This document shows positions 1 through 40,981 of a DNA stretch of 40,981 nt, piece after piece. How positions within the stretch are numbered: the first letter of the stretch is position 1; every line of letters starts with the position of its first letter. The stretch lies in sequence record NC_025445.1; one strand, written 5' to 3'. The notes beneath the pieces are model-generated. The model saw only the letters and a program-made list of their open reading frames with translations. It did not search any database and was not told where the DNA came from. The translations under genes were made by a program, and so were the position numbers. Source of the stretch: Escherichia phage J8-65.

Positions 1-259
1 TCGACCCGAAGGAGCGCCTGCGCCCCCGTACGCCTGTGCGCGTGCGCGTGCATGACGTGTGCGCATTATGCGTGCGTGCCTGCGCGTGCGGTATTGCTCG
101 CGTGCGTGCGGTATAGTTCGCGCGTGCCCGTTTCCATTGTCGCGGTGTGGTGCTGTGTGGTGCTGCGTCCTGCTGCTGCGTGCTGCGCCACTGCTACCAC
201 TGGACGCGCCTGCGCTGGGCTGCTGGTGCTGGGCGGTGCTGCTGTGTGTATCGGTGGCT
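1..259. repeat. left direct terminal repeat (DTR)
   Basis: bases 1-259 are identical to 40723-40981; GT-rich, A-poor; typical T7-supergroup terminal redundancy. Confidence 0.85.
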
Positions 260-686
260 GGGCGCGGGGCTATCTATCTTTTTTCGTGGCGCTGCTGTCA
301 TAGCTCGCTTGCTGTGTGTGCTGTGTGTCGTGTGCGGTACTGTGTGCCATCCTGCTACGCTACCGCCTGCGCCCTGTGTCTCCAGCTCATCGCGTCACTG
401 TGTAACACTCTGATACTTGCTATCCGTTCGCGTTCACTCAATCGTCACTCCGTGTCTCTTTCGTTCCGCTCCGCGCTCCGCTATCGCACTGCGTGCTGCG
501 TCGCTTACGCTGCGTATCGCTACAGCTATACACTACAGTTACTTTCATTTAATCATTGATTTAAAAGGATTTATTTACGGTTATTCTGCTGTGTGTAAGC
601 TACGCAATAACCTATTCAATCAAATATTTATTATCAATGATTCCAGTGACTTATCGCCTTTTTGAGCTATTCAGTGAAAATAATTC

Positions 687-715
687 TTGCAATGTTGTTT
701 GTGATTTGCTGTAAT
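687..715 (+). promoter_or_regulatory. sigma70-like early promoter (TTGCAA-N17-TGTAAT)
   Basis: -35 TTGCAA 687-692, 17-nt spacer, -10 TGTAAT 710-715, in AT-rich block upstream of first genes. Confidence 0.5.
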
Positions 716-792
716 TCATCTCGCCGGACGACACAGCGTTAACGTGTCGGACGGTGTAAGACGGTAACACTGTTCTTTAACAATCTGGTGTG

Positions 793-821
793 TTGACAAG
801 GCAAGCTCACTATGCTGTAAT
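793..821 (+). promoter_or_regulatory. sigma70-like early promoter (TTGACA-N17-TGTAAT)
   Basis: consensus -35 TTGACA 793-798, 17-nt spacer, -10 TGTAAT 816-821. Confidence 0.6.
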
Positions 822-928
822 GCTTCCAGTCAGTCAGCAAGCTAAACAGTCATGGATAAAGACGTTAAAACCCACGTAGGCGAACTGATACGGTTTAATC
901 ATCTCAGAATGGGCGCTGATTAAAACGG

Positions 929-957
929 TTGACAGGATGAAACGAGTATGCTGTAAT
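929..957 (+). promoter_or_regulatory. sigma70-like early promoter (TTGACA-N17-TGTAAT)
   Basis: -35 TTGACA 929-934, 17-nt spacer, -10 TGTAAT 952-957; same architecture as 793-821. Confidence 0.6.
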
Positions 958-1007
958 GCACACCAGATTGACAGGCAGCAAGCCAGTCAGTCAGAAGTAA
1001 AAAGTAG

Positions 1008-1036
1008 TTGACAAGCTGAATACGATGTGATGTAAT
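1008..1036 (+). promoter_or_regulatory. sigma70-like early promoter (TTGACA-N17-TGTAAT)
   Basis: -35 TTGACA 1008-1013, 17-nt spacer, -10 TGTAAT 1031-1036. Confidence 0.6.
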
Positions 1037-1467
1037 CAGCACCGAGTTGAAAGGTTGCAAAACAACCTGCTCTGAGTGAACGTAAACTGGCCACGTAGTG
1101 TCACGGCCTCATGGGTATCCGGCGCAGCTAGGAACTGGTGAGGGCACCGCCGAAAGGCAATAGGGGTAGCGCCCGGTGCAAGGGAACGGAGAAGCGCGAT
1201 AGACGCAGCGCAGTATCAGCACAATCCCGAACGTCTTATAAGGCGCGGAGTGTAGCGGGTAGGTAGGCAAGCTGGTAACGGTGAGCCGGACTGCTGGAGG
1301 ACTCCTGAGAGTGGATGCAGACAATATCCACGGCGCGAAATGGGCGGGGCGATTTTTCAGGGTAGTGAATCCGACAAGCCAATCAATGCCAACGAGTGCA
1401 GACTGTACGGCGCGTCACAATGGGTTCACTATCCACCTGAAAATAGCCAACAACTGGAGAAATCAAT

Positions 1468-1857
1468 ATGTACCGTATCTATGCAAGCGCATATCGTCAG
1501 GGCAACGCTGAGTCAGTCAATCTGGCACTGCACTGCAAGGCACTGCGAACGGTGCAGGACATGTTCGGAGTGATTCCGGTCACACTGACAGGCAAGTTCG
1601 ACAATGCGTATGAGTTACGCATGGTCTTCCCTGTCGATGGAATCTACGAAATCCGGCAGGCTGTTAAGCTGTTTTGTAAAGCCTTCGAACAGGACTGCAT
1701 CATGGTAGTGACCAAAGACGACGATGCAATCTTCATGGACTCACCGTATCCGGGCAAGCCTGCTGGCAAGCTGGTCAGCAAGACTAACGAGGAAATGGAA
1801 GCCGGGCAGTTCACTGCTTGGACTTACGACGGTGAGCAATTTTGGGTAGTGGAGTAA
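1468..1857 (+). CDS. hypothetical early protein (129 aa)
   Basis: ATG start, GGAG upstream, first ORF after promoter cluster. Confidence 0.6.
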   Translation: MYRIYASAYRQGNAESVNLALHCKALRTVQDMFGVIPVTLTGKFDNAYELRMVFPVDGIYEIRQAVKLFCKAFEQDCIMVVTKDDDAIFMDSPYPGKPAGKLVSKTNEEMEAGQFTAWTYDGEQFWVVE

Positions 1858-1868
1858 GGAGCATGACC

Positions 1869-1943
1869 ATGTCCACTGCACTGTGTGTTATTGCGGCGGC
1901 GTGCTGGGTCATTGACCAGCGACTGAGCCGTCGCCGTGGCTGA
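1869..1943 (+). CDS. putative 24-aa hydrophobic micropeptide
   Basis: AAGGAG 7 nt upstream of ATG 1869; MSTALCVIAAACWVIDQRLSRRRG (hydrophobic core, basic tail); below ORF-track cutoff. Confidence 0.2.
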   Translation: MSTALCVIAAACWVIDQRLSRRRG

Positions 1944-1949
1944 TAGCCT

Positions 1950-1971
1950 ATAGCGTCCTACGGGGCGCTAT
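1950..1971 (+). promoter_or_regulatory. post-stop GC-rich stem-loop
   Basis: ATAGCG-tcctacgggg-CGCTAT after micro-ORF stop. Confidence 0.3.
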
Positions 1972-2004
1972 GTGAAATCAACCAAACCGACAAGGGGTAA
2001 CATC

Positions 2005-2532
2005 ATGACTACTGTAAAATACACCGCGTTCAAAGACGCTGCGGCGCTGGATAAAGCTATCGAAGCGACCGTTAAAAAGGCGCACTCCCTCCGTAACGAG
2101 ATTCAGAACGTTGCGGTCGGCATTATCCTGCACGCTTACCATCACGGCGACTATACCCGTGCTGAATCCTTCACCAACCAACTGGGTGACGGCGTTCGTG
2201 GTAAAGCACTGGTTGACTGGTTCGTCCAGTTCGGCGGCCTGATTGTAGGCGAGCATGAGGGTGGCAAGTCTGGCTTCGTTGGCTGGAAAGGTGCCGACTT
2301 CATCAAGAAGAACATCGACAAGGCGAAAGCCACGATGTGGTGGACTTGCAAGCCGGAAGCGGCCTTCGAAGGCTTCGACCTGCAAGAAGCGCTGGACAAG
2401 CTCATTGCCAAAGCTGAGAAGGCAATGAACAAGGCCAATGAGCTGCGCCACGAAGGGCGCGATGAGGATGCGAACAAGGTTGTCGTGCCTCAGAACGTGC
2501 TGGATGGGCTGCGCAAGCTGAAAGCTGCGTGA
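2005..2532 (+). CDS. hypothetical early protein (175 aa)
   Basis: ATG 2005 with AAGGGG RBS (ORF-track start 1972 is GTG); function unknown. Confidence 0.6.
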   Translation: MTTVKYTAFKDAAALDKAIEATVKKAHSLRNEIQNVAVGIILHAYHHGDYTRAESFTNQLGDGVRGKALVDWFVQFGGLIVGEHEGGKSGFVGWKGADFIKKNIDKAKATMWWTCKPEAAFEGFDLQEALDKLIAKAEKAMNKANELRHEGRDEDANKVVVPQNVLDGLRKLKAA

Positions 2533-2539
2533 TTACTGA

Positions 2540-2563
2540 GAAGGCATTCAAGCGAGTGCCTTC
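2540..2563 (+). promoter_or_regulatory. post-stop GC-rich stem-loop
   Basis: TGATTACTGA then GAAGGCA-ttcaagcgag-TGCCTTC, 7-bp stem. Confidence 0.4.
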
Positions 2564-2610
2564 GATTGTAACCACGGCAATAATGCCACAATCCTAACTG
2601 GAGACTTAAT

Positions 2611-2922
2611 ATGTCCAAATTAACTGTAGTCCTGCTGAACAACCTGCCTGCCTCTGCTTTCGGTGAAGGCGTTAAACTGGAAGACGTGCAGAGCAAGCAG
2701 TACGTCGCAATCACTGACGGTCAGGGCTACCTGATTGCAGGCATCAACAAGGACGGCGACTCGAAGGAAGAAATCGAAGCGCACTTCCGTGAACAGGGTC
2801 TGGATGCTGACATGCCGCTGGCGCTCATCGCCATGCTGAACGGCGTGCCTTTCGTTGACGCTGCCGACGTTGTAGGCGCAGATATCGACGAGGTTTACAG
2901 CGTCGAGTCTGACGACGAGTAA
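2611..2922 (+). CDS. small acidic early protein, paralog 1 (103 aa)
   Basis: strongly acidic with C-terminal ESDDE; shares a D-x-Q-x-x-L...KDGD motif with next two genes. Confidence 0.65.
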   Translation: MSKLTVVLLNNLPASAFGEGVKLEDVQSKQYVAITDGQGYLIAGINKDGDSKEEIEAHFREQGLDADMPLALIAMLNGVPFVDAADVVGADIDEVYSVESDDE

Positions 2923-2936
2923 GCTGGGCTAACTGA

Positions 2937-2959
2937 CAGGCCATTCGATGAGTGGCCTG
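2937..2959 (+). promoter_or_regulatory. post-stop GC-rich stem-loop
   Basis: AACTGA then CAGGCCA-ttcgatgag-TGGCCTG. Confidence 0.4.
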
Positions 2960-2988
2960 AATTGTTATTCCAAGCCAAAGGAGGCTGC

Positions 2989-3258
2989 ATGATTCGTGTG
3001 AGTTTGGTCAAAGACGCATCCGGCAAGGTGGTATTCTACCTGCTGGACAATCAGAAAGGGCTGACCCTGCTGGCGTACGTCAAAGACGGCGACCCAAGTA
3101 CGCAGGAGATTCTGGACTTCCTGATTGGTCAAGAGACCTATAGCGAGCTGCTGTTTGACGTGTCTGGCCGCACCGAAGCTGCCAATATTGAGTACGTCGA
3201 GGAACAGCACGGCGAGGTGACGCTGGAGTTCATCGGCACCATCCCGTTCGCTGAGTGA
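2989..3258 (+). CDS. small acidic early protein, paralog 2 (89 aa)
   Basis: ATG 2989 after AAGGAGG (ORF-track start 2962 is TTG); LDNQKGLTLLAYVKDGD motif. Confidence 0.65.
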   Translation: MIRVSLVKDASGKVVFYLLDNQKGLTLLAYVKDGDPSTQEILDFLIGQETYSELLFDVSGRTEAANIEYVEEQHGEVTLEFIGTIPFAE

Positions 3259-3265
3259 TTACTGA

Positions 3266-3287
3266 CAGGCCATCTGCGGGTGGCCTG
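3266..3287 (+). promoter_or_regulatory. post-stop GC-rich stem-loop
   Basis: TGATTACTGA then CAGGCCA-tctgcggg-TGGCCTG; same stem as 2937-2959. Confidence 0.4.
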
Positions 3288-3328
3288 AACTGTACTCACC
3301 CAACAATCAAAGTCTAAGGAGACTTATC

Positions 3329-3604
3329 ATGGCAAATGGTTACATCGTACGTGGCACCGAATCAAACAAAGTCGTGGCCTACGCACTGGAAAAGAGCGGC
3401 CACTATCTGGCGCACACTCGCCGCGACAACGAGCCGACCGATAGCGAAGGCGTGTTGGCCGAACTGAAACGCGAAGGCGTGCCGCCTGAACTCATCTTCA
3501 TCCTGTCTGGTATCCAGATTCACGAACTGCAAGATGCAGCCAAGCGTGTGTGGGGTGAGGGCGTAGAGCTGGAGCACATCGGTATCGTGGACGAAGCTGC
3601 GTAA
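3329..3604 (+). CDS. small acidic early protein, paralog 3 (91 aa)
   Basis: TAAGGAG RBS; LEKSGHYLAHTRRDNEP motif related to paralogs 1 and 2. Confidence 0.6.
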   Translation: MANGYIVRGTESNKVVAYALEKSGHYLAHTRRDNEPTDSEGVLAELKREGVPPELIFILSGIQIHELQDAAKRVWGEGVELEHIGIVDEAA

Positions 3605-3619
3605 CAGCGGGATTGACTC

Positions 3620-3643
3620 AAGCCAGTGTCTCGGCGCTGGCTT
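3620..3643 (+). promoter_or_regulatory. post-stop GC-rich stem-loop
   Basis: AAGCCAG-tgtctcggcg-CTGGCTT. Confidence 0.35.
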
Positions 3644-3680
3644 TATGGCAATACTGCCCCATCCATTTGAGGATTTAAAC

Positions 3681-3932
3681 ATGGCTAAGTTCGAACTGGT
3701 AAAATTCATCGACCCGTCTGACAACTCTGAGACCTTTGCTCAGTTCACCGACGACCGCACACAGGTGGCTATCTACACCAGTGAGTCGGCGGCGCGTGAC
3801 AACTTCGGTGAAGAGATATTCTTCGATTCGGTTGAAGAAGTGCGCAAAGGTGGCGGCCCTTACGCTGATGCACTGGAAGCGGCGCTGGAAGAAGGCGAAG
3901 TCGTTGACACTCTGGACGACGACGAAGAGTAA
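3681..3932 (+). CDS. small highly acidic early protein (83 aa)
   Basis: ATG 3681 with GAGGA RBS; about 24 D/E vs 6 K/R; C-terminal DTLDDDEE. Confidence 0.6.
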   Translation: MAKFELVKFIDPSDNSETFAQFTDDRTQVAIYTSESAARDNFGEEIFFDSVEEVRKGGGPYADALEAALEEGEVVDTLDDDEE

Positions 3933-3944
3933 GCGTGACGCCCG

Positions 3945-3968
3945 GTTGCCTCCTTGCGAGGGGGCAAC
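3945..3968 (+). promoter_or_regulatory. post-stop GC-rich stem-loop
   Basis: GTTGCCTCC-ttgcga-GGGGGCAAC. Confidence 0.35.
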
Positions 3969-4004
3969 ATGGCAATCATGCCATAACCTACTGGAGTATT
4001 GAAC

Positions 4005-4418
4005 ATGACTAAACTCGTACTGATTCACGGCATCGCTGGTGAGAAATTTGACGACGGTATCTCTGCACCTGTGCTGGCGCTGGAAGGTGAAGAGACCTTC
4101 GCTGTGCTGCAAGGTCTGGCTGAGGGTAGCGATATGGTACTGGCATCAGAAACAATTATCGAACAAGCCAGCGCAATCCGTGAGGCCGAGCACCTGCGTG
4201 GTGTAGCCGCAACGCTCGGTCACTGCGCTGGTAACGGCGGCCTGCGTGGGCATTCGGTCGGCGGTGTATTCCCCTGCGTAATCTTCTCGAAGGGCAACCC
4301 ACATGTGCATCTCGACTGGTGTTTCCTCGCACCGAACGGCGATGAGTTCGACGGCTTCGTAAGTTATGAAGATGCGTATGCAGCCGCGCAACAATGGCTG
4401 GAGGAAAGAGAGGTATAG
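4005..4418 (+). CDS. hypothetical protein (137 aa)
   Basis: ATG 4005 with GGAG RBS (ORF-track start 3999 is TTG). Confidence 0.6.
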   Translation: MTKLVLIHGIAGEKFDDGISAPVLALEGEETFAVLQGLAEGSDMVLASETIIEQASAIREAEHLRGVAATLGHCAGNGGLRGHSVGGVFPCVIFSKGNPHVHLDWCFLAPNGDEFDGFVSYEDAYAAAQQWLEEREV

Positions 4419-4419
4419 T

Positions 4420-4716
4420 ATGAGCAGAAGTGCTAAGTGGGATGCGTTGGTTCAGTGGGTGAAGGACAGCTTCGGCCCACCACCACAGCGCGTGGAAGTT
4501 GCAGACCCTGAGCCATTCGAGTACGTGACCAAGACCAGTGAGCAACTGGAGATTGGTGACTACATAGTAGCGTACTCTGGTTATGTGCAGCGCATCGGTG
4601 CCGTCGAGTATGATGGCAAACGACTGGTCGTTACGAAGGCAGGCCATGCTCCTGAGTATGAGTTCTACGCCTACGAGAATGACAAGTTCTCTATCCGTAA
4701 AGTAAAAGGTAAATAA
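4420..4716 (+). CDS. hypothetical protein (98 aa)
   Basis: ATG 4420 after GAGGAAAGAGAGG RBS, abuts upstream stop. Confidence 0.55.
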   Translation: MSRSAKWDALVQWVKDSFGPPPQRVEVADPEPFEYVTKTSEQLEIGDYIVAYSGYVQRIGAVEYDGKRLVVTKAGHAPEYEFYAYENDKFSIRKVKGK

Positions 4717-4719
4717 ATC

Positions 4720-5235
4720 ATGGCTATTAACTTCGCAACATTTGACAAACAGCAGTTCGAAGTAACCAAACGTCTGGCCGCAGAGATTGACGAGCGCCCG
4801 GAAGTATCCGACGTGATTGAATTTCGTGGTGGCTTCCTGCCAAAGATGACGTACGTGGCAGCAATTAAGGCAGGCCGACTGGACATGGTGGATATCATCC
4901 CGCCGACCCGCACTGGTGCCATCATCGCACGCAACATCACACTGCTGGCTGGTCTCGGCACCAAGTCTCTGGATGCAGCAGGTGAAACAGAGCGTGCTGT
5001 TCAGCTCCGCATGGCGGCAACGTTGGCAATCCGTTTCGCATGTGAAGAGACGGTACACGCCAGCTACCACGACTGGTATCAGGCATGTGAGAATGTGCCT
5101 GCCGACCTGAGCGAGACGCACGCAAGTGTGCTGTTCGCTGGCGAGGTACTGGATGCCATGCTGCAACAGTTGAAGGAAGGACTGGGTGAGCTGCTGGCGG
5201 CGGCGAGCGAGGTGAAACGTGCAACGCTCCACTGA
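4720..5235 (+). CDS. hypothetical protein (171 aa)
   Basis: ATG start, tight packing with flanking genes. Confidence 0.6.
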   Translation: MAINFATFDKQQFEVTKRLAAEIDERPEVSDVIEFRGGFLPKMTYVAAIKAGRLDMVDIIPPTRTGAIIARNITLLAGLGTKSLDAAGETERAVQLRMAATLAIRFACEETVHASYHDWYQACENVPADLSETHASVLFAGEVLDAMLQQLKEGLGELLAAASEVKRATLH

Positions 5236-5239
5236 TTTA

Positions 5240-5392
5240 GTGGTGCGTAAATCACCCACTGGTAAACACTGGTGGGTGGTGTACGCTGACCTACCGGGCA
5301 GACCGTTTGCTGTCCGTGACACAAAGTGGCAGGCCGAAGCTAAGCGTGATGACCTGCAACGTATCGTAAACAGAATGGGAGTACCAGCATGA
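5240..5392 (+). CDS. possible small protein (about 50 aa, GTG start)
   Basis: open frame fills the gap between flanking genes and ends in ATGA overlap with next start; no clear RBS. Confidence 0.25.
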   Translation: MVRKSPTGKHWWVVYADLPGRPFAVRDTKWQAEAKRDDLQRIVNRMGVPA

Positions 5393-5631
5393 CCATCATC
5401 AAAGACGAAAGCAAACTCGAAGTCGGTTCCGCATACAAGCTGAGCGGCGGTGTGTTCTGTTCGGTTGCACTGGACGTGAACGCAGGCAAGTTCATCTTCA
5501 AAGGGCGTGACGAATACAACCCGGACATGCTGCACTTCGAAGGTGTTACCGATGGCCGGGCGCAGTTCTTGTACCCGGAGCGGCTGGCCGATGGGCAGTA
5601 TGATTTGTCCAAGGTTGAAACAATCAAGTGA
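5389..5631 (+). CDS. hypothetical protein (80 aa)
   Basis: ATG start, GGGAG upstream. Confidence 0.55.
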   Translation: MTIIKDESKLEVGSAYKLSGGVFCSVALDVNAGKFIFKGRDEYNPDMLHFEGVTDGRAQFLYPERLADGQYDLSKVETIK

Positions 5632-5663
5632 CTTACTCGTGGCATTTCGTGAGAGATGCCACC

Positions 5664-5903
5664 ATGAAAGTAACTGTATTGCACAACATCGGAGGAGATA
5701 TGCTCAAAGTAATATTGTTGTTCCTGCTTCTGGTAATTATTTGGGGAGCGTTATGGGTGGGTCTTGCATCACTGGTGCTTATCCCTGCGGTCGGTGAGTC
5801 AGCCACTTCAACACTGGGCACACTGCTCGGCATGTTGGTGGGCTGGGGTCTGATGCAGTTGAGCCTGAGTGTAGGCCAGAATCGGGGGTGGATTAAATGG
5901 TGA
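5664..5903 (+). CDS. small membrane protein with two predicted TM helices (79 aa)
   Basis: ATG 5664; VILLFLLLVIIWGALWVGLASLVLIPAV and LGTLLGMLVGWGLMQLSLSV hydrophobic segments. Confidence 0.55.
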   Translation: MKVTVLHNIGGDMLKVILLFLLLVIIWGALWVGLASLVLIPAVGESATSTLGTLLGMLVGWGLMQLSLSVGQNRGWIKW

Positions 5904-6337
5904 AGCCTAAGTATAAAGTCGGGGATGAAATCGTAGGCGACGAAGGCACTGGCACCCGGTCGGGTAAGCTGAGTATCATCGCTTGGGTTAACCCTGACCG
6001 CCGAGCGTGGGAGCGTAGCGGGGAGACTCGTTACATCGTGAGCTGGATTGGTGAGCGCCTGAATGCGCAGCCGGATATCAGCCACTACAAATCTGACTGG
6101 CTGGAAGAGAACACCAGTCTGGTCAGCACGCCAGCCGAGAAGCGCGGTCGGTTCATGTGCTTGGTCGAAGGCAGCAACGCGCCGCCGAAGGTTGAGCACA
6201 TCACTGAGCGCGAGGCGCGTGAAGAAGCTGAACGTCTGGCAGAGCGGTGCGGAGGTACTGTCCGTGTGCTGCAAGTTGTGGCCAGCGTGAAGATGAAGAA
6301 GAAGATTCTGTACACACCGGACTGGGATAACGAATGA
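5897..6337 (+). CDS. hypothetical protein (146 aa)
   Basis: ATG start overlapping upstream stop. Confidence 0.55.
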   Translation: MVKPKYKVGDEIVGDEGTGTRSGKLSIIAWVNPDRRAWERSGETRYIVSWIGERLNAQPDISHYKSDWLEENTSLVSTPAEKRGRFMCLVEGSNAPPKVEHITEREAREEAERLAERCGGTVRVLQVVASVKMKKKILYTPDWDNE

Positions 6338-7047
6338 GAAAGTCAGTGAGCAATGATGAGTGGCCGGAGCTGGCGAGGCGTCTGCCGATAGGACAAAAGC
6401 GTCGGACGTTTCACGCTTGCTCACGCTCATTCAGTAAGACCAACTTCGAGTATGGCCGGAACAGCGAAGGCGTGTGGTGCAAGTGCCATCGCTGCGGCCA
6501 TGCTGATTTCAAACCCCTCAACCATGCACCGTATGTACCGCCAGCCAAAGAGCAGGTGAAGATACCGGGCGACGTTGTTCCGCTTATCGAAGTGATAGCG
6601 AAGCAGCCCGGACTGCTACTGCCAGCGTTGGAGAAGTATGAGCTGCTGCCACACCTGAGCGTGCTGACTGCCAGCCCAACGTACGGGCGTATCTACTTGC
6701 CGGACAACTCGGCAAGCTACTGTGGTCTGGACTACACCGGGCGGCAGTTCATTCCGTGGCGCTCGCCACACAACCATCTAATGGCAGTGACAGTAAGTAA
6801 TCACGACGACGATGAGTTCAAAGGGATATGGATTTACGACAGCGCATCAGCATATCTCGACCACGTTCGTCGTGGTGACAGAGTGGATGGCAATGCAGCG
6901 TTCGTAGCCAATGCCGACGATGCCACCGTACGCGCTCTGGTTAGCGTTGTGCTGGCCAATCGTTATGAAGTGATATCATTGCAGCACCGACAGAGCGACA
7001 GGCTCAGGCGTGAGCTGAGAGTGTGTGGCAGGGTGCGAACAATATAG
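6334..7047 (+). CDS. putative primase-like zinc-ribbon protein (237 aa)
   Basis: C-x16-C-x-C-x2-C cluster (CSRSF...WCKCHRCGH); sits directly upstream of helicase as in T7-like primase-helicase modules; no clear TOPRIM seen. Confidence 0.45.
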   Translation: MRKSVSNDEWPELARRLPIGQKRRTFHACSRSFSKTNFEYGRNSEGVWCKCHRCGHADFKPLNHAPYVPPAKEQVKIPGDVVPLIEVIAKQPGLLLPALEKYELLPHLSVLTASPTYGRIYLPDNSASYCGLDYTGRQFIPWRSPHNHLMAVTVSNHDDDEFKGIWIYDSASAYLDHVRRGDRVDGNAAFVANADDATVRALVSVVLANRYEVISLQHRQSDRLRRELRVCGRVRTI

Positions 7048-7056
7048 GAGGGTAAT

Positions 7057-8322
7057 GTGTTAGACAAACTGTTGCTCTCTGTCATGCGTGAGCGAGGGAA
7101 GTATAACTCCCTGCGCCATGCCATTCCAGAGGACACTATGAGTCAGACCACAGGCTACATGCTGCGTGCGTATGGCTCATACTTCGAGGCGTTCCCGGAT
7201 TCAGATTACGTGGATATGGAAACGCTAGGCACACACGTCCGGCTCAAGACTGGGAGTACACCGGAGCAGATGGCTGCGTTCGAATCGCTATGCCAGCAGC
7301 TCAAGGAATACCAGCCGACGAAGCAGCAGACCGAAGGCATCATCGACCAGTTAGTCGAGCTGGATACAGCAGGCAAGGTTAACCTCCTTGCGCAGAGGTA
7401 CGACAATGGCGATGAGATTGATTTCATCTATGAGCTGGGCCGCCTTGCAGAAGGCGCACGCCGCAGTCGAGGGCAGTCATCTGTCACTGATTACGTTGAC
7501 GATGATGTGGTTGATATTATCAATCGGACGGATGATGACCACGGTTTCAAGTTCGGTCTCATGTGTTTGCAGGACAGCGTTAGGGTACTTCTCCCCGGTG
7601 ACTCCGTTGCAATCGGCGCTCGACCCGACAGTGGCAAGACTTCCTTCATCGCGTTTAACCTTACGAGAATGGCGGCGACAGCAGCGAAGCTGTATCCGGG
7701 CCGACCAATCCTATGGTTCAACAACGAAGGGCAGGGCATCAACATCATCCCGCGCATCTACCAAGCGGCGCTCGGCTGTACGCTCCCGGAGTTAAAGGCA
7801 CTGGGTGCAGACAGGAAGAAGTTGCATGAGAAGTACGCGAAGGCGTTGAATGCTCCGGCCAACATCATACGTGTGAAGGACATGCACGGTGCAACGTTGG
7901 CCAAAGCGGAGCAGGTGATTGAAGCAATGAATCCCTGCATCGTGGTGTGGGATATGCTGGCAAACTTCAAGTTGTCTGTGGCTGACGCTAACAGCAACAA
8001 GGCCAGCCAAGTCGAGCAGCTCTGGCAGGAGGTACGTGAGCTGGCGGTACGTCATGACTTCGTATCGCTGGCTACGGTTCAGGTATCCGCAGACGGTGCC
8101 GACGATATGTTCCCCGCGCTAGACGCACTCAAGGATTCCAAGACTGGTATCCAAGGTGCGACCGATGTGATTGTCATGCTGGGTTCCGTTGACGACCCGG
8201 CGCTGGCAGCGAGGCGCGGCGTGAGCACTCCGAAGAACAAGCGGCAGATAGCTGGGCGTCCGTCCAACGTCCGTTCGCAGGTTCACTTCTATGCTGATAA
8301 ATGTCAATTCGAGGATATGTGA
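7057..8322 (+). CDS. DnaB-like replicative DNA helicase (421 aa)
   Basis: GTG start 5 nt after AGGAGG; Walker A GARPDSGKTS; position matches T7 gp4 helicase domain. Confidence 0.75.
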   Translation: MLDKLLLSVMRERGKYNSLRHAIPEDTMSQTTGYMLRAYGSYFEAFPDSDYVDMETLGTHVRLKTGSTPEQMAAFESLCQQLKEYQPTKQQTEGIIDQLVELDTAGKVNLLAQRYDNGDEIDFIYELGRLAEGARRSRGQSSVTDYVDDDVVDIINRTDDDHGFKFGLMCLQDSVRVLLPGDSVAIGARPDSGKTSFIAFNLTRMAATAAKLYPGRPILWFNNEGQGINIIPRIYQAALGCTLPELKALGADRKKLHEKYAKALNAPANIIRVKDMHGATLAKAEQVIEAMNPCIVVWDMLANFKLSVADANSNKASQVEQLWQEVRELAVRHDFVSLATVQVSADGADDMFPALDALKDSKTGIQGATDVIVMLGSVDDPALAARRGVSTPKNKRQIAGRPSNVRSQVHFYADKCQFEDM

Positions 8323-8675
8323 TGAGCAAGATAAAGGTAGGCGACCGCGTTCGTAACTGTGACACCAAGAGCGTACACTTCGGCGCGACTGGTACTGTGG
8401 TGGATATCGACAGCAAGTGCATCAGCATCCGGCGCGACGATGGCTCGCGTGGTTCCGGTATCTATGGTTCGTGGACTGCGCGGCCAGAGTGCTGGGAGCT
8501 ACTGGATGAAGTAGCCAAGGTGCCGGAGCCGACGAGCACTGACGAAGACTGGAGCTATGCAGAAGCTGAGCGTCTGTATCAGGCGGCGTGTGATGCCATG
8601 TCGCGGTACAATCAGTACATCGAGCGTAAGCCTACGACTAACTACCTGTCCGGCTCAGTGCCGAGCAAGTGGTGA
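8322..8675 (+). CDS. hypothetical protein (118 aa)
   Basis: ATG 8322 with GAGGA RBS, 1-nt overlap with helicase stop. Confidence 0.55.
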   Translation: MSKIKVGDRVRNCDTKSVHFGATGTVVDIDSKCISIRRDDGSRGSGIYGSWTARPECWELLDEVAKVPEPTSTDEDWSYAEAERLYQAACDAMSRYNQYIERKPTTNYLSGSVPSKW

Positions 8676-8839
8676 AAGGGCGCAGCTATCGTCGTTGCTC
8701 TTGCGGCGGCAGCCTGCTAACTGAGCAGGTCAAGGGCAAGGCCACTGGCAAAGTGCTGGTGATTTATGAGTGTGAAAAGTGTGGAGCGAAACAGTATGGA
8801 AGAACGCACGTATCGAGCGGCACCCTTAAACCAACGTGA
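8672..8839 (+). CDS. putative zinc-ribbon protein (55 aa, GTG start)
   Basis: GTGA overlap with upstream stop; CSC-x20-CEKC motif; overlaps next ORF in another frame. Confidence 0.3.
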   Translation: MKGRSYRRCSCGGSLLTEQVKGKATGKVLVIYECEKCGAKQYGRTHVSSGTLKPT

Positions 8840-8987
8840 GCAGGAACTCATCCGGGCACAGTACCGGAAGGGCGACGCATTCCGTGGTGCCGAGGCATTG
8901 GGTGAACGCTTCAACGTAGCACCCGAAGATATCTACGCCGTGGTTAACTTCACCTATACCAAGGGGAGAAAGAAAAGTGATAAGTGA
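8796..8987 (+). CDS. small HTH-like protein (63 aa)
   Basis: ATG 8796; LNQREQELIRAQYRKGDAFRGAEALGERFNVAPEDIYAVV resembles a sigma region 4 / LuxR-type HTH. Confidence 0.4.
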   Translation: MEERTYRAAPLNQREQELIRAQYRKGDAFRGAEALGERFNVAPEDIYAVVNFTYTKGRKKSDK

Positions 8988-9660
8988 TAACGACTTCAAG
9001 CGCGTGTGGGCAGAGGAAATCTGTCGGCTGTTGCAGGGCGAAGAGTTGAGCTTCGTTGTTGCAGGGGGTGGGGCACGAGACACTGCGCTTGGCGTAGACC
9101 CGAAGGACTTTGATATCGTGGTGTTCGGTTGGGGCGGTGACATGCAGCGCGTTGCTCGCCGACTGGACTGGCTGGATTCCCGGCTGGAAGACTGGGCTGC
9201 GGAGCATGAGCTAGACTACGAGTACATGCCGAGTTACCACGATGCAGAAGAGGGCGGCGACTTTGGCTCCCGACTGTACGGCGTGTACAAAGTTGGCCCG
9301 GTCGATATCATCATCAGCAAGTGCGGCTGCTGGTCACAGGTGCTGAACGAGTTCGACTTCAACCTGAACCAGTTCTACTTCCCGTCCAGTATCCCGCGCT
9401 ACTCCGGCCAGTACAGCCGTGACCCCGGCGACTTCATGGCGTACCCGTATGAGCCGAAGCTGACTGCCGAGGATGTGCAGTGGTATCCGGCGCTGGCCAG
9501 TCTGGTTGAAAGCTATGACGACCTTCTGACCCTGCGTGTGTGCCGACCGGATGCGAGCATGAGTCGTCTGGCTTACATGTTAGAGAAGCACGAGAAGCTG
9601 CTGCCCCGCATTCAGGAGTACGTGAATCGTATGCCTGACCATTTGGGTGGCACAGCATAG
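8977..9660 (+). CDS. class II CCA-adding-enzyme-like nucleotidyltransferase, short form (227 aa)
   Basis: GTG start after GGGGAG; VVAGGGARDTALGVDPKDFDIVVFG matches the GGxxRD...DxD head-domain signature of CCA-adding/poly(A) polymerase family; downstream DFNLN motif. Confidence 0.6.
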   Translation: MISDNDFKRVWAEEICRLLQGEELSFVVAGGGARDTALGVDPKDFDIVVFGWGGDMQRVARRLDWLDSRLEDWAAEHELDYEYMPSYHDAEEGGDFGSRLYGVYKVGPVDIIISKCGCWSQVLNEFDFNLNQFYFPSSIPRYSGQYSRDPGDFMAYPYEPKLTAEDVQWYPALASLVESYDDLLTLRVCRPDASMSRLAYMLEKHEKLLPRIQEYVNRMPDHLGGTA

Positions 9661-9670
9661 CGGAGGGGTA

Positions 9671-12136
9671 ATGGCAATTCGAGCACAGGTCATTGACGTT
9701 GAGACCGAGAACCATGACTGGTACGGTGAGCTGGCATCTCCACGCTGCCCGGACAACTACGTCGTGATGCAAGGCCAGCGCGATTGTGTGCTGACGAAGA
9801 ATGGCTGGGAGTTCTACGAGCGCGAAGAGTATCGGTACACGTCAAGGGAAGACTGGTTGCAGAACAAGAGTCTGCACCTGCACCCCGACACGAACATACT
9901 GGTGGCACACAACGCGCCGTACGAATTGAGCTGGTGGTTCCTGCATTACGGTGACGAGTTCACTGCCTTCCTCAAACGGGGTGGCCGTGTATTCTGTACC
10001 GCATATGCAGAGTACCTGCTGACTCACCAGCAATCGCAGTACCCATCGTTAAACGAAACCGCGCCGAAGTACGGCGGTACTCACAAGGTGGATGCAGTCA
10101 AGGCAATGTGGGAGTCAGGTTATCTGACCAGCCAGATTGACCCGGAGCTGCTAAGTGAGTACCTGTCCGGGCCGAGCGGCGATATCGAGAACACCACGAA
10201 GGTGTTCGTCGGGCAGTGGGCTGAGCTTACCAAACAAGGTATGCTACCGATGGCACTGACCCGTATGGAAGGGATGCTGATGTGGGCGTACATGATGCAC
10301 AGCGGCTTGCACGTTGACCGTGAAGTGGCTGAGCGGAATCGTCAGGAGTTACGCACGCAGATTGACGAGCTGACACAGAAGCTGCTGGATTATCTACCAG
10401 CGGATATGCCGGAGGAAGCACGTAACCAGTTCAAGTTCACGTCGGCATACCACATGTCAGCGTTCGTCTTCGGCGGCGTCATGAAGTATACGACCCGCGT
10501 ACCACGTACTGATGCAGACGGCAATCCAATCTACGTGAAGGTGGATGCGCCGCTGTTCAAGCGTGGCAAGGAGAAGTGGTTGAAGCACAAGGAAGAGTGC
10601 GAGTTCGATGAAGAGTCCGGGCTATGGTATGACCCGGTTGAGAAGGTACACCAAACTCTGTACACGGCAGGCAAGTTCAAGGGCGAGCCTAAGTTCGAGA
10701 AGCTGGCGACAGATGAGGTGGACACCAAGTGGGGCGATGTGCTGTACCCGCTGCCCGGTCTGCTCCGCGACAAGGACAGACGAGCGAAGGAGATAGCAGA
10801 CAACCTCGTATGGGAAGACCCGAAGCGTCCGGGTGAATATCTCCGGCGCACTGGTGACTGGGTGGGCAAGCGTAAGCTGGCTGATGGTACACCTGTGTTC
10901 AGTACGGCGGGTGAGGTGCTGGAGATTCTGGCTGCCCGTAAGATTCCCGGTGTGGTTGAAATCGCTGAACGTGCCAAGTCACAGAAAGACCTCGGCACCT
11001 ACTACTTGAGTGAGACCTTCGACGAAGAGGGTAACGTCACTGGCCAGTCAGGTATGATGCAGTTCATCCAGCCGGATGGGATTGTACATCACACCATTAA
11101 CATGACTGCGACGGAGACCACTCGCTTATCATCGGCACGACCGAATAGCCAGAACCTTCCGCGTAAAGGTACGAGTAAAGTTAAGCAGATGTTCACCTCC
11201 CGGTTTGGGCCGGGCGGCAGGATAGTCGAGGCTGACTACTCGGCGCTGGAAGTAGTAGGGCTGGCGGGATTCAGTAAGGATAAGAATCTCGTTAAGGCTC
11301 TGATGGATAACATCGACATGCACTGTATGCGTCTGGCCGCGCAGCTTGAGGAAGACTACGAAGAGGTGAAGCGTAAGGCGAAGGATGAATCCCATCCTGA
11401 CCACGAACGCTACAGCCAGATGCGTACCGATATCAAGCCGAAGGCATTCTCATATCAGTACGGTGCGACAGCGCGAGGCATCGCGTACTCCACTGGCTGT
11501 ACTGAGGAAGAGGCACAGGCATTCATCGACAACGAGAAGAGTCTGTTTCCAGAAGTGGAAGCATGGTTCGACAAGGTTATCTTCCCGGCAGTGGAGAAGT
11601 CCGGTCAGAGCAATGTGTTCAAGGAGCAGGATGAGAATGGACGGTGGTGCGTCTACCGCCGTGGCTACTTCAAATCTCCGGGCGGCACCTGCTATTCATT
11701 CCGTCAGTATGAGAAATGGAACAGCGCAGCTCGTGGGTATTTGATGGAATACAAGCCAACCCAAATGCGTAACTATCCGATTCAAGGTGAGACCGCGTTT
11801 TGGGTGCAGGGCATTGGTGGTCTGTTGTTCCGCTGGCTGCTGAGCAATGACTTCTTTGGTGGGCGTGTGGTTCCCATCAACCAAGTGCATGACGCATTCT
11901 ATTTCGACGTTGCGCCTGACTGTCCACACGAGTTCTTCGTAGGACTCAAGGCAATCATGGAGAGCATCCCGGAATACTATAACCACGTATGGCCTGAGTA
12001 TGACCTGACGGTGCCGTTCCCGGCAGAGGTGGAAGCAGGCCCAAGCATGTACGAGAAGCACCACGTAGAGACGACAGCCGAAGAAGTGCTGGAGTTCAAA
12101 CGTAACTTTCTGAAATCTAAGGGTATCGAGATATGA
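9671..12136 (+). CDS. family A DNA polymerase, T7 gp5-like (821 aa)
   Basis: ATG 9671 after GGAGGGG; exo motif VIDVETE; motif A DYSALEVVG; motif B RTDIKPKAFSYQYGAT; motif C VHDAF. Confidence 0.9.
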   Translation: MAIRAQVIDVETENHDWYGELASPRCPDNYVVMQGQRDCVLTKNGWEFYEREEYRYTSREDWLQNKSLHLHPDTNILVAHNAPYELSWWFLHYGDEFTAFLKRGGRVFCTAYAEYLLTHQQSQYPSLNETAPKYGGTHKVDAVKAMWESGYLTSQIDPELLSEYLSGPSGDIENTTKVFVGQWAELTKQGMLPMALTRMEGMLMWAYMMHSGLHVDREVAERNRQELRTQIDELTQKLLDYLPADMPEEARNQFKFTSAYHMSAFVFGGVMKYTTRVPRTDADGNPIYVKVDAPLFKRGKEKWLKHKEECEFDEESGLWYDPVEKVHQTLYTAGKFKGEPKFEKLATDEVDTKWGDVLYPLPGLLRDKDRRAKEIADNLVWEDPKRPGEYLRRTGDWVGKRKLADGTPVFSTAGEVLEILAARKIPGVVEIAERAKSQKDLGTYYLSETFDEEGNVTGQSGMMQFIQPDGIVHHTINMTATETTRLSSARPNSQNLPRKGTSKVKQMFTSRFGPGGRIVEADYSALEVVGLAGFSKDKNLVKALMDNIDMHCMRLAAQLEEDYEEVKRKAKDESHPDHERYSQMRTDIKPKAFSYQYGATARGIAYSTGCTEEEAQAFIDNEKSLFPEVEAWFDKVIFPAVEKSGQSNVFKEQDENGRWCVYRRGYFKSPGGTCYSFRQYEKWNSAARGYLMEYKPTQMRNYPIQGETAFWVQGIGGLLFRWLLSNDFFGGRVVPINQVHDAFYFDVAPDCPHEFFVGLKAIMESIPEYYNHVWPEYDLTVPFPAEVEAGPSMYEKHHVETTAEEVLEFKRNFLKSKGIEI

Positions 12137-13038
12137 CTAAGCCGAGTGTATTGAATCGCTTTAACACCATCGTTGAACAGTTCGTTGAAGAAGAAGGCGT
12201 AGACTTTAACGAAGCCGTGTCCGGTGGCGGCGGCAAGCTGATGCCGGAAGGTAAGGCACTGGCTCGCCTGATTCAGTATGTGGAAATCGGGCCGCAGCCT
12301 ATTAAGCAGGACGCAAGCAAACCGCCTGTCAATAAGTTCTTCCTCAAGTTCGCAGTGTGGGGTAAGGGTAAGGACAAGACCTCAACCTACCACGATGTGG
12401 TGGATGGCAAGATGGTGCCGGGCATTGTGCGCACGCAGTTCATTGCTGTTAAGAAAGACCTCAACAGCAAGTCCGGCGCGTACAAACTGTTCAAGCGTAT
12501 GAACCCGGAGAAGACTGCGAAGCACTTCGCTCAGCTCCTGAACAATACGTTCATCCTGCCTATCGTGCATAACGAATCAGGCGAGGGCGAGAACAAGAAG
12601 GTGTACGCCAACATCGACCTTGAGAACATCAGCCTCGCGGTTAACCCGGTGACTGATGAGCCGTTCGATGTGCCGGAGGTTGAGGACGAGTCGCTGTTCA
12701 AGCTGTTCCTGTGGAACCGTCCGACTAAGGAAGACTGGGAATCCCTGTACATTGAAGGGAAGAACGACGAGGGCAAATCCAAGAACTGGATTCAGGATGC
12801 TCTGCTGTCCAGCCCTGAGTATCCCGGCTCTCCGCTTGACCTGCTGCTGAATGGCGGCGGCGCTGGCTCTGCAATCTCTGAGCTGCCTGAGCTGGAAGAG
12901 GCGCAGGAGGAAGCGAAGGAAGTAACGCCGGAGCCGGAGGAACTGCCTACCAAGAAGGGTGGTAAGAAGGGTGCGACCGAGACCTCGCCGGAACCTGACG
13001 TGACTGGTGATGCTGACTTTGGCCTGCCGAGCCTGTAA
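12133..13038 (+). CDS. hypothetical protein with acidic C-terminal tail (301 aa)
   Basis: ATGA overlap with polymerase stop; acidic PE-rich C-terminus ending GDADFGLPSL; possible ssDNA-binding role is speculative. Confidence 0.55.
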   Translation: MTKPSVLNRFNTIVEQFVEEEGVDFNEAVSGGGGKLMPEGKALARLIQYVEIGPQPIKQDASKPPVNKFFLKFAVWGKGKDKTSTYHDVVDGKMVPGIVRTQFIAVKKDLNSKSGAYKLFKRMNPEKTAKHFAQLLNNTFILPIVHNESGEGENKKVYANIDLENISLAVNPVTDEPFDVPEVEDESLFKLFLWNRPTKEDWESLYIEGKNDEGKSKNWIQDALLSSPEYPGSPLDLLLNGGGAGSAISELPELEEAQEEAKEVTPEPEELPTKKGGKKGATETSPEPDVTGDADFGLPSL

Positions 13039-13046
13039 CTGATAAG

Positions 13047-13066
13047 GGCACAGGGAAGTGCCTTGG
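13047..13066 (+). promoter_or_regulatory. post-stop GC-rich stem-loop
   Basis: TAACTGATAAGGGCACagggaaGTGCCTTgg directly after stop; same ACTGA-hairpin pattern as early-region hairpins. Confidence 0.35.
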
Positions 13067-13073
13067 AGGTTTT

Positions 13074-13271
13074 ATGAGAGAGCTTGATGAAAGAGAGGTC
13101 ATCTACTACGACGACCCCAAGAGCATGAGCATGGTAATCAAGAGCCGCCGTGAAACAGTGTCCATGAGTTACGACATGTTCTTTACGCTCAGGCAAATGT
13201 TTCAGAACGAAGTGTTAAGGAGAGTCGATGAGCAGATTGCAGCGCTTGTTGGCGACAGCCGGAGCGATTGA
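13074..13271 (+). CDS. hypothetical protein (65 aa)
   Basis: GGAGG RBS, ATG start. Confidence 0.5.
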   Translation: MRELDEREVIYYDDPKSMSMVIKSRRETVSMSYDMFFTLRQMFQNEVLRRVDEQIAALVGDSRSD

Positions 13272-14205
13272 TGTAGACCAATTCGACGGGTACGTTGCGG
13301 GGCGCGTACTTCTTTGCGATGCAGACTCAACAGTGTATGTGGCCGCAGCCACAACGAAGAACATCGAGACAGCCAAGACGCGCTTCTGCTCCGGCGTCCT
13401 GACTGCCAAGTTCCTTGCTAATGCTCAGTCGGTTCGTATCGAGCTGACTGCTGCTGAGTGCAAGAAGGCTGGGCGGTACAAGCTGCGCGGTGTCAAGCTG
13501 TACCAGAGCAACCGTGATAAAGACCGGAAGCCGGGATTGGTCGAGCCGCTGCGCAAAGCTATTGGCCGCAACATGTTCAATATCCCGGACGGTGAGGATT
13601 GGTACGTTCACCTGAACTTCGACGTTGAGGCAGACGACACCTTAATCATGGACGCTTGGACGCTGGGGCTGGAGCACGCTGTAATCTACAGCGCTGACAA
13701 AGACCTGCGTTGTTGGCCGGGGCGCTTCCTCGACCCGTACGACAACAAGGTGCTGGAGCCGTGCAAGGGTATCGGCACGCTGTGGTGGCACGAGACGAAG
13801 AGTGACAAGTCTCTCATCGGTCATGGCCCAATCTTCTTTTGGGCACAGATGCTGATGGGTGACACTGCCGACGCCATAGCTGGCCTCGTTAAGTGTGGCA
13901 AACAAAGGGCGTGGGATTTACTGGAGAGCTATCAGGAAACCGAGGACGAGTCAGCCGTAGCCGAGCTGGTACTGCGGGAGTACATGGCCAAAGACCAGAA
14001 CCCGTGGCCAGAAGCCGTAGCCCTGTGGCTGCTGCGCACGCCGGAGTACACCTTCGCCGCTCACCTGAACACGCTGACTCTGAGCAAGGAGCTGCGTGTG
14101 TGGCTCCACAAGAAATTGATGGAGAAGTGGTATGAGGAAAGTGACTGGCGCGACACTGCTGCACCTACGGAAGAGTGCGATGGGTTGTCCTTGCCCACTC
14201 TGTAA
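13228..14205 (+). CDS. 5'-3' exonuclease, T7 gp6 / FEN-like (325 aa)
   Basis: AAGGAG RBS; N-terminal acidic LLCDADS, SADKDLRCWPG and GDTADAIAGL motifs parallel T7 gp6. Confidence 0.75.
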   Translation: MSRLQRLLATAGAIDVDQFDGYVAGRVLLCDADSTVYVAAATTKNIETAKTRFCSGVLTAKFLANAQSVRIELTAAECKKAGRYKLRGVKLYQSNRDKDRKPGLVEPLRKAIGRNMFNIPDGEDWYVHLNFDVEADDTLIMDAWTLGLEHAVIYSADKDLRCWPGRFLDPYDNKVLEPCKGIGTLWWHETKSDKSLIGHGPIFFWAQMLMGDTADAIAGLVKCGKQRAWDLLESYQETEDESAVAELVLREYMAKDQNPWPEAVALWLLRTPEYTFAAHLNTLTLSKELRVWLHKKLMEKWYEESDWRDTAAPTEECDGLSLPTL

Positions 14206-14512
14206 TGAACCAATGGTTGACCTCAAGCTCATGGTTGTTGACCACGACCATGTGACTGGGGAGATACGCGGCGTCATCTGCCGCTGGTGCAATGCGCAGC
14301 TCGGCAAGGTAGAGAACTCTGCCAACCGAGCCAAGCGCCAGCGCACGGTGGACGACTGGTTGGACAGCGCCATTGAGTGGCGGCGTAAGCAGCACACCGG
14401 GTTGATGTATCCGACGCATAAGACGGAGGCTGAGAAGAAGGAAGCCGCAGCCGCGAAACGTAAGAAGGCCGCAGCAGCGAGAGCGCGTGCCGTAATCACT
14501 AAGGGGAAATGA
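14132..14512 (+). CDS. endonuclease VII-type Holliday junction resolvase (126 aa)
   Basis: CPCPLC...DHDHVTGEIRGVICRWCN signature of T4 endo VII family; alternative start at ATG 14180. Confidence 0.8.
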   Translation: MRKVTGATLLHLRKSAMGCPCPLCNEPMVDLKLMVVDHDHVTGEIRGVICRWCNAQLGKVENSANRAKRQRTVDDWLDSAIEWRRKQHTGLMYPTHKTEAEKKEAAAAKRKKAAAARARAVITKGK

Positions 14513-15633
14513 TGAAGCTGTCGAACCAGCAGTTGAAAGAAGATATTGCCGAAGGTCTCGGCACCAAGGCAATCGCCGACAAGCACGACATGACCGAGAG
14601 CGCTATTCGTTATCGCAAGCGTCAGCTCGCCAAGAGTGGCTGGAGTCCTGAGCATGACATGACGAAGGAAGTGCCGGAACCCTACATGATTAAGGGTACG
14701 TCCACGCTGTATGACAAAGAGGGCAACGTAGTCCAGCAATGGGTGAAGACTGCGCTCGACCATGAACGTGAGCTGGCGCTGTTGCAGGTGGCAGTCGATG
14801 CCATCTGTGAGGATATCAAGCCTGAGCTACCACGACCGTACCGACGCGGCCCAGCCCCGGCTGAGTTGCTCGACCTGTTCGTATTGACTGACTACCACTT
14901 AGGTATGCTGTCATGGGCCGAAGAGACTGGCGCGGGTTGGGATATGCGGATTGCAGAAGACCTGCTGGTCAAGTGGTTCGCTGCCGCCATTGAGTCAGCG
15001 CCGCCAGCGCAGGTGGCTGTGCTCGGCCAGCTCGGTGACTTCCTGCACTGGGATGGACTGGATGCAGTGACCCCATCAAGCGGCCACGTACTGGACGCCG
15101 ATACCCGGTTCCAGAAGCTGACTCGTGTGGCCATTCGTTCGCTGCGCCGCATCATTGCCATGCTGCTGGACAAGTTCCCGCAGGTGCATGTCATCTGTGC
15201 GGAGGGCAACCACGATATGGCCAGCTCCATCTGGCTGCGCGAGTTGCTTACCGCGCTGTACGAGGATGAGCCGCGAGTCACCGTAGACCGCAACCCTGAC
15301 CCGTACTACTGCTATGAGTTCGGCGAGACTGCGCTGTTCTTCCACCACGGTCACAAGCGTAAAGCTGAGCAGCTTGAGACTGTACTGGTTGCCAAGTACC
15401 GCGAAGTGTATGGCAGAACGAAACATGCTTACGCTCACGTCGGCCACCTCCACCACAAGAAAGTGCTGGAGTCTCCGATTATGGTTGTTGAGCAGCACCG
15501 CACGCTGGCGGCTAAGGATGCGTATGCGTCTCGCGGCGGGTGGTTAAGTGAGCGGAGTGCCAGCGTGATTACCTACCACGCCCGGTTCGGTGAGGTGGCT
15601 CGCTTCACCATTAGTCCTGAGATGTTGGAATGA
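14509..15633 (+). CDS. calcineurin-like metallophosphoesterase with N-terminal HTH (374 aa)
   Basis: N-terminal HTH-like segment; GNHD and GHxH/HVGHLHH metal-binding motifs. Confidence 0.6.
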   Translation: MMKLSNQQLKEDIAEGLGTKAIADKHDMTESAIRYRKRQLAKSGWSPEHDMTKEVPEPYMIKGTSTLYDKEGNVVQQWVKTALDHERELALLQVAVDAICEDIKPELPRPYRRGPAPAELLDLFVLTDYHLGMLSWAEETGAGWDMRIAEDLLVKWFAAAIESAPPAQVAVLGQLGDFLHWDGLDAVTPSSGHVLDADTRFQKLTRVAIRSLRRIIAMLLDKFPQVHVICAEGNHDMASSIWLRELLTALYEDEPRVTVDRNPDPYYCYEFGETALFFHHGHKRKAEQLETVLVAKYREVYGRTKHAYAHVGHLHHKKVLESPIMVVEQHRTLAAKDAYASRGGWLSERSASVITYHARFGEVARFTISPEMLE

Positions 15634-15857
15634 TATACGACGATGACGTAATCCAACTCACTGCCAATGGCTGGGCTGTCGAATGGACAGCCCGGACACA
15701 GGTAGAGGTAGTTGAAGACACTGTAGTCATACGTCAGGGCGACGACGAAGTTACCCTGCCGTGGTGCTACATCCCTGACATGCTGAAAGCACTGGAGAAA
15801 GCGCAAGATGAACTTAAAAGATACCGTTGTGGTAGACCTCGACGGAACGTTGGCTGA
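15630..15857 (+). CDS. hypothetical protein (75 aa)
   Basis: ATGA overlap with upstream stop. Confidence 0.5.
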   Translation: MIYDDDVIQLTANGWAVEWTARTQVEVVEDTVVIRQGDDEVTLPWCYIPDMLKALEKAQDELKRYRCGRPRRNVG

Positions 15858-16335
15858 TGGCCGCTGGCGTCTGCACCTGCTGCCGCCGCCTGACCGCCGC
15901 CATCTCGACGAAGCGTGGGCCGAGTTCAACTTGGCAGGTGCAGATGACCCCGCGTTTCAGGATACGATTGACATTGTGAACGCTCTGGCCCTCACGTATC
16001 GCATTGTCATTCTGACCGGACGCGGGGCCGTGGCCCGTGAAGTAACCGAGCAATGGCTCGACGATAATGGGATGGTGTACGACAAGCTCATCATGCGTGA
16101 GATTGGCGACTGCCGTAAGGACACTGAGATGAAGCGTGCTGCGCTGGAGGATATTGGTATCGACAATATCGTCTGCGCCTTTGACGACCTGCCGCACATC
16201 GTGGACTTCATGCGCAGCCTCGGCATCACGGTTTATGAAGTGACTCGGTACGAGGACAATCACGAGTATGTTCACGCAAATGCTAAGTATGATGGCGCTA
16301 ACGATACGGTCATTGGAGGTAAGGCGAATGGGTAA
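15808..16335 (+). CDS. HAD-superfamily phosphatase (175 aa)
   Basis: N-terminal VVVDLDGTL (HAD motif I DxDGT). Confidence 0.65.
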   Translation: MNLKDTVVVDLDGTLADGRWRLHLLPPPDRRHLDEAWAEFNLAGADDPAFQDTIDIVNALALTYRIVILTGRGAVAREVTEQWLDDNGMVYDKLIMREIGDCRKDTEMKRAALEDIGIDNIVCAFDDLPHIVDFMRSLGITVYEVTRYEDNHEYVHANAKYDGANDTVIGGKANG

Positions 16336-16924
16336 GAAAGGTCAGAAGTTCTGTCTGGATATCAACCGCGAGTATCACGACAAGCTGCTCAATGAGCTGC
16401 GAGATAACGGTGCCATCCTGACATATGACGAGCCGTATGATGTACCCAACGACAGCAGGGATTATTACACCTGCGTCTACAACGGTAAGAAGATACTGCT
16501 GATACTGGAACCTTACGAGGTACAGGAAGTCGAGACGGCGTTCATCCCGGTTGACCCGTACGACCCTGCGCATGATGTTGAGGTGGCCGTGGCCAATAGC
16601 TCCGGGCCGGGCGGTATGAAGTATGATGGTGGCAAGCCACGCATGGCTCTGCTGTTCGATGGGTGCCCGAACGCACTGGCCGCTGTCGGCGAGGTGCTGA
16701 CGTTTGGCGCTCAGAAGTACGCTGCCCACTCGTGGCAGACTGTGCCGGAAGGTCAGGAGCGCTACAAGTCTGCGCTCATACGCCACCTACTGGCCGTGGG
16801 TAATGGTGAGGAACTGGATAGTGAATCTGGTCTGCACCATCTGGCCCATGCAGCGTGCAATGCGCTGTTCATTCTGGAACTGGAACTGAGGAAACGTAAT
16901 GAGTCGTTATCAAAAAGTGCTTGA
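16328..16924 (+). CDS. hypothetical protein, possible MazG-like all-alpha NTP pyrophosphohydrolase domain (198 aa)
   Basis: GGAGG RBS; C-terminal VGEVL...EELDSESGLHHLAHAACNALFILELE resembles MazG EExxE/D pattern; weak. Confidence 0.5.
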   Translation: MGKKGQKFCLDINREYHDKLLNELRDNGAILTYDEPYDVPNDSRDYYTCVYNGKKILLILEPYEVQEVETAFIPVDPYDPAHDVEVAVANSSGPGGMKYDGGKPRMALLFDGCPNALAAVGEVLTFGAQKYAAHSWQTVPEGQERYKSALIRHLLAVGNGEELDSESGLHHLAHAACNALFILELELRKRNESLSKSA

Positions 16925-17165
16925 TGATACAGTGGTTGATGGTAAAGTGTGCGGTGCCTGTCACGGCAGCGGCACCTTCCACAGTATGCTGATGAACAAA
17001 GAGATTGTGCTGTGCGAGTGTGAAGCCTGCGGCGGTACGGGTACGAGTGACCCGGTATTACAGCGGCAGGTGCTGTGTGAGTTGGGGCTGCGCAGTCAGG
17101 TACAGCCGGGCTACTCTGAACCTACGTTCATTGATGTGCCGAATAACAAAGACGATTACGAGTAA
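16899..17165 (+). CDS. small zinc-finger protein with CxxCxGxG repeats (88 aa)
   Basis: CGACHGSG and CEACGGTG DnaJ-like zinc-binding repeats. Confidence 0.55.
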   Translation: MSRYQKVLDDTVVDGKVCGACHGSGTFHSMLMNKEIVLCECEACGGTGTSDPVLQRQVLCELGLRSQVQPGYSEPTFIDVPNNKDDYE

Positions 17166-17174
17166 GGGGATGTG

Positions 17175-19604
17175 ATGGATTTGCTGGCAGAACAGATTCG
17201 ACTGGAAGAAGAGGCGCGTGCCCGTCACCGGGCAGGCTGGTTAGATAACGTACGAGATGCGATAGACTCAGGCCGCGCCTCGGCGGTGCCACTGTTGCAG
17301 CGAGCGATGGTTGAGGCATACCCCACTGTCGAAGCTGCAATGCTGGATATCCTGAACGAAACTACTCGTGGGTTCGGTGCGCAGTACCGCACGTATCTTC
17401 GTGAAGTTGGGGCCAAGACCTGTGCGTCTCTGGCCCTGAGCATGGCGGTGTCCGGCGCGACCGGGCGTACCGCCGTGACTCAACTGCTCCGCGAGATGGG
17501 GCAGGCAATGATGGCTGAGGTAGTCTATGCGAGAGCTGAGAAGGCTGGCAAGCGCGAGGCTGCGTACATGGAGAAGGTTCGCCGTGACGTGAACAAGTCC
17601 AAGTCCAAGTCGCCGAACCACATCTACAACAAGGCACGCGCTGCCTCAGCCAACGTTGGTGTCGAAACTGAAATCCTGCCACAGCGTGCGCTCATCACAA
17701 TCGGCAAGTTGATGATGCGTGCTGTCGAACCGACTGGTCTGGTCAAGACTGTCCGAGTCGGCGGTAGCTTGAAGAACCGGGCGACGGCGCACTTCGCTCT
17801 GCATGACGATGTGCTCATCATGCTTGAGGATTGGATGAAGCTGCCACACCTCGGCATCAACTGTTACCCACCGCTGATTGTGCCGCCAGCTCAAATCAAT
17901 GCGAATGGCTTCGGCGGTATGTGGCACTCTCCGGGGCAGGCAGCGACGTATGTGGCAATCAGCAAGCTCAAGCACCCGGCGTACCGTAAGTTAGGTATTG
18001 ACCCACTGCCAGTGATTGAGCCGTGCATGATGCTGTCGAGCGTTCCGTTCCGCGTGAACAAGATGGTGCTGGAGTTCCTGCAAGCCAACCGAACCGGGGT
18101 GATGGGGTTGCCTGTTGCGCCAGTAGAACCGAAGCTGCCGTTCACTATCCCGGAGGGCGTAACGTTCAGCCAGTACATCAGCAAGTTCCCGGCTGAGATG
18201 CAGCAGCGTATGGATGCTGAGGCACACGAGTTCAAGGTCAAGACTCGCATCTACCACAATGACATGAAGAAGTTCACCACGCAGATTCAGGCACTGAGCA
18301 GTGCGCTGCGCGAGGCTGAGCAGTACAAAGTGTACGAGCGAATCTACCTGCCGACGTACGCCGACACCCGTGGCCGTTGCTACTATGCCTCAGCCCTGAA
18401 CCCGCAAGGCATTGACGCAATTCGTGCTTTGCTTGAACTGGCCGACCCGGTGCCGTTGGGTAAGGAGGGTCTGTTCTGGTTGAAGGTTCATGTGGCCAAC
18501 TGCTTCGGCTATGACGCTACAGACTTTGAAGACAGGGCAGCGTGGACTGATAAGACAATGCCGCGACTGCGCGAGGCTTGCCGTCTGCCGGAGGCATACG
18601 ACTCGTTCTGGTCTGAGGCTGACAGCCCACTGTGTGCATGGGCGGCTGCGGTAGAGCTGGTGCGTGCGCTGGATAGCGGGAACCCGGAAGAGTATCCGTG
18701 CCGCGTGGTGACGCAATGGGATGCAACATGCTCAGGTCTGCAACATCTCTCCGCAATGCTGCGCGACGAGGTGGGTGGTGCTGCGGTCAACCTGATTGAT
18801 TCCGTAGGACGTAAGGCAGACATCTACGTTAAGACCGCTACAGCGGCTCTGGAGGCGTTAAAGGAAGCAGAGGCAACCAACCCTACGGTCTTGGGTTCGT
18901 GGCTCGTACAGACGGGCATAGAGCGCGGCATGGCCAAGAAGCCTGTGATGACTTATGTGTACGGTGCGACACGCCACGGCATGGTGGATTACTATGCTCT
19001 GTATTTGCGAGAGCACAACACTCCGCTGCCGGAAGGGTACACCCTGTTCCAGTGTGCAATGTACATCGCCGGGTTCATGTGGGATGCAATTCCTCGCGTG
19101 GTGCCGAAGGCTGCTGAGCTGATGGCGTGGCTGCAAGCTATCGCATCGGAGGCAGCGGCTAACGGGGAGTACGTGGAGTTCACTGCTCCGTCTGGTCTGC
19201 GCATGGTGAACATGTATCAGGCTCACAAAGAAACCACTATGGGTATCAAGCTGATGGGTGTTCATGCCATCAAGCTGCGCGAGTACATCGACAAGCCAGA
19301 CGGTCGCAAATGTGCGGCTGCGATTGCTCCGAATTTTGTACACGCGATGGATGCCAGCCACATGATGAAAGTTCTGTGGGAGATGTGGAATAACGGGATT
19401 TACATGGTGTCTATCCATGATTCATTCGGTGTTGCAGCGGCTCATGCAGGTCTACTGCACAAAGTCATCCGTGAAAAGTTCGTGCAGATGTACGAGGAAC
19501 ATGACCCGATTCAACAACTTGCTGTGAGATATTCTAAGGAAGCTCCGGCGCGGGGTCAGTTGGATATCAACGAGGTCAAGAAATCCTCCAAATTCTTCTG
19601 CTAA
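17175..19604 (+). CDS. single-subunit DNA-directed RNA polymerase, T7-like (809 aa)
   Basis: ATG 17175 after AAGGGGA; WDATCSGLQHLSAM, KKPVMTYVYGAT and SIHDSFG match T7 RNAP motifs A, B, C. Confidence 0.92.
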   Translation: MDLLAEQIRLEEEARARHRAGWLDNVRDAIDSGRASAVPLLQRAMVEAYPTVEAAMLDILNETTRGFGAQYRTYLREVGAKTCASLALSMAVSGATGRTAVTQLLREMGQAMMAEVVYARAEKAGKREAAYMEKVRRDVNKSKSKSPNHIYNKARAASANVGVETEILPQRALITIGKLMMRAVEPTGLVKTVRVGGSLKNRATAHFALHDDVLIMLEDWMKLPHLGINCYPPLIVPPAQINANGFGGMWHSPGQAATYVAISKLKHPAYRKLGIDPLPVIEPCMMLSSVPFRVNKMVLEFLQANRTGVMGLPVAPVEPKLPFTIPEGVTFSQYISKFPAEMQQRMDAEAHEFKVKTRIYHNDMKKFTTQIQALSSALREAEQYKVYERIYLPTYADTRGRCYYASALNPQGIDAIRALLELADPVPLGKEGLFWLKVHVANCFGYDATDFEDRAAWTDKTMPRLREACRLPEAYDSFWSEADSPLCAWAAAVELVRALDSGNPEEYPCRVVTQWDATCSGLQHLSAMLRDEVGGAAVNLIDSVGRKADIYVKTATAALEALKEAEATNPTVLGSWLVQTGIERGMAKKPVMTYVYGATRHGMVDYYALYLREHNTPLPEGYTLFQCAMYIAGFMWDAIPRVVPKAAELMAWLQAIASEAAANGEYVEFTAPSGLRMVNMYQAHKETTMGIKLMGVHAIKLREYIDKPDGRKCAAAIAPNFVHAMDASHMMKVLWEMWNNGIYMVSIHDSFGVAAAHAGLLHKVIREKFVQMYEEHDPIQQLAVRYSKEAPARGQLDINEVKKSSKFFC

Positions 19605-19687
19605 TTTAGTCTTATATTTCTTGCACTTAATGAAAGTAACTGTTCTGGTATACCCAGATTACTCTCGTAGTGCATTGGAGATTCTCT

Positions 19688-19870
19688 ATGAAAGACTCAC
19701 CATTAGACAGAGTGACGTTCAACAAAGGACAACTAGCTCTCTTAGAGAAAGCATTCGGTACATGGGAGAAGGTAGGGAAGACCATCACCCATGAATCAGA
19801 TATCTCACTACTGAATAGAGAAGCAGGTAAACAGGACGTGTTGGACTTCATCCGTGAAAGGACTGTGTAA
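19688..19870 (+). CDS. hypothetical protein (60 aa) in low-GC island
   Basis: ATG 19688 with GGAG RBS; atypical low-GC codon usage. Confidence 0.5.
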   Translation: MKDSPLDRVTFNKGQLALLEKAFGTWEKVGKTITHESDISLLNREAGKQDVLDFIRERTV

Positions 19871-20289
19871 TGAAAGTATCTGTAGTGGACAACATACATC
19901 ACACCACGATGCCAATCGACATTCGGATTGCTGTAGCCAAAGGTATACAGGAAGAACGCCAATGGTCTGATTTACCGTGGGATGTGATAGTAGACGCCAT
20001 GTATGATGCCACCGCCAACGGATGCACTGATGTGTATGTCCACGATTCTGACGGTGCTCTCATGGGCTGTGCTCATCTCGGTGAGCTGTTCGATATTCAT
20101 GTGGGGCCGTGTGCCGTTGTAATGGCTATGTATGTATGGCCCCAGTATCGCAACCGGGGAGTGACCCGTCTCATCCTCCGCGAACTCAAACGCGCTGCCC
20201 GGCAAGCTGGGTTGCGCTGGTGCGGTTACTCCCACATGGTACGTCCTTATGTTCAGGAATACCGATTCATTGATTTGGAGAAACCGTAA
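19870..20289 (+). CDS. hypothetical protein, possible GNAT-like fold (139 aa)
   Basis: VVMAMYVWPQYRNRGVTRLILREL resembles GNAT motif A region; low-GC. Confidence 0.45.
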   Translation: MKVSVVDNIHHTTMPIDIRIAVAKGIQEERQWSDLPWDVIVDAMYDATANGCTDVYVHDSDGALMGCAHLGELFDIHVGPCAVVMAMYVWPQYRNRGVTRLILRELKRAARQAGLRWCGYSHMVRPYVQEYRFIDLEKP

Positions 20290-20549
20290 TGGGTAGCGTA
20301 GGCAAAGTTTTCAAAGGCATTGGCTCTGTCTTCGGACTGGGTAGCCAAACCCCGAAGTACACCATCAAGACCGACCCGAATCAGGTTCGTGCGGAGACGA
20401 TGAACGCGAACCTGCAAGCAGATTTGTCGAACGATAACACCCCAACGATTCAGTCCGGTGGTCAGGTTAGTTCTGCCTCCGATACTCTGTCGGGCCGACG
20501 CCGCCGCACCGGAACGGGTGTAGCAAGCAACCTCGGCATTGGGAGTTAA
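20289..20549 (+). CDS. small virion protein, T7 gp6.7-like (86 aa)
   Basis: Gly/Ser-rich with basic RRRR patch, directly upstream of portal as in T7. Confidence 0.5.
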   Translation: MGSVGKVFKGIGSVFGLGSQTPKYTIKTDPNQVRAETMNANLQADLSNDNTPTIQSGGQVSSASDTLSGRRRRTGTGVASNLGIGS

Positions 20550-20552
20550 CGT

Positions 20553-22115
20553 ATGACCCAAGACGCGCAGAACGTCAGCTATGAGTCTCTGTGGCAGAAA
20601 TACCGGGACAGCAACGTTGTGACGAAGGCTCGTGAGTACAGCCGCTATACACTGGCTAAGCTGGTGAGCGAGTATGACCTGGCTGACACGGACGATATGA
20701 ACCGCCAGCAGATTACTCGTGACTATCAATCTGTCGGCGCTCTGCTCGTCAACAACCTCGTTGCTCGATTGGGCGAGTTCCTGTTCCCGGCTTCCGCTCG
20801 TTTCGTGAAGCTGAAACTTAACAAGGTGTCTGAGCAGCAGCGGCAGCAACTGTCGCAAGTCAATCAGGCACTCATCACTATTGAGAAAGCCATCGTTGAC
20901 AAAGCCAAAGAAAACGGTGGTTATGCCGACCTGCTCCAATGTATTGCCCAGCAAGCCGTGACTGGTAACGCCGCGCTGTACCGCGATATGGAAACTGGAA
21001 CGTACCGTGTGTACGGTCTGGAATCCTTCGTGGTGCAGCGCGACGGTCGTGGCGTTGTAACGGACGCAATCGTCAAGGAACGCATCCAGTGGGATGCGTT
21101 GCCTATGGAGTTCCAGAAGCAGCTCGAAGCTAAGGGCTTCCGTTGCAGCGGTAACAAACGCATTTGGCTGTACACCCGCGTCAAGCGTGTGCCGCGCCAG
21201 AACAACTTTGGCTATGAAGTGACGCAGCAGGTGGGCAACTACCAAGGCTGCGTTTATACCCCCGGTAAGGATTACTACCCTGAAAAAGTCTGCCCTTGGA
21301 TTTTCCCAGTGTGGTCTTTGAAGTCTGGCGAGCATTATGGTCGCGGGATTGTCGAAGACCACGCTGGGGATTTCGCACGTCTGTCGATGCTGAGTGAGCA
21401 CAGCGCCCTGTACATGCAAGAAGCCTTGCGCGTGCTGTGGAAGCTGACTGGCTCAGGCGGCAACGCTGACGATATCGAATCCGCAGAGACTGGTCAGGTG
21501 GTTCCGCTACAGTCCGGCACCCAACTTGAGGGGCTGGAGGTCGGGGATTACCAGAAAGTCCAACAGGCTCGTGACGAGATTAACCAGATTGTGCAGCGAC
21601 TCGCGCAGGCGTTCATGTACACTGGTGAGTTCCGTGATTCTGAACGTACCACCGCAACCGAAGTGCAGCAGGTAGCAACCAGCGCCGAACGCGGGTTGGG
21701 TGGCCCGTACTCCATGCAGGCTAAGACCCTCCAGATTCCGCTGGCGTACGTCTTGCTCGCGGAGATTGACGAGTCCACCGTACCCGATATCGTTGGCAAC
21801 ATCCTATCCCTTCAAGTCGAAGCAGGTCTGGATGCCCTCGGTCGCAGTATCGAAGCAGAGACGCTCATTCGTGCGCTCTCAGATTCGCAGGCAGCAATGG
21901 TTGCTGTCCAGAACATCAACGGCGTTGCTAACACCATCGACCCACATAAAGTCCTTGAGGTTATCTTCGCTTCCAACGGCGTCGCGCTGGATGACTATCG
22001 CAAGTCACCACAAGACTTGGCCAATGAAGGCCGTGCCATCGACAATGCAGCAGCCGCTGCCGCAGGCGTACAGCCGGGCGCAGTCGATGTAGCGCCGAAC
22101 GTCGCACAGATTTAA
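20553..22115 (+). CDS. portal (head-tail connector) protein (520 aa)
   Basis: size and position (portal-scaffold-capsid order) as T7 gp8. Confidence 0.8.
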   Translation: MTQDAQNVSYESLWQKYRDSNVVTKAREYSRYTLAKLVSEYDLADTDDMNRQQITRDYQSVGALLVNNLVARLGEFLFPASARFVKLKLNKVSEQQRQQLSQVNQALITIEKAIVDKAKENGGYADLLQCIAQQAVTGNAALYRDMETGTYRVYGLESFVVQRDGRGVVTDAIVKERIQWDALPMEFQKQLEAKGFRCSGNKRIWLYTRVKRVPRQNNFGYEVTQQVGNYQGCVYTPGKDYYPEKVCPWIFPVWSLKSGEHYGRGIVEDHAGDFARLSMLSEHSALYMQEALRVLWKLTGSGGNADDIESAETGQVVPLQSGTQLEGLEVGDYQKVQQARDEINQIVQRLAQAFMYTGEFRDSERTTATEVQQVATSAERGLGGPYSMQAKTLQIPLAYVLLAEIDESTVPDIVGNILSLQVEAGLDALGRSIEAETLIRALSDSQAAMVAVQNINGVANTIDPHKVLEVIFASNGVALDDYRKSPQDLANEGRAIDNAAAAAAGVQPGAVDVAPNVAQI

Positions 22116-22125
22116 TGGAGATTAC

Positions 22126-23346
22126 ATGTCAGGTGAATACCAACCTACTGCCGCACCCGCTCCCCAAAACGTACCCGCTGGCCCGACCTATGCTCCCTCT
22201 GGTCACAGCGGTAATGATTATGGTGGAAGCCCACAGGTGGTACAGAACCCAGCGCTTGGTCGCTTAGGTACGCCGATTGAACTGCCTCGCGGCGGCGCAA
22301 CTCCGCAGCCTCAGCAGCCTTTCGCGCAGCCGGGCCTGATTCCAAATCAGGAGTACAACCCGTATGCCAACCAGTCGCAGGGAAATCCAAGCCCTTACGC
22401 ACCCGTACCTCAGCAGAACCCGTATGGTTCTCCGCAACCGCAGTCGCCGTACGCGGCACCACCTATTCCGATTAATGGGTATCCGCAACAGGGCTACACG
22501 CCTCCGGGCCAAGCGGCTCCGGCTCAGCAGTTCCAGCAGCCTGTAGCACCGCAGCCATATGCTTTCGACCCGTACGGTCGTCAGCCGGGCCAGCCACAGC
22601 AGCAGCCTCAGCAGCCGCAGCAGCAGACTCAACCTTTCCAGCAGTTGCAGCCGCAACAGCAGCCGCCTGTCCAGAACCAGCAGCTCACTGCTGACAAGCT
22701 GGCCAAGCAGGAAGGAGGTCTAACCCCGGAGCAGGTTGCACAGATTTTCCCTGACCAAACCAGTCAGGCAGTATTCCAAGGCATGGACACCATCGCCCGT
22801 GGCCAGAACATCGACCTGCTTGCAGCGTTCGGTCAGGCTTACGAGCGACGCGACCCGACCTTGGTGAACGACCGTTACCTTGCGCAGTTCGACCCGCAGA
22901 CCGTGGCTATCCTGAAAGGACAGTTCGGTGCGCTGGTAGCCGCAGGGCAGCAGCGCGATGCGCAGATTGAGCAGCAGGTGTACCAGATGGCTGGTGGCGA
23001 GCAACGTTGGAACCTCGCAGTACAGGCATTCAACACCGCAGCAGACCCTGCAACAGTCGATGCTGTCGTAGCAGCAGTGAACTCAGGCGACCCGAATCAG
23101 GTACGTCTGGCAGTGAACACCATCCTCCAGTTCACTGGTGCCCAAGGCAATATGATTCAACGTAGTGGTCAGAGTTTGACGCCCAATGGTGGCGGCCAAG
23201 CACCTCAAGAGGTGATGACCAATGAGGCTTTCCGTCAGCATCTTGGCTGGCTTGAGCAGGCGCACCCGGTTGGTTCCCCGGAATACAACCGTCACTATCA
23301 AGAGCTGGTAGAGAAGCGTCGTCAAGCCAAGGCTATGGGCTACTAA
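22126..23346 (+). CDS. scaffolding protein with P/Q-rich low-complexity N-terminal half (406 aa)
   Basis: position between portal and capsid; N-terminal ~190 aa Pro/Gln/Tyr-rich. Confidence 0.65.
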   Translation: MSGEYQPTAAPAPQNVPAGPTYAPSGHSGNDYGGSPQVVQNPALGRLGTPIELPRGGATPQPQQPFAQPGLIPNQEYNPYANQSQGNPSPYAPVPQQNPYGSPQPQSPYAAPPIPINGYPQQGYTPPGQAAPAQQFQQPVAPQPYAFDPYGRQPGQPQQQPQQPQQQTQPFQQLQPQQQPPVQNQQLTADKLAKQEGGLTPEQVAQIFPDQTSQAVFQGMDTIARGQNIDLLAAFGQAYERRDPTLVNDRYLAQFDPQTVAILKGQFGALVAAGQQRDAQIEQQVYQMAGGEQRWNLAVQAFNTAADPATVDAVVAAVNSGDPNQVRLAVNTILQFTGAQGNMIQRSGQSLTPNGGGQAPQEVMTNEAFRQHLGWLEQAHPVGSPEYNRHYQELVEKRRQAKAMGY

Positions 23347-23369
23347 TTTCTTTCTAAGGATTTTCGTAT

Positions 23370-24362
23370 ATGGCAGCTAACTCCTATACCCCGAACCAGT
23401 TCCGTCCACACTGGGGTGGCGCGAACTCTGACAACGACATTCACCTTGAGGTGTATGACCGTGACGTGCAGACCCAGTTCATTTACAACTCCATCTTCCG
23501 TTCCGGTCTGACCAACTTCAAGTCTGTGGCTAACCAGTCCAACACTTGGCGTGGCGACCGCCTCGGCAGCGTGACCGTGAAAGGTCGTAAATCTGGTGAG
23601 TCTCTGGTGAACCAGCCAGTTCGCTCTGAGAAGCTGATTGTCACCGTGGATACCGTGTCTTACATTCGTATCCCGATTGACTATCAGGACGACTGGACTG
23701 CGCCGGACTTCCGTGCTGAGCTGACCCGTAACATGGGTACTTCTCAGGCGAAGGCGTTCGACCAAGCGCACGTAATTCAGCTCCAGAAGTGTGCTGACTT
23801 CGTGCCTCCGACTTCTCTGGCTGGCGCATTCAACGCTGGTATCAAAGAGAAGATTACGCTGACTGGCACCGTCGCTTCTGAGGAAGACGACGCAAGCGCA
23901 ATCGTGCATGGCCACAAGAAAGTTATCGAAGCGTTCATTCGCCGCGATGCCGACCTTGGCCGTCTGGTTACGCTGATTGACCCGGCGTGGTTCAGCATCC
24001 TGCTGGAGCACAAGAAACTGATGAACGTTGAGTTCACTGGTGGCCGTGGTGTGAACGACTTCGCAATGCGCCGCGTTGCGTACGTCAACGGTATTCGCCT
24101 GATTGAGAGCAATGCTTTCCCGCAGGCTGCAATCACCGACCACATCCTCGGTGCTGACTTCAACGTCACCGCCGACGAAATCAAGCGCAAGCTGATTGTG
24201 TTCGACCCGTCTCTGGCTCTCGTTACCGTCGAAGCCCAACCGCTGTTCAACCGCGTGTGGGATGACGAGAAAGAGATGACCAACGTTCTGGATAGCTTCC
24301 ACATGTACACCGTGGGTCAGAAGCGTCCTGACGTGGTGGGTGTCGTAACCACCGAAGCCTAA
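23370..24362 (+). CDS. major capsid protein (330 aa)
   Basis: size and position as T7 gp10; followed by a terminator-like hairpin. Confidence 0.85.
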   Translation: MAANSYTPNQFRPHWGGANSDNDIHLEVYDRDVQTQFIYNSIFRSGLTNFKSVANQSNTWRGDRLGSVTVKGRKSGESLVNQPVRSEKLIVTVDTVSYIRIPIDYQDDWTAPDFRAELTRNMGTSQAKAFDQAHVIQLQKCADFVPPTSLAGAFNAGIKEKITLTGTVASEEDDASAIVHGHKKVIEAFIRRDADLGRLVTLIDPAWFSILLEHKKLMNVEFTGGRGVNDFAMRRVAYVNGIRLIESNAFPQAAITDHILGADFNVTADEIKRKLIVFDPSLALVTVEAQPLFNRVWDDEKEMTNVLDSFHMYTVGQKRPDVVGVVTTEA

Positions 24363-24372
24363 TGGCAAACTC

Positions 24373-24410
24373 GAAGCCCTTCTCTGAGGGGCTTCTATGA
24401 TTGTCGTTAC
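24373..24410 (+). terminator. stem-loop after capsid gene (T-phi-like candidate terminator)
   Basis: GAAGCCC-ttctctgag-GGGCTTC 7-bp GC-rich stem (24373-24395) followed by U-rich tatgattgtcgtt. Confidence 0.5.
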
Positions 24411-24422
24411 AGGAGACTTATC

Positions 24423-24971
24423 GTGACTCTACTCGAAGCAGTAAACATTGTTCTTCGGGCATTGTCTGAGCACACCGTATCCTCGACTGAGATTCGAAAC
24501 CCGTCCGTCACTCTTGCCCTCGACAAGATTGCCATCGCACAGGAAGAGGTTCTCACTGACGGTTGGTGGTTCAACAACATCCGAATCACCATTCCACGCG
24601 AGTCGGATGGTCGAGTCAAATACCCCGCAGACGCACTGAGCTTCATCCCGGATGGGTTTGAGTGTATCGTGCGAGGCGGGTATCTTTACAACGCCCAATC
24701 CCAAACCTTTGTTTTTACTGAGGATGTTCCGGGATTGGTTACTTATGACCTTGAGTGGGATGACCTTCCAAGTCCAGTCCAGCGACTGGTTGCGTATCAG
24801 GCAGCCATCTCTGCGTATGCTGATGATATGGGAGACAATCCTCCGGTGTCGGTTACTGGCGGCTATGCGAACGCATTGCAACAGTGCCAGTCTATCCACA
24901 CCCGTCAACGTCGATTCAATGCTCGCCAGCGTCAGAGCTGGTGGCGATATGAGAGTGCTCGGAGAGGATAA
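24423..24971 (+). CDS. tail tubular protein A (182 aa)
   Basis: GTG start 7 nt after AGGAG; N-terminus parallels T7 gp11; position. Confidence 0.75.
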   Translation: MTLLEAVNIVLRALSEHTVSSTEIRNPSVTLALDKIAIAQEEVLTDGWWFNNIRITIPRESDGRVKYPADALSFIPDGFECIVRGGYLYNAQSQTFVFTEDVPGLVTYDLEWDDLPSPVQRLVAYQAAISAYADDMGDNPPVSVTGGYANALQQCQSIHTRQRRFNARQRQSWWRYESARRG

Positions 24972-27415
24972 TGCCAGTTTACCAAGGCTCGTATAAATCC
25001 ATCCTCGGCGGCGTAAGCCAGCAGGTCTATACTGACCGACAGCTATCGCAGGTTGAGGAACAGGTCAACATGACCTCCGATACCGTTCGTGGCCTGCGCA
25101 AGCGCCCCGGCACTCGCCTAAGTCGTGACGTAAGTTCGACCAACGCGACTGTATGGAGCCTTGGAAATTTTGGCCACCTCCGGTTCTACACCACTAACTT
25201 AGGGTGGGGGATTACCACGTTCATCGTTAACACGAAGACCGGGTACGTGACCTCCATTGTAGAGACAGAGACTGTCCAGTTCATGGGGCAGTCGAATTAT
25301 CTCATCGCAAATAACCCCGACGACATTGTATTCACGACCGTGGGCAACACCATGTACGTTGCCAACTGTTCCAAGCTGCCCGTGCTAATCGAGAACGAAA
25401 CGCGAATGAATCCGGGTCGCCGGGGTTACTATTTCGTGCTGGCTGGTTCCTATGGGAAGCAGTACACAGTGCGCGTACAGACCACGCTCGGTGCCGTGAG
25501 CGCAACGTACACGACGCCCAATGCAGACCAGACCAGTGCGTCTGACCATGCAACGCCAGAGTACATCATCAGCCAGCTCAAGTCTCAGCTCGACGCCGCT
25601 GTGGGTGGTGCTTCTGGTCTTGAGATTGTTCAGGCTGATGGTGCGTACCTGTACCTGCAATGCACTGAGGCTGCGGCAGATATGAACGTGTCAACCTCGA
25701 CAGGTTCAACGTACGCCATTGCATCCAACACCCACACTGTAGACCTGACCACAAAGCTCCCGGCGAGACTGCCTGCGGCGGCGGGTGGGTTCATCATGAC
25801 TGTGGGCGACGCCAGCTTCGCTCAATACTTCCAGTGGAGTTACAATGACTCGCGCTGGGTTGAGAAAGGTGCCTACGGTTCCCCGACCGGGATTAACCCA
25901 AGCACCATGCCGCTGGTGTTCAAGACCTCCGCTACCACGAATCAGCACACTTTCGCTCAGGGTAGCTGGCCGGGCCGCTTGGCTGGTGATGACCTGACCA
26001 ATGCCATCCCTGCATTCACCGATGCGAATGGTGTGGGTATCACTGGCTTGGCCTCGTTCCAAGGTCGCCTGATTGTATTTAGCGGCCCGTACATCACAAT
26101 GGGTTCCAGCAACAAGGACGACCGGAACAACTTCTTCCGCACCACTGTTACGCAGGTGCTGGACGATGACCGCATTGAGTTCACAGCATCCAGCTTCGCC
26201 GGGGCTTCGTTCCGGTACGGGGTGCCGTTCAACTCTGACCTGATTCTGGCCAGTGAGGAACACCAAGCTGTCATCCCCGGACGCAACCAAATCCTGACGC
26301 CGAACAACGCCACCGCCGTGTTGACCTCGACGTACCAGATGGACACCGGGGTATCGCCGACCACCTCTGGCCGCAGCCTGTATTATTCGTACCCGCGCTC
26401 GAACAGCTCGTTCTCCGTCAAGGAGATGCTGCCGTCCGGTTACACGGATTTGCAGTACGTGAGTCAGGACGTGACCGACCACCTGCCGACTTATCTGGAA
26501 GGAGCTAACAGCTACATCTCTGCCAGCACCACGAACAACATCGTCGTGTTCGGCTCGACCACTGAGAAGTCCACGCTATACGTGAACGAGTACCTCTGGT
26601 CAGGCGATGAGAAGGTGCTGTCGTCTTGGCATCGCTGGGAGCTATACGGCACCATCCACGCCGCATGGTTCGTCCGTGAGGTTCTGGTTGTGCTGGTTGA
26701 GCAGCAGGGCCACATGAACATGCTCACGCTGTCCATGCGAGATTCTCCAGACCCGACTGACCCGACGCGTTTCCTCCCGGCAACGGATTACAGCCAGCTC
26801 ATGACTGTGACCAACCCGGCGACGGACAGCTCGTACATCCAGTTCGCGGCTGACGGAATCCAGAAAGCGCTGTGGGATATCATCCAAGCCCGGTATCTGG
26901 CTGATGGCAACTGGGATTTCATGACCACGGTTGTGCCGTCCGGCCAGTACATCGGTGCCGAGGTTGGTATCAAGTCCATCGACACTGCGAACCGACGTGT
27001 GTACCTGCAACCTTCGTACGGCAGCACATCGCTGTATGTGGGCCTGCGATTCACTGCAACGTTCAGCCCTACGCCGCCGAGAATCTTCAACGGCGACGGT
27101 TCGTATATGGACGTGAATAAGATGGTCATCATGCACTACAACTTCACGTTGCGGTACACGAGCCTCTTCACCATCACGGCCAGTGACCGTGGGGCGTACT
27201 CCGCACTGAACATCATCTCCAGCCCGATTCGGTACACGAGTCAGGAGCTGGGTCTGGAGTCAGCAACTCTGGCGAAGCGTGCGCACCTCAAAGTGCGTAT
27301 GGGTCTGGAGGTTGAGTCCAGCAGCATGGTGGTCACGTCCACTACGGCAGGCGACCTGAACATTCAAGGTTTAGGTTATTACATCAAGTTCTATAACAAG
27401 GTTCGGAGAATTTAA
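24971..27415 (+). CDS. tail tubular protein B (814 aa)
   Basis: size (T7 gp12 ~794 aa) and position. Confidence 0.8.
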   Translation: MPVYQGSYKSILGGVSQQVYTDRQLSQVEEQVNMTSDTVRGLRKRPGTRLSRDVSSTNATVWSLGNFGHLRFYTTNLGWGITTFIVNTKTGYVTSIVETETVQFMGQSNYLIANNPDDIVFTTVGNTMYVANCSKLPVLIENETRMNPGRRGYYFVLAGSYGKQYTVRVQTTLGAVSATYTTPNADQTSASDHATPEYIISQLKSQLDAAVGGASGLEIVQADGAYLYLQCTEAAADMNVSTSTGSTYAIASNTHTVDLTTKLPARLPAAAGGFIMTVGDASFAQYFQWSYNDSRWVEKGAYGSPTGINPSTMPLVFKTSATTNQHTFAQGSWPGRLAGDDLTNAIPAFTDANGVGITGLASFQGRLIVFSGPYITMGSSNKDDRNNFFRTTVTQVLDDDRIEFTASSFAGASFRYGVPFNSDLILASEEHQAVIPGRNQILTPNNATAVLTSTYQMDTGVSPTTSGRSLYYSYPRSNSSFSVKEMLPSGYTDLQYVSQDVTDHLPTYLEGANSYISASTTNNIVVFGSTTEKSTLYVNEYLWSGDEKVLSSWHRWELYGTIHAAWFVREVLVVLVEQQGHMNMLTLSMRDSPDPTDPTRFLPATDYSQLMTVTNPATDSSYIQFAADGIQKALWDIIQARYLADGNWDFMTTVVPSGQYIGAEVGIKSIDTANRRVYLQPSYGSTSLYVGLRFTATFSPTPPRIFNGDGSYMDVNKMVIMHYNFTLRYTSLFTITASDRGAYSALNIISSPIRYTSQELGLESATLAKRAHLKVRMGLEVESSSMVVTSTTAGDLNIQGLGYYIKFYNKVRRI

Positions 27416-27416
27416 T

Positions 27417-28151
27417 ATGGGTTGGGCTGTCTTCGCCAAAGCTGGTGCTGACGCCACGAACTCTTTCATTACCACGTATGCGCAAGGACGCGCTGAGCGT
27501 GCGCAGATGAAAGCTGTGCAAGCCGAGAATGAGCGGCTGAACAAGCAGACGTGGCAAGCAATGGGCCAGCGTATCAATACCGTCAACCTCCAGCGTGGGC
27601 TGCTCCGGCAGCAGACTGGCACCGACCTGTACAACATCAACAAGGAAGCGAACCGCGCAGCCGGGGCGAGCATCAACAACGCCGCCGCTGCCGGGATTGA
27701 AGGTGCGTCGGTCGATGAGGCGGTTACGGATATCAACCGACAGAATCAGGAAAGCCAAGCGCAGACCAGATTCAATGAGCAGGTTCAGGAGATGAACCTT
27801 GACACCAGCATTGAGGATATCGTGAACACGGCTGTGGCCGCTCAGCGCTACTCTCAGAAACCAGCAAGCAACAGTGTTATCCTTGGCCGCGCCATCGGCG
27901 TGTCGGCAATGCAGTTCGCGTCCAGCCTTGCGCAGACGAGTTTCAACTACATGCCTACTGAGGGTGCCAAAGGTGCTGGTACGACTGGTGGCTCAGGTGC
28001 TACGGCATCGACGTTCGACAATCTCGGAACGTCTGCCAGTTACAGCACCACCAATTGGATGCAGAAGGCCGGGGAGTTTAACCCTGTGCCAGCGCAGTAT
28101 GATTCTAATCGTTACTTGGGCTATGGCTCTGGTAACATCTTTGGGAGCTAA
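27417..28151 (+). CDS. internal virion protein A (244 aa)
   Basis: position after tail tubular B; Gln/Ala-rich. Confidence 0.65.
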   Translation: MGWAVFAKAGADATNSFITTYAQGRAERAQMKAVQAENERLNKQTWQAMGQRINTVNLQRGLLRQQTGTDLYNINKEANRAAGASINNAAAAGIEGASVDEAVTDINRQNQESQAQTRFNEQVQEMNLDTSIEDIVNTAVAAQRYSQKPASNSVILGRAIGVSAMQFASSLAQTSFNYMPTEGAKGAGTTGGSGATASTFDNLGTSASYSTTNWMQKAGEFNPVPAQYDSNRYLGYGSGNIFGS

Positions 28152-28153
28152 TC

Positions 28154-30850
28154 ATGGCAACTATGCGTGACCAGCGTGGCGCTAACCTTAACGCTGCGCA
28201 GCAGGGCGTACCAAATGTGCAGCAGGCTCAGACTCCGTTCAGTCTCGCAGGCCGCGATACTCGCATTGACACGTTTCCTACTGAGTCCATCCAGCGCATC
28301 ATGAACATGGCCAGCAATCTCGCTGGTCAGGTTACTGAGCGTGCGGTTGAGGAAGAGTATCTGAAAGGTGCGAACGCGGCAGCGTCCGGCCAAGCTGTGG
28401 AGGATTTGGACTCCAACTGGCTGACTGCCGAGTTCCACAAGGCTGGTTATAACGACCAGTACAAGCGTATGCAGATGGCGCAGGCTGCCTCTGATATCTC
28501 GGCCAACATGACCGAGTACGCGAAAATGTCTCCGCAGGACTTCCTGAAAGTCGTTGACCAGAAGACGCAGAGCATCTTCAACAACACTGATGGCATGACC
28601 ATGAATGGTCGTAGGTCGCTGCTGGAGAACCAGCTCACGTTCAGCAATACGCTGATTCGTACGCAGGCTGCTCAGCACGGCAAATACCTGATTGAGCAGC
28701 GTGCTTCTATGTACAATGCGCAGGGTAATACTCTCGTTACTCTGGCGGCTCAGGCTAAGGCAACGGGCGACGGCGGCGCGTACGCTAACGCCACGGCTGC
28801 AACGATGGCATGGGCCAAATCCATTCTGGCCGATGAGAAGCTGCCGCTGGAAACCCGGCGTACTCAAGTCGTGTCCATGATGAGCAACATGCTGTCACAA
28901 GACCTCCGCACCCCGGTGGAGACCGCCGTTAACTCCGGGATGTTCAACGATTTGCCTGCTGATGATTTGGCCAAACTTCAAGGCCAGATTCGTGAATCGA
29001 AGAACCGCACCGAGGTTCAGGACAACATGGGATTGCTGGAGCAGTACGGCCAGCTCAATGCACGTCAGGCAGTCTTCGGAGATGTAGACCCTAAGACGTA
29101 CACTGGCATCCTCCAGCAGCTCGCAGATAACAAGCTCATATCTGCGTCCGGCTACAGCTCTGCTATCGAGGGCTACTACAAGGACTACGCCAAGCAAGCG
29201 AAGGCCAACCAGCTCGGTCAGGCATACGCCACAGGGAACCAGACGTACATGCTCCAGCAGGGCGCGAGCGAACAGGATGGTGCCGACGCATTCATCAAAG
29301 CTCGCATGAAGCAGCCGGGCGCGACGGCAAGCTCCGTGGCATTCGACCTGCTGCAAGTTGGCGCACAGACTGGCTTCCCTTCTGCGTATAAGTCTGCTGC
29401 CAAGCTGATTGAGCCAGCCCTGTCGAACTTCGGCACCGTGGACGAGATGAACCCTGATGCCGCCGCTACCGTGACCGGGCTGATTGACCGCGTAACTGTG
29501 GCAGAGAATCAGGGTGACAAGACCGCATGGACGAAACTACTGTCTGGTCTGTCCGAAGAAAACCAAGAGAAGATGGTGTACATGCGCGAGCAGATTAAGG
29601 CTGGCCGTACCATCAACCAAGCGGGTCAGGGTTACATTAAGCAGCAGCAGGATTACGCTGGCTTAACCCCAGCTCAGAAATCCCAAATCCTCACTCAGCG
29701 TCAATCTGACGTTAACAGTGTGGTAGGCTCCCTTGAAGCACAGGGCTTCCTCTCTCGCACTTGGCAAGGTCTGGCTGGTCTGTTCTCAGACACTCAGCGC
29801 AACCTGTTCCAAGCTCGCGTCGCATCTGGTGACATTACTGCTGCGCAGGAAATGTCGGAGGTGTCTGCCGCGTACCGCGAAGAGTTGCAGGCTGTCGTGC
29901 TCAAGAACCCGAACATCACGAAAGACGGTATGGAAGCTCTCGCGTCTGCGAAGCTGGCCAACCGCGTGCTGCGTGTGGGTGAGTCTACTTTCAGCCCCGG
30001 CAGTGTGCTTATCGCTCCGAGAAACCAAACTGTTCAGTCTATGCTTGGCTTGCCTGCTGACGTGGCACCAGACCGTATCGGTCGTGCTATCGCCTCACTT
30101 GACCAGAGCAAGGCACCAGAAGGTTTCGAGACGTCGTACTCGTTTATGCCCGATGGTTCGCTCAACGTTCAATACTTCAACAAGACAGGTGACGTATCTC
30201 CGAACAGCTACCGGATTACTCCGCAGGCTATTCAGGAACGCATCCGTGAAGATGACCGGGCGGCGGCCACCGCGAACAACGAAGTCTACGGCGACGGGAA
30301 ACTCTTTGTCGATAAGAACAGCAACATCGGTATCCGCGTCAACGGTGTCAATACCGCTGGTGTGGAAGAATCCTACATGTTGCAGGCTCGTGGCAAGCTG
30401 ATTGAGTTCGAGGGTATCCGTAACCAGACGTACCGTGACAGCACAGGCGTCCAGACCAACGGCGTCGGCATCTCTAACCGCAGCCCGTACTTTGCAGAAG
30501 GTCAGGCTTCCGGTATGAAGGGTGGCACGGAGTGGTCTCCGCGCACCATCCACGACACGTTCGTGAACCACACGAATATGGTTGCCCGGCAGATGCCCGG
30601 TCAGGCAGCGGCGCTCGGTTGGAGTCGTGACAAAGACGCTCAGTTCCAGTTCATGATGCAGATGGGCTATCAGGCTGGCACCGACTGGTATCGCTCTGGC
30701 GGTGCTTACGGCAAGCTGGCTGATGCAATCCGCGTCGGCGACCGGGAGCAGGCGTTGCAGGCACTGTCCAACACCCCGGCGTTCAAGCTGTCTCAGGATG
30801 ACCGCAAGCAGTATTACATCCAAACTCTACTCGCAGGTATGCAGGAATGA
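28154..30850 (+). CDS. internal virion protein B with C-terminal lysozyme-like domain (898 aa)
   Basis: C-terminal ~150 aa (FQFMMQMGYQAGTDW...REQALQAL...) parallels the T4-lysozyme C-lobe. Confidence 0.75.
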   Translation: MATMRDQRGANLNAAQQGVPNVQQAQTPFSLAGRDTRIDTFPTESIQRIMNMASNLAGQVTERAVEEEYLKGANAAASGQAVEDLDSNWLTAEFHKAGYNDQYKRMQMAQAASDISANMTEYAKMSPQDFLKVVDQKTQSIFNNTDGMTMNGRRSLLENQLTFSNTLIRTQAAQHGKYLIEQRASMYNAQGNTLVTLAAQAKATGDGGAYANATAATMAWAKSILADEKLPLETRRTQVVSMMSNMLSQDLRTPVETAVNSGMFNDLPADDLAKLQGQIRESKNRTEVQDNMGLLEQYGQLNARQAVFGDVDPKTYTGILQQLADNKLISASGYSSAIEGYYKDYAKQAKANQLGQAYATGNQTYMLQQGASEQDGADAFIKARMKQPGATASSVAFDLLQVGAQTGFPSAYKSAAKLIEPALSNFGTVDEMNPDAAATVTGLIDRVTVAENQGDKTAWTKLLSGLSEENQEKMVYMREQIKAGRTINQAGQGYIKQQQDYAGLTPAQKSQILTQRQSDVNSVVGSLEAQGFLSRTWQGLAGLFSDTQRNLFQARVASGDITAAQEMSEVSAAYREELQAVVLKNPNITKDGMEALASAKLANRVLRVGESTFSPGSVLIAPRNQTVQSMLGLPADVAPDRIGRAIASLDQSKAPEGFETSYSFMPDGSLNVQYFNKTGDVSPNSYRITPQAIQERIREDDRAAATANNEVYGDGKLFVDKNSNIGIRVNGVNTAGVEESYMLQARGKLIEFEGIRNQTYRDSTGVQTNGVGISNRSPYFAEGQASGMKGGTEWSPRTIHDTFVNHTNMVARQMPGQAAALGWSRDKDAQFQFMMQMGYQAGTDWYRSGGAYGKLADAIRVGDREQALQALSNTPAFKLSQDDRKQYYIQTLLAGMQE

Positions 30851-33800
30851 TTACACAAGAATCGCTCGACAAGTTCATGGCTCCCAAGCAGGGGGCCAAC
30901 GCCCCTACGCTGGTGATTCCAGCTCCCGTAAAAGCTGAGACGCTCAGCACTCCACTGCAAGATGCCACTCGTCAGGGTGCCGTTGAGCAGTTCGAAAAGA
31001 TGCAGGAACTGGAAGCCACTCCGATTGCCACGGCGTTGAGCGCTTCTGTGAAGAACTGGGATACCACTCAGCTCTTTGATGCCGCCTTCAACAAGCCTAC
31101 TTTTCAGGCTGACCCTAACTTCAAGCCCAATGAGGCATTGCAGCAGGTTCAGTTCCCGATTGGTGAAGACGACAGAACCTTCCTGTTTAAATCCAAATCT
31201 ATGGACGAGTTCAACTGGCGTACGCAGCAGCTCCAAGAGATGCGCGAGCGTACCCAGTTGGCTCAAACTGCCCCGGTGATGAACGCGGTTCTGCAATTTG
31301 CTGACCCGCTGTACCTCGCCACCGACCTGCTCTCGATGGGAGCAGGCACTGCCCTGAAACTTGGTCGCCTCGGAACCGCCGCTGTCGGTGCAGCTTCAAC
31401 TGCTGCTGCTATGACAGCGGTGGGTAATGAAGCACGCCCAGTGTCTCAGAACGAAATCATCTTCGCGGCTGCCCTGCACGGGGCGGCCACCACTGCATTC
31501 TATCGCCCGGCCCCGGTACAGCGCTCGCTGGCCGATATGTCGCCGGAGGAATTTGCAGCGGAGATGCAGCGACGTAATGGTATTGACCCGAACAACCCGC
31601 CGCAGTTTGACCCGGAGAATGCTATGGCTCCGCTGGCCATGTCGCTGGGCTTCGGTGGTCGTCGTGGCGCTATGGAGGTGGATGAGGTTCCTGAGTCTAT
31701 CCGAGCCACCGCACAGCGCGGCCTTGACCTCGCACGCCGTGGTGAGCAGACAAACCCCAAACGCCCATTCCTTGAGTGGTCTCTGTTCAAGACGTTCAGC
31801 CAACACTCGGACGAATCCAGTGCCCTCGCCGGGCGTCTGCTGGATGACCCGTTGAACCCCAACATGACCTCCGCTGCGTCTATTCAGCGCGAGACTCAGG
31901 CTCGCTTCGGCGTGCTGCTGAACCAGTATGAGGACACACTGCGCCACGCCCTGAACACGGATGGCTGGACTAACGTGCGTCGATTCGTTGACCCGGTAGG
32001 CTATCGCCGTGCTCAGCAGGAGTTCGAGCAGGCAGTTCGACTTGAGCTGGACAGACGTATGATTGACCCTAACTTCAAAGGGGCCAATGCTAACGTGGCG
32101 CAAGCTGCTGACAGACTGGGTGAATACTCGCGTGCTGTTGGCCGGGAGCTGGAGGCTAAGGGCATGGTTGAGCCGGGCTTCGTCGAGAAGAACCCGTACT
32201 ACTACCCGCGCCGGATGAACGTGACCAAGGTTGAGCAGGCTGAGCAACTGCTCGGTAAGAAAGCCTTCATGAAGCAAATGACCACTGCTGTGCAGCGCGG
32301 TATCGGCTCTGACCGTCCTACTGCCAACGTCATTGCACATGCGATGGTAGAGCGTGCTCGCCGTAAGGGTTACGGTATCGACAACTCCGGTCACATCATC
32401 AACAAGGAGGGCCGCGATGAGCTGCTCGAAATCATCAACAACGCGAAGGGATTCGACGAGGCTGCCAAGGCCCGTGCGTCAGCACTCCTTCGTGAAGCCG
32501 GAGAGGATTCTGGTAGAGCGCCAATGCTTAAAGCGCGTATCAACATTGATATGATGCACCAGCTTGGCCCTAACTTGCAGGTGCGTGACCTGTTCGATGA
32601 CAGTATCGCCAGCATGATGGACAGCTACAACCGCCGCATTACGGGGCGACTGGCTCTGCATGAGGCTGGTTTGGGTACTGACGCCGAACGCGCCGCAGCT
32701 CGTGAGGCTCTGGCCAAATCTATCCCGGACGGCAATGCGCGTCGTCAGGCTCTCGACCAATATGACAACATCATCAGCTATTACATGGGTGCGCCCGTAG
32801 GTGAAGAGATGCCGCAGTTCATGCGCCAGCTCTCCGCGCTGACACAGGCCACTGGTTTGGCTGCTTCTGGTTTGTGGCAGTTGGTCGAATACGGTACGAT
32901 GATGCAACGTTTCGGGGCGGTCAATACATTTCGCGCCATGATGCGTACAGTTCCCGAAGCACGGGCACTATTTAAGCAGATGCGAGCATCTACAGTGGAA
33001 GGACGCCAATTGGCTCTCGACACTGAGGAAGCTCTTACGGCTGCTGTGGCGAGCGATATTCGTATGCGTCCTATCATGCAGCACTACGACGATATGTTCT
33101 CTGCGGATAAGTCTCCGTGGGTTATGCGTATGGAACACCTGCGTGACGCCACGATGTTCATCAACATGCAGAAATACATCCACTTCCATCAGACCCGCAC
33201 CAACGCCGCACTGGTTATGCAGACGCTGCGTAAGGCTGCCGAGGGTGATGCGAAGGCTATCGCTGCCATGAAAACTTACGGTGCTAACGACCAGCTACTG
33301 GCCGATATCCGCAAGGAAGTTGGCAAGTCCGGCACCAAGCCGGATGCGTGGGATGAAGGTGTATTCAACCGCTCCCGCATTGTCATGATGAACGCTATGG
33401 ATGACGCTATCGTACGCGCCCGTGTGGGCGAGCTGCCTGCATTCGCTGAGTTCAGTACCCTCGGTAAGTTCCTGTTTACGTTCCGTCGATTCGTCGCGGC
33501 AACGCACAACAAGACGCTGGTGGGTACTTGGAACCGTGAAGGTGCCCGTGGACTGGCTACGCTTATGGCTTACCAGTATCCGCTGGCAATGATGGCTACG
33601 GCTGCGAACAATGTTATCTCTGGCAAAGGCTTCGACGATAAGCGACCTATTGGTGCGCTGGCTGGTCAAGCACTGAACTATCTCGGTGCCATTGGCTTCG
33701 CCTCCGAGTTCACTGGTGTCCTGACTGGACAGCAGCGCAGCTTCGGTGCGCCGGGTCTGCTGTTCCTTGACCGCATGTACGGTATTGCTGGCGCAACTGC

Positions 33801-33948
33801 TGCGACTGGCGGTTCCCTGCTGTCGGGTGATATTGACCAAGCTGGGCATGATGCTCGCAAAGCTGCGGGTAACATCATTCAAGCACTTCCCCTCATTTCC
33901 ATTGTGCCGGGTGTCCGAGCACTCAACGAAGCAGTTAAGGGCGAATAA
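30847..33948 (+). CDS. internal virion protein C (1033 aa)
   Basis: largest structural ORF, position as T7 gp16-like ejection protein. Confidence 0.7.
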   Translation: MITQESLDKFMAPKQGANAPTLVIPAPVKAETLSTPLQDATRQGAVEQFEKMQELEATPIATALSASVKNWDTTQLFDAAFNKPTFQADPNFKPNEALQQVQFPIGEDDRTFLFKSKSMDEFNWRTQQLQEMRERTQLAQTAPVMNAVLQFADPLYLATDLLSMGAGTALKLGRLGTAAVGAASTAAAMTAVGNEARPVSQNEIIFAAALHGAATTAFYRPAPVQRSLADMSPEEFAAEMQRRNGIDPNNPPQFDPENAMAPLAMSLGFGGRRGAMEVDEVPESIRATAQRGLDLARRGEQTNPKRPFLEWSLFKTFSQHSDESSALAGRLLDDPLNPNMTSAASIQRETQARFGVLLNQYEDTLRHALNTDGWTNVRRFVDPVGYRRAQQEFEQAVRLELDRRMIDPNFKGANANVAQAADRLGEYSRAVGRELEAKGMVEPGFVEKNPYYYPRRMNVTKVEQAEQLLGKKAFMKQMTTAVQRGIGSDRPTANVIAHAMVERARRKGYGIDNSGHIINKEGRDELLEIINNAKGFDEAAKARASALLREAGEDSGRAPMLKARINIDMMHQLGPNLQVRDLFDDSIASMMDSYNRRITGRLALHEAGLGTDAERAAAREALAKSIPDGNARRQALDQYDNIISYYMGAPVGEEMPQFMRQLSALTQATGLAASGLWQLVEYGTMMQRFGAVNTFRAMMRTVPEARALFKQMRASTVEGRQLALDTEEALTAAVASDIRMRPIMQHYDDMFSADKSPWVMRMEHLRDATMFINMQKYIHFHQTRTNAALVMQTLRKAAEGDAKAIAAMKTYGANDQLLADIRKEVGKSGTKPDAWDEGVFNRSRIVMMNAMDDAIVRARVGELPAFAEFSTLGKFLFTFRRFVAATHNKTLVGTWNREGARGLATLMAYQYPLAMMATAANNVISGKGFDDKRPIGALAGQALNYLGAIGFASEFTGVLTGQQRSFGAPGLLFLDRMYGIAGATAATGGSLLSGDIDQAGHDARKAAGNIIQALPLISIVPGVRALNEAVKGE

Positions 33949-36332
33949 TGGCCAATAGCTACAACGCATACGTGGCAAACGGAACGCAGACCGCGTTCCT
34001 TGTCACCTTCGAACAACGAGTGTTCACGCAGATTCAGGTGTACCTTAACTCCGAACTCCAGACGAGTGGGTACACCTACAACTCCGTGACCAAGCAAATC
34101 ATATTTGATACCGCCCCGCTCGCCGGGGTGATTGTCCGACTACAACGGTACACCTCAGAAGTGCTGCTGAACAAGTTCGGTCAGGATGCTGCCTTCACTG
34201 GTAGCAACCTCGACGAGAACTTTGAGCAGATTCTCTTCAAGGCAGAAGAGACGCAGGAAGCATGGCTGGCTCCGCTTGACCGTGCCCTGCGCGTACCGAA
34301 CTCTGAGGTGTCAATCAACGCACTGCCTAACGTCGCAGGCCGCCGCAACAAGGCGCTGGGCTTCGACAACAACGGCCAACCCTTCATGGTGCCGCTGGTT
34401 GATATACCCGACTCTGCGCTGGCTATCGCGCTGGCGATGAATGACGGCGGTAAGTGGATTGGTACTCTCGGCGGTGGCACATTCCTCGACCGTCAGGATA
34501 CTGTCTGCCTGTCTGAGTTCACCAACAACACTGGTTACGCCTCTGTCGCCGCTGCGTGCCAAGCCTGCTTCGACTACGCCAAAGCCAACAACAAGGTTGT
34601 GGACGCTCGCGGTTGGGAAGGTACTGTGAACTCAACCATCACTATGGATGGTATCGAGGTTGTCGGCGGTACGTGGAACGGCACAGCGGATATCCGTCTG
34701 CTGAATGCTACGTTCCGCAACTTCTCTGCATCAAAGGTTCGTGTCTGCTACTGGGGCGGTAATGTACGCATTGCTGATTACGAGTTCACTGACCACCCAT
34801 CGGCATCGAAAGTTGCCAGCATCCTGTTCCAAGGCAACATCGCCGGGGGCAGCTACGTCATTGAGAACGGCGTACACCGCAACGGTTACTTCGGTATTCT
34901 CCAGCAGGGTACTGGTGAGGCCATTGATAACGGTGTGATTCGCAACATCGCTCTGATGGATATGTCCGGCGACGGCATTGAGATGAACGTAATCAACAAG
35001 CACTATGACGGTGGCCTGTCGATTGAGAACATCTACCTCGAAAATATCAACGGTATCAACCCAACCTCCAACCCATCCTTCGTCTCCAACTGGGGTATCG
35101 GGATTGGTCTGGCTGGTCAAGGGCCGTTTGGCTGGGATGCTGCTGAGACCCAGTACGCGAAGAACATCACAGTCCGTGGTGTCCATGCTCCGCGTGGCGT
35201 GCGTCAGGTCATCCACTTCGAGGTGTCCAAGAACTGCTCGGTGTACGACGTACACGCTAACCCTGACCTTACTGTCTCCAACGGTACAGGTCTGACGGCT
35301 GCTGGCGTTATTACCTACGGCTGCAAGGATATCGTCATTGACGGCGTGTACGGTGAGCCTATCGTGGGCAGCACAGGTACTGACCCGGCTGCTGTGCGTC
35401 TCGTGATGTGCGAGTGGGGTTCCAACCAAGCAGGTGCTGGTGGCGTGCCGGGTGCATCGAACCCATCGTTCAACATGACCCTGCGTAACATCTACACCAA
35501 GACTGGCCGTATCTACGCTGGTATTGGTTCCGATGATGTGAACACCAACGTGTACCACCTTGAGAACATCCACTGCTACCGTCTGAGCCTCTTCGGTGTG
35601 GCCACCATCCTGAACATGACCAACGTGACGGGTGTTGACTTCGACTGCGTAGGCGATGACTCCAGCGGCGGTACGTCCTCCAACGGTGTGTACCCGCGAC
35701 GCAAGACCGTCCTCAATATGGTGAACGTGAACTTCTATGGCCCCGGCAACACCGAGGGTGCCCTGTACAGTAAAGCTCGCTACTCGGATATCAGTACGCT
35801 GAACTCCAACGTGCGTGCTATTCCGTACACCAACATCCAAGGTGACGTCGGCGTTATCCTGTCTCCGGTCAACCGTATGTACACACTGCCGAACGACCTC
35901 GCAACTCTGACTGGTGGGGAGTTCCCGACTGGTAAAGAGTTCTGCGAGGGTACGGTACTGTTCAAGACGGACGGTACAGGTGGTAACTTCATCGTGACCC
36001 GGTTCGGTGCCTACATCCCGGACGACGGCAACAACTTCAAGGTGCGTGCTGCTGCCGCTGGCCAGACGTATCTGGAGCAGAACCTGACTCCGGCTGGTAC
36101 TCAAGCCTCGACCTCGTGGCTGTATCATAAGCCTATCTCTGCTGGTACTCGCCTGAACATTCCGGGCGCAGGGCCAAGCGGCGGTACGCTTACGGTCACT
36201 GTGATGCGAGCGCCGTATCAGGTAGACAACAACATCGGGAACCCGGTGCGCATTGATATCAGCCCGGCAATCGTAACTGCGATTCCGGCAGGTACTCAGC
36301 TCGCCGCCACGTACCCGGTCGCATTCATCTAA
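33948..36332 (+). CDS. tail fiber / tailspike with probable beta-helix depolymerase domain (794 aa)
   Basis: N-terminal ~120 aa parallels T7 gp17 tail-attachment domain; central region has repetitive NG/GG-rich beta-helix-like repeats. Confidence 0.75.
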   Translation: MANSYNAYVANGTQTAFLVTFEQRVFTQIQVYLNSELQTSGYTYNSVTKQIIFDTAPLAGVIVRLQRYTSEVLLNKFGQDAAFTGSNLDENFEQILFKAEETQEAWLAPLDRALRVPNSEVSINALPNVAGRRNKALGFDNNGQPFMVPLVDIPDSALAIALAMNDGGKWIGTLGGGTFLDRQDTVCLSEFTNNTGYASVAAACQACFDYAKANNKVVDARGWEGTVNSTITMDGIEVVGGTWNGTADIRLLNATFRNFSASKVRVCYWGGNVRIADYEFTDHPSASKVASILFQGNIAGGSYVIENGVHRNGYFGILQQGTGEAIDNGVIRNIALMDMSGDGIEMNVINKHYDGGLSIENIYLENINGINPTSNPSFVSNWGIGIGLAGQGPFGWDAAETQYAKNITVRGVHAPRGVRQVIHFEVSKNCSVYDVHANPDLTVSNGTGLTAAGVITYGCKDIVIDGVYGEPIVGSTGTDPAAVRLVMCEWGSNQAGAGGVPGASNPSFNMTLRNIYTKTGRIYAGIGSDDVNTNVYHLENIHCYRLSLFGVATILNMTNVTGVDFDCVGDDSSGGTSSNGVYPRRKTVLNMVNVNFYGPGNTEGALYSKARYSDISTLNSNVRAIPYTNIQGDVGVILSPVNRMYTLPNDLATLTGGEFPTGKEFCEGTVLFKTDGTGGNFIVTRFGAYIPDDGNNFKVRAAAAGQTYLEQNLTPAGTQASTSWLYHKPISAGTRLNIPGAGPSGGTLTVTVMRAPYQVDNNIGNPVRIDISPAIVTAIPAGTQLAATYPVAFI

Positions 36333-36341
36333 GGAGTAATC

Positions 36342-36632
36342 ATGGCATCCGTGAATAAGCAGCTCGATGGGCTGCACCGGATGCTGGTTGAGTATCTGAC
36401 CACTCGGCTGTCTGAGTGCATGAAGCCCGGTAACGAGCCAATGCCAGCAGCCGAGCTGTCGGTACTTCGCCAGTTCCTGAAAGACAATGGCATCCAAGCA
36501 GATGCTGACCACGCCGACGACCTGCTGGCGCTGCAAGAGCAGCTCAACAAAGAGAAGTCGGATACGGAGCGGAAGTCCATCATGGACTCTGCCATCAAAG
36601 CAATTGCAGAAGATAGCGGGATGATGCACTAA
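36342..36632 (+). CDS. terminase small subunit (96 aa)
   Basis: size and position as T7 gp18; AAGGAG RBS. Confidence 0.7.
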   Translation: MASVNKQLDGLHRMLVEYLTTRLSECMKPGNEPMPAAELSVLRQFLKDNGIQADADHADDLLALQEQLNKEKSDTERKSIMDSAIKAIAEDSGMMH

Positions 36633-38392
36633 TGGATTTACAACGCCGCATGGTGATGGCAGGAATCGTTCGCGCACACTACGAGAACAACTTCCCGCTG
36701 TTCCTGCATGACTACTTCGCATGGCTGGGCTTTGACCTCACTGAAATGCAGCTCGATATTGGCCGCTACATGGCCGACCGGACGCTCAAGAACAAGTGCG
36801 TCATGGCTCAGCGCGGTGAGGCCAAGTCCACCATCGGCATTGCCCGTGCCCTGTATGAGTTCGTCCAGATGCCTAACGCCACCGTGCTGCTGGTATCTGG
36901 TTCTGACGACTATGCGGGTACGCTCTCGCACGCCATCGTATCTGCCATTATGCAATGGGACAGGTTGGAATGGCTGCGCCCTGAAACTCGCGCTGGCGCA
37001 CGTACCTCTTATACAGACGGTTTCGATGTACACCACGCATTTCGTATTCCTGATAAACAGCCCTCTGTCAAAGCGGTCGGTATCTTCGGCCAGTTGCAGG
37101 GGAACCACGTATCGCTGTTGATTGCCGATGACGTGGAGACTACCAGTAACGGTAGCTCTCCTGCCAACCGCGCCCGTATCAACACCCTGACCAAAGAGTT
37201 CGCGGCTATCGCCAACGACGGCGCAGAGATTCTGTACCTCGGCACGCCGCAGACTCAGGATTCCATCTACAACACGCTCCCGCAGCGTGGCTTCGACGTT
37301 CGCATCTGGCCCGGTCGTTTCCCAACGGTTGAGGAAGAAGAACGCTACGGCGGCTGTCTGGCCCCGTGGATTAAGCAGAAGATGGATGGCCACCCTGAAC
37401 TGCGTACTGGTTACGGTATCCTTGGGAACCGTGGTGCGCAGACTGACCCTCAGCGTTACTCCGAAGAGAAGCAGCTACAGAACGAACGAGACTACCAGCA
37501 GGCAGGCTTCCAGCTACAGTTCATGCTGGACACGTCGCTGTCAGATGCACTGAAACAGACTCTGCATATCCGGGATGTTATCTTCTTCCACGGCTCGCCG
37601 CAGTCTGCACCGGAGTATCTGCACTGGTCGAATCATTCGCGTCACTTGGCCGAGCTGCCAATGGACTTCCCACTCGCTCGCGCCCAGCTCTATCTGGCCG
37701 CTGACTTCTCTGAGACGTATGTACCATTCACGAATACCAAGGCGTTTCTTGACCCTGCTGGTGGTGGGTCGGACGAATCCGTTCTCTTCGCCACAGCTTC
37801 TATCGGCCCGTTTATCCACGTCATCGGTATGCACGTCTACCACGGCGGCCAGACGGAAGAGAACATCAAGGCGGCGGTAGAGTGGTGCCACGAGCTGGGT
37901 GTCCAGCACATCACCATTGAGGACAACATGGGCCACGGTGCCGTGACCAACATGTACCGTGGTGAGATTAAGCGTCAAGGACTGACAATCGGCTGTGAGG
38001 GTATTTACTCCAGCGGCCAGAAAGAAGTGCGTATCATCAATCGGTTGAGTCCTATCCTCCAGCGCCACCGCGTGGTAATCCACTGGTCGGTTGTTGAGGA
38101 AGACCTGCGCCTGTGCCGGGCCATGAACAACGGTGGCCGGGAATATAGCCTGTTCTGGCAGATGCAGAACTTGACGCAGGACAAAGGCTCCATTCCGCAC
38201 GATGACCGCATCGAAACCCTATCCGCTGCCGTGTATCTCCACGCCGAGGTACTCCAGCAAGACGAACATGAAGAGGCCCAAAAGCGTGAAGTGGCCGCCG
38301 CTCGTGAGTTTGTTGCCAACCCAATGGGGTACGACGACTCGAAGTGGCGCAGTCATAAGCGTGTCCGTGGCACTCGTCGGAGAATCCGCTAA
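36632..38392 (+). CDS. terminase large subunit (586 aa)
   Basis: same length as T7 gp19; ATPase-like N-terminus and DPAGGGSDES nuclease-like motif. Confidence 0.85.
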   Translation: MDLQRRMVMAGIVRAHYENNFPLFLHDYFAWLGFDLTEMQLDIGRYMADRTLKNKCVMAQRGEAKSTIGIARALYEFVQMPNATVLLVSGSDDYAGTLSHAIVSAIMQWDRLEWLRPETRAGARTSYTDGFDVHHAFRIPDKQPSVKAVGIFGQLQGNHVSLLIADDVETTSNGSSPANRARINTLTKEFAAIANDGAEILYLGTPQTQDSIYNTLPQRGFDVRIWPGRFPTVEEEERYGGCLAPWIKQKMDGHPELRTGYGILGNRGAQTDPQRYSEEKQLQNERDYQQAGFQLQFMLDTSLSDALKQTLHIRDVIFFHGSPQSAPEYLHWSNHSRHLAELPMDFPLARAQLYLAADFSETYVPFTNTKAFLDPAGGGSDESVLFATASIGPFIHVIGMHVYHGGQTEENIKAAVEWCHELGVQHITIEDNMGHGAVTNMYRGEIKRQGLTIGCEGIYSSGQKEVRIINRLSPILQRHRVVIHWSVVEEDLRLCRAMNNGGREYSLFWQMQNLTQDKGSIPHDDRIETLSAAVYLHAEVLQQDEHEEAQKREVAAAREFVANPMGYDDSKWRSHKRVRGTRRRIR

Positions 38393-39063
38393 TGTCTTTG
38401 ATTTCTATCACTAATCAGCAGCGGTACGATATTGGCTACCGTGCCAACATCGCCGCCAATCTGACCCAACGCTTCGTGAACAACACGAAGACACTGACGG
38501 CTGAGCAGGCTGCGCCAATCGACGCGGCCATTACCCAGCTCATGACGGCTCTGGAAGCCGCTGGCTACACCTCTGTACCGGAAGGCTCTGCCATCGTCGC
38601 AGACGGCGCTGCAACCACTGTGGTGAACGCGAACGGTACTGTGCAGAAGGCTGCCACCTTCGACGTTAACGGTGAGACGGTTACTGTCGCCCTGCCTGCT
38701 ACTGTCGGTATGAAGTCCAACAACGACTCCATCTCTGTGCAGAACGTGAATGGTGCGGCTGGTGTAACCTCCACCTCGTACGTGGACAGCAACGGTGTAC
38801 TGGTCGCCGCCCGGCTGCCAGCAACCACGGCTGTAATCGCCAGTGGCAACAACATCCAGATTCGCAACTCCGCTGGCACCGCCATCGGTAACGCGACCTT
38901 CACCGTATCCAACGGTGTCATCACGTACGGTACACTTCCTGCGACCATTGCTGGCGTAGCGAACGGTGCCACCCTCACTGGTGTAGCGCCGACTGGCACG
39001 TACACCAATACCGTAACCTTCACTGTCGCTGGTGGTGTTATCACTGGCATTGCACTGTCCTAA
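38392..39063 (+). CDS. beta-rich repeat protein, possible fibrous or receptor-binding accessory (223 aa)
   Basis: three internal repeats (ATFDVNGETVTVALPAT / ATFTVSNGVITYGTLPAT / VTFTVAGGVITGIAL); Thr/Val/Gly/Ala-rich. Confidence 0.5.
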   Translation: MSLISITNQQRYDIGYRANIAANLTQRFVNNTKTLTAEQAAPIDAAITQLMTALEAAGYTSVPEGSAIVADGAATTVVNANGTVQKAATFDVNGETVTVALPATVGMKSNNDSISVQNVNGAAGVTSTSYVDSNGVLVAARLPATTAVIASGNNIQIRNSAGTAIGNATFTVSNGVITYGTLPATIAGVANGATLTGVAPTGTYTNTVTFTVAGGVITGIALS

Positions 39064-39074
39064 CGGGAGATTTT

Positions 39075-39260
39075 ATGTCCTTAGCAACTTCTACCGCCGC
39101 TGAGCGTGCGGGACTGGTGGCGGCCTGCAACATGCTGGCCAAATACCTCAACGTGTACACGGAAGACTACCACCTGAATACGGCTGACACTGACCTGCTG
39201 GCTGAGCATCAGGTGTACATCGACCGTGTGAAAGCAGCTACGGCTGCCATCGACGCATAA
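39075..39260 (+). CDS. hypothetical protein (61 aa)
   Basis: GGGAG RBS; no TM segment. Confidence 0.5.
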   Translation: MSLATSTAAERAGLVAACNMLAKYLNVYTEDYHLNTADTDLLAEHQVYIDRVKAATAAIDA

Positions 39261-39270
39261 GAGGTAGCGT

Positions 39271-39762
39271 ATGAAACTGTCTCGGCTATTGGCCGGGGCA
39301 GTCCTCTCATTGTCTCTGACTTTGACGGGCTGCTCCGCAACTAGCGCACTGTCTGCTGTAACTTCGGCTGTCTCTCCTAACAAGCCGGAACTGACGGCAC
39401 AGGTAGGTGCAGAGAACACGAAGCAAGGCATCGGTGTGACTGCGAAACAGTCCGACGAAACCGAAGTCGGTGACGTATCAGGTAACGCGAAAGTGGATAC
39501 CGCTAAACAGGGTAGTAACGCTACGACCGTCAAGGACGTTACAGGCGGCTCTGTAAACGCTTCTAAGCAGGGGTCTCAGATGACCCAAGGGAACGTACAG
39601 GCTAAGACTGTTATCGTCTCACAGAGCGACCCACGCAGCCTATTGTGGGCATTTGGCATGGGCCTTACGTGTATTCTTGGTTTGGTAATGTGGTTTGTAC
39701 CATCTCCGTGGAAGAGGAAGGTAAGAGATGACGGAAGCAAAACGAAAGGAGCCGACTCCTAA
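39271..39762 (+). CDS. candidate unimolecular spanin: lipoprotein with C-terminal TM helix (163 aa)
   Basis: N-terminal signal with lipobox LTLTGC; C-terminal LLWAFGMGLTCILGLVMWFV TM segment then basic tail; topology as phage T1 gp11. Confidence 0.55.
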   Translation: MKLSRLLAGAVLSLSLTLTGCSATSALSAVTSAVSPNKPELTAQVGAENTKQGIGVTAKQSDETEVGDVSGNAKVDTAKQGSNATTVKDVTGGSVNASKQGSQMTQGNVQAKTVIVSQSDPRSLLWAFGMGLTCILGLVMWFVPSPWKRKVRDDGSKTKGADS

Positions 39763-40114
39763 CATCCACTCGCGTATGGGTGCAGTGGAGGCTCGTATGC
39801 AGACCGTAGAACTACGCCTCGACAAACACGAAGTGCAAATCGCTAACCTTGAGAAAGGCGACGCTGCGATGCTCACGAAGCTGGCTGAGAACGACTCGCG
39901 CTGGCAGCAGGTTCAGCAGCAGCTCTTGGTGGTCGAGCAGATTCAGGATATCCAGAGAACTATGAGCCATATCGGTAAGTTGTTTACGGCGGCAGCACAC
40001 GCCGTCAAATGGTGCCTGTTAACCGCATCCCTGTGCAGCGGTGTGTATTTAGCAATTAAGGCTGGCGACCTCACAGCTCTCCAGTCCTTTATCACAAGCA
40101 TTATGGGGATGTAA
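39728..40114 (+). CDS. lysis-cassette membrane protein, candidate atypical holin (128 aa)
   Basis: GAGGAAGG RBS; ~85-aa coiled-coil-like N-terminus then one hydrophobic segment WCLLTASLCSGVYLAI; sits between spanin and endolysin. Confidence 0.45.
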   Translation: MTEAKRKEPTPNIHSRMGAVEARMQTVELRLDKHEVQIANLEKGDAAMLTKLAENDSRWQQVQQQLLVVEQIQDIQRTMSHIGKLFTAAAHAVKWCLLTASLCSGVYLAIKAGDLTALQSFITSIMGM

Positions 40115-40650
40115 TGACTAACTTTGAAATCTGTATGAAGTTCACCGGGCTGGCAGAAGGCGGGTACACCAAGCTGCCCGGTGACACTGGAGGGGAAACG
40201 AATCATGGAATTAGCGACGCTCGTGATGGCAAACTGGATGGCCGAATTTGTGGTGTCCCTACTGGGCTTGGTGGCTCTATTTGTGTGCCTGTCAAACAGC
40301 TCACCAAAGAGCAAGCCAACGCTATCTACCGGGCCGAGTATTTCGACCCCATCAAAGGTGACGAGCTACACCCTGCGATTGCATGTGCCGTGTTCGACTA
40401 CGGTGTCAACTCCGGTATCAGCCGTGCGGCGAAAGCTCTACAGCGGGTATGCGGCGTTGCACAAGACGGGGTTATTGGCCCTGCAACCGTGGCAGCAGCC
40501 AAACGTCTGGAACCTCACTCCGCAGCAGCATCCATCTGTGACCTTCGTATTGCGTTCCTAAAGGCTTCTACAGCCCCGACAATCGTTCGGTATAGGGATG
40601 CCTTGGTTGCCCGTGCAAAACGCTGTAGCGCGTACTGTGCGACGTTATAG
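40114..40650 (+). CDS. endolysin, GH108 muramidase with PG_binding_3-like C-terminal domain (178 aa)
   Basis: N-terminal LAEGGYTKLPGDTGGETNHGI matches the GH108 EGGY motif; C-terminal region resembles PG_binding_3; no N-terminal SAR/TM segment. Confidence 0.75.
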   Translation: MTNFEICMKFTGLAEGGYTKLPGDTGGETNHGISDARDGKLDGRICGVPTGLGGSICVPVKQLTKEQANAIYRAEYFDPIKGDELHPAIACAVFDYGVNSGISRAAKALQRVCGVAQDGVIGPATVAAAKRLEPHSAAASICDLRIAFLKASTAPTIVRYRDALVARAKRCSAYCATL

Positions 40651-40722
40651 GGGCATTGAAAGCTAGGACATTGAACAGGCGTTTCCCGGCTTGAAAATTG
40701 ACTATTTGTGCGTGGGCCTCCC

Positions 40723-40981
40723 TCGACCCGAAGGAGCGCCTGCGCCCCCGTACGCCTGTGCGCGTGCGCGTGCATGACGTGTGCGCATTATGCGTGCGTG
40801 CCTGCGCGTGCGGTATTGCTCGCGTGCGTGCGGTATAGTTCGCGCGTGCCCGTTTCCATTGTCGCGGTGTGGTGCTGTGTGGTGCTGCGTCCTGCTGCTG
40901 CGTGCTGCGCCACTGCTACCACTGGACGCGCCTGCGCTGGGCTGCTGGTGCTGGGCGGTGCTGCTGTGTGTATCGGTGGCT
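40723..40981. repeat. right direct terminal repeat (DTR)
   Basis: identical to 1-259; window ends at last repeat base so the true DTR could be longer. Confidence 0.85.

Follow-up and report, generated by a model that had tools for sequence, protein, structure and literature searches.

Escherichia phage J8-65 was placed by its discoverers in the phiKMV group as a relative of Pantoea phage LIMEzero, and its colanidase activity has been reported (PMC4179555). It was the first described member of the genus Bonnellvirus and is called its type species (PMC7552041). A late RNA polymerase (RNAP) gene is the published hallmark by which phiKMV-, KP34-, Fri1-, Prado- and PhiM1-like phages are told apart from T7-, SP6- and KP32-like ones (PMC3765740, PMC6115819). 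In the current taxonomy, J8-65 belongs to Autoscriptoviridae; Stentvirinae; Bonnellvirus; species Bonnellvirus J865, while phiKMV stands in the same family but in another subfamily (Krylovirinae; genus Phikmvvirus).

In the stretch of DNA analysed here (the window; 40,981 bp), 40,722 bp are unique and the remainder is the second copy of a 259-bp direct terminal repeat (DTR). The J8-65 genome and its phiKMV-like layout are already published (KM247287/NC_025445), and the window shows no detectable difference from that record; all four window proteins tested matched J8-65 accessions exactly. By megablast, nucleotide identity to phage smaasur (MN850625; classified as Bonnellvirus J865) was 95.6–96.6%. 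The exact protein matches to the exemplar, together with the smaasur identity, place the window in Bonnellvirus and in Bonnellvirus J865. Smaasur shares the gene order and promoter motif of J8-65, but its record is circularly permuted, lies on the opposite strand and has no terminal repeat; furthermore, its counterpart of the early gene at 5897–6337 is only 49% identical, as against 90% for the SAM lyase. We are highly confident that the window represents a virulent podophage's linear genome in full, with a phiKMV-type layout; it most likely works like T7 and phiKMV, and its DTRs are very probably real ends. The elements at these ends are as follows.

1–259, plus strand: left DTR, an exact repeat, with the left-end motif CCCCCGTACG at nt 23–32
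268–284, plus strand: pause-like motif GGCTATCTATCTTTTTT (GGGTATCTGTCTCTTTT in relatives), 9–25 nt beyond the DTR end
40683–40737, plus strand: conserved block across the left DTR boundary (GGGCCTCCC/TCGACCC, the slash marking the boundary), a candidate terminase recognition and cutting site
40723–40981, plus strand: right DTR copy, identical to 1–259

The value of 259 is the longest prefix of the window that equals a suffix, and an exact repeat of this length cannot have arisen by chance. The repeat is A-poor (7% A), is rich in G/T low-complexity sequence, and falls within the published range of 216–428 bp for the phiKMV-type group (PMC3765740). As in T7 and phiKMV, it lies in a non-coding gap with the lysis genes on one side and the early promoters on the other. 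The block across its left boundary is kept in all bonnellviruses aligned, is 81% identical in LIMEzero and is homologous to the left ends of PhiM1 and PP90. The motif CCCCC[AG]TA[CG]G has only two plus-strand copies in the window, one per repeat. It starts 26 nt from the left end in T7 (CCCCCATAGG), phiKMV (CCCCCGTA), KP34 and PhiM1 and at nt 23 in J8-65, whose left terminus is thus 3 nt off the spacing of these phages; the variant CCCCCATG is found at 26 in LKA1, and similar sequences at 28 in JG068 and at 29 in SP6. At the other boundary, the terminal GGTGGCT resembles the right ends of PhiM1 (GGTGGCTTGC) and phiKMV (GAGTGGCTAG).

These boundaries bear on an alternative in which the repeat is an assembly artefact, that is, an overlap from a linearised circular or concatemeric read graph, with the virion ends elsewhere or permuted. 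SSAKE was used to assemble the J8-65 genome from MiSeq reads, and the published methods are silent on end determination (PMC4179555). The repeat is low-complexity sequence and most related contigs are circular permutations, but chance would place an arbitrary overlap within the 1.5-kb non-coding junction in only about 4% of cases, and here both repeat boundaries fall on conserved elements. The records of two relatives do carry artefact-like 121-bp end overlaps; these, however, lie at a different position, as expected of artefacts. In addition, 259 is an unusual k-mer size, the terminase is of T7 type, the spacing from terminus to CCCCCRTA is within 3 nt of that in phages whose ends are annotated or were determined by Sanger sequencing, and the right end resembles those of PhiM1 and phiKMV and is followed in J8-65 by a motif like that of the T7 concatemer junction. 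We therefore regard an artefact as improbable. On these sequence grounds, the DTR is very probably the physical genome end, with termini accurate to about 3 nt, and the claim of a complete genome with 259-bp DTRs made in a preliminary description of this DNA is supported.

The element at 268–284 (ATCTRTC plus a T-run) resembles the class II pause/termination signal of T7 (ATCTGTT plus a U-run) and may likewise act at the concatemer junction. The sole ATCTGTT of T7 is at 161–167, directly 3' of its 160-bp DTR. The J8-65 motif agrees with it at only 5–6 of 7 positions, and the T7 signal is described as strictly sequence-specific for T7 RNAP (bioRxiv 10.1101/2021.01.11.426313). ATCTRT was not found in the first 1 kb of phiKMV.

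Between the ends, the genes from the replication module to the lysis cassette are arranged as follows.

6334–17165, plus strand: DNA metabolism module, comprising the enzymes of the next eight lines and small ORFs
6334–7047, plus strand: primase
7057–8322, plus strand: DnaB-like helicase
8977–9660, plus strand: nucleotidyltransferase-like protein
9671–12136, plus strand: family A DNA polymerase
13228–14205, plus strand: 5'-3' exonuclease
14180–14512, plus strand: endonuclease VII
14512–15633, plus strand: DNA repair exonuclease
15808–16335, plus strand: PNKP-type phosphatase
17175–19604, plus strand: single-subunit RNAP, 809 aa (Pfam RNA_pol PF00940, E = 2e-89)
20289–36332, plus strand: structural module, from the virion protein to the tailspike
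20289–20549, plus strand: virion protein
20553–22115, plus strand: portal
22126–23346, plus strand: scaffold
23370–24362, plus strand: major capsid
24373–24395, plus strand: terminator-like hairpin between major capsid and tail tubular A
24423–24971, plus strand: tail tubular A
24971–27415, plus strand: tail tubular B
27417–28151, 28154–30850 and 30847–33948, plus strand: internal virion proteins
33948–36332, plus strand: tailspike colanidase
36342–36632, plus strand: terminase small subunit TerS, T7 type
36632–38392, plus strand: terminase large subunit TerL, T7 type (PF11123/PF22530 matches across TerS and TerL)
38392–39260, plus strand: two ORFs without recognised function, of 223 aa (hypervariable among bonnellviruses) and 61 aa
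39271–39762, plus strand: u-spanin, with a lipobox LTGC and a C-terminal transmembrane segment (phrog_1804, Rz-like spanin)
39728–40114, plus strand: putative holin
40114–40650, plus strand: GH108 endolysin, without a SAR signal

Every gene mapped lies on the plus strand; the minus-strand ORFs, including long ones, gave no Pfam match above the curated cut-off, and the sole match at E ≤ 0.01 was far below it. The RNAP shares 31% identity with phiKMV gp26 and 28% with T7 gp1. Just as the preliminary description had claimed, it is encoded downstream of the DNA polymerase (here of family A) and beside the structural block; three small genes lie between it and the portal. The further claim of that description, that this layout is of phiKMV type, agrees with the published late-RNAP criterion (PMC3765740, PMC6115819), and the packaging genes far 3' of the head genes, with the lysis genes at the right end, are likewise those of the phiKMV-type group. 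Gene order is shared with smaasur and collinear with LIMEzero and phiKMV. LIMEzero (Waewaevirus) has collinear homologues of all 30 proteins tested (26–81% identity), the same type of lysis cassette, the junction block and phage promoters annotated at homologous sites; it differs in genus, tail fibre/spike genes and promoter sequence (TAAAGGCAAKCACTAWG), and its record has no DTR.

The term 'phiKMV-like' stands in the broad sense, for late-RNAP layout and collinear genes, but not in the strict sense of genus or subfamily. The Pseudomonas phage phiKMV also closes its replication block with the RNAP beside the structural genes, carries terminase and lysis genes at the right end, and has DTRs, host promoters clustered at the left end and a terminator after the capsid gene. 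However, only 16 of the 30 tested proteins have a phiKMV match, collinear but at 24–42% identity, and phiKMV was not among the matches of either megablast search (queries 1–25000 and 20001–40981). The ICTV genus criterion is about 70% nucleotide identity. phiKMV has a 414-bp DTR, minor head protein genes after the lysis genes, and a DNA ligase, which J8-65 lacks. The cassettes differ as well: that of J8-65 is of KP34/PhiM1 type, with a single-protein spanin, a putative holin and a soluble, non-SAR GH108 endolysin (PMC6139136, PMC6115819), rather than the holin/SAR endolysin/Rz/Rz1 set of phiKMV. The spanin (MKLSRLLAGAVLSLSLTLTG/C, with a hydrophobic segment at about aa 122–145) belongs to the T1 gp11 family of u-spanins, in which J8-65 is named (PMC6139136). 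Thus the lysis genes were rightly located at the right end after the terminase (39271–40650, TerL ending at 38392), but the cassette is not the one of phiKMV. Megablast, protein identity, lysis type and taxonomy (Stentvirinae; Bonnellvirus) are all against membership in Phikmvvirus/Krylovirinae, which we reject as extremely unlikely. A T7-type phage (Studiervirinae) with an early-expressed RNAP is just as hard to credit and is rejected on gene order, since the RNAP gene lies at 17175 of 40,981, behind the whole replication module, rather than in the early region (3171 in T7), and T7 matches were obtained for five proteins only, even though J8-65 shares with T7 a single-subunit RNAP, a T7-type terminase, portal, tail tube, DTRs, an anti-restriction first gene and a leader with a boxA-like element; many phage promoters and dispersed lysis genes further set T7 apart.

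The left region and the candidate promoters of the late-RNAP genome of J8-65 comprise the following features.

535–548, minus strand: candidate phage-RNAP promoter, leftward (ATGAAAGTAACTGT), at the edge of the AT-rich stretch 531–720 and facing the DTR
687–715, 793–821, 929–957 and 1008–1036, plus strand: four sigma-70-like early promoters, TTGACA/TTGCAA-N17-TGTAAT with a TGn extension
771–788, plus strand: boxA-like TGTTCTTTAACAATCTGG, whose core 10-mer TCTTTAACAA equals T7 815–824
1037–1467, plus strand: early-transcript leader, non-coding and structured, ending in a long imperfect hairpin at 1348–1448
1468–1857, plus strand: S-adenosylmethionine lyase ('SAMase'), anti-restriction, first gene (PF23780, E = 5e-26; exact match to AIM40503.1 of J8-65)
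2005–6337, plus strand: eleven small early genes without recognised function, mostly divided by strong stem-loops
5664–5677, plus strand: candidate phage-RNAP promoter 5' of the replication module, at the site homologous to that of the annotated LIMEzero phage promoter (7294–7313)
19630–19643, plus strand: candidate phage-RNAP promoter in front of the structural genes, 26 nt past the RNAP stop, homologous to the LIMEzero promoter at 20330–20349
19870–19883, plus strand: one-mismatch promoter copy, a motif match

The sigma-70-like pattern has only four matches genome-wide on both strands, and these are conserved in relatives. A strict promoter scanner missed them because the -10 hexamer has G for the consensus A at its normally invariant second position. 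In relatives, the boxA 11-mer CTCTTTAACAA matches T7 from 814. The 430-nt structured leader had no Rfam match, and its hairpin at 1348–1448, directly 5' of the first gene, is a candidate RNase III site. Many small early and replication-block genes had been described as lacking a recognisable function, and this was borne out: none of ten early ORFs could be assigned a function, seven of them had no PHROG family match, and several replication-block ORFs are uncharacterised.

The exact 14-mer of the candidate phage promoters occurs three times in the window. A lineage-specific variant occupies all three of these sites in Kc261, BHUENT7 and RZ4; the copies in Lidtsur differ from one another by single bases. 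RNAP residues aligned to the T7 specificity loop vary in parallel with the promoter motif. The candidate phage promoters are genome-specific, and one of them points left to the repeat. T7 likewise carries a leftward promoter, A0, close to its left end; A0 is of host type, in contrast to the candidate phage type in J8-65.

Layout and homology suggest the following course of infection. The left end would enter the cell first, and host RNAP would start at the four sigma-70-like promoters (687–1036) to transcribe the leader, the SAM lyase gene and the small early genes. The replication genes would then be expressed, with the phage RNAP last; lying at the end of this block, as in phiKMV-type phages, it would therefore appear late. 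The phage RNAP would use its own promoters (5664, 19630 and the weaker 19870) to express the structural, packaging and lysis genes. Replication would yield concatemers joined via one repeat copy, which the T7-type terminase may cut in the conserved element that spans the left boundary of the repeat, the repeat being duplicated during packaging. Lysis would be carried out by the holin, the soluble GH108 endolysin and the single-protein spanin.

A question raised by the left end is whether the first 1.5 kb of bonnellviruses forms a control module not described so far, consisting of the leftward phage promoter, the pause-like element and the structured leader. This promoter is conserved and opposed to every gene, and from genome to genome its sequence changes together with the other promoters and the polymerase specificity loop. 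We put the idea forward tentatively, as a possibility rather than the expected outcome. If functional, such a module would tie the transcription of a late-RNAP phage to the processing of its ends or to its replication, and would provide a natural series of orthogonal polymerase–promoter pairs.

The genome in the window is already known. Schmerer, Molineux and Bull, who isolated J8-65 as a degrader of colanic acid, placed it in the phiKMV group, closely related to the Pantoea phage LIMEzero (PMC4179555); published in 2014, it was the first phage of an accepted genus to be described and was later named type species of Bonnellvirus (PMC7552041). Four window proteins, the RNA polymerase, the SAM lyase, the tailspike and one early hypothetical protein, are each exact matches to J8-65 proteins, which identifies the window as that genome (KM247287/NC_025445). 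Current taxonomy assigns this genus to Autographivirales, Autoscriptoviridae and Stentvirinae, and the species Bonnellvirus J865 includes phage smaasur. In a megablast search of a phage collection, smaasur was the best match to the window: nucleotide identity was 95.6% across 97% of the first 25 kb, and in the right part it was 96.6%. Because the genome had been published before, the central claim of the preliminary description, a complete phiKMV-like podophage genome, is not new; it carries little weight, as it re-describes a published genome that its authors had already called phiKMV-like.

The genes were mapped from the closest annotated relative and then checked with Pfam and PHROGs. The landmarks of the gene order are as follows.

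9671-12136, plus strand, family A DNA polymerase (DNAP; Pfam)
17175-19604, plus strand, single-subunit RNA polymerase (RNAP) of 809 aa (PF00940, E=2e-89)
36342-38392, plus strand, terminase small and large subunits (TerS and TerL)

A SAM lyase (PF23780), which has the T3-type anti-restriction function, is the product of the first gene. Of 10 early ORFs, none received an assigned function in the Pfam/PHROGs check. Besides the DNAP, the replication block encodes a primase, a DnaB-like helicase, a 5'-3' exonuclease, endonuclease VII, a repair exonuclease and a PNKP-type phosphatase. Between the RNAP gene and the portal gene (start 20553) are three small genes, and downstream of the portal gene lie those for scaffold, capsid, tail tube, internal virion proteins and tailspike. 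The terminase genes are followed by two ORFs without known function and then by a spanin, a putative holin and an endolysin (end 40650). No long minus-strand ORF matched any Pfam family above its curated cut-off, and ARAGORN found no tRNA or tmRNA in the window. GC skew is about +0.1 over 1-20 kb, a span that takes in the early genes, the replication genes and the RNAP gene, and around zero or negative over 20-41 kb, switching at the boundary between the RNAP and structural genes.

The layout was then compared by tblastn of 30 window proteins against phiKMV, LIMEzero and T7. All 30 had collinear matches in LIMEzero (26-81% identity) and 16 of 30 in phiKMV, again collinear (RNAP 31%, DNAP 41%, capsid 41%, TerL 42%, portal 35%), whereas only five found matches in T7, whose RNAP gene lies at 3171. 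A late RNAP gene is the published distinction between phiKMV-, KP34-, Fri1-, Prado- and PhiM1-like phages and T7-, SP6- and KP32-like phages (PMC3765740; PMC6115819). Together with the collinear order, this distinction supports a phiKMV-type layout in the broad, late-RNAP sense. The phage is not a member of the genus Phikmvvirus or of Krylovirinae: phiKMV also belongs to Autoscriptoviridae but to the subfamily Krylovirinae, whereas Bonnellvirus belongs to Stentvirinae. The factual statements of the preliminary description, on the repeat, the gene order, the placement of the lysis genes at the right end and the early ORFs with no recognisable function, were all correct.

[quoted passage not shown] The 163-aa spanin carries a lipoprotein signal (LTG|C) and a C-terminal transmembrane segment, and is listed among the single-protein spanins of the T1 gp11 family (PMC6139136); the endolysin, a GH108 enzyme, is soluble, has a peptidoglycan-binding domain and lacks a SAR signal. 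Directly after TerL (38392-39260 region), a 223-aa protein is hypervariable, with 44-94% identity among bonnellviruses, while the neighbouring TerL is identical to that of smaasur. This protein, possibly a surface or receptor-binding accessory protein, contains repeated NG..T/V..LPAT units, and its relatives occupy the post-terminase position in PhiM1-like and KP34-like phages. A 61-aa neighbour weakly matches the same PHROG (phrog_9732); a common N-terminus of the two proteins was considered and dropped, the similarity being non-significant (BLASTP E=2.1) although both match that PHROG.

The J8-65 paper describes MiSeq reads and an SSAKE assembly and never mentions the termini (PMC4179555), so that the reality of the ends had to be checked. 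Positions 1-259 and 40723-40981 are exactly identical, and 259 is the longest prefix equal to a suffix. This direct terminal repeat (DTR) is A-poor (7% A), is built from short G/T-rich low-complexity units and lies entirely inside the 1.5 kb of non-coding junction that separates the lysis genes from the early promoters, the same location as the terminal repeats of T7 (160 bp) and phiKMV (414 bp); an arbitrary overlap would be expected to fall there about 4% of the time. Its length is inside the published range for the group, 216-428 bp (PMC3765740). An alignment of six junctions showed that the interior of the DTR is free to diverge. The left boundary falls within a block of about 55 bp, ...CCCGGCTTGAAAATTG...GGGCCTCCC^TCGACCC... 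(^ marks the terminus), which all the examined bonnellviruses share and LIMEzero retains at 81% identity. The same element is present at the left junction of the Pectobacterium phage PhiM1, which has an annotated repeat of 293 bp: the sequence there is ...GGGCCT^CCCTCCAC..., against ...GGGCCTCCC^TCGAC... in J8-65, the two termini being 3 nt apart. At the right end, J8-65 has GGTGGCT^, compared with GGTGGCTTGC^ in PhiM1 and GAGTGGCTAG^ in phiKMV.

A second marker points to the same left end. The motif CCCCC(A/G)TA(C/G)G starts at nt 23 of the window, and its only plus-strand occurrences are those in the two DTR copies (23-32 and 40745-40754). In T7, phiKMV, KP34 and PhiM1 its start is nt 26, counted from the left terminus; LKA1 has CCCCCATG at nt 26, SP6 the motif or a close variant at nt 29, and JG068 a similar sequence at nt 28, the JG068 ends having been established by Sanger run-off (PMC3765740). 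The motif looks like a signature of the left end throughout the supergroup, handy for orienting permuted assemblies. Not every repeated end is of this kind: the RZ4 and BHUENT7 records have 121-bp end overlaps at a non-homologous place elsewhere in the junction, which are probably circular-assembly artefacts. For the window, we consider it very probable that the ends are genuine to within about 3 nt; the offset of 3 nt at the left end could be genuine or could come from imprecise annotation. Contigs from Logan and NCBI with the same endolysin were circular permutations or had unrelated ends, and were uninformative on physical ends. In PP90, a 386-bp repeat begins 15 nt before the PhiM1 terminus and runs further right; its annotated ends may be imprecise. 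Two further leads were set aside: a hairpin centred on the left terminus, which folds in J8-65 (z = -1.45) and is not conserved in other bonnellviruses, and the 229-bp gap, resembling a repeat length, between the 42,203 bp of the Kc261 paper and the 42,432 bp of its record, which holds a single junction copy. The 259-bp DTR as deposited is a reliable record of the true ends, give or take a few bases, and because most bonnellvirus records are arbitrary circular permutations, J8-65 can serve as their orientation reference.

The junction also holds a motif near the right boundary of the left DTR copy. Thirteen nt past this boundary, ATCTATC is followed by TTTTTT (window 268-284), and the other bonnellviruses have ATCTGTCTCTTTT at that position. 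The only ATCTGTT of the T7 genome is at 161-167, from the first base after its repeat, and in JG068 the motif straddles the repeat boundary (216-222), whereas phiKMV has no ATCTRT in its first 1 kb. By its sequence, the ATCTRTC motif with its T-run next to the DTR resembles the class II pause signal of T7 RNAP.

Candidate promoters for the phage's own RNAP were found as an exact 14-mer with three occurrences in the window, and one further copy with a mismatch.

5664-5677, plus strand, ATGAAAGTAACTGT, upstream of the replication module
19630-19643, plus strand, ATGAAAGTAACTGT, 26 nt past the RNAP stop codon
535-548, minus strand, ATGAAAGTAACTGT, in the left non-coding region
19870-19883, plus strand, one-mismatch copy of ATGAAAGTAACTGT

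The phage promoters annotated in LIMEzero correspond to the two exact plus-strand sites (5664 and 19630), and each relative carries its own genome-specific variant at the same three homologous sites.

Kc261, TGAAAGCTACTAT
BHUENT7, TGAA(A/G)GTGTCTAT
RZ4, TGAA(A/G)GTGACTAT
Lidtsur, TGAAAGTA(A/T)CTG(T/A)

In an RNAP alignment, the residues matching the T7 specificity loop differ in parallel with these variants (GTAACTGT in J8-65, GCTACTAT in Kc261 and GTGACTAT in RZ4): the T7 N748 position is K in J8-65, H in Kc261 and N in the others, and the R746 position is G, H or N. This co-variation within each genome is strong evidence that the putative sites are promoters for the phage's own RNAP. The leftward copy is oriented against all genes and is kept in 19 of 19 bonnellvirus junction sequences that reach it (one further short contig stops before it). 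It borders a 70% A+T stretch and faces the DTR across A-poor sequence of low conservation; T7, too, carries a leftward promoter in this region, A0, which is of the host type. As hypotheses, the leftward promoter could serve in replication priming or in transcription across the concatemer junction during maturation.

Host-type control elements are located to the right of this site. Their anatomy is seen directly, while timing and mechanisms are drawn from T7 and phiKMV biology.

687-715, plus strand, sigma-70-like promoter
793-821, plus strand, sigma-70-like promoter
929-957, plus strand, sigma-70-like promoter
1008-1036, plus strand, sigma-70-like promoter
771-788, boxA-like sequence TGTTCTTTAACAATCTGG

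All four promoters, which are conserved in relatives, have an identical architecture (TTGACA or TTGCAA, 17 bp, and TGTAAT with a preceding TGn), and a regular expression for this pattern matched only these four sites on both strands of the whole genome. Unusually, the second base of their -10 hexamer is G in place of a normally invariant A; the TGTAAT hexamer is the reason why the cluster of four was not picked up by a generic sigma-70 scanner. The rrn boxA is TGCTCTTTAACAA. The T7 leader contains the boxA-like core TCTTTAACAA at 815-824, and the relatives' version, CTCTTTAACAA, matches T7 from 814. Strong stem-loops (z = -3 to -4.6) follow most early genes, and a hairpin lies 3' of the capsid gene, where LIMEzero and phiKMV have annotated terminators. 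A hydrophobic mini-ORF of 25 codons (MTMSTALCVIAACWVIDQRLSRRRG) and, after it, a strong hairpin (z = -4.2) lie within 1864-1983; over 41 bp (1943-1983) the window shares 97.6% identity with the early regions of the Klebsiella phages Putnam and K24PH164C1, which show no other DNA-level relatedness to the window.

The 430 nt that lead from the last early promoter to the start codon of the SAM lyase gene (1037-1467) are non-coding and more conserved than their flanks. RNAalifold on nine sequences predicted 124 pairs for this leader, 14 of them with compensatory double changes. On the predicted structure, 98.5% of cells pair, compared with 34-39% when the partners were slid, and pairs changed on both sides number 14, compared with 1-4 in the slid controls. 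The conservation of many G-U pairs indicates that the folded molecule is the plus-strand RNA. The single-sequence folding z-score is a modest -2.0. In the last 100 nt, just upstream of the ribosome-binding site, is an invariant long imperfect hairpin, which we take to be comparable to a T7-type RNase III site, as a candidate only. Rfam searches (gathering thresholds for the whole window, E<=1 for 1-2100) returned no relevant family, the remainder being two sub-threshold microRNA matches in the GC-rich repeat. An IMG/VR scan with an invariant 16-mer of the leader recovered the window, Lidtsur, one more bonnellvirus and ten unrelated matches within coding sequences; the leader seems restricted to Bonnellvirus.

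Overall, the left-end regulatory features are the only part of this genome that may repay more work. These elements, namely the lineage-specific promoter variants with their specificity-loop changes, the leftward promoter, the T7-like junction motif and the structured leader RNA, were brought out by comparison and are unmentioned in the few papers found on the genus Bonnellvirus. Each of them is a testable hypothesis on transcription-coupled genome maturation in late-RNAP phages.

Follow-up and report, generated by a model that had tools for sequence, protein, structure and literature searches.

The A-poor left end of Escherichia phage J8-65: a non-coding block between the genome terminus and a candidate leftward phage promoter

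Escherichia phage J8-65 is a T7-like member of the genus Bonnellvirus (Autographiviridae), and the whole of its sequence record (NC_025445.1, 40,981 nt) is the window analysed here. It has the features of the T7 supergroup: a linear genome of about 40 kb that begins and ends with an identical direct terminal repeat (DTR) of the 150–450 bp class, all genes on one strand, a phage single-subunit RNA polymerase and a cluster of host promoters at the left end. Besides the host-type promoter listed in Table 1, this cluster comprises three copies of TTGACA-17-TGTAAT, at 793–821, 929–957 and 1008–1036. The identity of the RNA polymerase ORF is taken from the annotation of forsur.

Table 1. Features of the left end of J8-65 and of elements related to them elsewhere in the window
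Feature	Position	Strand	Remarks
DTR, left copy	1..259		top strand A 6.9%, G 38%
DTR, right copy	40723..40981		exact 259-nt identity to 1–259
Approach to putative left cut site	40686..40722	+	CCCGGCTTGAAAATTG (40686–40701), then ...CCTCCC abutting the terminus
Terminus TCGACCC... and motif CCCCCGTA (23–30)	1..34	+	terminus conserved in all relatives
GCGTGCG / CGCGTGC repeats	36..127	+	mostly alternating purine-pyrimidine; 20-bp unit GCGTGCGGTATnGCTCGCGT; TRF period 20; z 4–5
GGTGCTG / TGCTG array	137..250	+	period ~10 bp; right part (230–259) hypervariable
T-run element TATCTATCTTTTTT	271..284	+	12 nt beyond DTR; TATCTGTCTCTTTT in relatives; conserved island
TGCTGTGTG / TGTGTGC array	290..350	+	hypervariable among relatives
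Promoter-proximal part of proposed leftward transcript	351..520	-	predicted RNA ~65% purine, 13% U; non-repetitive
P_L, candidate phage-RNA-polymerase promoter AATGAAAGTAACTGTAGTG	531..549	-	start ~533, by analogy with T7/SP6 promoters
Host-type promoter TTGCAA(687–692)-17-TGTAAT(710–715)	within 541..720	+	in the AT-rich region behind P_L
Internal copy of promoter motif	5663..5681	+	between hairpin and RBS GGAGG...ATG of membrane-protein gene
Internal copy of promoter motif	19629..19647	+	26 nt past stop of 810-aa RNA polymerase ORF (17172–19604)
Internal copy of promoter motif	19869..19887	+	junction of next two genes

The top strand of positions 1–540 consists of 9.3% A, 30.9% C, 31.1% G and 28.7% T, compared with 23.2% A in the whole window, and A falls to just 6.1% between 41 and 350. 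The near-absence of A that the original prediction described for the first ~540 bp is therefore real, and the observation of an A-poor left end is confirmed. When base composition and skew were computed, the lowest-A 300-bp window of the genome was found to begin at position 31, its 5.7% A lying more than 5 sd below the mean (23.3%, sd 3.1). Of all A-free runs in the genome, the four longest (53, 45, 36 and 35 nt) are situated within 137–482. A two-segment change-point in A content falls at 521, with 8.3% A to its left and 29.6% to its right; the block thus spans the DTR and extends about 260–280 bp past its end, in agreement with the ~280 bp that had been estimated. Positions 541–720, directly behind the candidate promoter P_L, are ~70% A+T. 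The end had also been called GT-rich, a label that suits the left part of the block but not 351–520: the GC skew flips near 350, and the latter stretch is CT-rich (top strand C 37%, T 30%, A 14%).

Measured against 1000 dinucleotide-preserving shuffles of 1–540, the short reiterated units are clearly enriched. GCGTGC occurs 10 times (2.6 expected; 0 of 1000 shuffles as high), GCGTGCG five times (1.0 expected; 4 of 1000), GGTGCTG four times (0.3 expected; 0 of 1000) and TGCTG 13 times (5.9 expected; 6 of 1000). Repeated 8-mers cover 92 positions where 33 are expected, and a tandem-repeat finder (TRF) reports a period of 20. The excess is largest in 1–130 (z 4–5) and smaller in 131–350 (z 2–3). 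Stretch 351–520 is A-poor, yet its repetitiveness is no higher than composition predicts (z 0.3–1.1, shuffles), so that the description of the block as built from gcgtgcg, tgctg and ggtgctg units applies to 1–350 and fails for the remainder. Sequence comparison marks the repeats at 36–127 as the conserved core of the DTR: TGCGTGCGGTA at 103–113 is invariant among the Bonnellvirus relatives, and positions ~59–106 align to DTR positions 41–85 of Pseudomonas phage LKA1 with a z of 7.1 relative to locally shuffled controls. In the GGTGCTG/TGCTG array, TGCT starts at 151, 161, 171, 181 and 192 and again at 227 and 237; the period-10 Fourier power is 0.17 (95th-percentile shuffle, 0.07), and indels of 9–11 bp separate the arrays of the relatives. 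The least conserved stretches of the block are 230–259 and 290–349, with 30–43% identity and 26–51% gaps, and for this reason the micro-repeat arrays are poor candidates for specific packaging signals.

Comparison with related left ends reveals an A-poor block in all 11 Bonnellvirus relatives, in spite of diverged and indel-rich sequence, and the bias is deeply conserved, holding across Bonnellvirus, Phikmvvirus and Stubburvirus although the sequence has turned over. The conserved islands of the block among the 11 relatives lie at the terminus and just beyond the DTR. The long ORFs predicted here are composition artefacts, as had been suspected, since their length is expected from composition, indels ignore the reading frame and homologues are lacking: the 167-codon open stretch compares with a shuffle mean of 139 (sd 28) and is reached by 92 of 500 shuffles, among 55 indels that separate the relatives only 9 have a length divisible by three, and neither Pfam nor PHROG returned a match for these ORFs. 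We therefore rule out real genes in the block. Several deposited genomes carry spurious "hypothetical proteins" annotated in this region, and most records are not opened at their true ends.

We also rejected a number of other explanations for 1–540. An Rfam search of this region returned no family, and a structured RNA is disfavoured by folding z-scores of −0.9 for the rightward and +1.6 for the leftward RNA, the latter being not significantly less folded than shuffles. A Chi cluster directed against RecBCD is not present, because an exact Chi (GCTGGTGG) does not occur in 1–540, where just two sites come within one mismatch of it and GCTGGTG shows no enrichment (z 1.3, shuffles). A three-letter code that would keep annealing tails unstructured is contradicted by the DTR single strand, which folds like its shuffles (z −0.26) and has slightly more structure than segments of matching G+C from elsewhere in the genome (z −1.5); 261–520 alone is somewhat less structured (z about 2). 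Avoidance of primase sites on the lagging-strand template is unsupported, since the depletion of GTC, CTG, GTT and GCT on the bottom strand is a trivial consequence of T-depletion, and the T7 repeat shows no such triplet depletion, with GCA enriched. Deamination of an exposed single strand would deplete C over A, the opposite of what is seen. Avoidance of restriction sites in the first-entering DNA does not explain why only 1–520 is biased, given that expression of the anti-restriction gene begins only once 520–1470 has entered as well.

The elements around the concatemer junction are better conserved than the arrays. The approach to the terminus (40686–40722) is invariant or nearly so across 11 Bonnellvirus junctions and carries a putative terminase recognition or cut site, and the terminus itself (CCTCCC/TCGACCC) is kept in all relatives. 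CCCCCGTA belongs to a CCCC(C)RT-type motif, mostly CCCCC[AG]TA, that occurs 20–40 nt from the left end in seven of the seven other genomes compared (T7, SP6, KP34, JG068, phiKMV, LKA1 and LIMElight) and also near the unannotated end of GAP227. TATCTATCTTTTTT resembles, in its letters, the class II pause/termination signal that T7 polymerase meets at the T7 concatemer junction; it lies just past the DTR, is followed by T6 and may have a pause or termination function. In T7, SP6 and JG068, ATCTGT(T) coincides exactly with the right-hand boundary of the DTR, and the SP6 boundary TGGGCGTGGGCTA/TCTGTT aligns with window positions 259–275, an alignment that would place the right boundary in J8-65 at about 272 instead of 259. 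The exact class II heptamer ATCTGTT is absent, the sequence being T-ATCTATC at 271–278 here and T-ATCTGTC in the relatives; any base change abolishes the signal for T7 polymerase, and the J8-65 polymerase is a different enzyme. A left-hand array of short repeats is present. A right-hand one is absent, with the endolysin stop codon only 72 bp before the right DTR, so that the repeat is not flanked on both sides as in T7, and the unit is not CCTAAAG. The original prediction of a T7-type junction setting nonetheless stands as far as the non-coding left end, the supergroup membership and the conserved islands (terminus, CCCCCGTA and TATCTATCTTTTTT) are concerned.

P_L had been overlooked, although of all features it follows the strand asymmetry most closely; it marks the inner end of the block. 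Its 18–19-nt motif has four copies in the genome, one on the minus and three on the plus strand, where 0.00 are expected, and the plus-strand copies sit at expected promoter places, behind the polymerase gene and in the gap between a hairpin and an RBS. In forsur, all four corresponding sites read ATGAAAGTGACTATAGTG, with GTGACTATAG replacing GTAACTGTAG; such a concerted change is what a single trans factor leaves behind when it co-evolves with its sites. The motif is kept in all relatives and resembles SP6 (GGTGACACTATAG) and T7 promoters. The A change-point at 521 abuts it, and the edge is equally sharp in 11 of 11 relatives. We therefore read 531–549 as a leftward promoter for the phage polymerase, whose activity and start site are predicted. 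As with the mapped antisense promoter P001 of phage LUZ19 (see below), the motif is identical to promoter copies just downstream of the polymerase gene, antisense to all genes and located between the DTR end (259) and the host promoters (from 687); the sequences differ, GgtTATGTCACacACAnnGG in Phikmvvirus versus ATGAAAGTAACTGTAG in Bonnellvirus. Two other interpretations of the motif were discarded. A rightward T7-like promoter CACTACAG at 531–541 has no further plus-strand copies, and the motif is sensible only as a minus-strand element. A coding role, as the N-terminus MKVTV of a protein, is countered by the separate RBS and ATG that follow the copies at 5663 and 19629 and by the forsur copy that lies 80 nt upstream of its gene.

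Because the A-depleted top strand would be the template of a leftward transcript, the predicted RNA is U-poor (5–13% per 100 nt). Over +1 to +200 it would contain 35–38% G and 64–67% purine, so that it is purine-rich rather than homopurine; across the block, purine content is 55–67%. We compared positions +51 to +250 from the terminal promoter between genomes and obtained U and purine contents of 10% and 65.5% for the window, 5.5% and 64% for forsur, 4% and 70% for LKA1, 6% and 70% for phiKMV, and 6.5% and 71% for GAP227. The terminal promoter of GAP227 points rightward, and there the top strand is T-depleted instead. In the four complete genomes tested, the terminal values belong to the most extreme 0–0.5% of 200-nt windows, whereas the RNAs that start at internal promoters in these genomes are unremarkable (U 17–31%). 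From genus to genus, the polarity of the bias goes with the direction in which the terminal promoter points, the genera with a leftward promoter representing only two to three independent lineages. Nearest-neighbour hybrid-minus-duplex energies of the terminal transcript are the genome minimum in LKA1 (z −5.0) and GAP227 (z −4.1), reach z −2.9 in forsur and, at z −1.8, fall within only the best 2.8% in the window.

We tentatively favour a reading in two layers, in which the left end is a non-coding, cis-acting region that combines junction elements with an R-loop-prone terminal transcription unit. The first layer would comprise the 259-bp DTR, CCTCCC/TCGACCC, CCCCCGTA, the GCGTGCG core shared with LKA1 and the T-run past the DTR. 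In the second, P_L would fire leftward and away from all genes; its transcript would traverse the block, reach the genome end and, on concatemers, continue across the junction. The resulting RNA should have no U-runs and little self-complementarity, and its hybrid with the template should be free of weak rU:dA pairs, which makes easy termination or release of the polymerase unlikely; the ribosome-free nascent RNA would then be apt to persist as an R-loop. Late in infection, such a structure could keep the DNA beside or within the terminal repeat open or occupied, and may in this way mark or open the concatemer junction. It could serve to block late read-through into the early genes, to aid terminase processing and repeat duplication, or to prime DNA synthesis.

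Several observations do not fit the transcription-unit part of this reading. In KP34, whose terminal promoter points rightward, there is no bias (U 29%), the bias at the T7 phiOL promoter is only weak, A-depletion is absent from VP93, and LIMElight has an A-poor DTR, yet no terminal phage promoter was found in it. In phiKMV, the change-point at 813 lies ~90 bp inside the promoter. For the window itself, the modest hybrid energy (z −1.8), the absence of a homopurine block and a predicted leftward RNA not significantly less folded than its shuffles (z +1.6) also count against it, as does the small number of independent lineages, two to three, with a leftward promoter. The DTRs of SP6, KP34 and LIMElight, as well as the T7 repeat in its right third, show a milder A-poverty in phages that lack a leftward promoter, and a second cause of A-poverty, tied to the DTR, must therefore exist.

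Among the alternatives, the packaging function originally proposed for the arrays survives best, although we consider it unlikely. On this account the A-free GCGTGCG and TGCTG units bind terminase or another junction protein and the asymmetry is a by-product, as might be said of the CCTAAAG arrays of T7, whose left end is likewise made of short direct repeats. The enrichment of the units over shuffles agrees with it, as do the ~10-bp phasing of TGCT with indels in steps of the same size, the homology of the GCGTGCG core to the LKA1 repeat at the same distance from the end, and related motifs in LIMElight and JG068. Against this stand the poor conservation of the TGCTG arrays, the A-poor but repeat-free 351–520 and the bias in phiKMV, which is kept with quite different units (CCTGG, CTCC). 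Moreover, the biased block of GAP227 lies beyond the repeat and has reversed polarity matching its promoter; recognition sites in double-stranded DNA do not predict that polarity should track promoter direction.

A pure insulator is an improbable explanation in our view. P_L would send polymerases head-on against late read-through on concatemers and so keep the early genes off, the A-poverty being incidental. This is the hypothesis that the authors of the P001 study themselves put forward (PMC10914365), P_L occupies precisely the gap that separates the early promoters from the last late gene, and the class II-like T-run at 271–284 faces rightward polymerases. Collisions, however, would work equally well on ordinary sequence, and both the extreme U-poor, purine-rich block in four genera and the polarity flip of GAP227 are left unexplained. 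Neutral filler, that is, a required spacer of some hundreds of bp grown by slippage of A-poor seeds with unselected composition, would account for the high rate of indels, their unit length, the different units of different genera and a T7 spacer that is G-poor rather than A-poor, but is very improbable given a bias that is extreme (>5 sd), sharply bounded, deeply conserved, also present in the non-repetitive 351–520 and correlated in polarity with promoter direction.

The two-layer reading can be extended to a general terminal R-loop module, a promoter by the repeat followed by 200–500 nt of A-stripped template, in many phages of the T7 supergroup, with composition itself as the signal; we regard this extension as doubtful. 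Free of U and of ribosomes and rich in purines, the RNA would remain paired with its template and so peel the DNA open at or across the terminal repeat; the exposed single strand or the RNA 3' end would then start the annealing of repeats into concatemers, prime DNA synthesis, or set off cutting by terminase and duplication of the repeat. Polarity would be readable from promoter orientation, leftward in Bonnellvirus, Phikmvvirus and Stubburvirus and rightward in Cronosvirus.

Each concatemer junction of a T7-type phage contains one terminal repeat, and even for T7 there is only a partial understanding of how it is marked, opened and duplicated. Our analysis adds an enterobacterial genus with a LUZ19-like antisense layout but an unrelated promoter sequence, and finds that in four genera the transcribed block is, in the RNA sense, among the most U-poor and purine-rich sequence of the genome, with the strand of the bias switching with promoter direction. 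An odd end composition is thereby turned into a testable hypothesis.

The left end of T7 shares with J8-65 the order of repeat, strand-asymmetric array, phage promoter, AT-rich region and a cluster of strong host promoters, which in T7 are A1–A3, with an anti-restriction gene first, as well as CCCCC[AG]TA near the end and an ATCT-type element with pyrimidines at the right edge of the repeat. It differs in its array, which is CCTAAAG and G-poor rather than A-poor, in its heptamer (ATCTGTT versus ATCTATC here and ATCTGTC in relatives) and in its right-hand array, which J8-65 lacks. T7 also has a leftward promoter, A0 at 224, but A0 is a host promoter, and phiOL points rightward.

G-rich purine tracts on the non-template strand near a promoter cause T7 polymerase to form stable R-loops that block transcription (PMC5499740, PMC3561996). 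The effect of the tracts of Belotserkovskii et al. depends on orientation (PMC5499740, PMC3561996). The J8-65 block may resemble them in having a purine- and G-rich non-template strand right after a candidate promoter for a single-subunit polymerase, and nearest-neighbour energies may favour its hybrid over the duplex. Those tracts are homopurine, unlike the predicted J8-65 transcript, whose energy rank is modest.

The closest parallel in layout is Phikmvvirus. ONT-cappable-seq of LUZ19 mapped four phage promoters, two of them just past the RNA polymerase gene (PMC10914365). One of the four, P001, is antisense in the left region and its transcripts run over the genome end (Putzeys et al. 2024; PMC10914365). 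A further 15 Phikmvvirus species keep this layout (PMC10914365). LUZ19 and phiKMV, like J8-65, have a DTR, an A-poor non-coding block, a phage promoter of their own on the minus strand and then host early promoters, with further copies of the phage promoter right after the RNA polymerase gene. In phiKMV, the P001 motif occupies minus-strand positions 711–730, near the inner edge of the A-poor block. The promoter is unrelated (GGTTATGTCACACACA in Phikmvvirus, ATGAAAGTAACTGTAG in Bonnellvirus), the repeat units of phiKMV are CCTGG and CTCC instead of GCGTGCG and TGCTG, and its DTR measures 414 bp instead of 259 bp. The link between P001 and composition is not drawn in PMC10914365, and in the literature that we searched neither the A-poor end nor its connection with an antisense promoter is described.

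LKA1 (Stubburvirus) differs from J8-65 in host and G+C, in its promoter motif and in its boundary element, which is TGCCTCTTTTG and not TATCTGTCTCTTTT. The phage promoters annotated in its record include no left-end copy, and these are probably not the real ones. We found a new motif, AATTGTCGCACTAG, with a leftward copy on the minus strand at ~457–483. LKA1 and J8-65 thus share a homologous DTR core (GCGTGCCTGCGCG..GGTAnnGCTCGCGTGCG), which is equally far from the end in both, an A-poor block (1–459 in LKA1) and a leftward copy of the promoter motif at the edge of that block.

The top strand of the left end of the window is depleted of A. Positions 1–540 contain 9.3% A, 30.9% C, 31.1% G and 28.7% T, against 23.2% A over all 40,981 bp, which bears out the original prediction that A is nearly missing here. 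The A content falls to 6.1% in 41–350, the 300-bp segment poorest in A anywhere in the genome begins at position 31 (5.7%; genome mean 23.3%, sd 3.1) and 137–482 contains all four of the longest A-free runs; no other base has a comparable trough anywhere in the genome. The direct terminal repeat (DTR) is exact over 259 bp (1–259 = 40723–40981), and the block therefore covers the repeat plus ∼260–280 bp more, as proposed. Its description as GT-rich holds up to ∼350, but the block is CT-rich beyond that point since the GC skew flips there. The predicted short reiterated units are likewise confined to part of the block. Compared with 1000 dinucleotide-preserving shuffles of 1–540, GCGTGC occurs 10 times (2.6 expected), TGCTG 13 times (5.9 expected) and GGTGCTG four times (0.3 expected), and repeated 8-mers cover 92 positions (33 expected); the excess is present in 1–130 and 131–350, whereas 351–520 shows no repeat excess over shuffles. 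Tandem Repeats Finder detects small arrays with periods of 6, 7, 9, 10 and 20 in the left end, and TGCT units are phased at roughly 10 bp. Inside the DTR, 36–70 forms a perfectly alternating, Z-DNA-prone purine–pyrimidine run (TGTGCGCGTGCGCGTGCATG, then ACGTGTGCGCA); T7 polymerase is reportedly impeded by a short Z-forming tract (PMC2425487).

Because every stop codon starts with T and contains A, most frames stay open both on the top strand, which is poor in A, and on its complement, which is poor in T, with one or two stops per 180 codons in the plus frames. Real genes in the block can be rejected: no open stretch exceeds 167 codons, an unremarkable length at such a composition (mean of shuffles 139, sd 28; 92 of 500 are at least as long), the low-complexity translations (Cys, Val, Ala, Leu and Arg) have no match in Pfam or PHROG, and indels among relatives do not preserve frame (9 of 55 divisible by three). 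The long ORFs are thus composition artefacts, as was suspected, and so are the “hypothetical protein” CDSs of 56–179 aa annotated within the block in related records (forsur_28, ROV85_21/22 and one CDS each in Kc261 and Lidtsur).

The left end matches phages of the genus Bonnellvirus (Autographiviridae), including smaasur, Lidtsur, forsur, Kc261, RZ4, ROV85 and others. An A-poor block with an abrupt end is found in 11 of 11 related junctions (0–12% A per 50 bp). Megablast aligns across the block in only 2 of 18 relatives, and a MAFFT alignment is indel-rich throughout, with several conserved islands (see the table of features). The most variable parts are the TGCTG arrays at 230–259 and 290–349, which in relatives often differ by ∼10-bp indels, in line with the TGCT phasing. 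The proposal that this is a packaging and concatemer-processing region is partly supported: the left end carries conserved islands of junction type, while the arrays, being so variable, are poor candidates for specific packaging signals. In most relatives, a GC hairpin (GGCCGTGGGTGCAATACCCCCGGC) that could be a late terminator follows the endolysin stop and precedes the DTR; in the window (40651–40722) and in smaasur, an 11–12-nt deletion has removed half of this hairpin.

Features of the left end and copies of the candidate phage promoter
Feature	Position	Strand	Remark
DTR	1–259
A-poor block	to ∼520
AT-rich region	541–720
Host-type promoter	687–715	+	TTGCAA-17-TGTAAT
Host-type promoters	793–821, 929–957, 1008–1036	+	TTGACA-17-TGTAAT
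Leader	1040–1467	+	430 nt
First gene	1468–1857		anti-restriction SAMase
AATGAAAGTAACTGTAGTG	531–549	−
AATGAAAGTAACTGTAGTG	5663	+	between hairpin and GGAGG-ATG
AATGAAAGTAACTGTAGTG	19629	+	26 nt past stop of 810-aa RNA polymerase gene
AATGAAAGTAACTGTAGTG	19869	+
Island CCCGGCTTGAAAATTG	∼30 bp before right DTR
Island CCTCCC|TCGACCC	across terminus
Island TGCGTGCGGTA	103–113
Island CTGCGCTGG	210–218
Island TATCTrTCTyTTTT	271–284
Island CCAGCTC	382–388
Island CTTTCATTTA	542–551

We compared the junctions of eight phages whose ends are defined. Each of the eight carries a CCCC(C)RT-type motif, mostly CCCCC[AG]TA, 20–40 nt from its left end. ATCTGT(T) stands exactly at the right repeat boundary in T7, SP6 and JG068, whereas phiKMV, LKA1, LIMElight and KP34 have TGCCTyTTTTG in its place. 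The heptamer is the class II pause/termination signal of T7 RNA polymerase at the concatemer junction (bioRxiv 10.1101/2021.01.11.426313, 10.64898/2026.02.12.705533). The right repeat edge reads TATCTGTCTCTTTT in Bonnellvirus and TATCTATCTTTTTT in the window, 12 nt beyond the recorded boundary; it is with TATCTATCTTTTTT that the boundary of the SP6 repeat aligns. Since the heptamer is inexact and ATCTGT is not rare genome-wide, we treat the resemblance of the Bonnellvirus element to the T7 signal as one of position only. LKA1 repeat positions 41–85 are significantly similar to the GCGTGCG core of the window's repeat (∼59–106; z 7.1 against locally shuffled controls).

The overall layout of the left end follows the T7 plan. 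All four early host-type promoters carry the unusual −10 hexamer TGTAAT, and all four are kept across relatives; a consensus scanner overlooks them because position 2 of the hexamer is G. The leader between these promoters and the first gene resembles a large structured RNA and would be the earliest RNA made on infection. Its consensus fold over eight Bonnellvirus sequences comprises 130 pairs, with 99.8% of cells paired; compensatory double changes affect 12 pairs, a number reached in 0 of 500 shuffles (slid controls, 0–1). One helix carries four consecutive double changes, and there are a GAAA loop and, in some phages, helix-shaped insertions. The leader has no match in Rfam and is unannotated in every record. 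The genome contains seven exact Chi sites (GCTGGTGG); every one is on the top strand, oriented to act on RecBCD coming in from the right end.

A repeat search identified AATGAAAGTAACTGTAGTG in four copies, against 0.00 expected. Two of these, at 5663 and 19629, are ruled out as gene starts by their surroundings. In forsur, all four homologous sites read ATGAAAGTGACTATAGTG, with two positions altered in concert, the minus-strand site included; promoters that share a single co-evolving polymerase should show just such a pattern. The motif resembles the promoters of SP6 (GGTGACACTATAG) and T7, and its minus-strand copy, the candidate leftward promoter, is kept in all relatives.

This candidate promoter abuts the A change-point of the window at 521. 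In phiKMV, an A-poor block spans 1–700 (2–12% A per 50 bp), and the motif of P001, the LUZ19 antisense counterpart, lies near its inner edge, at 711–730 on the minus strand. LKA1 has plus-strand copies of AATTGTCGCACTAG at 17841, 21824 and 31506, including one just after the polymerase gene, and an antisense left-end copy (∼457–483) coincident with the A change-point at 459; these are sites at which phage promoters would be expected. Promoters marked in the LKA1 record (CCGCTGCACTCGCAGC) have no left-end copy and lack this distribution, and that annotation is therefore probably wrong. GAP227 (Cronosvirus) carries AATTGGCACyCCTATAG four times; the terminal copy faces rightward, and the 200 nt after it are poor in T on the top strand. 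This promoter is at 41687, and 39 nt downstream of it stands a perfect ATCTGTT. The deposited GAP227 sequence does not start at a physical end of the genome. Over 41250–41796 and 1–250, a terminus-type motif (CCCCCATAGGG) lies near 41280, and the purine-rich block straddles the record's end and start.

Composition of RNA +51 to +250 from terminal promoters
Genome	Direction	U (%)	Purine (%)
Window	leftward	10	65.5
forsur	leftward	5.5	64
LKA1	leftward	4	70
phiKMV	leftward	6	70
GAP227	rightward	6.5	71
JG068	rightward	17.5	68.5
T7 phiOL	rightward	17.5	60
KP34	rightward	29	48

Ranked against every 200-nt window of both strands within their complete genomes, the terminal-promoter values of the window, forsur, LKA1 and GAP227 belong to the most extreme 0–0.5% (1.5 kb of phiKMV was covered), and internal promoters of these genomes give 17–31% U. 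The fit is partial for JG068, weak for T7 phiOL and absent for KP34; no terminal phage promoter was detectable in LIMElight, and VP93 shows no bias. Judged from these sequences, the extreme bias is best described as tracking the terminal promoter in the direction of transcription. A separate, repeat-tied explanation is needed for the milder shortage of A within the repeat of SP6, KP34, LIMElight and, in its right third, T7.

An A-poor template would yield RNA without U-runs, in which neither class of single-subunit-polymerase terminator could therefore occur. Such RNA would pair little with itself and form hybrids free of weak rU:dA pairs, and since the region is non-coding, no ribosomes would sequester it. 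With T7 polymerase, promoter-near G-rich purine tracts in the non-template strand lead to stable R-loops that block further transcription in an orientation-dependent manner (PMC5499740, PMC3561996). By nearest-neighbour hybrid-minus-duplex energies, nothing in the LKA1 (z −5.0) or GAP227 (z −4.1) genome scores lower than the terminal transcript, which is strongly favourable in forsur (z −2.9) and only moderately so in the window (z −1.8, within the best 2.8%). On these grounds, we propose that the left end may be an R-loop-prone terminal transcription unit, which late in infection would keep the repeat and its adjoining DNA open or occupied. This could serve early-gene insulation, terminase recruitment or assistance, or priming of DNA synthesis. 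In T7, a part in terminase recruitment or assistance is ascribed to the pausing of polymerase at the junction. The coupling of promoter and composition and the polarity switch in GAP227, apparently undescribed according to our literature search, make this a concrete, testable hypothesis.

The promoter arrangement of the window has an experimental precedent in LUZ19, where ONT-cappable-seq mapped four phage-specific promoters: two just past the polymerase gene, one in the structural region and the opposite-facing P001 in the left region, whose antisense transcripts run over the genome end (PMC10914365). The layout is kept in 15 other Phikmvvirus species, and the authors tentatively suggest that P001 stops read-through into early genes (PMC10914365). 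The left end of the window is thus a T7-supergroup terminal region with a candidate P001-type antisense promoter, a layout previously undescribed in Bonnellvirus.

Follow-up and report, generated by a model that had tools for sequence, protein, structure and literature searches.

The question raised by the left end of the Escherichia phage J8-65 genome is whether four copies of a paired hexamer, lying in tandem ahead of the first gene, are the strong early promoters for host RNA polymerase that a preliminary description had taken them to be. The window, by which the whole stretch of 40,981 nt (NC_025445.1) is meant, begins with a segment that is copied exactly at its right end, and it is therefore the complete linear genome, with direct terminal repeats, of a Bonnellvirus (Autographiviridae, phiKMV/T7-like). 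The closest match to its first 3 kb is Escherichia phage smaasur (~90% identity), in which all genes are on a single strand and run from small early genes through DNA metabolism and the phage RNA polymerase to the structural genes and, last, lysis. Bases 1-1467 of J8-65 are non-coding. The four sites, P1 to P4, sit 430-780 nt into the unique left end, beyond the terminal repeat and near the physical end, and all of them precede the first gene, as had been described; the first gene of the relatives is annotated as "anti-restriction SAMase".

1..259: left direct terminal repeat, 100% identical to 40723-40981
1468..1857, + strand: first gene, S-adenosylmethionine lyase (T3 gene 0.3-type anti-restriction; Pfam PF23780, 91.7 bits, cut-off 28)

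Bases 1-540 have a GC content of 59-67% and a strong skew of T over A on the + strand, and hold abundant short direct repeats of the GCGTGC/GCTGCTG type. An AT-rich zone (540-690, 33-38% GC) separates this GC-rich, repeat-laden end from P1. The zone contains an imperfect inverted repeat (551-575/618-642) and, in many relatives, two copies of AATGATTACAGTAACTTAT, and could be a protein-binding site or one related to replication or packaging. A leftward sigma-70-like site, TTGATA-17-TAGGTT (minus strand, 637-603, 11.9 bits), lies upstream of P1 and recalls the T7 leftward promoter A0; its -35 is unconserved in most relatives, and as a promoter it is a weak lead.

The four sites are as follows.

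687..715, + strand: P1, -35 TTGCAA (687-692), 17-nt spacer, TG at 707-708, -10 TGTAAT (710-715)
793..821, + strand: P2, TTGACA, 17-nt spacer, TG at 813-814, TGTAAT at 816-821, predicted start A828
929..957, + strand: P3, TTGACA, 17-nt spacer, TG at 949-950, TGTAAT at 952-957, predicted start 964-965
1008..1036, + strand: P4, TTGACA, 17-nt spacer, TG at 1028-1029, TGTAAT at 1031-1036, predicted start 1043-1044

An exact search for TTGMMA-N17-TGTAAT returned these four matches, all on the + strand, and none elsewhere on either strand of the 40,981 bp, in agreement with the positions, hexamers, exact 17-nt spacers and orientation first reported. The chance expectation, taken from 100 dinucleotide-preserving shuffles, was 0.01, and 0 of the 100 shuffles reached four. 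Each site also has the TG of an extended -10 at -15/-14 (TGC or TGA before TGTAAT), a feature absent from the earlier account; the genome has five instances of the extended form TGNTGTAAT, 0.95 being expected, and four of the five are P1 to P4. The start of P1 is predicted at about 722-723, and an A-rich, UP-like tract lies immediately 5' of this promoter.

A position weight matrix scan for sigma-70 sites, which had been proposed as a check, was made over the genome with an approximate classical matrix. P2, P3 and P4 scored 11.8 bits; although the G at -11 cost each of them 6.6 bits, they ranked 4th to 6th among the 409,460 combinations of position and spacer, and with A in that place they would score 18.4 bits, the full consensus. 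The scan gave no better rightward candidate in the first 1.5 kb. A strict consensus sigma-70 scan called none of the four sites because it demands A at position 2 of the -10, and the miss was rejected as evidence against them, being an artefact of that requirement. Other -10 registers (TAATnn with a 19-nt spacer, AATnnn with the internal TG as the extended motif, and one-base shifts) were rejected as well; they gave A at -11 plus T at -7 in at most one promoter, and the 17-nt spacing was spoiled in all of them. A small ORF at 851 (23 amino acids, between P2 and P3) was set aside as not coding, and its ATG is ATT in four relatives.

The sites were then compared across 12 genomes, J8-65 and 11 other bonnellviruses (hosts Escherichia, Enterobacter, Kosakonia, Cronobacter and Pantoea), which hold 47 promoter sites in 21 distinct haplotypes. 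The -35 is TTGACA in 35 sites and TTGCAA in 12, the TG at -15/-14 is present in 47/47, and the -10 is TGTAAT in all except P4 of smaasur (46/47), which has TGAAAT. Spacers measure 17 nt in 37 of the sites and 18 nt in 10. The identical architecture ascribed to the four sites holds within J8-65 and not across the 12 genomes, where the P1 spacer is 18 nt in nine and the P4 spacer in two. The spacers of P1 and P4 diverge strongly in sequence between genomes, and P4 has seven spacer haplotypes in the 12 genomes with hexamers that are constant apart from the smaasur TGAAAT. Columns belonging to promoter elements (-35, TG and -10) are invariant in 55 of 56 cases, against 214 of 328 for the other columns (Fisher p = 1.7e-8). 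This comparison of sequences supports strong purifying selection on the -35 and -10 hexamers, unlike the spacers, and invariant hexamers with variable spacers are the pattern to be expected of boxes that a protein would recognise at a fixed distance.

The same data bear on whether the hexamers are promoters at all, or instead belong to a structured leader RNA that one promoter further upstream would produce, or serve in recombination or packaging close to the end of the genome. The region 720-1467 is non-coding, highly conserved and rich in co-varying hairpins, as such a reading would have it, but the hexamers have no predicted pairing, and spacers that vary freely point to boxes spaced by a protein and not to RNA helices. 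The 17-18-nt spacing from TTGACA, combined with TG at -15/-14, is moreover specific to sigma-70 promoters, and the low chance expectation of the pattern also counts against a non-promoter role, which is extremely improbable. Part of the hexamer conservation could nevertheless reflect constraints at the RNA level, because transcription from P1 would run through P2 to P4, in a region with many co-varying hairpins.

The arrangement is close to that of T7, where rightward sigma-70 promoters in tandem likewise follow the terminal repeat, a few hundred nt in from the left end. The two phages are alike in their TTGACA -35 boxes with A-rich upstream tracts, in a boxA followed by TCTGG, in a long hairpin before the first gene and in an anti-restriction first gene (a SAM lyase in T3). 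The J8-65 hexamers align in register with those of the mapped T7 promoters A2 (-10 TAAGAT) and A3 (TACGAT), a match too short to separate homology from convergence, and the same limit applies to a 13-nt identity between P3 and A3, which have AAAACGGTTGACA and, in the spacer, ATGAA in common. The T7 -10 boxes, including that of A1 (GATACT), have A at position 2, whereas J8-65 has TGTAAT with the TG in every copy. J8-65 has four promoters and a relic without a -10 in place of A1, A2 and A3, its boxA follows P1 only and not the whole cluster, and its 430-nt leader holds a structured RNA that a covariance model does not find in T7. From the invariance of the hexamers beside variable spacers, and from the register with A2 and A3, the best reading is a T7-style early sigma-70 cluster; P1 to P4 are quite probably the early promoters of a T7-like Bonnellvirus, read by host sigma-70 RNA polymerase and corresponding to T7 A1-A3.

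Promoter strength is a separate matter. TGTAAT has the T at -7 and matches TATAAT at every position except -11, where 47/47 copies have G in place of a near-universal A. P2 to P4 are consensus elsewhere; they are one transition short of a perfect extended -10 consensus promoter, and that change was never seen across the 12 genomes. G is found at -11 in every copy of Bonnellvirus and of the Pantoea phage LIMEzero, and the early promoters of KP34, phiKMV, LIMElight, GAP227, SP6 and T7 all carry A there. A at -11 and T at -7 vary least among the bases of the -10, and the A at -11 is flipped out and nucleates melting (PMC3753650). Non-consensus bases at -11 "generally strongly decrease promoter activity", and A-11T causes a 300- to 1000-fold loss of fork-junction affinity (PMC3753650). 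Given the invariant G and the normally crippling effect of substitutions at this position, P1 to P4 can be accepted as promoters and, within the non-coding left end, as the best rightward candidates for host polymerase, but not, as had been claimed, as promoters of demonstrable strength.

On the aligned sequences the G at -11 looks selected. It should slow or destabilise DNA opening, and for that reason the promoters are probably kinetically tuned, tightly bound sites rather than simply maximal ones. Carried further, the same facts (the G in 47/47 copies, the need for the -11 base in nucleating melting, and a single transition to full consensus that P2 to P4 have never made) could mean that most of the four are high-affinity, poorly opening polymerase sites which act as landing pads, sinks or regulators, with productive transcription from one only, or dependent on an extra factor or condition; the polymerase would be retained by the consensus -35, the TG and the -12 base, and the G would prevent efficient melting. 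However, the early genes have no better rightward promoter, the phage grows on E. coli K-12, the homologous T7 positions are active promoters, and four conserved copies with UP-like tracts suit productive use better; this extension is improbable. The G might also be tolerated by a different reader, either another holoenzyme (that of sigma-S, for instance, prefers C at -13) or sigma-70 altered by a phage factor that is injected or made very early. The -10 is atypical yet uniform, and C stands at -13 in 35/47 sites. P4, on the other hand, carries A, T or G there, the -35 is TTGACA, perfect for sigma-70 and optimally spaced, and TGTAAT is not known to fit any alternative-sigma consensus. PHROG and Pfam searches of the first ten ORFs detected no sigma-like protein and no polymerase inhibitor like T7 Gp2, a result that says little for proteins as small as Gp2, which are easily missed. 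A different reader is very unlikely.

For kinetically tuned sigma-70 promoters, the preferred reading, comparisons with two well-known promoter types are relevant. Classical extended -10 promoters (TGnTATAAT) offset a poor -35. The bonnellvirus sites share their TG at -15/-14 (47/47 copies) and differ from them in having a consensus -35 and a defect at -11. A C two bases 3' of the -10 (-5) is present in three of the four J8-65 promoters and in both LIMEzero sites, as it is in rrnB P1/P2; at rRNA promoters this C shortens the life of the open complex. The rrn -10 boxes have A at -11 and rRNA downstream, and the bonnellvirus promoters have neither. It may be suggested, tentatively and with less than even confidence, that G at -11 is a selected feature and that the early promoters of Bonnellvirus and Waewaevirus form a natural class, at consensus in all elements (-35, 17 bp, TG, -12, -10 to -7) but the base that nucleates melting, with tight recruitment and slow or short-lived opening, which together with C at -5, UP-like tracts and boxA would be rRNA-promoter mimics that track the growth state of the host. 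If this were true, promoter firing, early expression and DNA entry would follow NTP levels, ppGpp/DksA and supercoiling. Alternatively, the G could prevent sigma-dependent pausing of polymerases that started upstream as they cross the downstream -10 boxes. No link of TGTAAT to phage early promoters was found in the literature searched, and a word search of two papers on Bonnellvirus gave no mention of promoters. A search of IMG/VR for TTGACA-N14-TGNTGTAAT gave scattered single matches and no wider family among the matches listed; the contigs with two sites, few among the matches listed, were rejected as unrelated coding sequence.

Between P1 and P2, just 5' of the P2 -35, lies a boxA that had gone unmentioned, with further elements around it that recall rrn leaders.

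722..756, + strand: hairpin where the P1 transcript is predicted to begin, at the rrn boxB position upstream of boxA (fold, z -1.7)
771..783, + strand: boxA antiterminator-like element TGTTCTTTAACAA, 12/13 identical to rrnB boxA TGCTCTTTAACAA
781..792, + strand: 5' arm of a long-range stem, CAATCTGGTGTG, which resembles rrn boxC and is 100% complementary to 959-970
959..970, + strand: 3' arm of the long-range stem, CACACCAGATTG, overlapping the predicted P3 start

The exact rrn boxA TGCTCTTTAACAA (13/13, by the rrnB leader sequence of E. coli MG1655) is found in 10 of the 11 relatives. The T7 counterpart is CGCTCTTTAACAATCTGG at 812 (T7 boxA reference CGCTCTTTAACAA), where boxA followed by TCTGG lies 3' of A3; the same succession occurs in GAP227 and LIMEzero, and SP6 has two exact copies of boxA, followed by TATGG and TCTGC. 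In SP6 and GAP227 boxA is nested between promoters much as in J8-65. A supposed second boxA after P4, TGCTCTGAGTGAA, was rejected, with only its first six bases matching and five mismatches. In rrn and lambda leaders boxA is bound by NusB/NusE and allows terminators to be read through (PMC2800207). The T7 boxA 3' of the early promoters is described as a genetically supported anti-termination element, and when it is mutated the phage no longer needs the polymerase inhibitor Gp2 (PMC3709561, citing Savalia 2010). In J8-65 boxA lies about 50 nt 3' of the predicted P1 start and would be carried by P1 transcripts only, not by those of P2 to P4.

The likeness to rrn P2 leaders extends to the hairpin upstream of boxA and the C two bases after the -10. 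For the hairpin at 722-756, two haplotypes (GTAGC/GCTAC and GTAAC/GTTAC) each form a hairpin when paired by eye, and the case for it is weak. In the relatives CACTGCTCTTTAACAAT is identical to the E. coli rrnB leader over 17 nt and is followed by a boxC-like CAATCTGG(A)GTGT, the rrn boxC being CAATCTGTGTGGG. The 12 nt that separate boxA and boxC in rrnB are missing here, and boxA and the boxC-like box are fused. The long-range stem flanks P2 and P3. Its two haplotypes, CAATCTGGTGTG/CACACCAGATTG and CAATCTGGAGTGTA/TACGCTCCAGATTG, are matched between the arms in 12/12 genomes despite recombined markers between them. The stem would form only in P1 transcripts, and candidate roles for it are a processing site or a part of an rrn-like boxA/boxC signal.

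P2 and P3 had also been described as sharing a downstream element that suggested duplication of a promoter unit. Two copies of a motif are involved.

826..841, + strand: CAG/AAG-rich motif CCAGTCAGTCAGCAAG, placed where the P2 transcript is predicted to begin
968..997, + strand: fifth TTGACA (968-973) without a -10, followed by the second CAGTCAGTCAG motif, nearly invariant in relatives

The first copy begins 4 nt past the P2 -10. The second, CCAGTCAGTCAGAAG (983-997), begins 25 nt past the P3 -10 and directly behind the fifth TTGACA, and the core common to both is CCAGTCAGTCAG(C)AAG. The unit at 968-997 resembles a promoter unit minus its spacer and -10, and by sequence it looks like P2 so deleted. 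Motifs rich in CAG/AAG are also present 3' of the early promoters in LIMEzero, KP34, Putnam, LIMElight, GAP227 and phiKMV; this recurrence in other genera suggests that the motif is more than a remnant of duplication and belongs more widely to the 5' ends of early transcripts. More broadly, stretches in which CAG, AAG and AGT abound (AAGCAGTAAGCAGTA and CAGTCAGTCAGCAAG are examples) lie about 5-30 nt 3' of the early -10 boxes in several phiKMV-like genera, those of J8-65 being at 826-841 and 972-997.

Recombination between promoter units is seen directly in Escherichia phage Lidtsur (533-575), which has a hybrid of P2 (-35 and spacer) and P3 (-10); three promoters remain and the long-range stem encloses only the single fused promoter. 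The fusion corresponds to a deletion between TATGCTGTAAT segments shared by P2 and P3, and the Lidtsur sequence is thus direct evidence that promoter copy number can change by unequal recombination between units. The shared element is real and the promoter copy number does change by recombination; the second copy of the element, however, has a different offset from P3 and belongs to the fifth TTGACA and to the wider motif, and the duplication of a promoter unit that had been suggested is only partly borne out.

Hairpins continue through the promoter region and the long untranslated leader.

891..927, + strand: hairpin just 5' of the P3 -35, its 3' arm doubling as the A-tract upstream of P3
1053..1067, + strand: hairpin GGTTG-CAAAA-CAACC close to where the P4 transcript is predicted to begin, with invariant TGCTCTGAGTGAACG after it
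1105..1263, + strand: structured domain within the untranslated leader RNA, with 42 pairs and 98% of cells paired
1354..1443, + strand: long near-perfect hairpin just 5' of the ribosome-binding site (-32.3 kcal/mol, z -3.2)

The hairpin at 891-927 has a compensatory pair (A:T to T:A) in four relatives and is broken in one, and that at 1053-1067 has a compensatory change of T:A to A:T in 6/12 genomes. From P4 to the start codon about 425-430 nt are untranslated, with 83% mean column identity; indels in this leader fall in hairpins and are not multiples of three, and of the 120 pairs predicted by RNAalifold 16 have compensatory changes. Within the domain at 1105-1263, 10 pairs show compensatory double changes; neither the observed pairing nor this count was reached in 0/500 shuffles. 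The covariance model of this domain matches LIMEzero (1570-1700) at 33 bits (E ~1e-9) and has no match in T7, SP6, KP34, Putnam, phiKMV, LIMElight or GAP227. Rfam gave no match at the gathering threshold over the whole genome, nor at E up to 5 over 500-2100. The long hairpin at 1354-1443 is invariant in the relatives and is the sole leader segment that BLAST finds in common with LIMEzero; by analogy with the T7 RNase III site R0.3, which occupies the corresponding position before the first gene, it is a candidate RNase III site.

Two further elements were noted among the first genes. A terminator-like hairpin after the third ORF (2937-2959) has 10 pairs followed by a T-rich tail, and is a possible early terminator that a boxA-modified polymerase would read through. 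A 41-bp intergenic element at 1943-1983 folds as a strong hairpin (-23.3 kcal/mol, z -4.3) and is about 97% identical to a motif, AGCCTATAGCGTCCTACGGGGCGCTATGTGAA, of well over 100 Klebsiella phages of the genus Drulisvirus (KP34-like). That motif was predicted as a phage promoter (PMC4411677) and gave no in vitro transcription by the KP34 RNA polymerase (PMC6834552).

Outside Bonnellvirus, the nearest parallel is LIMEzero (Waewaevirus), which has the orthologous sites TTGTCA-17-TGTAAT and TTGACG-17-TGTAAT, an ortholog of P1 among them, annotated as "putative Pantoea specific promoter". Like J8-65 it has a boxA-like CGCTCTTTATACAATCTGG between its promoters, the same leader RNA domain and a SAM lyase as first gene. 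It differs in having only two TGTAAT promoters, with less perfect -35 boxes and, at one site, TTG in place of TGn before the -10. No partner for the CAATCTGG arm was found in LIMEzero, BLAST aligns nothing else of its left end with J8-65 than the one hairpin, and no relatives of it were present in the phage collection searched. The leader RNA domain was found in exactly the two genera with TGTAAT promoters, Bonnellvirus and Waewaevirus. phiKMV, KP34, LIMElight and GAP227 resemble J8-65 in having one to five predicted left-end sigma-70 promoters, long untranslated leaders and CAG/AAG-rich sequence 3' of the -10; unlike J8-65, they all have A at position 2 of the -10 (TAGATT, TAGAGT, TAACTT, TATAGT and others), and unlike J8-65 and LIMEzero they lack a match to the leader RNA model.

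By analogy with T7, the left end of the genome would enter the cell first, and host sigma-70 polymerase would bind P1 to P4, recognising the consensus -35 and, beyond a 17-bp spacer, a -10 that agrees with consensus at 5/6 positions and is preceded by the TG of the extended motif, and would transcribe rightward. The SAM lyase anti-restriction gene would then be expressed first, and transcription would probably help to pull in the remaining DNA. On transcripts from P1, boxA may recruit NusB/NusE and render the polymerase resistant to termination over the 750-nt untranslated leader and over the early and middle genes, about 17 kb in all, that lie ahead of the phage RNA polymerase gene. This antitermination model does not extend to P2, P3 and P4, because only P1 transcripts would contain boxA; these promoters would raise the output of the SAM lyase gene and of other early genes, and their transcripts may stop at sites like the hairpin at 2937-2959. 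The sequences themselves show that the sites are present and in statistical excess, how they are conserved, that they are in register with the T7 promoters, and what boxA and the first gene are; where transcription starts, how strong the promoters are, whether they act in DNA entry and whether Nus factors are recruited is inferred here.

The tandem host promoters and boxA of the T7 left end are already known, and the orthologous LIMEzero sites are annotated; the parts worth experiment are the conserved G at -11 and the leader RNA. The 47 promoter copies in 21 variants amount to a natural experiment in promoter design, one in which the change to A at -11 has never been made, and if the G is functional it would offer a simple handle on how melting nucleation is traded against binding strength in vivo. 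The cluster marks the most likely origin of early transcription in bonnellviruses, which is useful for their annotation and engineering, and it would extend the T7 design of tandem host promoters, boxA, a processing hairpin and an anti-restriction gene to this phiKMV-like lineage.

Follow-up and report, generated by a model that had tools for sequence, protein, structure and literature searches.

Genomic context of the leader

The window analysed here is the whole stretch of 40,981 nt recorded for Escherichia phage J8-65 (NC_025445.1). It is the complete genome of a T7-like phage and is identical with the IMG/VR contig IMGVR_UViG_2706795724_000001. In GenBank it is closest to phages of the genus Bonnellvirus, among them LF82-23, mellemsur and altidsur, whose classification is Autographivirales; Autoscriptoviridae; Stentvirinae. 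The left end of the genome and the polymerase genes are organised as follows.

687-715, plus strand: fourth, weaker promoter-like site TTGCAA-N17-TGTAAT, with 2 mismatches to the pattern of the next entry
793-1036, plus strand: cluster of three sigma70-type consensus promoters, with perfect TTGACA-N17-TGTAAT at 793-821, 929-957 and 1008-1036
1037-1467, plus strand: untranslated leader of 431 nt, a structured RNA
1444-1467, plus strand: A-rich conserved tail of the leader with the Shine-Dalgarno sequence GGAG (1456-1459); AACUGGAGA is invariant in both genera
1468-1857, plus strand: first gene, S-adenosylmethionine (SAM) lyase of the T3 'SAMase' family (PF23780, E=5e-26; phrog_2226; GenBank annotations of relatives)
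9647-12136: DNA polymerase gene
17172-19604: phage RNA polymerase gene (PF00940)

A first-pass annotation, made from the sequence alone, had placed the end of the last promoter -10 at 1036 and the first credible start codon at 1468, and had described the interval as an unusually long (~430 nt) untranslated leader. The first boundary is confirmed by the perfect promoter at 1008-1036 and the second by the Shine-Dalgarno sequence together with the PF23780 match, while the resulting gap of 431 nt is indeed more than twice the ~175-190 nt found between promoter A3 and gene 0.3 in T7 and T3. Transcription of the leader is predicted to start near 1042-1044.

The extended -10 TG is present in each of the three consensus promoters, which were overlooked by a generic promoter scanner because of the G at position 2 of the -10 hexamer. 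The annotated promoters of Pantoea phage LIMEzero have a TGTAAT -10 as well. When up to 2 mismatches to TTGACA-N17-TGTAAT are allowed, the genome contains 7 matches against 2.3 expected, a number reached in none of 100 shuffles, and the pattern scan found no further perfect promoter in the genome beyond these three. All three lie upstream of the leader, and every early transcript therefore carries the leader RNA. The phage RNA polymerase gene is located 16-18 kb downstream of these sole consensus host promoters, in a phiKMV-like gene order. Given this position and the lack of any other consensus host promoter, it is therefore probably the host polymerase that transcribes these 16-18 kb.

Two further elements were observed within the early region. 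A 41-bp intergenic element (1943-1983) includes a hairpin, TAGCGTCC-UACG-GGGCGCTA (1951-1970). J8-65 has one copy, and about 170 Klebsiella phage records carry the element in up to 5 places per record, with 92.7-97.6% identity among the matches listed. In J8-65 and in Klebsiella phage Putnam alike it lies just upstream of an early gene (in J8-65 the phrog_1448 gene), and it may represent a mobile hairpin, exchanged among phage groups, with a role in processing or stabilisation. The second element is a terminator-like hairpin (2937-2959; CAGGCCATTCGATGAGTGGCCTG then AATTGTTATT) inside the early operon between two small ORFs, which may act as an attenuator or stabiliser.

Composition and lack of coding capacity

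The interval had been called GC-rich in the first-pass annotation, a description that does not hold, as its 55.5% GC is practically that of the genome (55.7%). The leader is instead rich in G and poor in U (G 137, C 102, A 121, T 71), and C exceeds G in only 10% of its 78-nt windows (35% over the whole genome). GUAG is over-represented as a tetramer, with 6 occurrences against 2.0 expected. According to a hand count, GUAG is likewise recurrent in the Waewaevirus-like leaders; it stands in loops and internal loops (GUAGYG loop, GGUAGG, CGUAGU).

The same annotation saw no convincing ORF in this interval, and the comparison with relatives agrees. The ORFs 1281-1511 and 1340-1573 do exist, so that a small protein produced from either one deserves consideration. 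Neither ORF is conserved, however: the frame starting at ATG-1340 is broken by stops, a frameshift or loss of the start in 8 of 16 relatives, and no ORF common to the family runs across the leader in these 16. Neither ORF has a Pfam match, and the indels that separate the leaders of relatives are mostly not multiples of three. The interval 1037-1467 is non-coding, and a small protein encoded here can be dismissed with near certainty.

A conserved multi-domain fold

The comparative model predicts the following elements.

1052-1068, plus strand: hairpin H1, 6 bp, loop CAAAA; 100% paired, the pair 1055-1065 alternating between U-A and A-U
1080-1103, plus strand: H-type pseudoknot, with stems S1 (1080-1083/1093-1096) and S2 (1088-1091/1100-1103); one compensatory pair per stem
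1107-1143, plus strand: H3, a long irregular hairpin of 15 bp; 6 compensatory pairs, 100% paired, in agreement with the minimum free energy (MFE) fold
1144-1179, plus strand: P4 three-way junction, with P4a capped by a GAAA tetraloop (1152-1155) and P4b by a conserved GUAGYG loop (1166-1171)
1182-1228, plus strand: P5 core domain, made of P5 (1182-1185/1225-1228), P5b and hairpin P5a (1194-1211) with loop GAUAGACNCA; supported by covariation
1232-1346, plus strand: long-range helix P6 (1232-1236/1342-1346), enclosing the P7 arm; supported by covariation and by an MFE z of -4.02
Within P6, plus strand: P7 arm, made of P7 (1243-1246/1333-1336), a GNRA-capped hairpin (1271-1282) and P7c (1311-1331)
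1354-1443, plus strand: P8, a 90-nt hairpin with 25 conserved bp and a variable tip; candidate RNase III site

Local self-complementarity had already been pointed out at about 1052-1066. This segment, ggttgcaaaacaacc, corresponds to hairpin H1, in which relatives show the compensatory change from U-A to A-U. The predicted pseudoknot has moderate support, as each of its compensatory pairs (U-A/C-G and U-A/A-U) shows two states only, with zero unpaired cells. In the P4 junction, into which some relatives have inserted a fourth hairpin, P4 and P4a alternate between C-G and U-A, and P4b shows G-C, G-U and A-U. P5 shows GC, CG and UA at two positions, P5b alternates between A-U and C-G and P5a between G-C and C-G. 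The internal loop between GAA (1191-1193) and AGUA (1212-1215) appears to follow the loop-E/bulged-G pattern. The tetraloop of the inner hairpin in the P7 arm is GUAA, GCAA, GAAA or GUGA, and so always GNRA; in four relatives, the P7 arm has been swapped for an unrelated sequence folding to the same shape. P8 carries two conserved bulges on its 3' side, CCA (1433-1435) and ACAAU (1417-1421). The Shine-Dalgarno sequence is unpaired in the conserved fold.

Two additional pairings were considered and rejected. A closing helix proposed by RNAalifold (1045-1049/1451-1455) shows no covariation and has no counterpart in the Waewaevirus-like leaders, and was omitted from the model. CGUCU (1232-1236) could alternatively pair with AGACG of the P5a loop and so act as a switch, but this pairing is not kept in LIMEzero or in the IMG/VR contig L032.

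Evidence for structure conservation

The first-pass annotation had suggested that the leader could encode a structured RNA, an RNase processing site or a small regulatory RNA. The first of these was followed up by folding and covariance analysis across related phages, and a large conserved fold with many compensatory changes was found, nearly the whole interval forming a single multi-domain structure, on a larger scale than the annotation had foreseen. Neither of the two outcomes that it named as refuting, a conserved protein-coding ORF or a lack of conserved structure, was obtained. The alignment of the leaders consists of invariant blocks, inserted hairpins and visible compensatory changes, and RNAalifold returned 124 pairs, 14 of them with double changes. 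An all-against-all search for column covariation produced many spurious pairs and was uninformative because of the few lineages and mosaic blocks in the data; helix-level tests were used in its place.

These tests rely on alignments that are partly hand-anchored or spliced, and their slid controls are flattered by the fact that the tested structures were derived from the same sequences. Read in this way, the 5' domain (1037-1150; alignment A2) shows 29 pairs with 100% of cells paired and 9 compensatory pairs, against 0-1 in the slid controls, and none of its stem columns has changed on one side only. The core without the P7 arm was tested on two alignments. With the 14 sequences of A3, 28 pairs are 96.1% paired and 9 are compensatory (slid controls 0-2); with the 16 sequences of A5, 23 pairs are 96.7% paired and 9 are compensatory (27 cells; slid controls 0-3). 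The unpaired cells of A5 all come from four type-B sequences in which P7 is shifted in register by one base; A3 adds three P4 cells where LIMEzero is misaligned. For P8 (alignment A6), 25 pairs account for 200 cells, 100% of which are paired, and 5 pairs are compensatory (slid controls 0-2). This covariation rests on few independent lineages. The sequences are mosaics of blocks, each helix shows two to four states, and many of the compensatory 'events' counted here were therefore inherited together.

Thermodynamic folding points in the same direction. Single-sequence MFE folds of the sub-domains reproduce the comparative helices of H3, the P6/P7 arm and P8. The MFE z on the plus and minus strands is respectively -2.35 and +0.35 for H3, -4.02 and +0.87 for the P6/P7 arm, and -3.22 and -1.80 for P8. 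P8 therefore also folds well on the minus strand, and the stability is strand-specific for H3 and the P6/P7 arm. Taken whole, the leader has a z of -1.81 on the plus strand and +1.41 on the minus strand. Compensated helices and strand specificity, the properties generally expected of a structured non-coding RNA, are thus both found. In addition, the core covariance model recovered contig L036, which was outside its training set, at 91.8 bits, and the 5' domains of the Waewaevirus-like phages, which have another sequence, are still structured, with 7 compensatory pairs in 4 sequences.

Taken together, the comparative data show that positions 1037-1467 specify a non-coding, multi-domain structured RNA on the plus strand, with about 104 predicted base pairs, which is the obligatory leader of the early operon in Stentvirinae phages.

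Distribution and evolution

BLAST detected the leader in 20 phage records with 74-98.6% identity, in phages of Escherichia, Enterobacter, Kosakonia, Cronobacter and Pantoea, and a part of it in Pantoea phage LIMEzero, of the genus Waewaevirus. Three more Waewaevirus-like contigs containing the leader were found in IMG/VR (L030, L032 and L036) and one more Bonnellvirus-like contig (L026) in metagenomes; a metagenome scan using a 19-mer of P8 returned one true relative and three chance matches. A gapped P8 pattern, run against the genomes of 100,044 species, gave 21 matches, all without the hairpin context and therefore due to chance. No similarity to the leader was found in E. coli genomes and plasmids. 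The core covariance model matched neither the Eracentumvirus phages that have a SAM-lyase homologue (Era103, Nifs112) nor T7, T3 or the left end of a Klebsiella Drulisvirus.

The relatives of this RNA are thus confined to Stentvirinae, that is, to Bonnellvirus and Waewaevirus-like phages. Stentvirinae has two named genera, Bonnellvirus and Waewaevirus, which makes the leader a feature at the level of the subfamily. The RNA is present in every relative found, with hosts ranging from Escherichia to Pantoea. Its modules assort independently among phages, which indicates recombination.

The neighbouring gene evolves differently. Between Bonnellvirus and Waewaevirus the SAM lyase is only 26.5% identical, whereas stretches of 54-111 nt around P8 are 74-85% identical. 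In L036, moreover, the Shine-Dalgarno sequence of the leader RNA is followed by a different ORF of 45 codons (5568-5705) before the SAM-lyase gene is reached, so that the gene immediately downstream of the leader need not be the SAM lyase. On both grounds, the core is probably not gene-specific.

Two observations concern individual records. The ends of the Cronobacter phage RZ4 record (LC778449; L012 and L014) overlap by about 121 nt inside the leader, an assembly redundancy by which naive joining of the ends would duplicate part of the leader RNA. In the Waewaevirus-like phages (L013, 659-1006; L032, ~8233-8577; L030 and L036), a conserved ORF of about 115 codons (MHPITLKAAFDAYA...), which has no annotation in the LIMEzero record, is placed after the first promoters and before the last promoter plus leader RNA. 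In these phages the leader RNA is therefore not ahead of the very first gene.

Comparison with known RNA families

The Rfam scan proposed in the first-pass annotation was run with Rfam 15. No family matched the whole window at the gathering score or positions 700-1700 at E<=10, and none matched the three Waewaevirus-like loci at E<=5. The leader RNA is a real, well-supported new structured-RNA family that is unrepresented in Rfam 15.

Several specific identities were considered and rejected. ARAGORN found 0 tRNA or tmRNA genes. The motifs GUAGCGCC, GUAGUGU and AGGAACUG suggested a mimic of 5S rRNA, but the local alignment with E. coli 5S was not significant (score 16; mean of shuffled sequences 17.2). 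A CsrA sponge would be expected to be enriched in GGA motifs, of which a hand count found about 9-10 against about 12 expected.

GOLLD and ROOL, two large RNAs, occur in phages. Together with OLE and raiA, they resemble the leader RNA by their size, many helices, GNRA loops and pseudoknot. There is nevertheless no homology, and the J8-65 RNA is a fixed operon leader instead of a free-standing gene.

A further likeness is with antitermination RNAs, namely HK022 putL/putR, the Bacillus EAR element (which contains a pseudoknot) and lambda nut/rrn boxA. These too are structured RNAs, found close downstream of promoters from which the host polymerase transcribes a long operon, and the J8-65 leader has the corresponding placement, after the last of the operon promoters and before the first gene. 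It is, however, three to five times larger, with a probable processing site directly downstream. Among antitermination signatures, no Rfam match and no two-hairpin put architecture were found, and the boxA-like motif lies outside the leader (771-788).

Parallels in general character come from two surveys. ONT-cappable-seq yielded candidate ncRNAs derived from 5'UTRs in virulent phages (10.1101/2023.10.13.562163), and a catalogue of 10,006 viral candidate structured RNAs ('csRNAs') has been assembled (PMC10690425), among which the present leader might already figure. As in J8-65, the candidates of both studies are conserved, structured and abundant-looking 5' UTR RNAs of lytic phages, with conservation at the genus or subfamily level. 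They are mostly shorter than 250 nt and terminator-ended, whereas the J8-65 leader is far larger, lacks a terminator and has explicit covariation support.

An elaborated T7-type early leader

The organisation of the locus closely recalls the early leader of T7 and T3. In each case, host promoters are clustered at the left end of an Autographivirales genome and an untranslated leader comes next, with a long hairpin whose end lies about 25 nt ahead of the first gene. This is an anti-restriction gene and, in T3, a SAM lyase as well. P8 ends 24 nt before the AUG, and the annotated R0.3 of T3 ends 25 nt before its own; T7 has the same RNase III site, R0.3. With its 25 conserved bp and bulges, P8 fits what is expected of an R0.3-type hairpin, an extended stem of about 20 bp or more with an internal loop or bulges, placed between leader and first gene and terminating about 25 nt before the start codon. 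Its position makes processing by RNase III plausible by analogy.

The differences are equally clear. P8 is about twice as long as R0.3 of T7/T3, with conserved bulges, and has no sequence similarity or structural homology to it. No second P8-like motif or hairpin was found in the genome, whereas several R sites would be expected of the R0.3 type. The J8-65 leader also contains about 300 nt of extra, covariation-supported structure of tertiary type without counterpart in T7/T3. Finally, J8-65 has its boxA-like motif upstream of the strong promoters, and T7/T3 have theirs downstream of A3. The J8-65 leader is, by this comparison, a greatly elaborated version of the T7-type early leader.

The boxA-like sequences themselves, which we take to correspond to rrn boxA, are TGTTCTTTAACAATCTGG in J8-65 (771-788), after the weak promoter-like site at 687-715, CGCTCTTTAACAATCTGG downstream of A3 in T7/T3, and CGCTCTTTATACAATCTGG in LIMEzero. 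It was also observed that the A3 leaders of T7 (~380-405) and T3 (~422-448) can form an H-type pseudoknot just after the start site, CAGUG..UCACC.CACUG.AAA.GGUGA in T7 and with stem 2 GGCGG/CCGCU in T3. Between the two sequences compared, 4 of 5 positions of stem 2 differ while complementarity is kept.

Possible functions of the leader RNA

The reading that we favour, although we put it somewhat below an even chance, is that of a leader processed by RNase III whose folded core would engage conserved host machinery on the early transcripts. Its first step would be a cut in P8 by host RNase III, at the place of R0.3 in T7/T3, and the chances of this step appear evenly balanced. The cut would free a stable folded RNA of about 380 nt, longer for transcripts from the upstream promoters, and would leave the SAM-lyase mRNA with a short, open 5' UTR.

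In the second step, which is more tentative than the first, the core P4-P7 would serve as a cis-acting front end engaging conserved host machinery, and not as a gene-specific switch. The invariant unpaired nucleotides and tertiary motifs of the core argue for a specific partner. The core is also universal and slow to evolve, which points to a conserved host machine and away from a defence system that varies. The first candidate target would be the transcribing host RNA polymerase, which could be rendered processive and resistant to termination and to Rho, in parallel with boxA/nut, HK022 put or EAR. Processive host transcription is a plausible need because about 16-18 kb separate the promoters from the phage RNA polymerase gene. 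The presence of a boxA-like motif upstream of the strong promoters, together with a G-rich leader that has few C>G windows, supports an action in cis as well. Known antiterminator RNAs, however, are 70-120 nt long, and a put-type element must stay tethered to the polymerase, a tethering that is strained here because the cut in P8 would sever the RNA from it.

Such a severed RNA could act in trans. Once released by RNase III, it might be a decoy, a sponge or an inhibitor of a host factor or of an anti-phage system, an alternative that is rather unlikely but still the strongest of the rivals. An RNA of this kind would be the fastest possible counter-measure, as translation is not needed, and it would belong to the transcript that is made first and, with three consensus promoters behind it, probably in large amounts; its neighbour is an anti-restriction gene. 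The conserved unpaired nucleotides, the signatures of tertiary motifs (GNRA loops, the loop-E-like loop, the pseudoknot) and the mosaic, swappable peripheral arms would suit it too, and the 5'UTR-derived candidates of other virulent phages (10.1101/2023.10.13.562163) offer a parallel. On the other hand, the RNA is universal and fixed in position within the subfamily and its core is conserved beyond the neighbouring protein, which is the behaviour of a housekeeping element instead of an arms-race accessory, and no similarity links it to host RNAs, to plasmids or to known decoys.

Alternatively, the leader may have no specific partner and be a passive scaffold, which shields the untranslated leader from Rho and RNases, keeps the ribosome-binding site open and ends with an RNase III site. 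Its G-rich composition with few C>G windows, its stable folds and the unpaired Shine-Dalgarno sequence are in keeping with this role, as is the T7 precedent of cleavage at R0.3, which, according to work of Dunn and Studier in the 1970s, reportedly improves translation of gene 0.3. We nevertheless regard a mere shield as distinctly unlikely. It would not need loops and junctions that are invariant in two genera (GAUAGAC, GUAnCAG, GUAGYG, ACAAU) or the maintenance of GNRA tetraloops, and leaders less than half as long suffice in T7/T3.

A riboswitch, in which the core would be an aptamer for SAM or another metabolite controlling SAM-lyase expression, is improbable. The size and complexity of the core fit an aptamer, and in nearly all members it lies directly upstream of a metabolite-degrading enzyme. 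The Rfam searches described above nonetheless returned no aptamer (E<=10 in the window, E<=5 in the three Waewaevirus-like loci), and the leader contains neither an intrinsic terminator on the plus strand nor a conserved helix sequestering the Shine-Dalgarno sequence; an anti-SD-like CUCC (1302-1305) is absent from type-B arms. The different ORF that follows the leader in L036 also speaks against it.

Least credible among the RNA-based functions is a replication primer similar to ColE1 RNA II, for which a G-rich transcript with a GGGCGGGGCG run at 1342-1351 would form an R-loop and prime DNA synthesis near the left end, where T7 has a secondary origin; the proposal is an analogy alone, the G-run is not conserved in the Waewaevirus-like leaders, no origin-like AT-rich region follows it, and we consider it highly improbable.

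Significance

Textbook accounts of early phage gene expression are built on T7-like phages, yet, to our knowledge, their early leaders have not been reported to contain any large structured RNA. The present leader has a fold of about 100 bp that is more conserved than the adjacent protein gene and is carried by every early transcript. In a broader and more speculative proposal, less probable than the favoured reading, the first RNA made by the phage would represent a new class of large, tertiary-folded RNA (~300-400 nt) acting directly on conserved host machinery. It would either ride with or reprogram the host RNA polymerase, so that this enzyme could transcribe about 18 kb of phage DNA and draw it in by doing so, or act in trans as a takeover or anti-defence factor independent of translation. 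Carrier phages such as mellemsur, altidsur and glasur infect E. coli K-12 MG1655, which makes the system experimentally tractable. At minimum, the leader constitutes a well-supported new RNA family suitable for Rfam; if it does modify the host polymerase or another core machine, it would stand for a novel, RNA-based way of taking over the host or of coupling genome entry to transcription.

What the first reader, a model, noticed from the sequence alone, without database searches (positions are those of the whole stretch)
1869..1943. Possible 24-residue hydrophobic micropeptide with its own Shine-Dalgarno
AAGGAG sits 7 nt upstream of ATG 1869. The ORF encodes MSTALCVIAAACWVIDQRLSRRRG, a hydrophobic stretch with a basic tail that looks like a single-pass membrane micropeptide. 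It lies between the first two early genes and is below the ORF-track length cutoff.
Basis: seen in the sequence. Interest (0 to 1): 0.3.

Follow-up and report, generated by a model that had tools for sequence, protein, structure and literature searches.

The report
Unannotated 24-residue phage early micropeptide gene
A 24-codon reading frame just after the anti-restriction (SAM lyase) gene of this T7-like phage is a real, conserved but never-annotated gene for a small hydrophobic peptide, one example of a recurring type of tiny early phage gene whose function is still unknown.

Summary
AAGGAG lies at 1856-1861, 7 nt before ATG 1869, and the ORF 1869-1943 encodes MSTALCVIAAACWVIDQRLSRRRG. It sits between the SAM lyase gene (1468-1857) and the next early gene (2005-2532).

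The window is a Bonnellvirus (J8-65-like) phage. The ORF is intact in 17 of 18 related GenBank records and in one further IMG/VR genome. None annotates it, and it is absent from a 15-billion-protein collection.

Its dN/dS is 0.23, against 0.13 and 0.22 for the flanking genes. None of 2000 column shuffles reaches its pN/pS, and the other two frames carry stops. Two different gene junctions both keep a Shine-Dalgarno 6-7 nt before the same ATG. Phage HHU8 has deleted the ORF cleanly, so it is dispensable.

The stop codon lies in the lower stem of a covarying two-helix RNA element (1937-1984) shaped like the T3/T7 RNase III site R0.5. That sequence was once predicted to be the KP34 promoter and later shown inactive.

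Unrelated hydrophobic micro-ORFs of 23-33 aa occupy the same position in other Bonnellvirus, Era103-like and KP34-like phages.

Best reading: a translated early peptide anchored in the membrane. Its target is unknown.

The parts
1468..1857 (+). S-adenosylmethionine lyase (SAMase, anti-restriction) gene. It is the first early gene and the upstream cistron of the micro-ORF.
   Evidence: Pfam PF23780 E 4.9e-26; PHROG 2226; annotated 'anti-restriction SAMase' in relatives.
1856..1861 (+). Shine-Dalgarno AAGGAG, overlapping the SAM-lyase stop codon, 7 nt upstream of ATG 1869.
   Evidence: Read from the sequence. Relatives have either TAAGGRG..ATG or GGAGGCGTAAYATG, each placing an SD 6-7 nt before the same ATG.
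1869..1943 (+). Micropeptide gene: 24 codons plus TGA, encoding MSTALCVIAAACWVIDQRLSRRRG.
   Evidence: Intact in 17/18 Bonnellvirus-type GenBank records, IMG/VR L021 and one metagenome contig. dN/dS 0.23; 0/2000 column shuffles reach its pN/pS; other frames hold stops.
1937..1984 (+). Two-helix RNA element, probably an RNase III-type processing site. Lower helix 1937-1944/1977-1984 contains the last codon and the stop of the micro-ORF. Internal loop AGCC (1945-1948) / UGAA (1973-1976). Upper helix 1949-1958/1963-1972. UACG tetraloop 1959-1962.
   Evidence: On 27 distinct sequences, 91% of cells are paired, 12/18 pairs change on both sides and 0/500 shuffles reach the score. Same shape as the annotated T3 R0.5 and the equivalent T7 site. 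MFE -25.3 kcal/mol, z -4.35.
2005..2532 (+). Second early gene (175 aa, function unknown). It is the first cistron after the RNA element.
   Evidence: PHROG 1448 E 6e-52; annotated hypothetical protein in relatives.

Best explanation
ORF 1869-1943 is a genuine, translated early (class I) gene of this Bonnellvirus phage.

Host RNA polymerase transcribes it from the left-end promoters on the same mRNA as the SAM-lyase anti-restriction gene. Ribosomes start at ATG 1869 using the SD that overlaps the SAM-lyase stop, or by stop/start coupling in relatives where only 1 nt separates the stop from the ATG.

The mRNA unit 'SAM lyase + micropeptide' is closed by a two-helix RNA element. That element most likely serves as an RNase III processing site, as R0.5 does after gene 0.4 in T7 and after the SAMase gene in T3.

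The product is a 24-residue peptide. Its N-terminal 15 hydrophobic residues probably sit in the inner membrane (N-out), with the basic tail DQRLSRRRG at the cytoplasmic face. It probably acts in trans on a host membrane component as a dispensable host-takeover, anti-defence or exclusion accessory.

Shown: the ORF and SD, their conservation, purifying selection, and covariation in the RNA structure. Inferred: translation, membrane insertion, RNase III cleavage and the trans-acting role. My estimates are about 0.9 for a protein-coding gene under selection, about 0.65 for membrane association, and well under 0.3 for any one specific target.
For: Conservation: the ORF is intact in 17/18 related GenBank records, one further IMG/VR genome and one metagenome contig, with 12 distinct nucleotide versions.

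Coding signal: pooled dN/dS is 0.23, against 0.13 for the SAM lyase and 0.22 for gene 2. None of 2000 column shuffles gives an equal or lower pN/pS. Frames +1 and +2 have stops in 16/17 and 14/17 sequences and dN/dS above 1. Ser20 is kept through AGC<->TCT.

Initiation: two different junctions with the SAM lyase put the ORF in different frames relative to it (+2 and +1), yet both keep an SD 6-7 nt before the same ATG. That excludes a frameshift fusion.

Composition: replacements are conservative (V/I/L/A, T/A, R/K), and the hydrophobic-then-basic design is kept.

Architecture: the stop codon sits in the lower helix of a covarying RNA element shaped like the annotated T3 R0.5. T7 has the same order, 0.3 - small gene 0.4 - R0.5.

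Recurrence: unrelated hydrophobic micro-ORFs fill the same slot elsewhere. These are a 27-aa ORF in the forsur clade, where all 3 nucleotide differences are synonymous; a 27-aa ORF in Era103-like phages, with 9 synonymous versus 1 nonsynonymous codon change by my reading (10 records); and 23-, 30- and 33-aa ORFs in KP34-like phages.
Against: There is no direct evidence of translation or localisation.

The hydrophobic segment is only 15 residues and Ala-rich (summed Hessa dG -0.6 kcal/mol in the window, -1.8 to -2.5 in relatives). That is marginal for spanning a bilayer.

The family is confined to one genus. It matches no Pfam, PHROG, NCBIfam, PADLOC or PDB entry. It has no homologue in plasmids or E. 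coli genomes.

HHU8 deleted it cleanly and is still a viable phage.

The dN/dS is pooled over non-independent pairs of a 72-nt alignment.

The most invariant codons (C12 W13 and D16 Q17 R18) also form an invariant 6-bp hairpin, UGCUGG/CCAGCG, so part of the conservation could act at the RNA level.

Clustering of the variable residues on one helical face is not significant (P about 0.1).
Confidence: 0.6

Rival explanations
1. Cis-acting 'coupling' ORF. The act of translating up to the RNA element matters, but the peptide does not. Translation would keep ribosomes on the transcript, mask Rho or RNase E entry sites, or time opening of the lower helix and so RNase III cleavage.
For: In every lineage the last ORF before the element stops 6-22 nt before the element core, in or just upstream of the lower helix, or inside the element itself in LIMEzero. 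In the Klebsiella phage Putnam, and in contigs L054, L060 and L074, a 7-codon ORF (MVGYGEG) with a strong SD ends 3 nt before the core. HHU8 lives without the micro-ORF but kept the 17 nt that form the lower helix.
Against: A purely cis role does not predict dN/dS 0.23, conservative replacements, or Ser kept via AGC<->TCT. It also does not predict that unrelated ORFs in the same slot are all strongly hydrophobic. LIMEzero, T3 and L078 work with the SAM-lyase stop placed directly at the hairpin.
Confidence: 0.12
2. Soluble or peripheral peptide that works with the SAM lyase as a subunit, chaperone or regulator, or that targets Met/SAM metabolism, rather than an integral membrane peptide.
For: There is tight stop/start coupling to the SAM-lyase gene in Bonnellvirus. 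An unrelated micro-ORF follows the SAM lyase in Era103-like phages. The hydrophobic stretch is short for a transmembrane helix.
Against: The SAM lyases of LIMEzero, T3, L078 and HHU8 have no such partner. In Tapenade and Nifs112 a 32-aa ORF separates the two genes. KP34-like phages carry similar peptides in contexts where I saw no SAM-lyase gene.
Confidence: 0.12
3. Type I-toxin-like or holin-like peptide that perturbs the membrane non-specifically (depolarisation, host shut-off or lysis timing).
For: Its size, composition and basic end resemble IbsC, TisB and ShoB as I recall them.
Against: It matches no toxin or holin family. It would be expressed at the very start of infection, when membrane energisation is still needed. 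It is much less hydrophobic than IbsC. An invariant polar motif, D16-Q17-R18, points to specific contacts.
Confidence: 0.1
4. Not a gene. The ORF would be a by-product of conserved non-coding sequence such as RNA structure or a promoter.
For: It is unannotated in all 17 GenBank records that hold it and absent from the 15-billion-protein collection. There is an invariant internal 6-bp hairpin. Short ORFs with SD cores occur 5 times in the window.
Against: Variation is enriched at third codon positions and is synonymous. The open frame is kept only in frame 0. No shuffle of 2000 reaches its pN/pS. The long-range pairing predicted within the ORF in the window is not kept in the consensus fold of the relatives. 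No covariation supports the internal hairpin.
Confidence: 0.06

Closest known systems
T7 gene 0.4 (gp0.4, 51 aa, FtsZ inhibitor)
   Same: Same genomic slot. It is a small ORF tightly coupled to the 3' end of the anti-restriction gene (0.3) and is the last cistron before the RNase III site R0.5. It is an early class I gene and non-essential (function from PMC4944311 and PMC13423816 as listed).
   Different: gp0.4 is twice as long, not hydrophobic and shows no sequence similarity. Nothing suggests FtsZ as a target here.
T7 gene 0.5 (gp0.5, 47 aa)
   Same: A small hydrophobic class I protein ending in a basic tail (…IIKGALRK). It is described as uncharacterised with a putative transmembrane helix (PMC12798971).
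   Different: It lies after R0.5, not before it, and is twice as long and Gly-rich. It has no detectable similarity to the window peptide. Its function is also unknown, so it offers no mechanism.
33-aa 'hypothetical protein' of KP34-like Klebsiella phages (e.g. BUCT790, FK1979; MYFLMVGTVLIILTVAVGCIQQLLREHKQKQGK)
   Same: Same design (N-terminal hydrophobic helix, then a Cys, then a polar/basic tail). It has a strong SD and is the last ORF before the same conserved RNA element in the early region.
   Different: No detectable homology. It is longer, with an 18-20-residue hydrophobic core. It is annotated under the match in 11 of 12 records because it exceeds gene-caller length limits.
Bacterial small membrane proteins and type I toxins (IbsC, TisB, ShoB; AcrZ, MgtS, KdpF), from my own knowledge
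   Same: Size range of 19-50 aa, a single hydrophobic helix, and charged ends that obey the positive-inside rule.
   Different: It matches none of their families. No antisense RNA partner was looked for or seen. It is a phage early gene, and its hydrophobic segment is shorter and richer in Ala.
T3/T7 RNase III processing site R0.5 (comparison for the RNA element 1937-1984)
   Same: An 8-bp lower helix, an internal loop, a 10-11-bp upper helix and a small loop. It sits directly after the stop codon of the SAMase gene (T3) or of gene 0.4 (T7) and before the next cistron.
   Different: The primary sequence differs. The upper helix and the AGCC/UGAA loop are nearly invariant across genera. Cleavage has not been shown.

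Membership tests
Single-pass inner-membrane micropeptide (N-out/C-in) | A hydrophobic segment long enough to span the bilayer (about 18-20 residues, or a favourable insertion energy) | tested here: inconclusive
   There are only 15 uncharged residues (M1-I15). Summed Hessa dG is -0.63 kcal/mol in the window and -1.8 to -2.5 in relatives; mean KD is 2.2-2.7.
Single-pass inner-membrane micropeptide (N-out/C-in) | Positive-inside charge distribution | tested here: met
   There is no charge in residues 1-15. The tail DQRLS[RK]R[RA]G has 3-4 basic residues and is conserved.
Single-pass inner-membrane micropeptide (N-out/C-in) | Experimental membrane localisation | not testable with these tools
   This needs fractionation or imaging of a tagged peptide.
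Type I toxins (Ibs/Ldr/Hok/TisB/ShoB) | Match to a toxin family model | tested here: not met
   No Pfam, NCBIfam or PHROG family at E <= 1-10.
Type I toxins (Ibs/Ldr/Hok/TisB/ShoB) | A cognate antisense RNA antitoxin, and toxicity on expression | not tested
   I did not search for an antisense promoter. Toxicity needs an experiment.
T7 gp0.4 / gp0.5 families | Sequence similarity to gp0.4 or gp0.5 | tested here: not met
   blastp-short finds no alignment of the window peptide to either protein at E <= 10.
T7 gp0.4 / gp0.5 families | Position: a small class I ORF between the anti-restriction gene and the first downstream RNase III-type site | tested here: met
   The order is SAM lyase, micro-ORF, two-helix element in the window, and 0.3, 0.4, R0.5 in T7.
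Bacterial lipoprotein signal peptide | Lipobox [LVI][ASTVI][GAS]C with a basic n-region | tested here: not met
   AAAC before C12 would fit, but Kc261, RZ4 and Lidtsur have AALC, with Leu at -1. No basic n-region exists (read from the sequences).
T7-type RNase III processing site (for element 1937-1984) | Two stacked helices of about 8 + 10 bp separated by an internal loop, between cistrons of the early polycistronic mRNA | tested here: met
   Fold and covariation. The shape matches the annotated T3 R0.5.
T7-type RNase III processing site (for element 1937-1984) | Cleavage by host RNase III | not testable with these tools
   This needs in vitro cleavage, or end mapping in rnc+ versus rnc- hosts.
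KP34-type phage RNA polymerase promoter (Eriksson 2015 consensus) | Sequence match to AGCCTATAGCGTCCTACGGGGCGCTATGTGAA | tested here: met
   Window 1945-1976 is identical to the published consensus.
KP34-type phage RNA polymerase promoter (Eriksson 2015 consensus) | Directs transcription by the phage RNA polymerase | not testable with these tools
   Not tested here. In the literature, Lu et al. 2019 found no transcript from this region with purified KP34 RNAP, and the true promoters are unrelated (PMC6834552). G·U pairs and compensatory changes argue for an RNA element on the + strand.

The most novel reading that the evidence does not exclude
Hydrophobic micropeptides of 23-33 residues form a convergent and largely invisible class of early effectors in KP34-, Bonnellvirus- and Era103-type Autographiviridae. 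They would have been acquired repeatedly and independently as the last cistron before an RNase III-type site. In two lineages they are coupled to the SAM lyase because they act in the same anti-defence pathway. For example, they might block a membrane transporter or a membrane-bound defence component so that SAM depletion or restriction evasion is complete.
Probability: 0.1. Interest if true: 0.7.

Novelty: new member of a known kind. Interest (0 to 1): 0.4.

Why it matters
The finding adds a conserved gene to a phage genus in which all 17 deposited records that hold it miss it. It also shows that gene callers systematically drop a recurring type of early gene: hydrophobic peptides shorter than about 30 codons placed just before RNA processing sites.

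Early genes of T7-like phages are a rich source of host-takeover and anti-defence factors, so a new peptide coupled to an anti-restriction enzyme is a reasonable candidate for functional screening.

As a by-product, the sequence long listed as the 'KP34 phage promoter consensus', later shown to be inactive as a promoter, now has a testable alternative reading as a structured RNA processing site.

Tried and rejected
The representative search and structure prediction need at least 30 aa, so I did not try them.
- The first metagenome pattern was rejected for having too few specified bases. The second found one true copy and four chance matches in GC-rich contigs.
- IMG/VR returned only the window itself, one further relative and Lidtsur.
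- Pfam, PHROGs, NCBIfam, PADLOC, PDB, plasmids and E. coli genomes gave nothing.
- Rfam gave nothing relevant in 1-6000.
- The promoter/terminator scan did not call the hairpin as a terminator, because it has no U tract.
- I rejected a frameshift fusion to the SAM lyase, because the frame offset differs between the two junction types.
- I rejected a lipoprotein signal peptide, because the lipobox is broken in three relatives.
- I rejected a phage-RNAP promoter reading of the downstream element.
- I rejected a long-range RNA pairing inside the ORF. It is predicted in the window but not kept in relatives.
- The helical-face conservation test was not significant (P about 0.1).
- The peptide-pattern search with the SAM lyase found only 4 loci, so I used tblastn instead.

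Full report
**What the window is.** The 40,981-nt window is a complete T7-like (Autographiviridae) genome, held in IMG/VR as IMGVR_UViG_2706795724_000001. Its nearest relatives are Bonnellvirus (J8-65-like) phages of E. coli, Enterobacter, Kosakonia, Cronobacter and Pantoea, at 83-90% identity over 1400-2600. The left end carries TTGACA/TGTAAT host-type promoters, as I read them from the sequence. A roughly 430-nt leader follows, and then a string of small early genes, each followed by a hairpin.

**Checking the observation.**
- The first gene (1468-1857) is an S-adenosylmethionine lyase (Pfam PF23780, E 4.9e-26).
- Its stop codon TAA (1855-1857) overlaps AAGGAG (1856-1861).
- Seven nucleotiDes later, ATG 1869 opens 24 codons that end at TGA 1941-1943.
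- The next gene starts at 2005.

**Is it a gene?** None of the 17 GenBank records that hold the sequence annotates it. None of ten start or sequence variants is present in a 15-billion-protein collection.

The frame is nevertheless intact in 17 of 18 related GenBank records, in IMG/VR locus L021 and in one metagenome contig. Its consensus is MF[TA]ALC[VI][IVL]AA[AL]CW[VLA][IV]DQRL[SP][RK]R[RA]G.

Among 12 distinct nucleotide versions, pooled dN/dS is 0.23. That is the same range as the two annotated neighbours (0.13 and 0.22). No column shuffle out of 2000 gives as low a pN/pS. The two alternative frames hold stops in 14-16 of 17 sequences and give dN/dS above 1, and Ser20 is preserved through an AGC/TCT switch.

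Two junction types exist: GAG-TAA-GGRG-n-ATGACY-ATG and GGAGGCGTAAY-ATG. They place the ORF in different frames relative to the SAM lyase, yet both keep an SD 6-7 nt before the same ATG. This argues for independent or coupled initiation and against a frameshift product.

HHU8 has removed the first 20 codons cleanly and kept the 17 nt that belong to the downstream RNA element. The gene is therefore dispensable, as T7 class I genes typically are (my own knowledge).

One caveat applies. The codons for C12-W13 and D16-Q17-R18 also form an invariant 6-bp hairpin with no covariation, so some constraint could act at the RNA level.

**The element just downstream.** The 41 nt after the ORF are about 97% identical in more than 160 Klebsiella KP34-like phages and occur one to three times per genome in about 50 IMG/VR contigs.

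Alignment of 27 distinct copies shows a 10-bp upper helix capped mostly by UACG, UGCG or UAUG loops. It also shows an almost invariant AGCC/UGAA internal loop and an 8-bp lower helix whose sequence differs completely between sites but stays complementary. Overall 91% of cells are paired against 28-43% when the partner is slid. All eight lower-helix pairs change on both sides, and 0 of 500 shuffles reach the score.

The shape matches the annotated RNase III site R0.5 of T3, which directly follows the T3 SAMase gene, and the equivalent T7 site, which follows gene 0.4.

This same sequence was published as the predicted Kp34likevirus phage promoter (PMC4411677). Purified KP34 RNA polymerase did not transcribe from it (PMC6834552).

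In the window the lower helix (1937-1944) contains the last codon and the stop of the micro-ORF. The peptide gene is therefore the last cistron of the unit 'SAM lyase + micropeptide'. RNase III cleavage itself is inferred, not shown.

**What the peptide is like.** It has 15 uncharged, Ala/Cys/Val/Ile-rich residues followed by DQRLSRRRG. The net charge is +3, and the summed Hessa insertion energy is -0.6 kcal/mol in the window and -1.8 to -2.5 in relatives. This fits an N-out/C-in membrane anchor but is short for a full span. The variable positions (3, 7, 8, 11, 14, 15) lean to one helical face, but not significantly (P about 0.1). Protein family libraries, PDB, plasmids and E. coli genomes give no match.

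**A recurring pattern.** The same slot holds other, unrelated hydrophobic micro-ORFs.
- A second, 27-aa ORF (MWDLLVALFWFVFAGLWIYWLTRPKLW) lies 1 nt after the first in forsur, glasur, usur, ROV85 and LF82-23. All three nucleotide differences seen between the copies I read are synonymous.
- A 27-aa ORF (MIKNTGFAWAIAFSGSFWLAVVYY[GS]FN) is found downstream of the SAM lyase in all ten Era103-like records. It lies directly after it in Era103 and after an extra 32-aa ORF in Tapenade and Nifs112. By my reading there are nine synonymous and one nonsynonymous codon differences between Era103 and Tapenade. The ORF ends inside a hairpin of the same type.
- ORFs of 23, 30 and 33 aa occur in KP34-like phages. 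The 33-aa one is under an annotated 'hypothetical protein' in 11 of 12 matching records.

No pairwise homology is detectable among these families, or to T7 gp0.4 or gp0.5. LIMEzero, T3 and contig L078 have no micro-ORF between the SAM lyase and the hairpin. The association with the SAM lyase is therefore frequent but not obligatory.

**Interpretation.** The best-supported reading is a real, translated, dispensable early gene for a membrane-associated micropeptide. It would be co-expressed with the anti-restriction enzyme and act in trans on an unknown host membrane target.
- The main rival is a purely cis-acting translated spacer that modulates the RNA element. The stop codon sits in or next to the lower helix almost everywhere, and Putnam-type phages carry a 7-codon ORF there, which makes this rival plausible. 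It does not explain the amino-acid-level selection or the consistent hydrophobicity.
- A SAM-lyase partner and a toxin-like membrane disruptor are the other live alternatives.
- A spurious ORF is unlikely.

**Novelty and score.** Small hydrophobic class I proteins are known in T7 (gp0.5, uncharacterised; PMC12798971), and similar 33-aa proteins are annotated in Klebsiella phages. This is therefore a new, previously unannotated member of a known kind, with no known function. I rate interest at about 0.4. It is a solid hidden gene with a useful wider pattern, but it would not surprise specialists, and no mechanism can be assigned without experiments.

Noticed in passing
window 1937-1984 (core 1945-1976); also L012, L013, L028-L078: The published 'Kp34likevirus phage promoter consensus' AGCCTATAGCGTCCTACGGGGCGCTATGTGAA is inactive with KP34 RNAP according to Lu 2019. 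Here it behaves as a covarying two-helix RNA element shaped like the T3/T7 RNase III site R0.5. It sits next to a stop codon and 20-35 nt before the next start codon. It is not in Rfam.
   Followed up: yes
L004:1136-1219, L006:1143-1226, L011:1135-1218 (forsur, LF82-23, ROV85; also glasur, usur): A second unannotated 27-aa hydrophobic micro-ORF (MWDLLVALFWFVFAGLWIYWLTRPKLW) is inserted 1 nt after the first micro-ORF and ends in the lower helix of the RNA element. The 3 nucleotide differences seen between the copies I read are all synonymous.
   Followed up: partly
L085:1108-1191 (Era103); L086:351-434 (Tapenade); L087:351-434 (Nifs112): An unannotated 27-aa hydrophobic micro-ORF lies downstream of the SAM lyase in all 10 Era103-like (Eracentumvirus) records. 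By my reading there are 9 synonymous versus 1 nonsynonymous codon change between Era103 and Tapenade. It ends in a hairpin with the same internal loop but a different upper-helix sequence.
   Followed up: partly
L040:2237-2308; L057 (- strand) 1021-1113; L071:5330-5422; L074 (- strand) 7473-7574: KP34-like contigs carry further unrelated hydrophobic micro-ORFs of 23, 30 and 33 aa that terminate at the same RNA element. The 30- and 33-aa ones have strong SDs. The 33-aa family lies under an annotated 'hypothetical protein' in 11 of 12 Klebsiella phage records.
   Followed up: partly
L005 (HHU8) about 1055-1100: HHU8 has cleanly deleted the first 20 codons of the micro-ORF, which creates a new TAG stop for the SAM lyase. 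It retains the last 17 nt and the RNA element.
   Followed up: partly
L050, L065, L077 (IMG/VR KP34-like contigs): Some copies of the RNA element combine the 5' lower arm of one site type (TAATTAC) with the 3' arm of another (TGCAACT). This looks like deletion of the intervening gene(s) by recombination between two copies, and it leaves an unpaired lower helix.
   Followed up: no
L012:1478-1501 (Putnam); also L054, L060, L074: A 7-codon ORF (MVGYGEG) with a strong SD (GGGAGGTG) sits between two copies of the RNA element and stops 3 nt before the second core. It could be a gene remnant or a cis-acting mini-ORF.
   Followed up: no
window 2528-2576, 2937-2959, 3255-3299, 3620-3643, 3945-3968: Every early gene in this stretch is followed by a stable hairpin. 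At least two (2528-2576 and 3255-3299) have the same lower-helix, internal-loop, upper-helix shape. The one at about 3612-3646 has T7-like GACUCAAG…CUUUAUG flanks. A 42-nt stretch around the 2540-2563 hairpin is 95% identical in LIMEzero.
   Followed up: partly
window 1030-1467: A leader of about 430 nt, GC-rich and without an ORF, lies between the last host-type promoter and the first gene. It is 74-99% conserved and unannotated in 17 of 18 Bonnellvirus records. Its predicted folding energy has z = -2.4, and it has no Rfam match.
   Followed up: partly
window 793-821, 929-957, 1008-1036: There are three near-identical host-type promoters (TTGACA, 17 nt, TGTAAT). The consensus scan missed them because position 2 of the -10 hexamer is G.
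   Followed up: no
window 1-500: The left end is 59-67% GC and strongly depleted in A on the + strand (AT skew -0.5 to -0.69). It contains many short GTGCG/CTGCTG-type repeats.
   Followed up: no
L013:2888-2956 (LIMEzero ORF3): LIMEzero annotates a 22-aa ORF (MMIGAVPNSWWGLIPPLPVNDSK) overlapping the stop of gene 2 and ending just before the next hairpin. This is another very small ORF in the equivalent slot one gene further on.
   Followed up: no

Follow-up and report, generated by a model that had tools for sequence, protein, structure and literature searches.

Stem-loops behind the early genes and the capsid gene of a Bonnellvirus are probable homologues of the T7 RNase III processing sites

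What are the GC-rich stem-loops that follow the early-gene stop codons of Escherichia phage J8-65, and which machinery would read them? The window, that is, the whole stretch of 40,981 nucleotides analysed here (NC_025445.1), is a complete Bonnellvirus genome (Autographiviridae) with a phiKMV-like gene order and 259-bp terminal repeats. A strong plus-strand RNA hairpin was found in each of six consecutive early intergenic gaps (1944-4004), and the hairpins were numbered elements 1-6. Upstream of them, three sigma-70-type promoters, which parallel the T7 promoters A1-A3, were read directly from the sequence. They were missed by our promoter scan because its -10 pattern must have A as the second base.

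-35 793-798 and -10 816-821, + strand: sigma-70-type promoter 1, TTGACA-N17-TGTAAT
-35 929-934 and -10 952-957, + strand: sigma-70-type promoter 2, TTGACA-N17-TGTAAT
-35 1008-1013 and -10 1031-1036, + strand: sigma-70-type promoter 3, TTGACA-N17-TGTAAT

Host RNA polymerase would initiate at these three strong promoters (793-1036) to give a single long early transcript, and elements 1-6 would be carried on this polycistronic RNA. The phage RNA polymerase gene (17172-19604) and the first plus-strand copy of the candidate phage promoter (5664) both lie downstream of elements 1-6.

The original prediction had placed a family of stem-loops after six early-gene stops and after position 13038. The stems that it quoted are present (GAAGGCA/TGCCTTC at 2540-2563, CAGGCCA/TGGCCTG at 2937-2959 and 3266-3287), as are further early stems at 3620-3643, 3945-3968 and 1949-1972, and the shared TGATTACTGA flank occurs exactly twice, at 2530 and 3256. 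The membership of the family changed: the early-gene hairpins stayed in, the stem after 13038 dropped out, two overlooked members (5627-5677 and 24361-24410) were added, and element 1 proved to be of a different class from the other five. The E-values listed below come from a covariance model built from seven phage T7 RNase III sites alone (T7-only model) or from one built from 20 Bonnellvirus elements alone (Bonnellvirus model), and the predicted cut positions were transferred by alignment from T7 coordinates.

1937-1984, + strand: element 1, a KP34/SP6-type hairpin; fold z-score -4.7; lower stem 1937-1944/1977-1984, which includes the TGA stop (1941-1943) of a 26-aa ORF; upper stem 1949-1958/1963-1972; loop UACG
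2528-2578, + strand: element 2, a T7-type R site; T7-only model E 0.052; fold z-score -5.4; upper stem 2540-2549/2554-2563; loop AAGC; TGA stop 2530-2532 within the lower stem; predicted cut after 2566; GGCAATAATGCC comes next at 2576-2587
2925-2974, + strand: element 3, a T7-type R site; T7-only model E 3e-5; fold z-score -5.2; upper stem 2937-2946/2950-2959; loop GAU; predicted cut after 2962
3254-3302, + strand: element 4, a T7 R1-like site; T7-only model E 5e-4; fold z-score -4.3; upper stem 3266-3274/3279-3287; loop UGCG; TGA stop 3256-3258 within the lower stem; predicted cut after 3290
3608-3658, + strand: element 5, of the T7 R0.5/R1.1/R18.5 type; T7-only model E 0.036; fold z-score -2.5; upper stem 3620-3629/3634-3643; loop CUCG; flanks GACUCAAG...CUUUAUGG; predicted cut after 3646, coinciding with the 5′ edge of GGCAATACTGCC (3647-3658)
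3934-3985, + strand: element 6, a probable R site; Bonnellvirus model E 0.027; fold z-score -3.4; lower stems 3934-3938/3976-3980 and 3940-3942/3971-3973; upper stem 3945-3954/3959-3968; loop UGCG; predicted cut after 3970, at the 5′ edge of GGCAATCATGCC
5627-5677, + strand: the 5627 site, a T7-type R site; T7-only model E 3.6e-5; fold z-score -4.6; upper stem 5639-5648/5653-5662; TGA stop 5629-5631 within the lower stem; 3′ lower strand overlapping the repeated 14-mer ATGAAAGTAACTGT (5664-5677); predicted cut after 5665
24361-24410, + strand: the capsid site, a T7-type R site directly after the major capsid gene (stop codon 24360-24362); T7-only model E 7e-7; fold z-score -5.7; upper stem 24373-24382/24386-24395; predicted cut after 24398
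13039-13073, + strand: the stem after 13038 (GGCAC at 13047), present but not a family member; z-score -1.3; 22 of 200 shuffles fold as well; no match at E <= 10 with either model

Once G·U pairs were counted, every element showed a two-tier structure, in which an upper stem of 9-10 bp closed by a 3-4-nt loop is separated by a 3-4/4-5-nt internal loop from a lower stem of 7-9 positions, usually with the upstream stop codon inside the latter. The 6-9-bp stems and 8-10-nt loops first described correspond to a count of Watson-Crick pairs only. The upper hairpins had energies of -14.4 to -16.4 kcal/mol, and the MFE and centroid folds agreed for all eight elements (17-19 pairs each). The proposed folding-energy check, run against 200 shuffles, gave z-scores of -2.5 to -5.7 for the eight 50-nt elements, with only 0-1 of the 200 shuffles folding as well, a result well outside chance expectation. 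All elements lie on the plus strand, start at or a few nucleotides from a stop codon, and leave 24-44 nt to the next start codon. A conserved U·G pair, often followed by U-A, stands beside the tri- or tetraloop; of 20 elements, 18 have U·G as upper-stem pair 8 and 11 have U-A as pair 9, as compared with a distal box whose positions were deduced from the text of PMC1540722. The R1.1 motif UUC/GAG was found in elements 2 and 3, the 5627 site and the capsid site, while elements 4-6 deviate from it. Published requirements of RNase III comprise about two helical turns, an internal loop that limits cutting to one strand, at least 11 bp from cut to loop and a UA/UG distal box (PMC1540722), and the internal loop of R1.1 is 4/5 nt (PMC6121014). 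In its helical turns and internal loop the architecture of the elements matches these requirements, and it may do so in the distal box and the distance from cut to loop as well.

Homology to the T7 sites was found in both directions. The T7 processing sites R0.3, R0.5, R1, R1.1, R1.3, R4.7 and R18.5, as well as the coordinates used for them, are those reportedly given by Dunn & Studier 1983, and the coordinates were checked here for structural consistency. When the whole genome was searched on both strands with filters off, the T7-only model gave six plus-strand matches at E < 10 (24361-24410, 2925-2974, 5627-5677, 3254-3302, 3608-3658 and 2528-2578; E 7e-7 to 0.05) and nothing beyond these six elements on that strand. 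Each match begins from 2 nt before to 4 nt after the upstream stop codon. The capsid site was the best match in the whole genome, elements 2 and 5 were marginal (E about 0.04-0.05), and elements 1 and 6 were not detected by this model. The Bonnellvirus model, run on the 39.9-kb T7 genome, returned R18.5, R1.1, R0.5, R0.3, R4.7 and R1 as its top matches (E 4e-10 to 5e-5), then R6.5 (E 0.012), with R1.3 and R3.8 as weaker matches. Moreover, element 4 aligned by BLASTN to the R1 hairpin of T7 (3111-3138) at 92.9% over 28 nt, or 26 of 28 bases, and this match recurs in about 137 T7-like records. This reciprocal homology, in sequence plus structure, strongly supports RNase III-type processing and 3′ stabilisation, two of the roles first put forward, as the putative functions. 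The sequence requirements of RNase III are loose, so common ancestry of the elements, or their transfer, may account for the similarity, which is not proof of cleavage. An Rfam scan of the whole genome at gathering thresholds and an E-value scan of positions 1-6000 returned nothing relevant; this is uninformative, since the T7 genome is likewise without an Rfam match.

Across the 20 T7-type elements, 91.8% of cells were paired and 17 of 19 pairs changed on both sides, a level reached by none of 500 shuffles, and slid controls were paired at 34-44%. Both helices covary, with 99% and 84% of cells paired. The Bonnellvirus model scored 46-55 bits on the plus strand and 15 bits or less on the minus strand. 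The hairpins were also found conserved in related phages: in smaasur, Lidtsur, mellemsur, altidsur and forsur, homologous elements occupy the gaps between the early genes, the 5627 element also lies between genes in four of them (smaasur, Lidtsur, altidsur and forsur), a counterpart of element 6 is present in Lidtsur, and element 2 has a 95%-identical island in Pantoea phage LIMEzero. In Lidtsur, the sole match of the T7 model in 35 kb (E 7e-8) lies after the annotated major capsid gene and carries a GCAA loop. A host REP/MITE-like repeated palindrome was rejected, as element 4 matched nothing in a set of 5,426 complete E. coli genomes.

Taken together, these comparisons make it highly probable that elements 2-6, the 5627 site and the capsid site are T7-type RNase III processing and 3′-stabilising signals, homologues of R0.3, R0.5, R1, R1.1, R4.7 and R18.5. 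They would thus be a known kind of element, most likely reported here for the first time in this phage group; in literature searches that paired RNase III with phiKMV-like phages, the Autographiviridae or the Autographivirinae, a vibriophage DdmABC study was the only relevant find. From the structures, covariation, strand specificity, position and reciprocal T7 homology observed, we infer cleavage, the cut positions and the stabilising effect as follows. Between successive genes the early RNA would fold into a two-tier hairpin of about two helical turns, and E. coli RNase III would bind the stacked helices and nick the 3′ strand within the internal loop. The upstream mRNA would be left with a terminal hairpin of -14 to -16 kcal/mol that would block 3′-to-5′ exonucleases, and the mRNA downstream would be freed, its new 5′ end lying 24-44 nt ahead of the start codon. 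The capsid site would do likewise for the abundant late capsid message. In T7, one RNase III nick leaves a protective 3′ hairpin, so that the processing-site and stabilising-hairpin roles are the same mechanism there. T7 grows without RNase III (PMC6938266), and any phenotype may therefore be small.

The likeness to the T7 R sites covers the two-tier hairpin with its 9-10-bp upper stem, the asymmetric internal loop, the stop codon often in the lower stem, the intercistronic location on the coding strand behind a tandem of three host promoters, and the common sequence blocks ACUCAAGG...CCUUUAUGA and ACAGGYCAUCUGCGGGUGGCCUGAA, and covariance models detect either set from the other. In contrast to T7, the Bonnellvirus carrier has a phiKMV-like order with a late RNA polymerase gene, its sites follow almost every small early gene (six in 2 kb) with none before the first gene, and one site lies behind the capsid gene, a place taken in T7 by the terminator Tphi. 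The lower stems are also shorter than in T7, several with a conserved GGCAAUNNUGCC strand, and cleavage is a prediction here. T7 R-site-like hairpin sequences are likewise dispersed in vibriophage VIB04, another member of the Autographiviridae; the VIB04 palindromes were studied as DNA triggers of DdmABC (PMC11707656), whereas we read the elements here as RNA signals.

Element 1 stands apart from this family. It was not detected by the Bonnellvirus T7-type model or the T7-only model, and no copy occurs in T7. Its core reproduces exactly the published 'Kp34likevirus' consensus AGCCTATAGCGTCCTACGGGGCGCTATGTGAA, which shares its early intergenic position, was predicted to be a phage promoter or alternatively a nick site in KP34-like phages (Eriksson et al. 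2015, PMC4411677), and is annotated 'promoter' in some GenBank records. Unlike that published promoter, element 1 is a covarying RNA hairpin with a variable yet complementary lower stem: 14 of 19 pairs change on both sides (11 copies from at least 5 phage lineages), and its model (R3) scored 74 bits on the plus strand and 12 bits on the minus strand. SP6, Drulisvirus, Bonnellvirus and PhiM1 show hardly any variation in the conserved internal loop AGCC/GUGAA and in most of the upper stem, and the terminal loop varies (UACG, UGCG, UAUG or UUCG). The compensatory stem changes and the invariant U·G pairs fit an RNA structure rather than a duplex promoter. At least 302 phage records contain the 32-nt motif (Drulisvirus, Bonnellvirus, SP6-like, PhiM1-like and Arno160-like), and among these matches it is limited to Autographiviridae of Enterobacterales hosts. 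A pattern scan of IMG/VR for variants returned one locus, whose match was unlike the element 1 motif. The genes downstream of element 1 belong to at least five PHROG families (1448, 5277, 4571, 7657 and 8634), and an operator for one gene family was rejected on this ground.

With its architecture and intercistronic slot like those of the T7-type sites, element 1 represents a second, distinct class and is probably, though less certainly, a signal of the same type, for which cleavage by RNase III is presumed. A broader proposal can be made only tentatively, and we hold it somewhat less likely to be right than wrong: the motif would be an unrecognised class of intercistronic RNA signal, not a DNA signal, read by an Enterobacterales host factor, most likely RNase III through the AGCC/GUGAA loop, and together with the T7-type sites it would form a portable punctuation, passed from one phage subfamily to another, that marks the borders where early-gene cassettes are exchanged.

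Several other readings were weighed against RNase III processing. Element 1, and possibly others, might not be a substrate, being bound instead by another host or phage RNA-binding factor, for example as a translational operator, or bound by RNase III and left uncut. Hairpins of the latter kind exist (PMC1540722), and besides the failure of both T7-type models to detect element 1 and its absence from T7, the near-invariance of its internal loop and upper stem is stricter than a helix alone needs. Yet element 1 shares the two-tier geometry of about 20 bp and the post-stop slot with T7-type sites in the same operons, the variety of gene families that it precedes speaks against a gene-specific operator, and its restriction to Autographiviridae of Enterobacterales hosts points to a shared host factor; we regard this reading as unlikely, if worth keeping in mind. 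Much less can be said for the elements acting as DNA, whether as promoters for the phage RNA polymerase, nick sites or single-stranded replication hairpins. This would accord with the KP34 prediction and GenBank labels (PMC4411677) and with the sensing of T7 RNase III-like palindromes as DNA by the DdmABC defence system (PMC11707656), but KP34 RNA polymerase gave no initiation or product in vitro on a template with the element 1 motif (PMC6834552), compensatory changes occur in both stems, on the opposite strand the invariant U·G pairs would become A·C mismatches, and the part resembling a nick consensus is the variable loop. We consider a DNA role very improbable. Pausing or termination of the phage RNA polymerase, the pausing having been among the roles first suggested, draws on the capsid site occupying the place of Tphi in T7-like phages; it found no support among the early elements, which follow the host promoters, precede both the phage RNA polymerase gene and the first plus-strand candidate phage promoter, and show no U-run of the class I terminator type, so that we give this reading hardly any credence.

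Could the hairpins be passive, as 3′ exonuclease barriers or weak, leaky terminators of host RNA polymerase, with no RNase III cut? They resemble Rho-independent terminators in being GC-rich hairpins just past a stop codon, the upper hairpins are stable (-14 to -16 kcal/mol), and element 3 passes a loose terminator filter. Against this, and as originally noted, no U-tract follows any of the quoted hairpins (tails GAUUGUAA, AAUUGUUA, AACUGUAC, UAUGGCAA and CAUGGCAA), and the 9 terminator-like sites observed do not exceed the 11.6 and 15.4 expected from shuffles, for which reasons intrinsic terminators were rejected. A passive hairpin would also have no need of the conserved, covarying lower stem and internal loop, termination at these points would shut off expression of the phage RNA polymerase gene and the replication genes further on, and the homologues of the elements in T7 are known cleavage sites; this explanation appears quite improbable. 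A little more plausible, but still improbable, is that the elements serve mainly as shared linkers for recombinational exchange of early-gene cassettes, their RNA role being secondary. In comparison with altidsur and forsur, nucleotide similarity in 2530-4130 lies almost entirely in islands of up to 75 nt at the hairpins, with different genes between them; one 137-nt match at 69% and two weak matches inside genes are the exceptions. Long blocks of homology stop at 1925/1946, 2530 and 2575, the edges of elements 1 and 2, identical element types flank different genes in different phages, and elements that are almost the same turn up in other genera, with LIMEzero, PhiM1 and T7 among the carriers. 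However, purifying selection on an RNA signal predicts conserved islands equally well, the G·U pairs and plus-strand specificity show selection at the RNA level, and recombination at the elements is hypothetical. The model for such linkers would be the PeSL (promoter-early-stem-loop) cassettes of T4-type phages, which Arbiol et al. 2010 reportedly described as an early sigma-70 promoter plus a stem-loop. There, too, repeated stem-loops split small early genes of unknown function, and the intervening genes differ among relatives; but PeSLs include an early promoter, whereas the elements here have none and are homologues of RNase III sites. A PeSL-type mobile cassette was rejected on the lack of promoter-like sites in the intergenic elements, the only match nearby (3676-3705, scoring 9 of 12) being at a gene start.

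RNase III sites are classic T7 biology and, to our knowledge, are almost never annotated outside close T7 relatives, and we know of no Rfam model for them. Reading the elements as RNase III signals would explain the regular spacing of about 70 nt between small early Bonnellvirus genes and gives single-nucleotide predictions for mRNA ends. A near-identical RNA signal, in one case matching at 26 of 28 bases, is common to phage subfamilies that otherwise show no DNA-level relationship between their genes, and this sharing bears on the movement of regulatory modules between phages. The same reading offers an alternative for a widespread motif of therapeutic Klebsiella phages, published as a promoter, then disproved and since unexplained, and it flags sequences that Lamassu/DdmABC-type defence can sense as palindromic DNA. 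The compact 50-nt elements are, in addition, candidate gene insulators for synthetic operons.

The repeated gene-plus-hairpin unit had also been taken to fit duplication of a cassette encoding acidic proteins, for which the evidence is weak. The small acidic early proteins fall in no family of Pfam or PHROG. Only g2989 and g3329 resemble each other, at a marginal level (35% over 51 aa, E 2e-4), and g2611 and g2989 show no similarity. The hairpins themselves resemble elements of T7 and of other genera as much as they resemble each other.

All stems quoted in the original prediction were found in the window. Scanning the whole genome for perfect stems of 6 bp or more, with 4 or more G-C pairs and a 3-12-nt loop, returned 45, five of which begin 7-15 nt past the stop codons at 2532, 2922, 3258, 3604 and 3932, while a sixth begins 10 nt past the stop codon of the capsid gene. 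Exact copies of TGATTACTGA were found at 2530 and 3256. On folding, the loops of 8-10 nt that had been described were narrowed by additional G·U and A-U pairs, giving true upper stems of 9-10 bp with loops of 3-4 nt and energies that vary little (-14.4 to -16.4 kcal/mol). A small internal loop separates the upper stem from a lower stem, which usually includes the upstream stop codon, and the fold z-scores of the 50-nt elements were -2.5 to -5.7. The stem after 13038, which had been placed in the same family, behaved like shuffled sequences (z -1.3) and was detected by no model. Two members had been missed, one at 5627-5677 and one at 24361-24410, directly 3' of the major capsid gene.

We folded the early region of T7 around its RNase III cleavage sites (890, 1468, 3138, 5887 and 6448, with 13892 and 36856 as the late sites; Dunn and Studier 1983), and found the identical two-tier hairpin type with strikingly similar sequences. 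The T7 processing site R1 reads ACAGGTCATCTGCGGGTGGCCTGAAT and element 4 of the window reads ACAGGCCATCTGCGGGTGGCCTGAAC; the flanks of T7 R0.5, R1.1 and R18.5 are ACTCAAGG...CCTTTATGA, and those of element 5 are GACTCAAGCC...GGCTTTATGG. A covariance model built from seven T7 sites only was run on both strands of the whole window with filters off, and the following matches were obtained (the early intergenic hairpins are numbered as elements 1-6):

2528-2578, + strand: element 2, E 0.05
2925-2974, + strand: element 3, E 3e-5
3254-3302, + strand: element 4, E 5e-4
3608-3658, + strand: element 5, E 0.036
5627-5677, + strand: additional member, E 4e-5
24361-24410, + strand: capsid site, E 7e-7

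The T7-only model gave no other + strand match at E < 10 in the whole window, and all six matches begin from 2 nt before to 4 nt after a stop codon. Applied to the early regions of five relatives, the same model identified 20 elements on the + strand. When a reciprocal model was built from 20 Bonnellvirus elements only, its top matches in the T7 genome were R18.5, R1.1, R0.5, R0.3, R4.7, R1 and R6.5, with no unrelated match above these seven R sites; R1.3 and R3.8 ranked lower and were weaker. In the window, the Bonnellvirus model added element 6 (3934-3985, + strand; E 0.027). BLASTN with element 4 matched T7 3111-3138 in about 137 T7-like records, and zero matches were found in 5,426 complete E. 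coli genomes.

Over the other 35 kb of the relative Lidtsur, the T7-only model gave one match (E 7e-8). It lies directly 3' of the gene annotated as major capsid, and this hairpin carries a GCAA loop, as in T7 R1.1. The capsid sites of the window and Lidtsur together indicate that the genus puts an R-type hairpin where T7 puts the terminator Tphi; a hairpin-plus-U-tract terminator was undetectable after the capsid gene in the window. We also observed further two-tier hairpins in early intergenic regions of SP6, at 3320-3391 and 1570-1619 (e.g. GACTTATAGAGCGTCATT...GATGGCGCTCAATTAAGT). They were scored weakly by the Bonnellvirus model (E 0.2-0.6) and may be diverged R sites.

The alignment of the 20 elements showed that 91.8% of cells were paired and that 17 of the 19 pairs had changed on both sides, values that none of 500 shuffles matched, while sliding the partner by 1-3 columns as a control left a pairing of only 34-44%. 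Covariation was present in both helices, with 99% pairing in the upper and 84% in the lower one. Pair 8 of the upper stem is a U·G wobble in 18 of the 20 elements, with U-A next to it in 11 of the 20, and T7 R1.1 has the same U·G then U-A arrangement beside its loop (AUUC-GCAA-GAGU). The Bonnellvirus model scored 46-55 bits on the + strand and at most 15 bits on the - strand. This asymmetry and the wobble pairs indicate that the + strand RNA is the object of selection.

Substrates of E. coli RNase III typically comprise two helical turns, for which a stack of short helices is enough; at least 11 bp are needed from the cut to the loop, internal loops restrict cutting to one phosphodiester, a UA/UG distal box promotes binding, and the 3' hairpin left by the enzyme guards against 3'-to-5' exonucleases (PMC1540722). 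T7 R1.1 is a 60-nt hairpin with an internal loop of 4/5 nt that undergoes in vivo cleavage between genes 1.0 and 1.1 (PMC6121014). The window elements show the structural properties of RNase III substrates. By alignment to T7, whose cut lies in UUAU^GA and GAAU^AG, we infer that RNase III would cleave after 2566, 2962, 3290, 3646, 3970, 5665 and 24398, that is, 32-42 nt past the upstream stop and 24-44 nt ahead of the next start, and that mRNA stability would be affected. Since RNase III is dispensable for T7 growth (PMC6938266), its effect is likely modulatory. The structure and the reciprocal T7 homology indicate that RNase III-type processing sites, the role that had been listed first, was essentially the right reading: judged from sequence, these hairpins most likely serve as RNase III processing and 3'-stabilising signals of the T7 type, at which cleavage is predicted. 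They join a well-known kind of signal, so far unannotated in Bonnellvirus.

The sequence GGCAATNNTGCC has three copies in the window (0.12 expected by chance) and 16 further copies in relatives. The window copies are as follows:

2576-2587, + strand: GGCAATNNTGCC just 3' of an R hairpin
3647-3658, + strand: GGCAATNNTGCC just 3' of an R hairpin
3971-3982, + strand: GGCAATNNTGCC just 3' of an R hairpin

GGCAATNNTGCC pairs with the upstream GCGTGATT/GCGGGATTG, a segment that comprises the stop codon and the final codons before it. The cut predicted for RNase III at elements 5 and 6 lies exactly at the 5' edge of GGCAATNNTGCC, and refolding after cleavage to a 5'-terminal mini-hairpin (GGCA-NNNN-UGCC) is therefore possible. 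Speculatively, this mini-hairpin might shield the downstream mRNA.

Compared with the relatives altidsur and forsur, window 2530-4130 has its DNA similarity almost entirely in hairpin islands of at most 75 nt, the exceptions being a 137-nt match at 69% and two weak matches inside genes, and the genes between the islands differ. Long homology blocks stop at 1925/1946, 2530 and 2575, positions that coincide with the borders of elements 1 and 2, and a stretch of Pantoea phage LIMEzero is 95% identical to element 2. Bonnellvirus genomes were described as differing chiefly in small hypothetical genes (PMC7552041). The pattern fits elements that serve as conserved 'punctuation' between exchangeable gene cassettes. 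However, the same islands of similarity would result if the RNA signal were under purifying selection, and we therefore put forward a recombination role of the elements as a hypothesis. Duplication of an acidic-protein cassette, which had also been suggested, was hardly borne out: only the small early genes g2989 and g3329 are similar, marginally so (E 2e-4). The small acidic proteins had no family match in Pfam or PHROG.

The exact direct terminal repeats of 259 bp (1-259 = 40723-40981) indicate that the window, at 40,981 bp, spans a complete linear phage genome. All long ORFs lie on the + strand. The closest database relative is smaasur (an Escherichia phage; genus Bonnellvirus, Autographiviridae) at 93.7% identity, and 93.3% was reported between smaasur and the type phage J8-65 (PMC7552041). 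The genes are arranged in phiKMV-like order, from small early genes through primase, helicase and DNA polymerase to an 810-aa ORF (17172-19604), which agrees in length and position with the RNA polymerase annotated in Lidtsur; the structural genes follow. The early genes are preceded by three tandem strong sigma-70-type promoters, the counterpart of T7 A1-A3, which our promoter consensus scan overlooked owing to its -10 box rule; TATGCTGTAATGC is identical in two of the three:

793-821: promoter 1, TTGACA-N17-TGTAAT, -35 box at 793
929-957: promoter 2, TTGACA-N17-TGTAAT, -35 box at 929
1008-1036: promoter 3, TTGACA-N17-TGTAAT, -35 box at 1008

Between the third promoter and the first gene lies a GC-rich non-coding leader of about 390-430 nt (1040-1467), which has a modest fold z-score (-2.3) and matched nothing in Rfam. 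Its conservation in mellemsur, altidsur and forsur is about 87%, and a similar gap, of 400 nt, is present in PhiM1. The 14-mer ATGAAAGTAACTGT, a candidate promoter core for the phage RNA polymerase, has exactly three perfect copies in the window and one variant:

535-548, - strand: exact
5664-5677, + strand: exact, directly adjoining the R-type hairpin 5627-5677
19630-19643, + strand: exact, in the gap that follows the RNA polymerase gene
19870-19883, + strand: one mismatch

Relatives carry ATTATGAAAGTAACTGT or ATTATGAAGGTGTCTAT in its place. T7 phi promoters likewise adjoin R sites, as ATGAAAGTAACTGT adjoins the 5627-5677 hairpin.

Element 1 (1937-1984, + strand) is of a different class from the T7-type elements. 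More than 160 Klebsiella phages with no other DNA similarity to the window match its segment 1943-1983, and a more sensitive search found the motif in 302 records (213 Klebsiella, 51 Pectobacterium and 20 Escherichia), with SP6, Cronobacter, Dickeya and Pantoea among the other carriers. In its core, element 1 does not differ from the 'Kp34likevirus' consensus, which was published as a predicted phage promoter (PMC4411677). However, KP34 RNA polymerase gave no transcription from this motif (PMC6834552), and no later explanation of it was found in the searchable literature. The motif is labelled 'promoter' in the Klebsiella phage GenBank records KP708985 (SU503; 3202-3239) and KX856662 (2981-3018). 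As KP34 RNA polymerase ignores the motif, this annotation is probably wrong.

We aligned 11 copies of element 1 from Bonnellvirus, SP6, Drulisvirus, PhiM1 and Arno160. They share a 10-bp upper stem with two invariant U·G pairs, a conserved AGCC/GUGAA internal loop, and a lower stem whose sequence varies in almost every lineage with complementarity kept (90.9% of cells paired; both-sided change in 14 of 19 pairs; covariation in all 8 lower-stem pairs). The class model scored 74 bits on the + strand of the window versus 12 bits on the - strand, and found no copy in T7. Genes downstream of the motif belong to at least five different PHROG families, and the motif shares operons with T7-type sites, e.g. 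in PhiM1, indicating that element 1 is a generic intercistronic RNA signal. From architecture and position only, the chances that RNase III processes it are about even. Our results here show an RNA role for a widespread motif that is probably mislabelled as a promoter, and we regard it as a more interesting residue of the analysis than the T7-type sites. In addition, an unannotated 26-aa ORF (MTMSTALCVIAAACWVIDQRLSRRRG), whose product has a basic tail and a hydrophobic segment, was observed at 1863-1943. The ORF is also conserved in relatives, within 'intergenic' DNA, and its stop codon is included in the lower stem of element 1.
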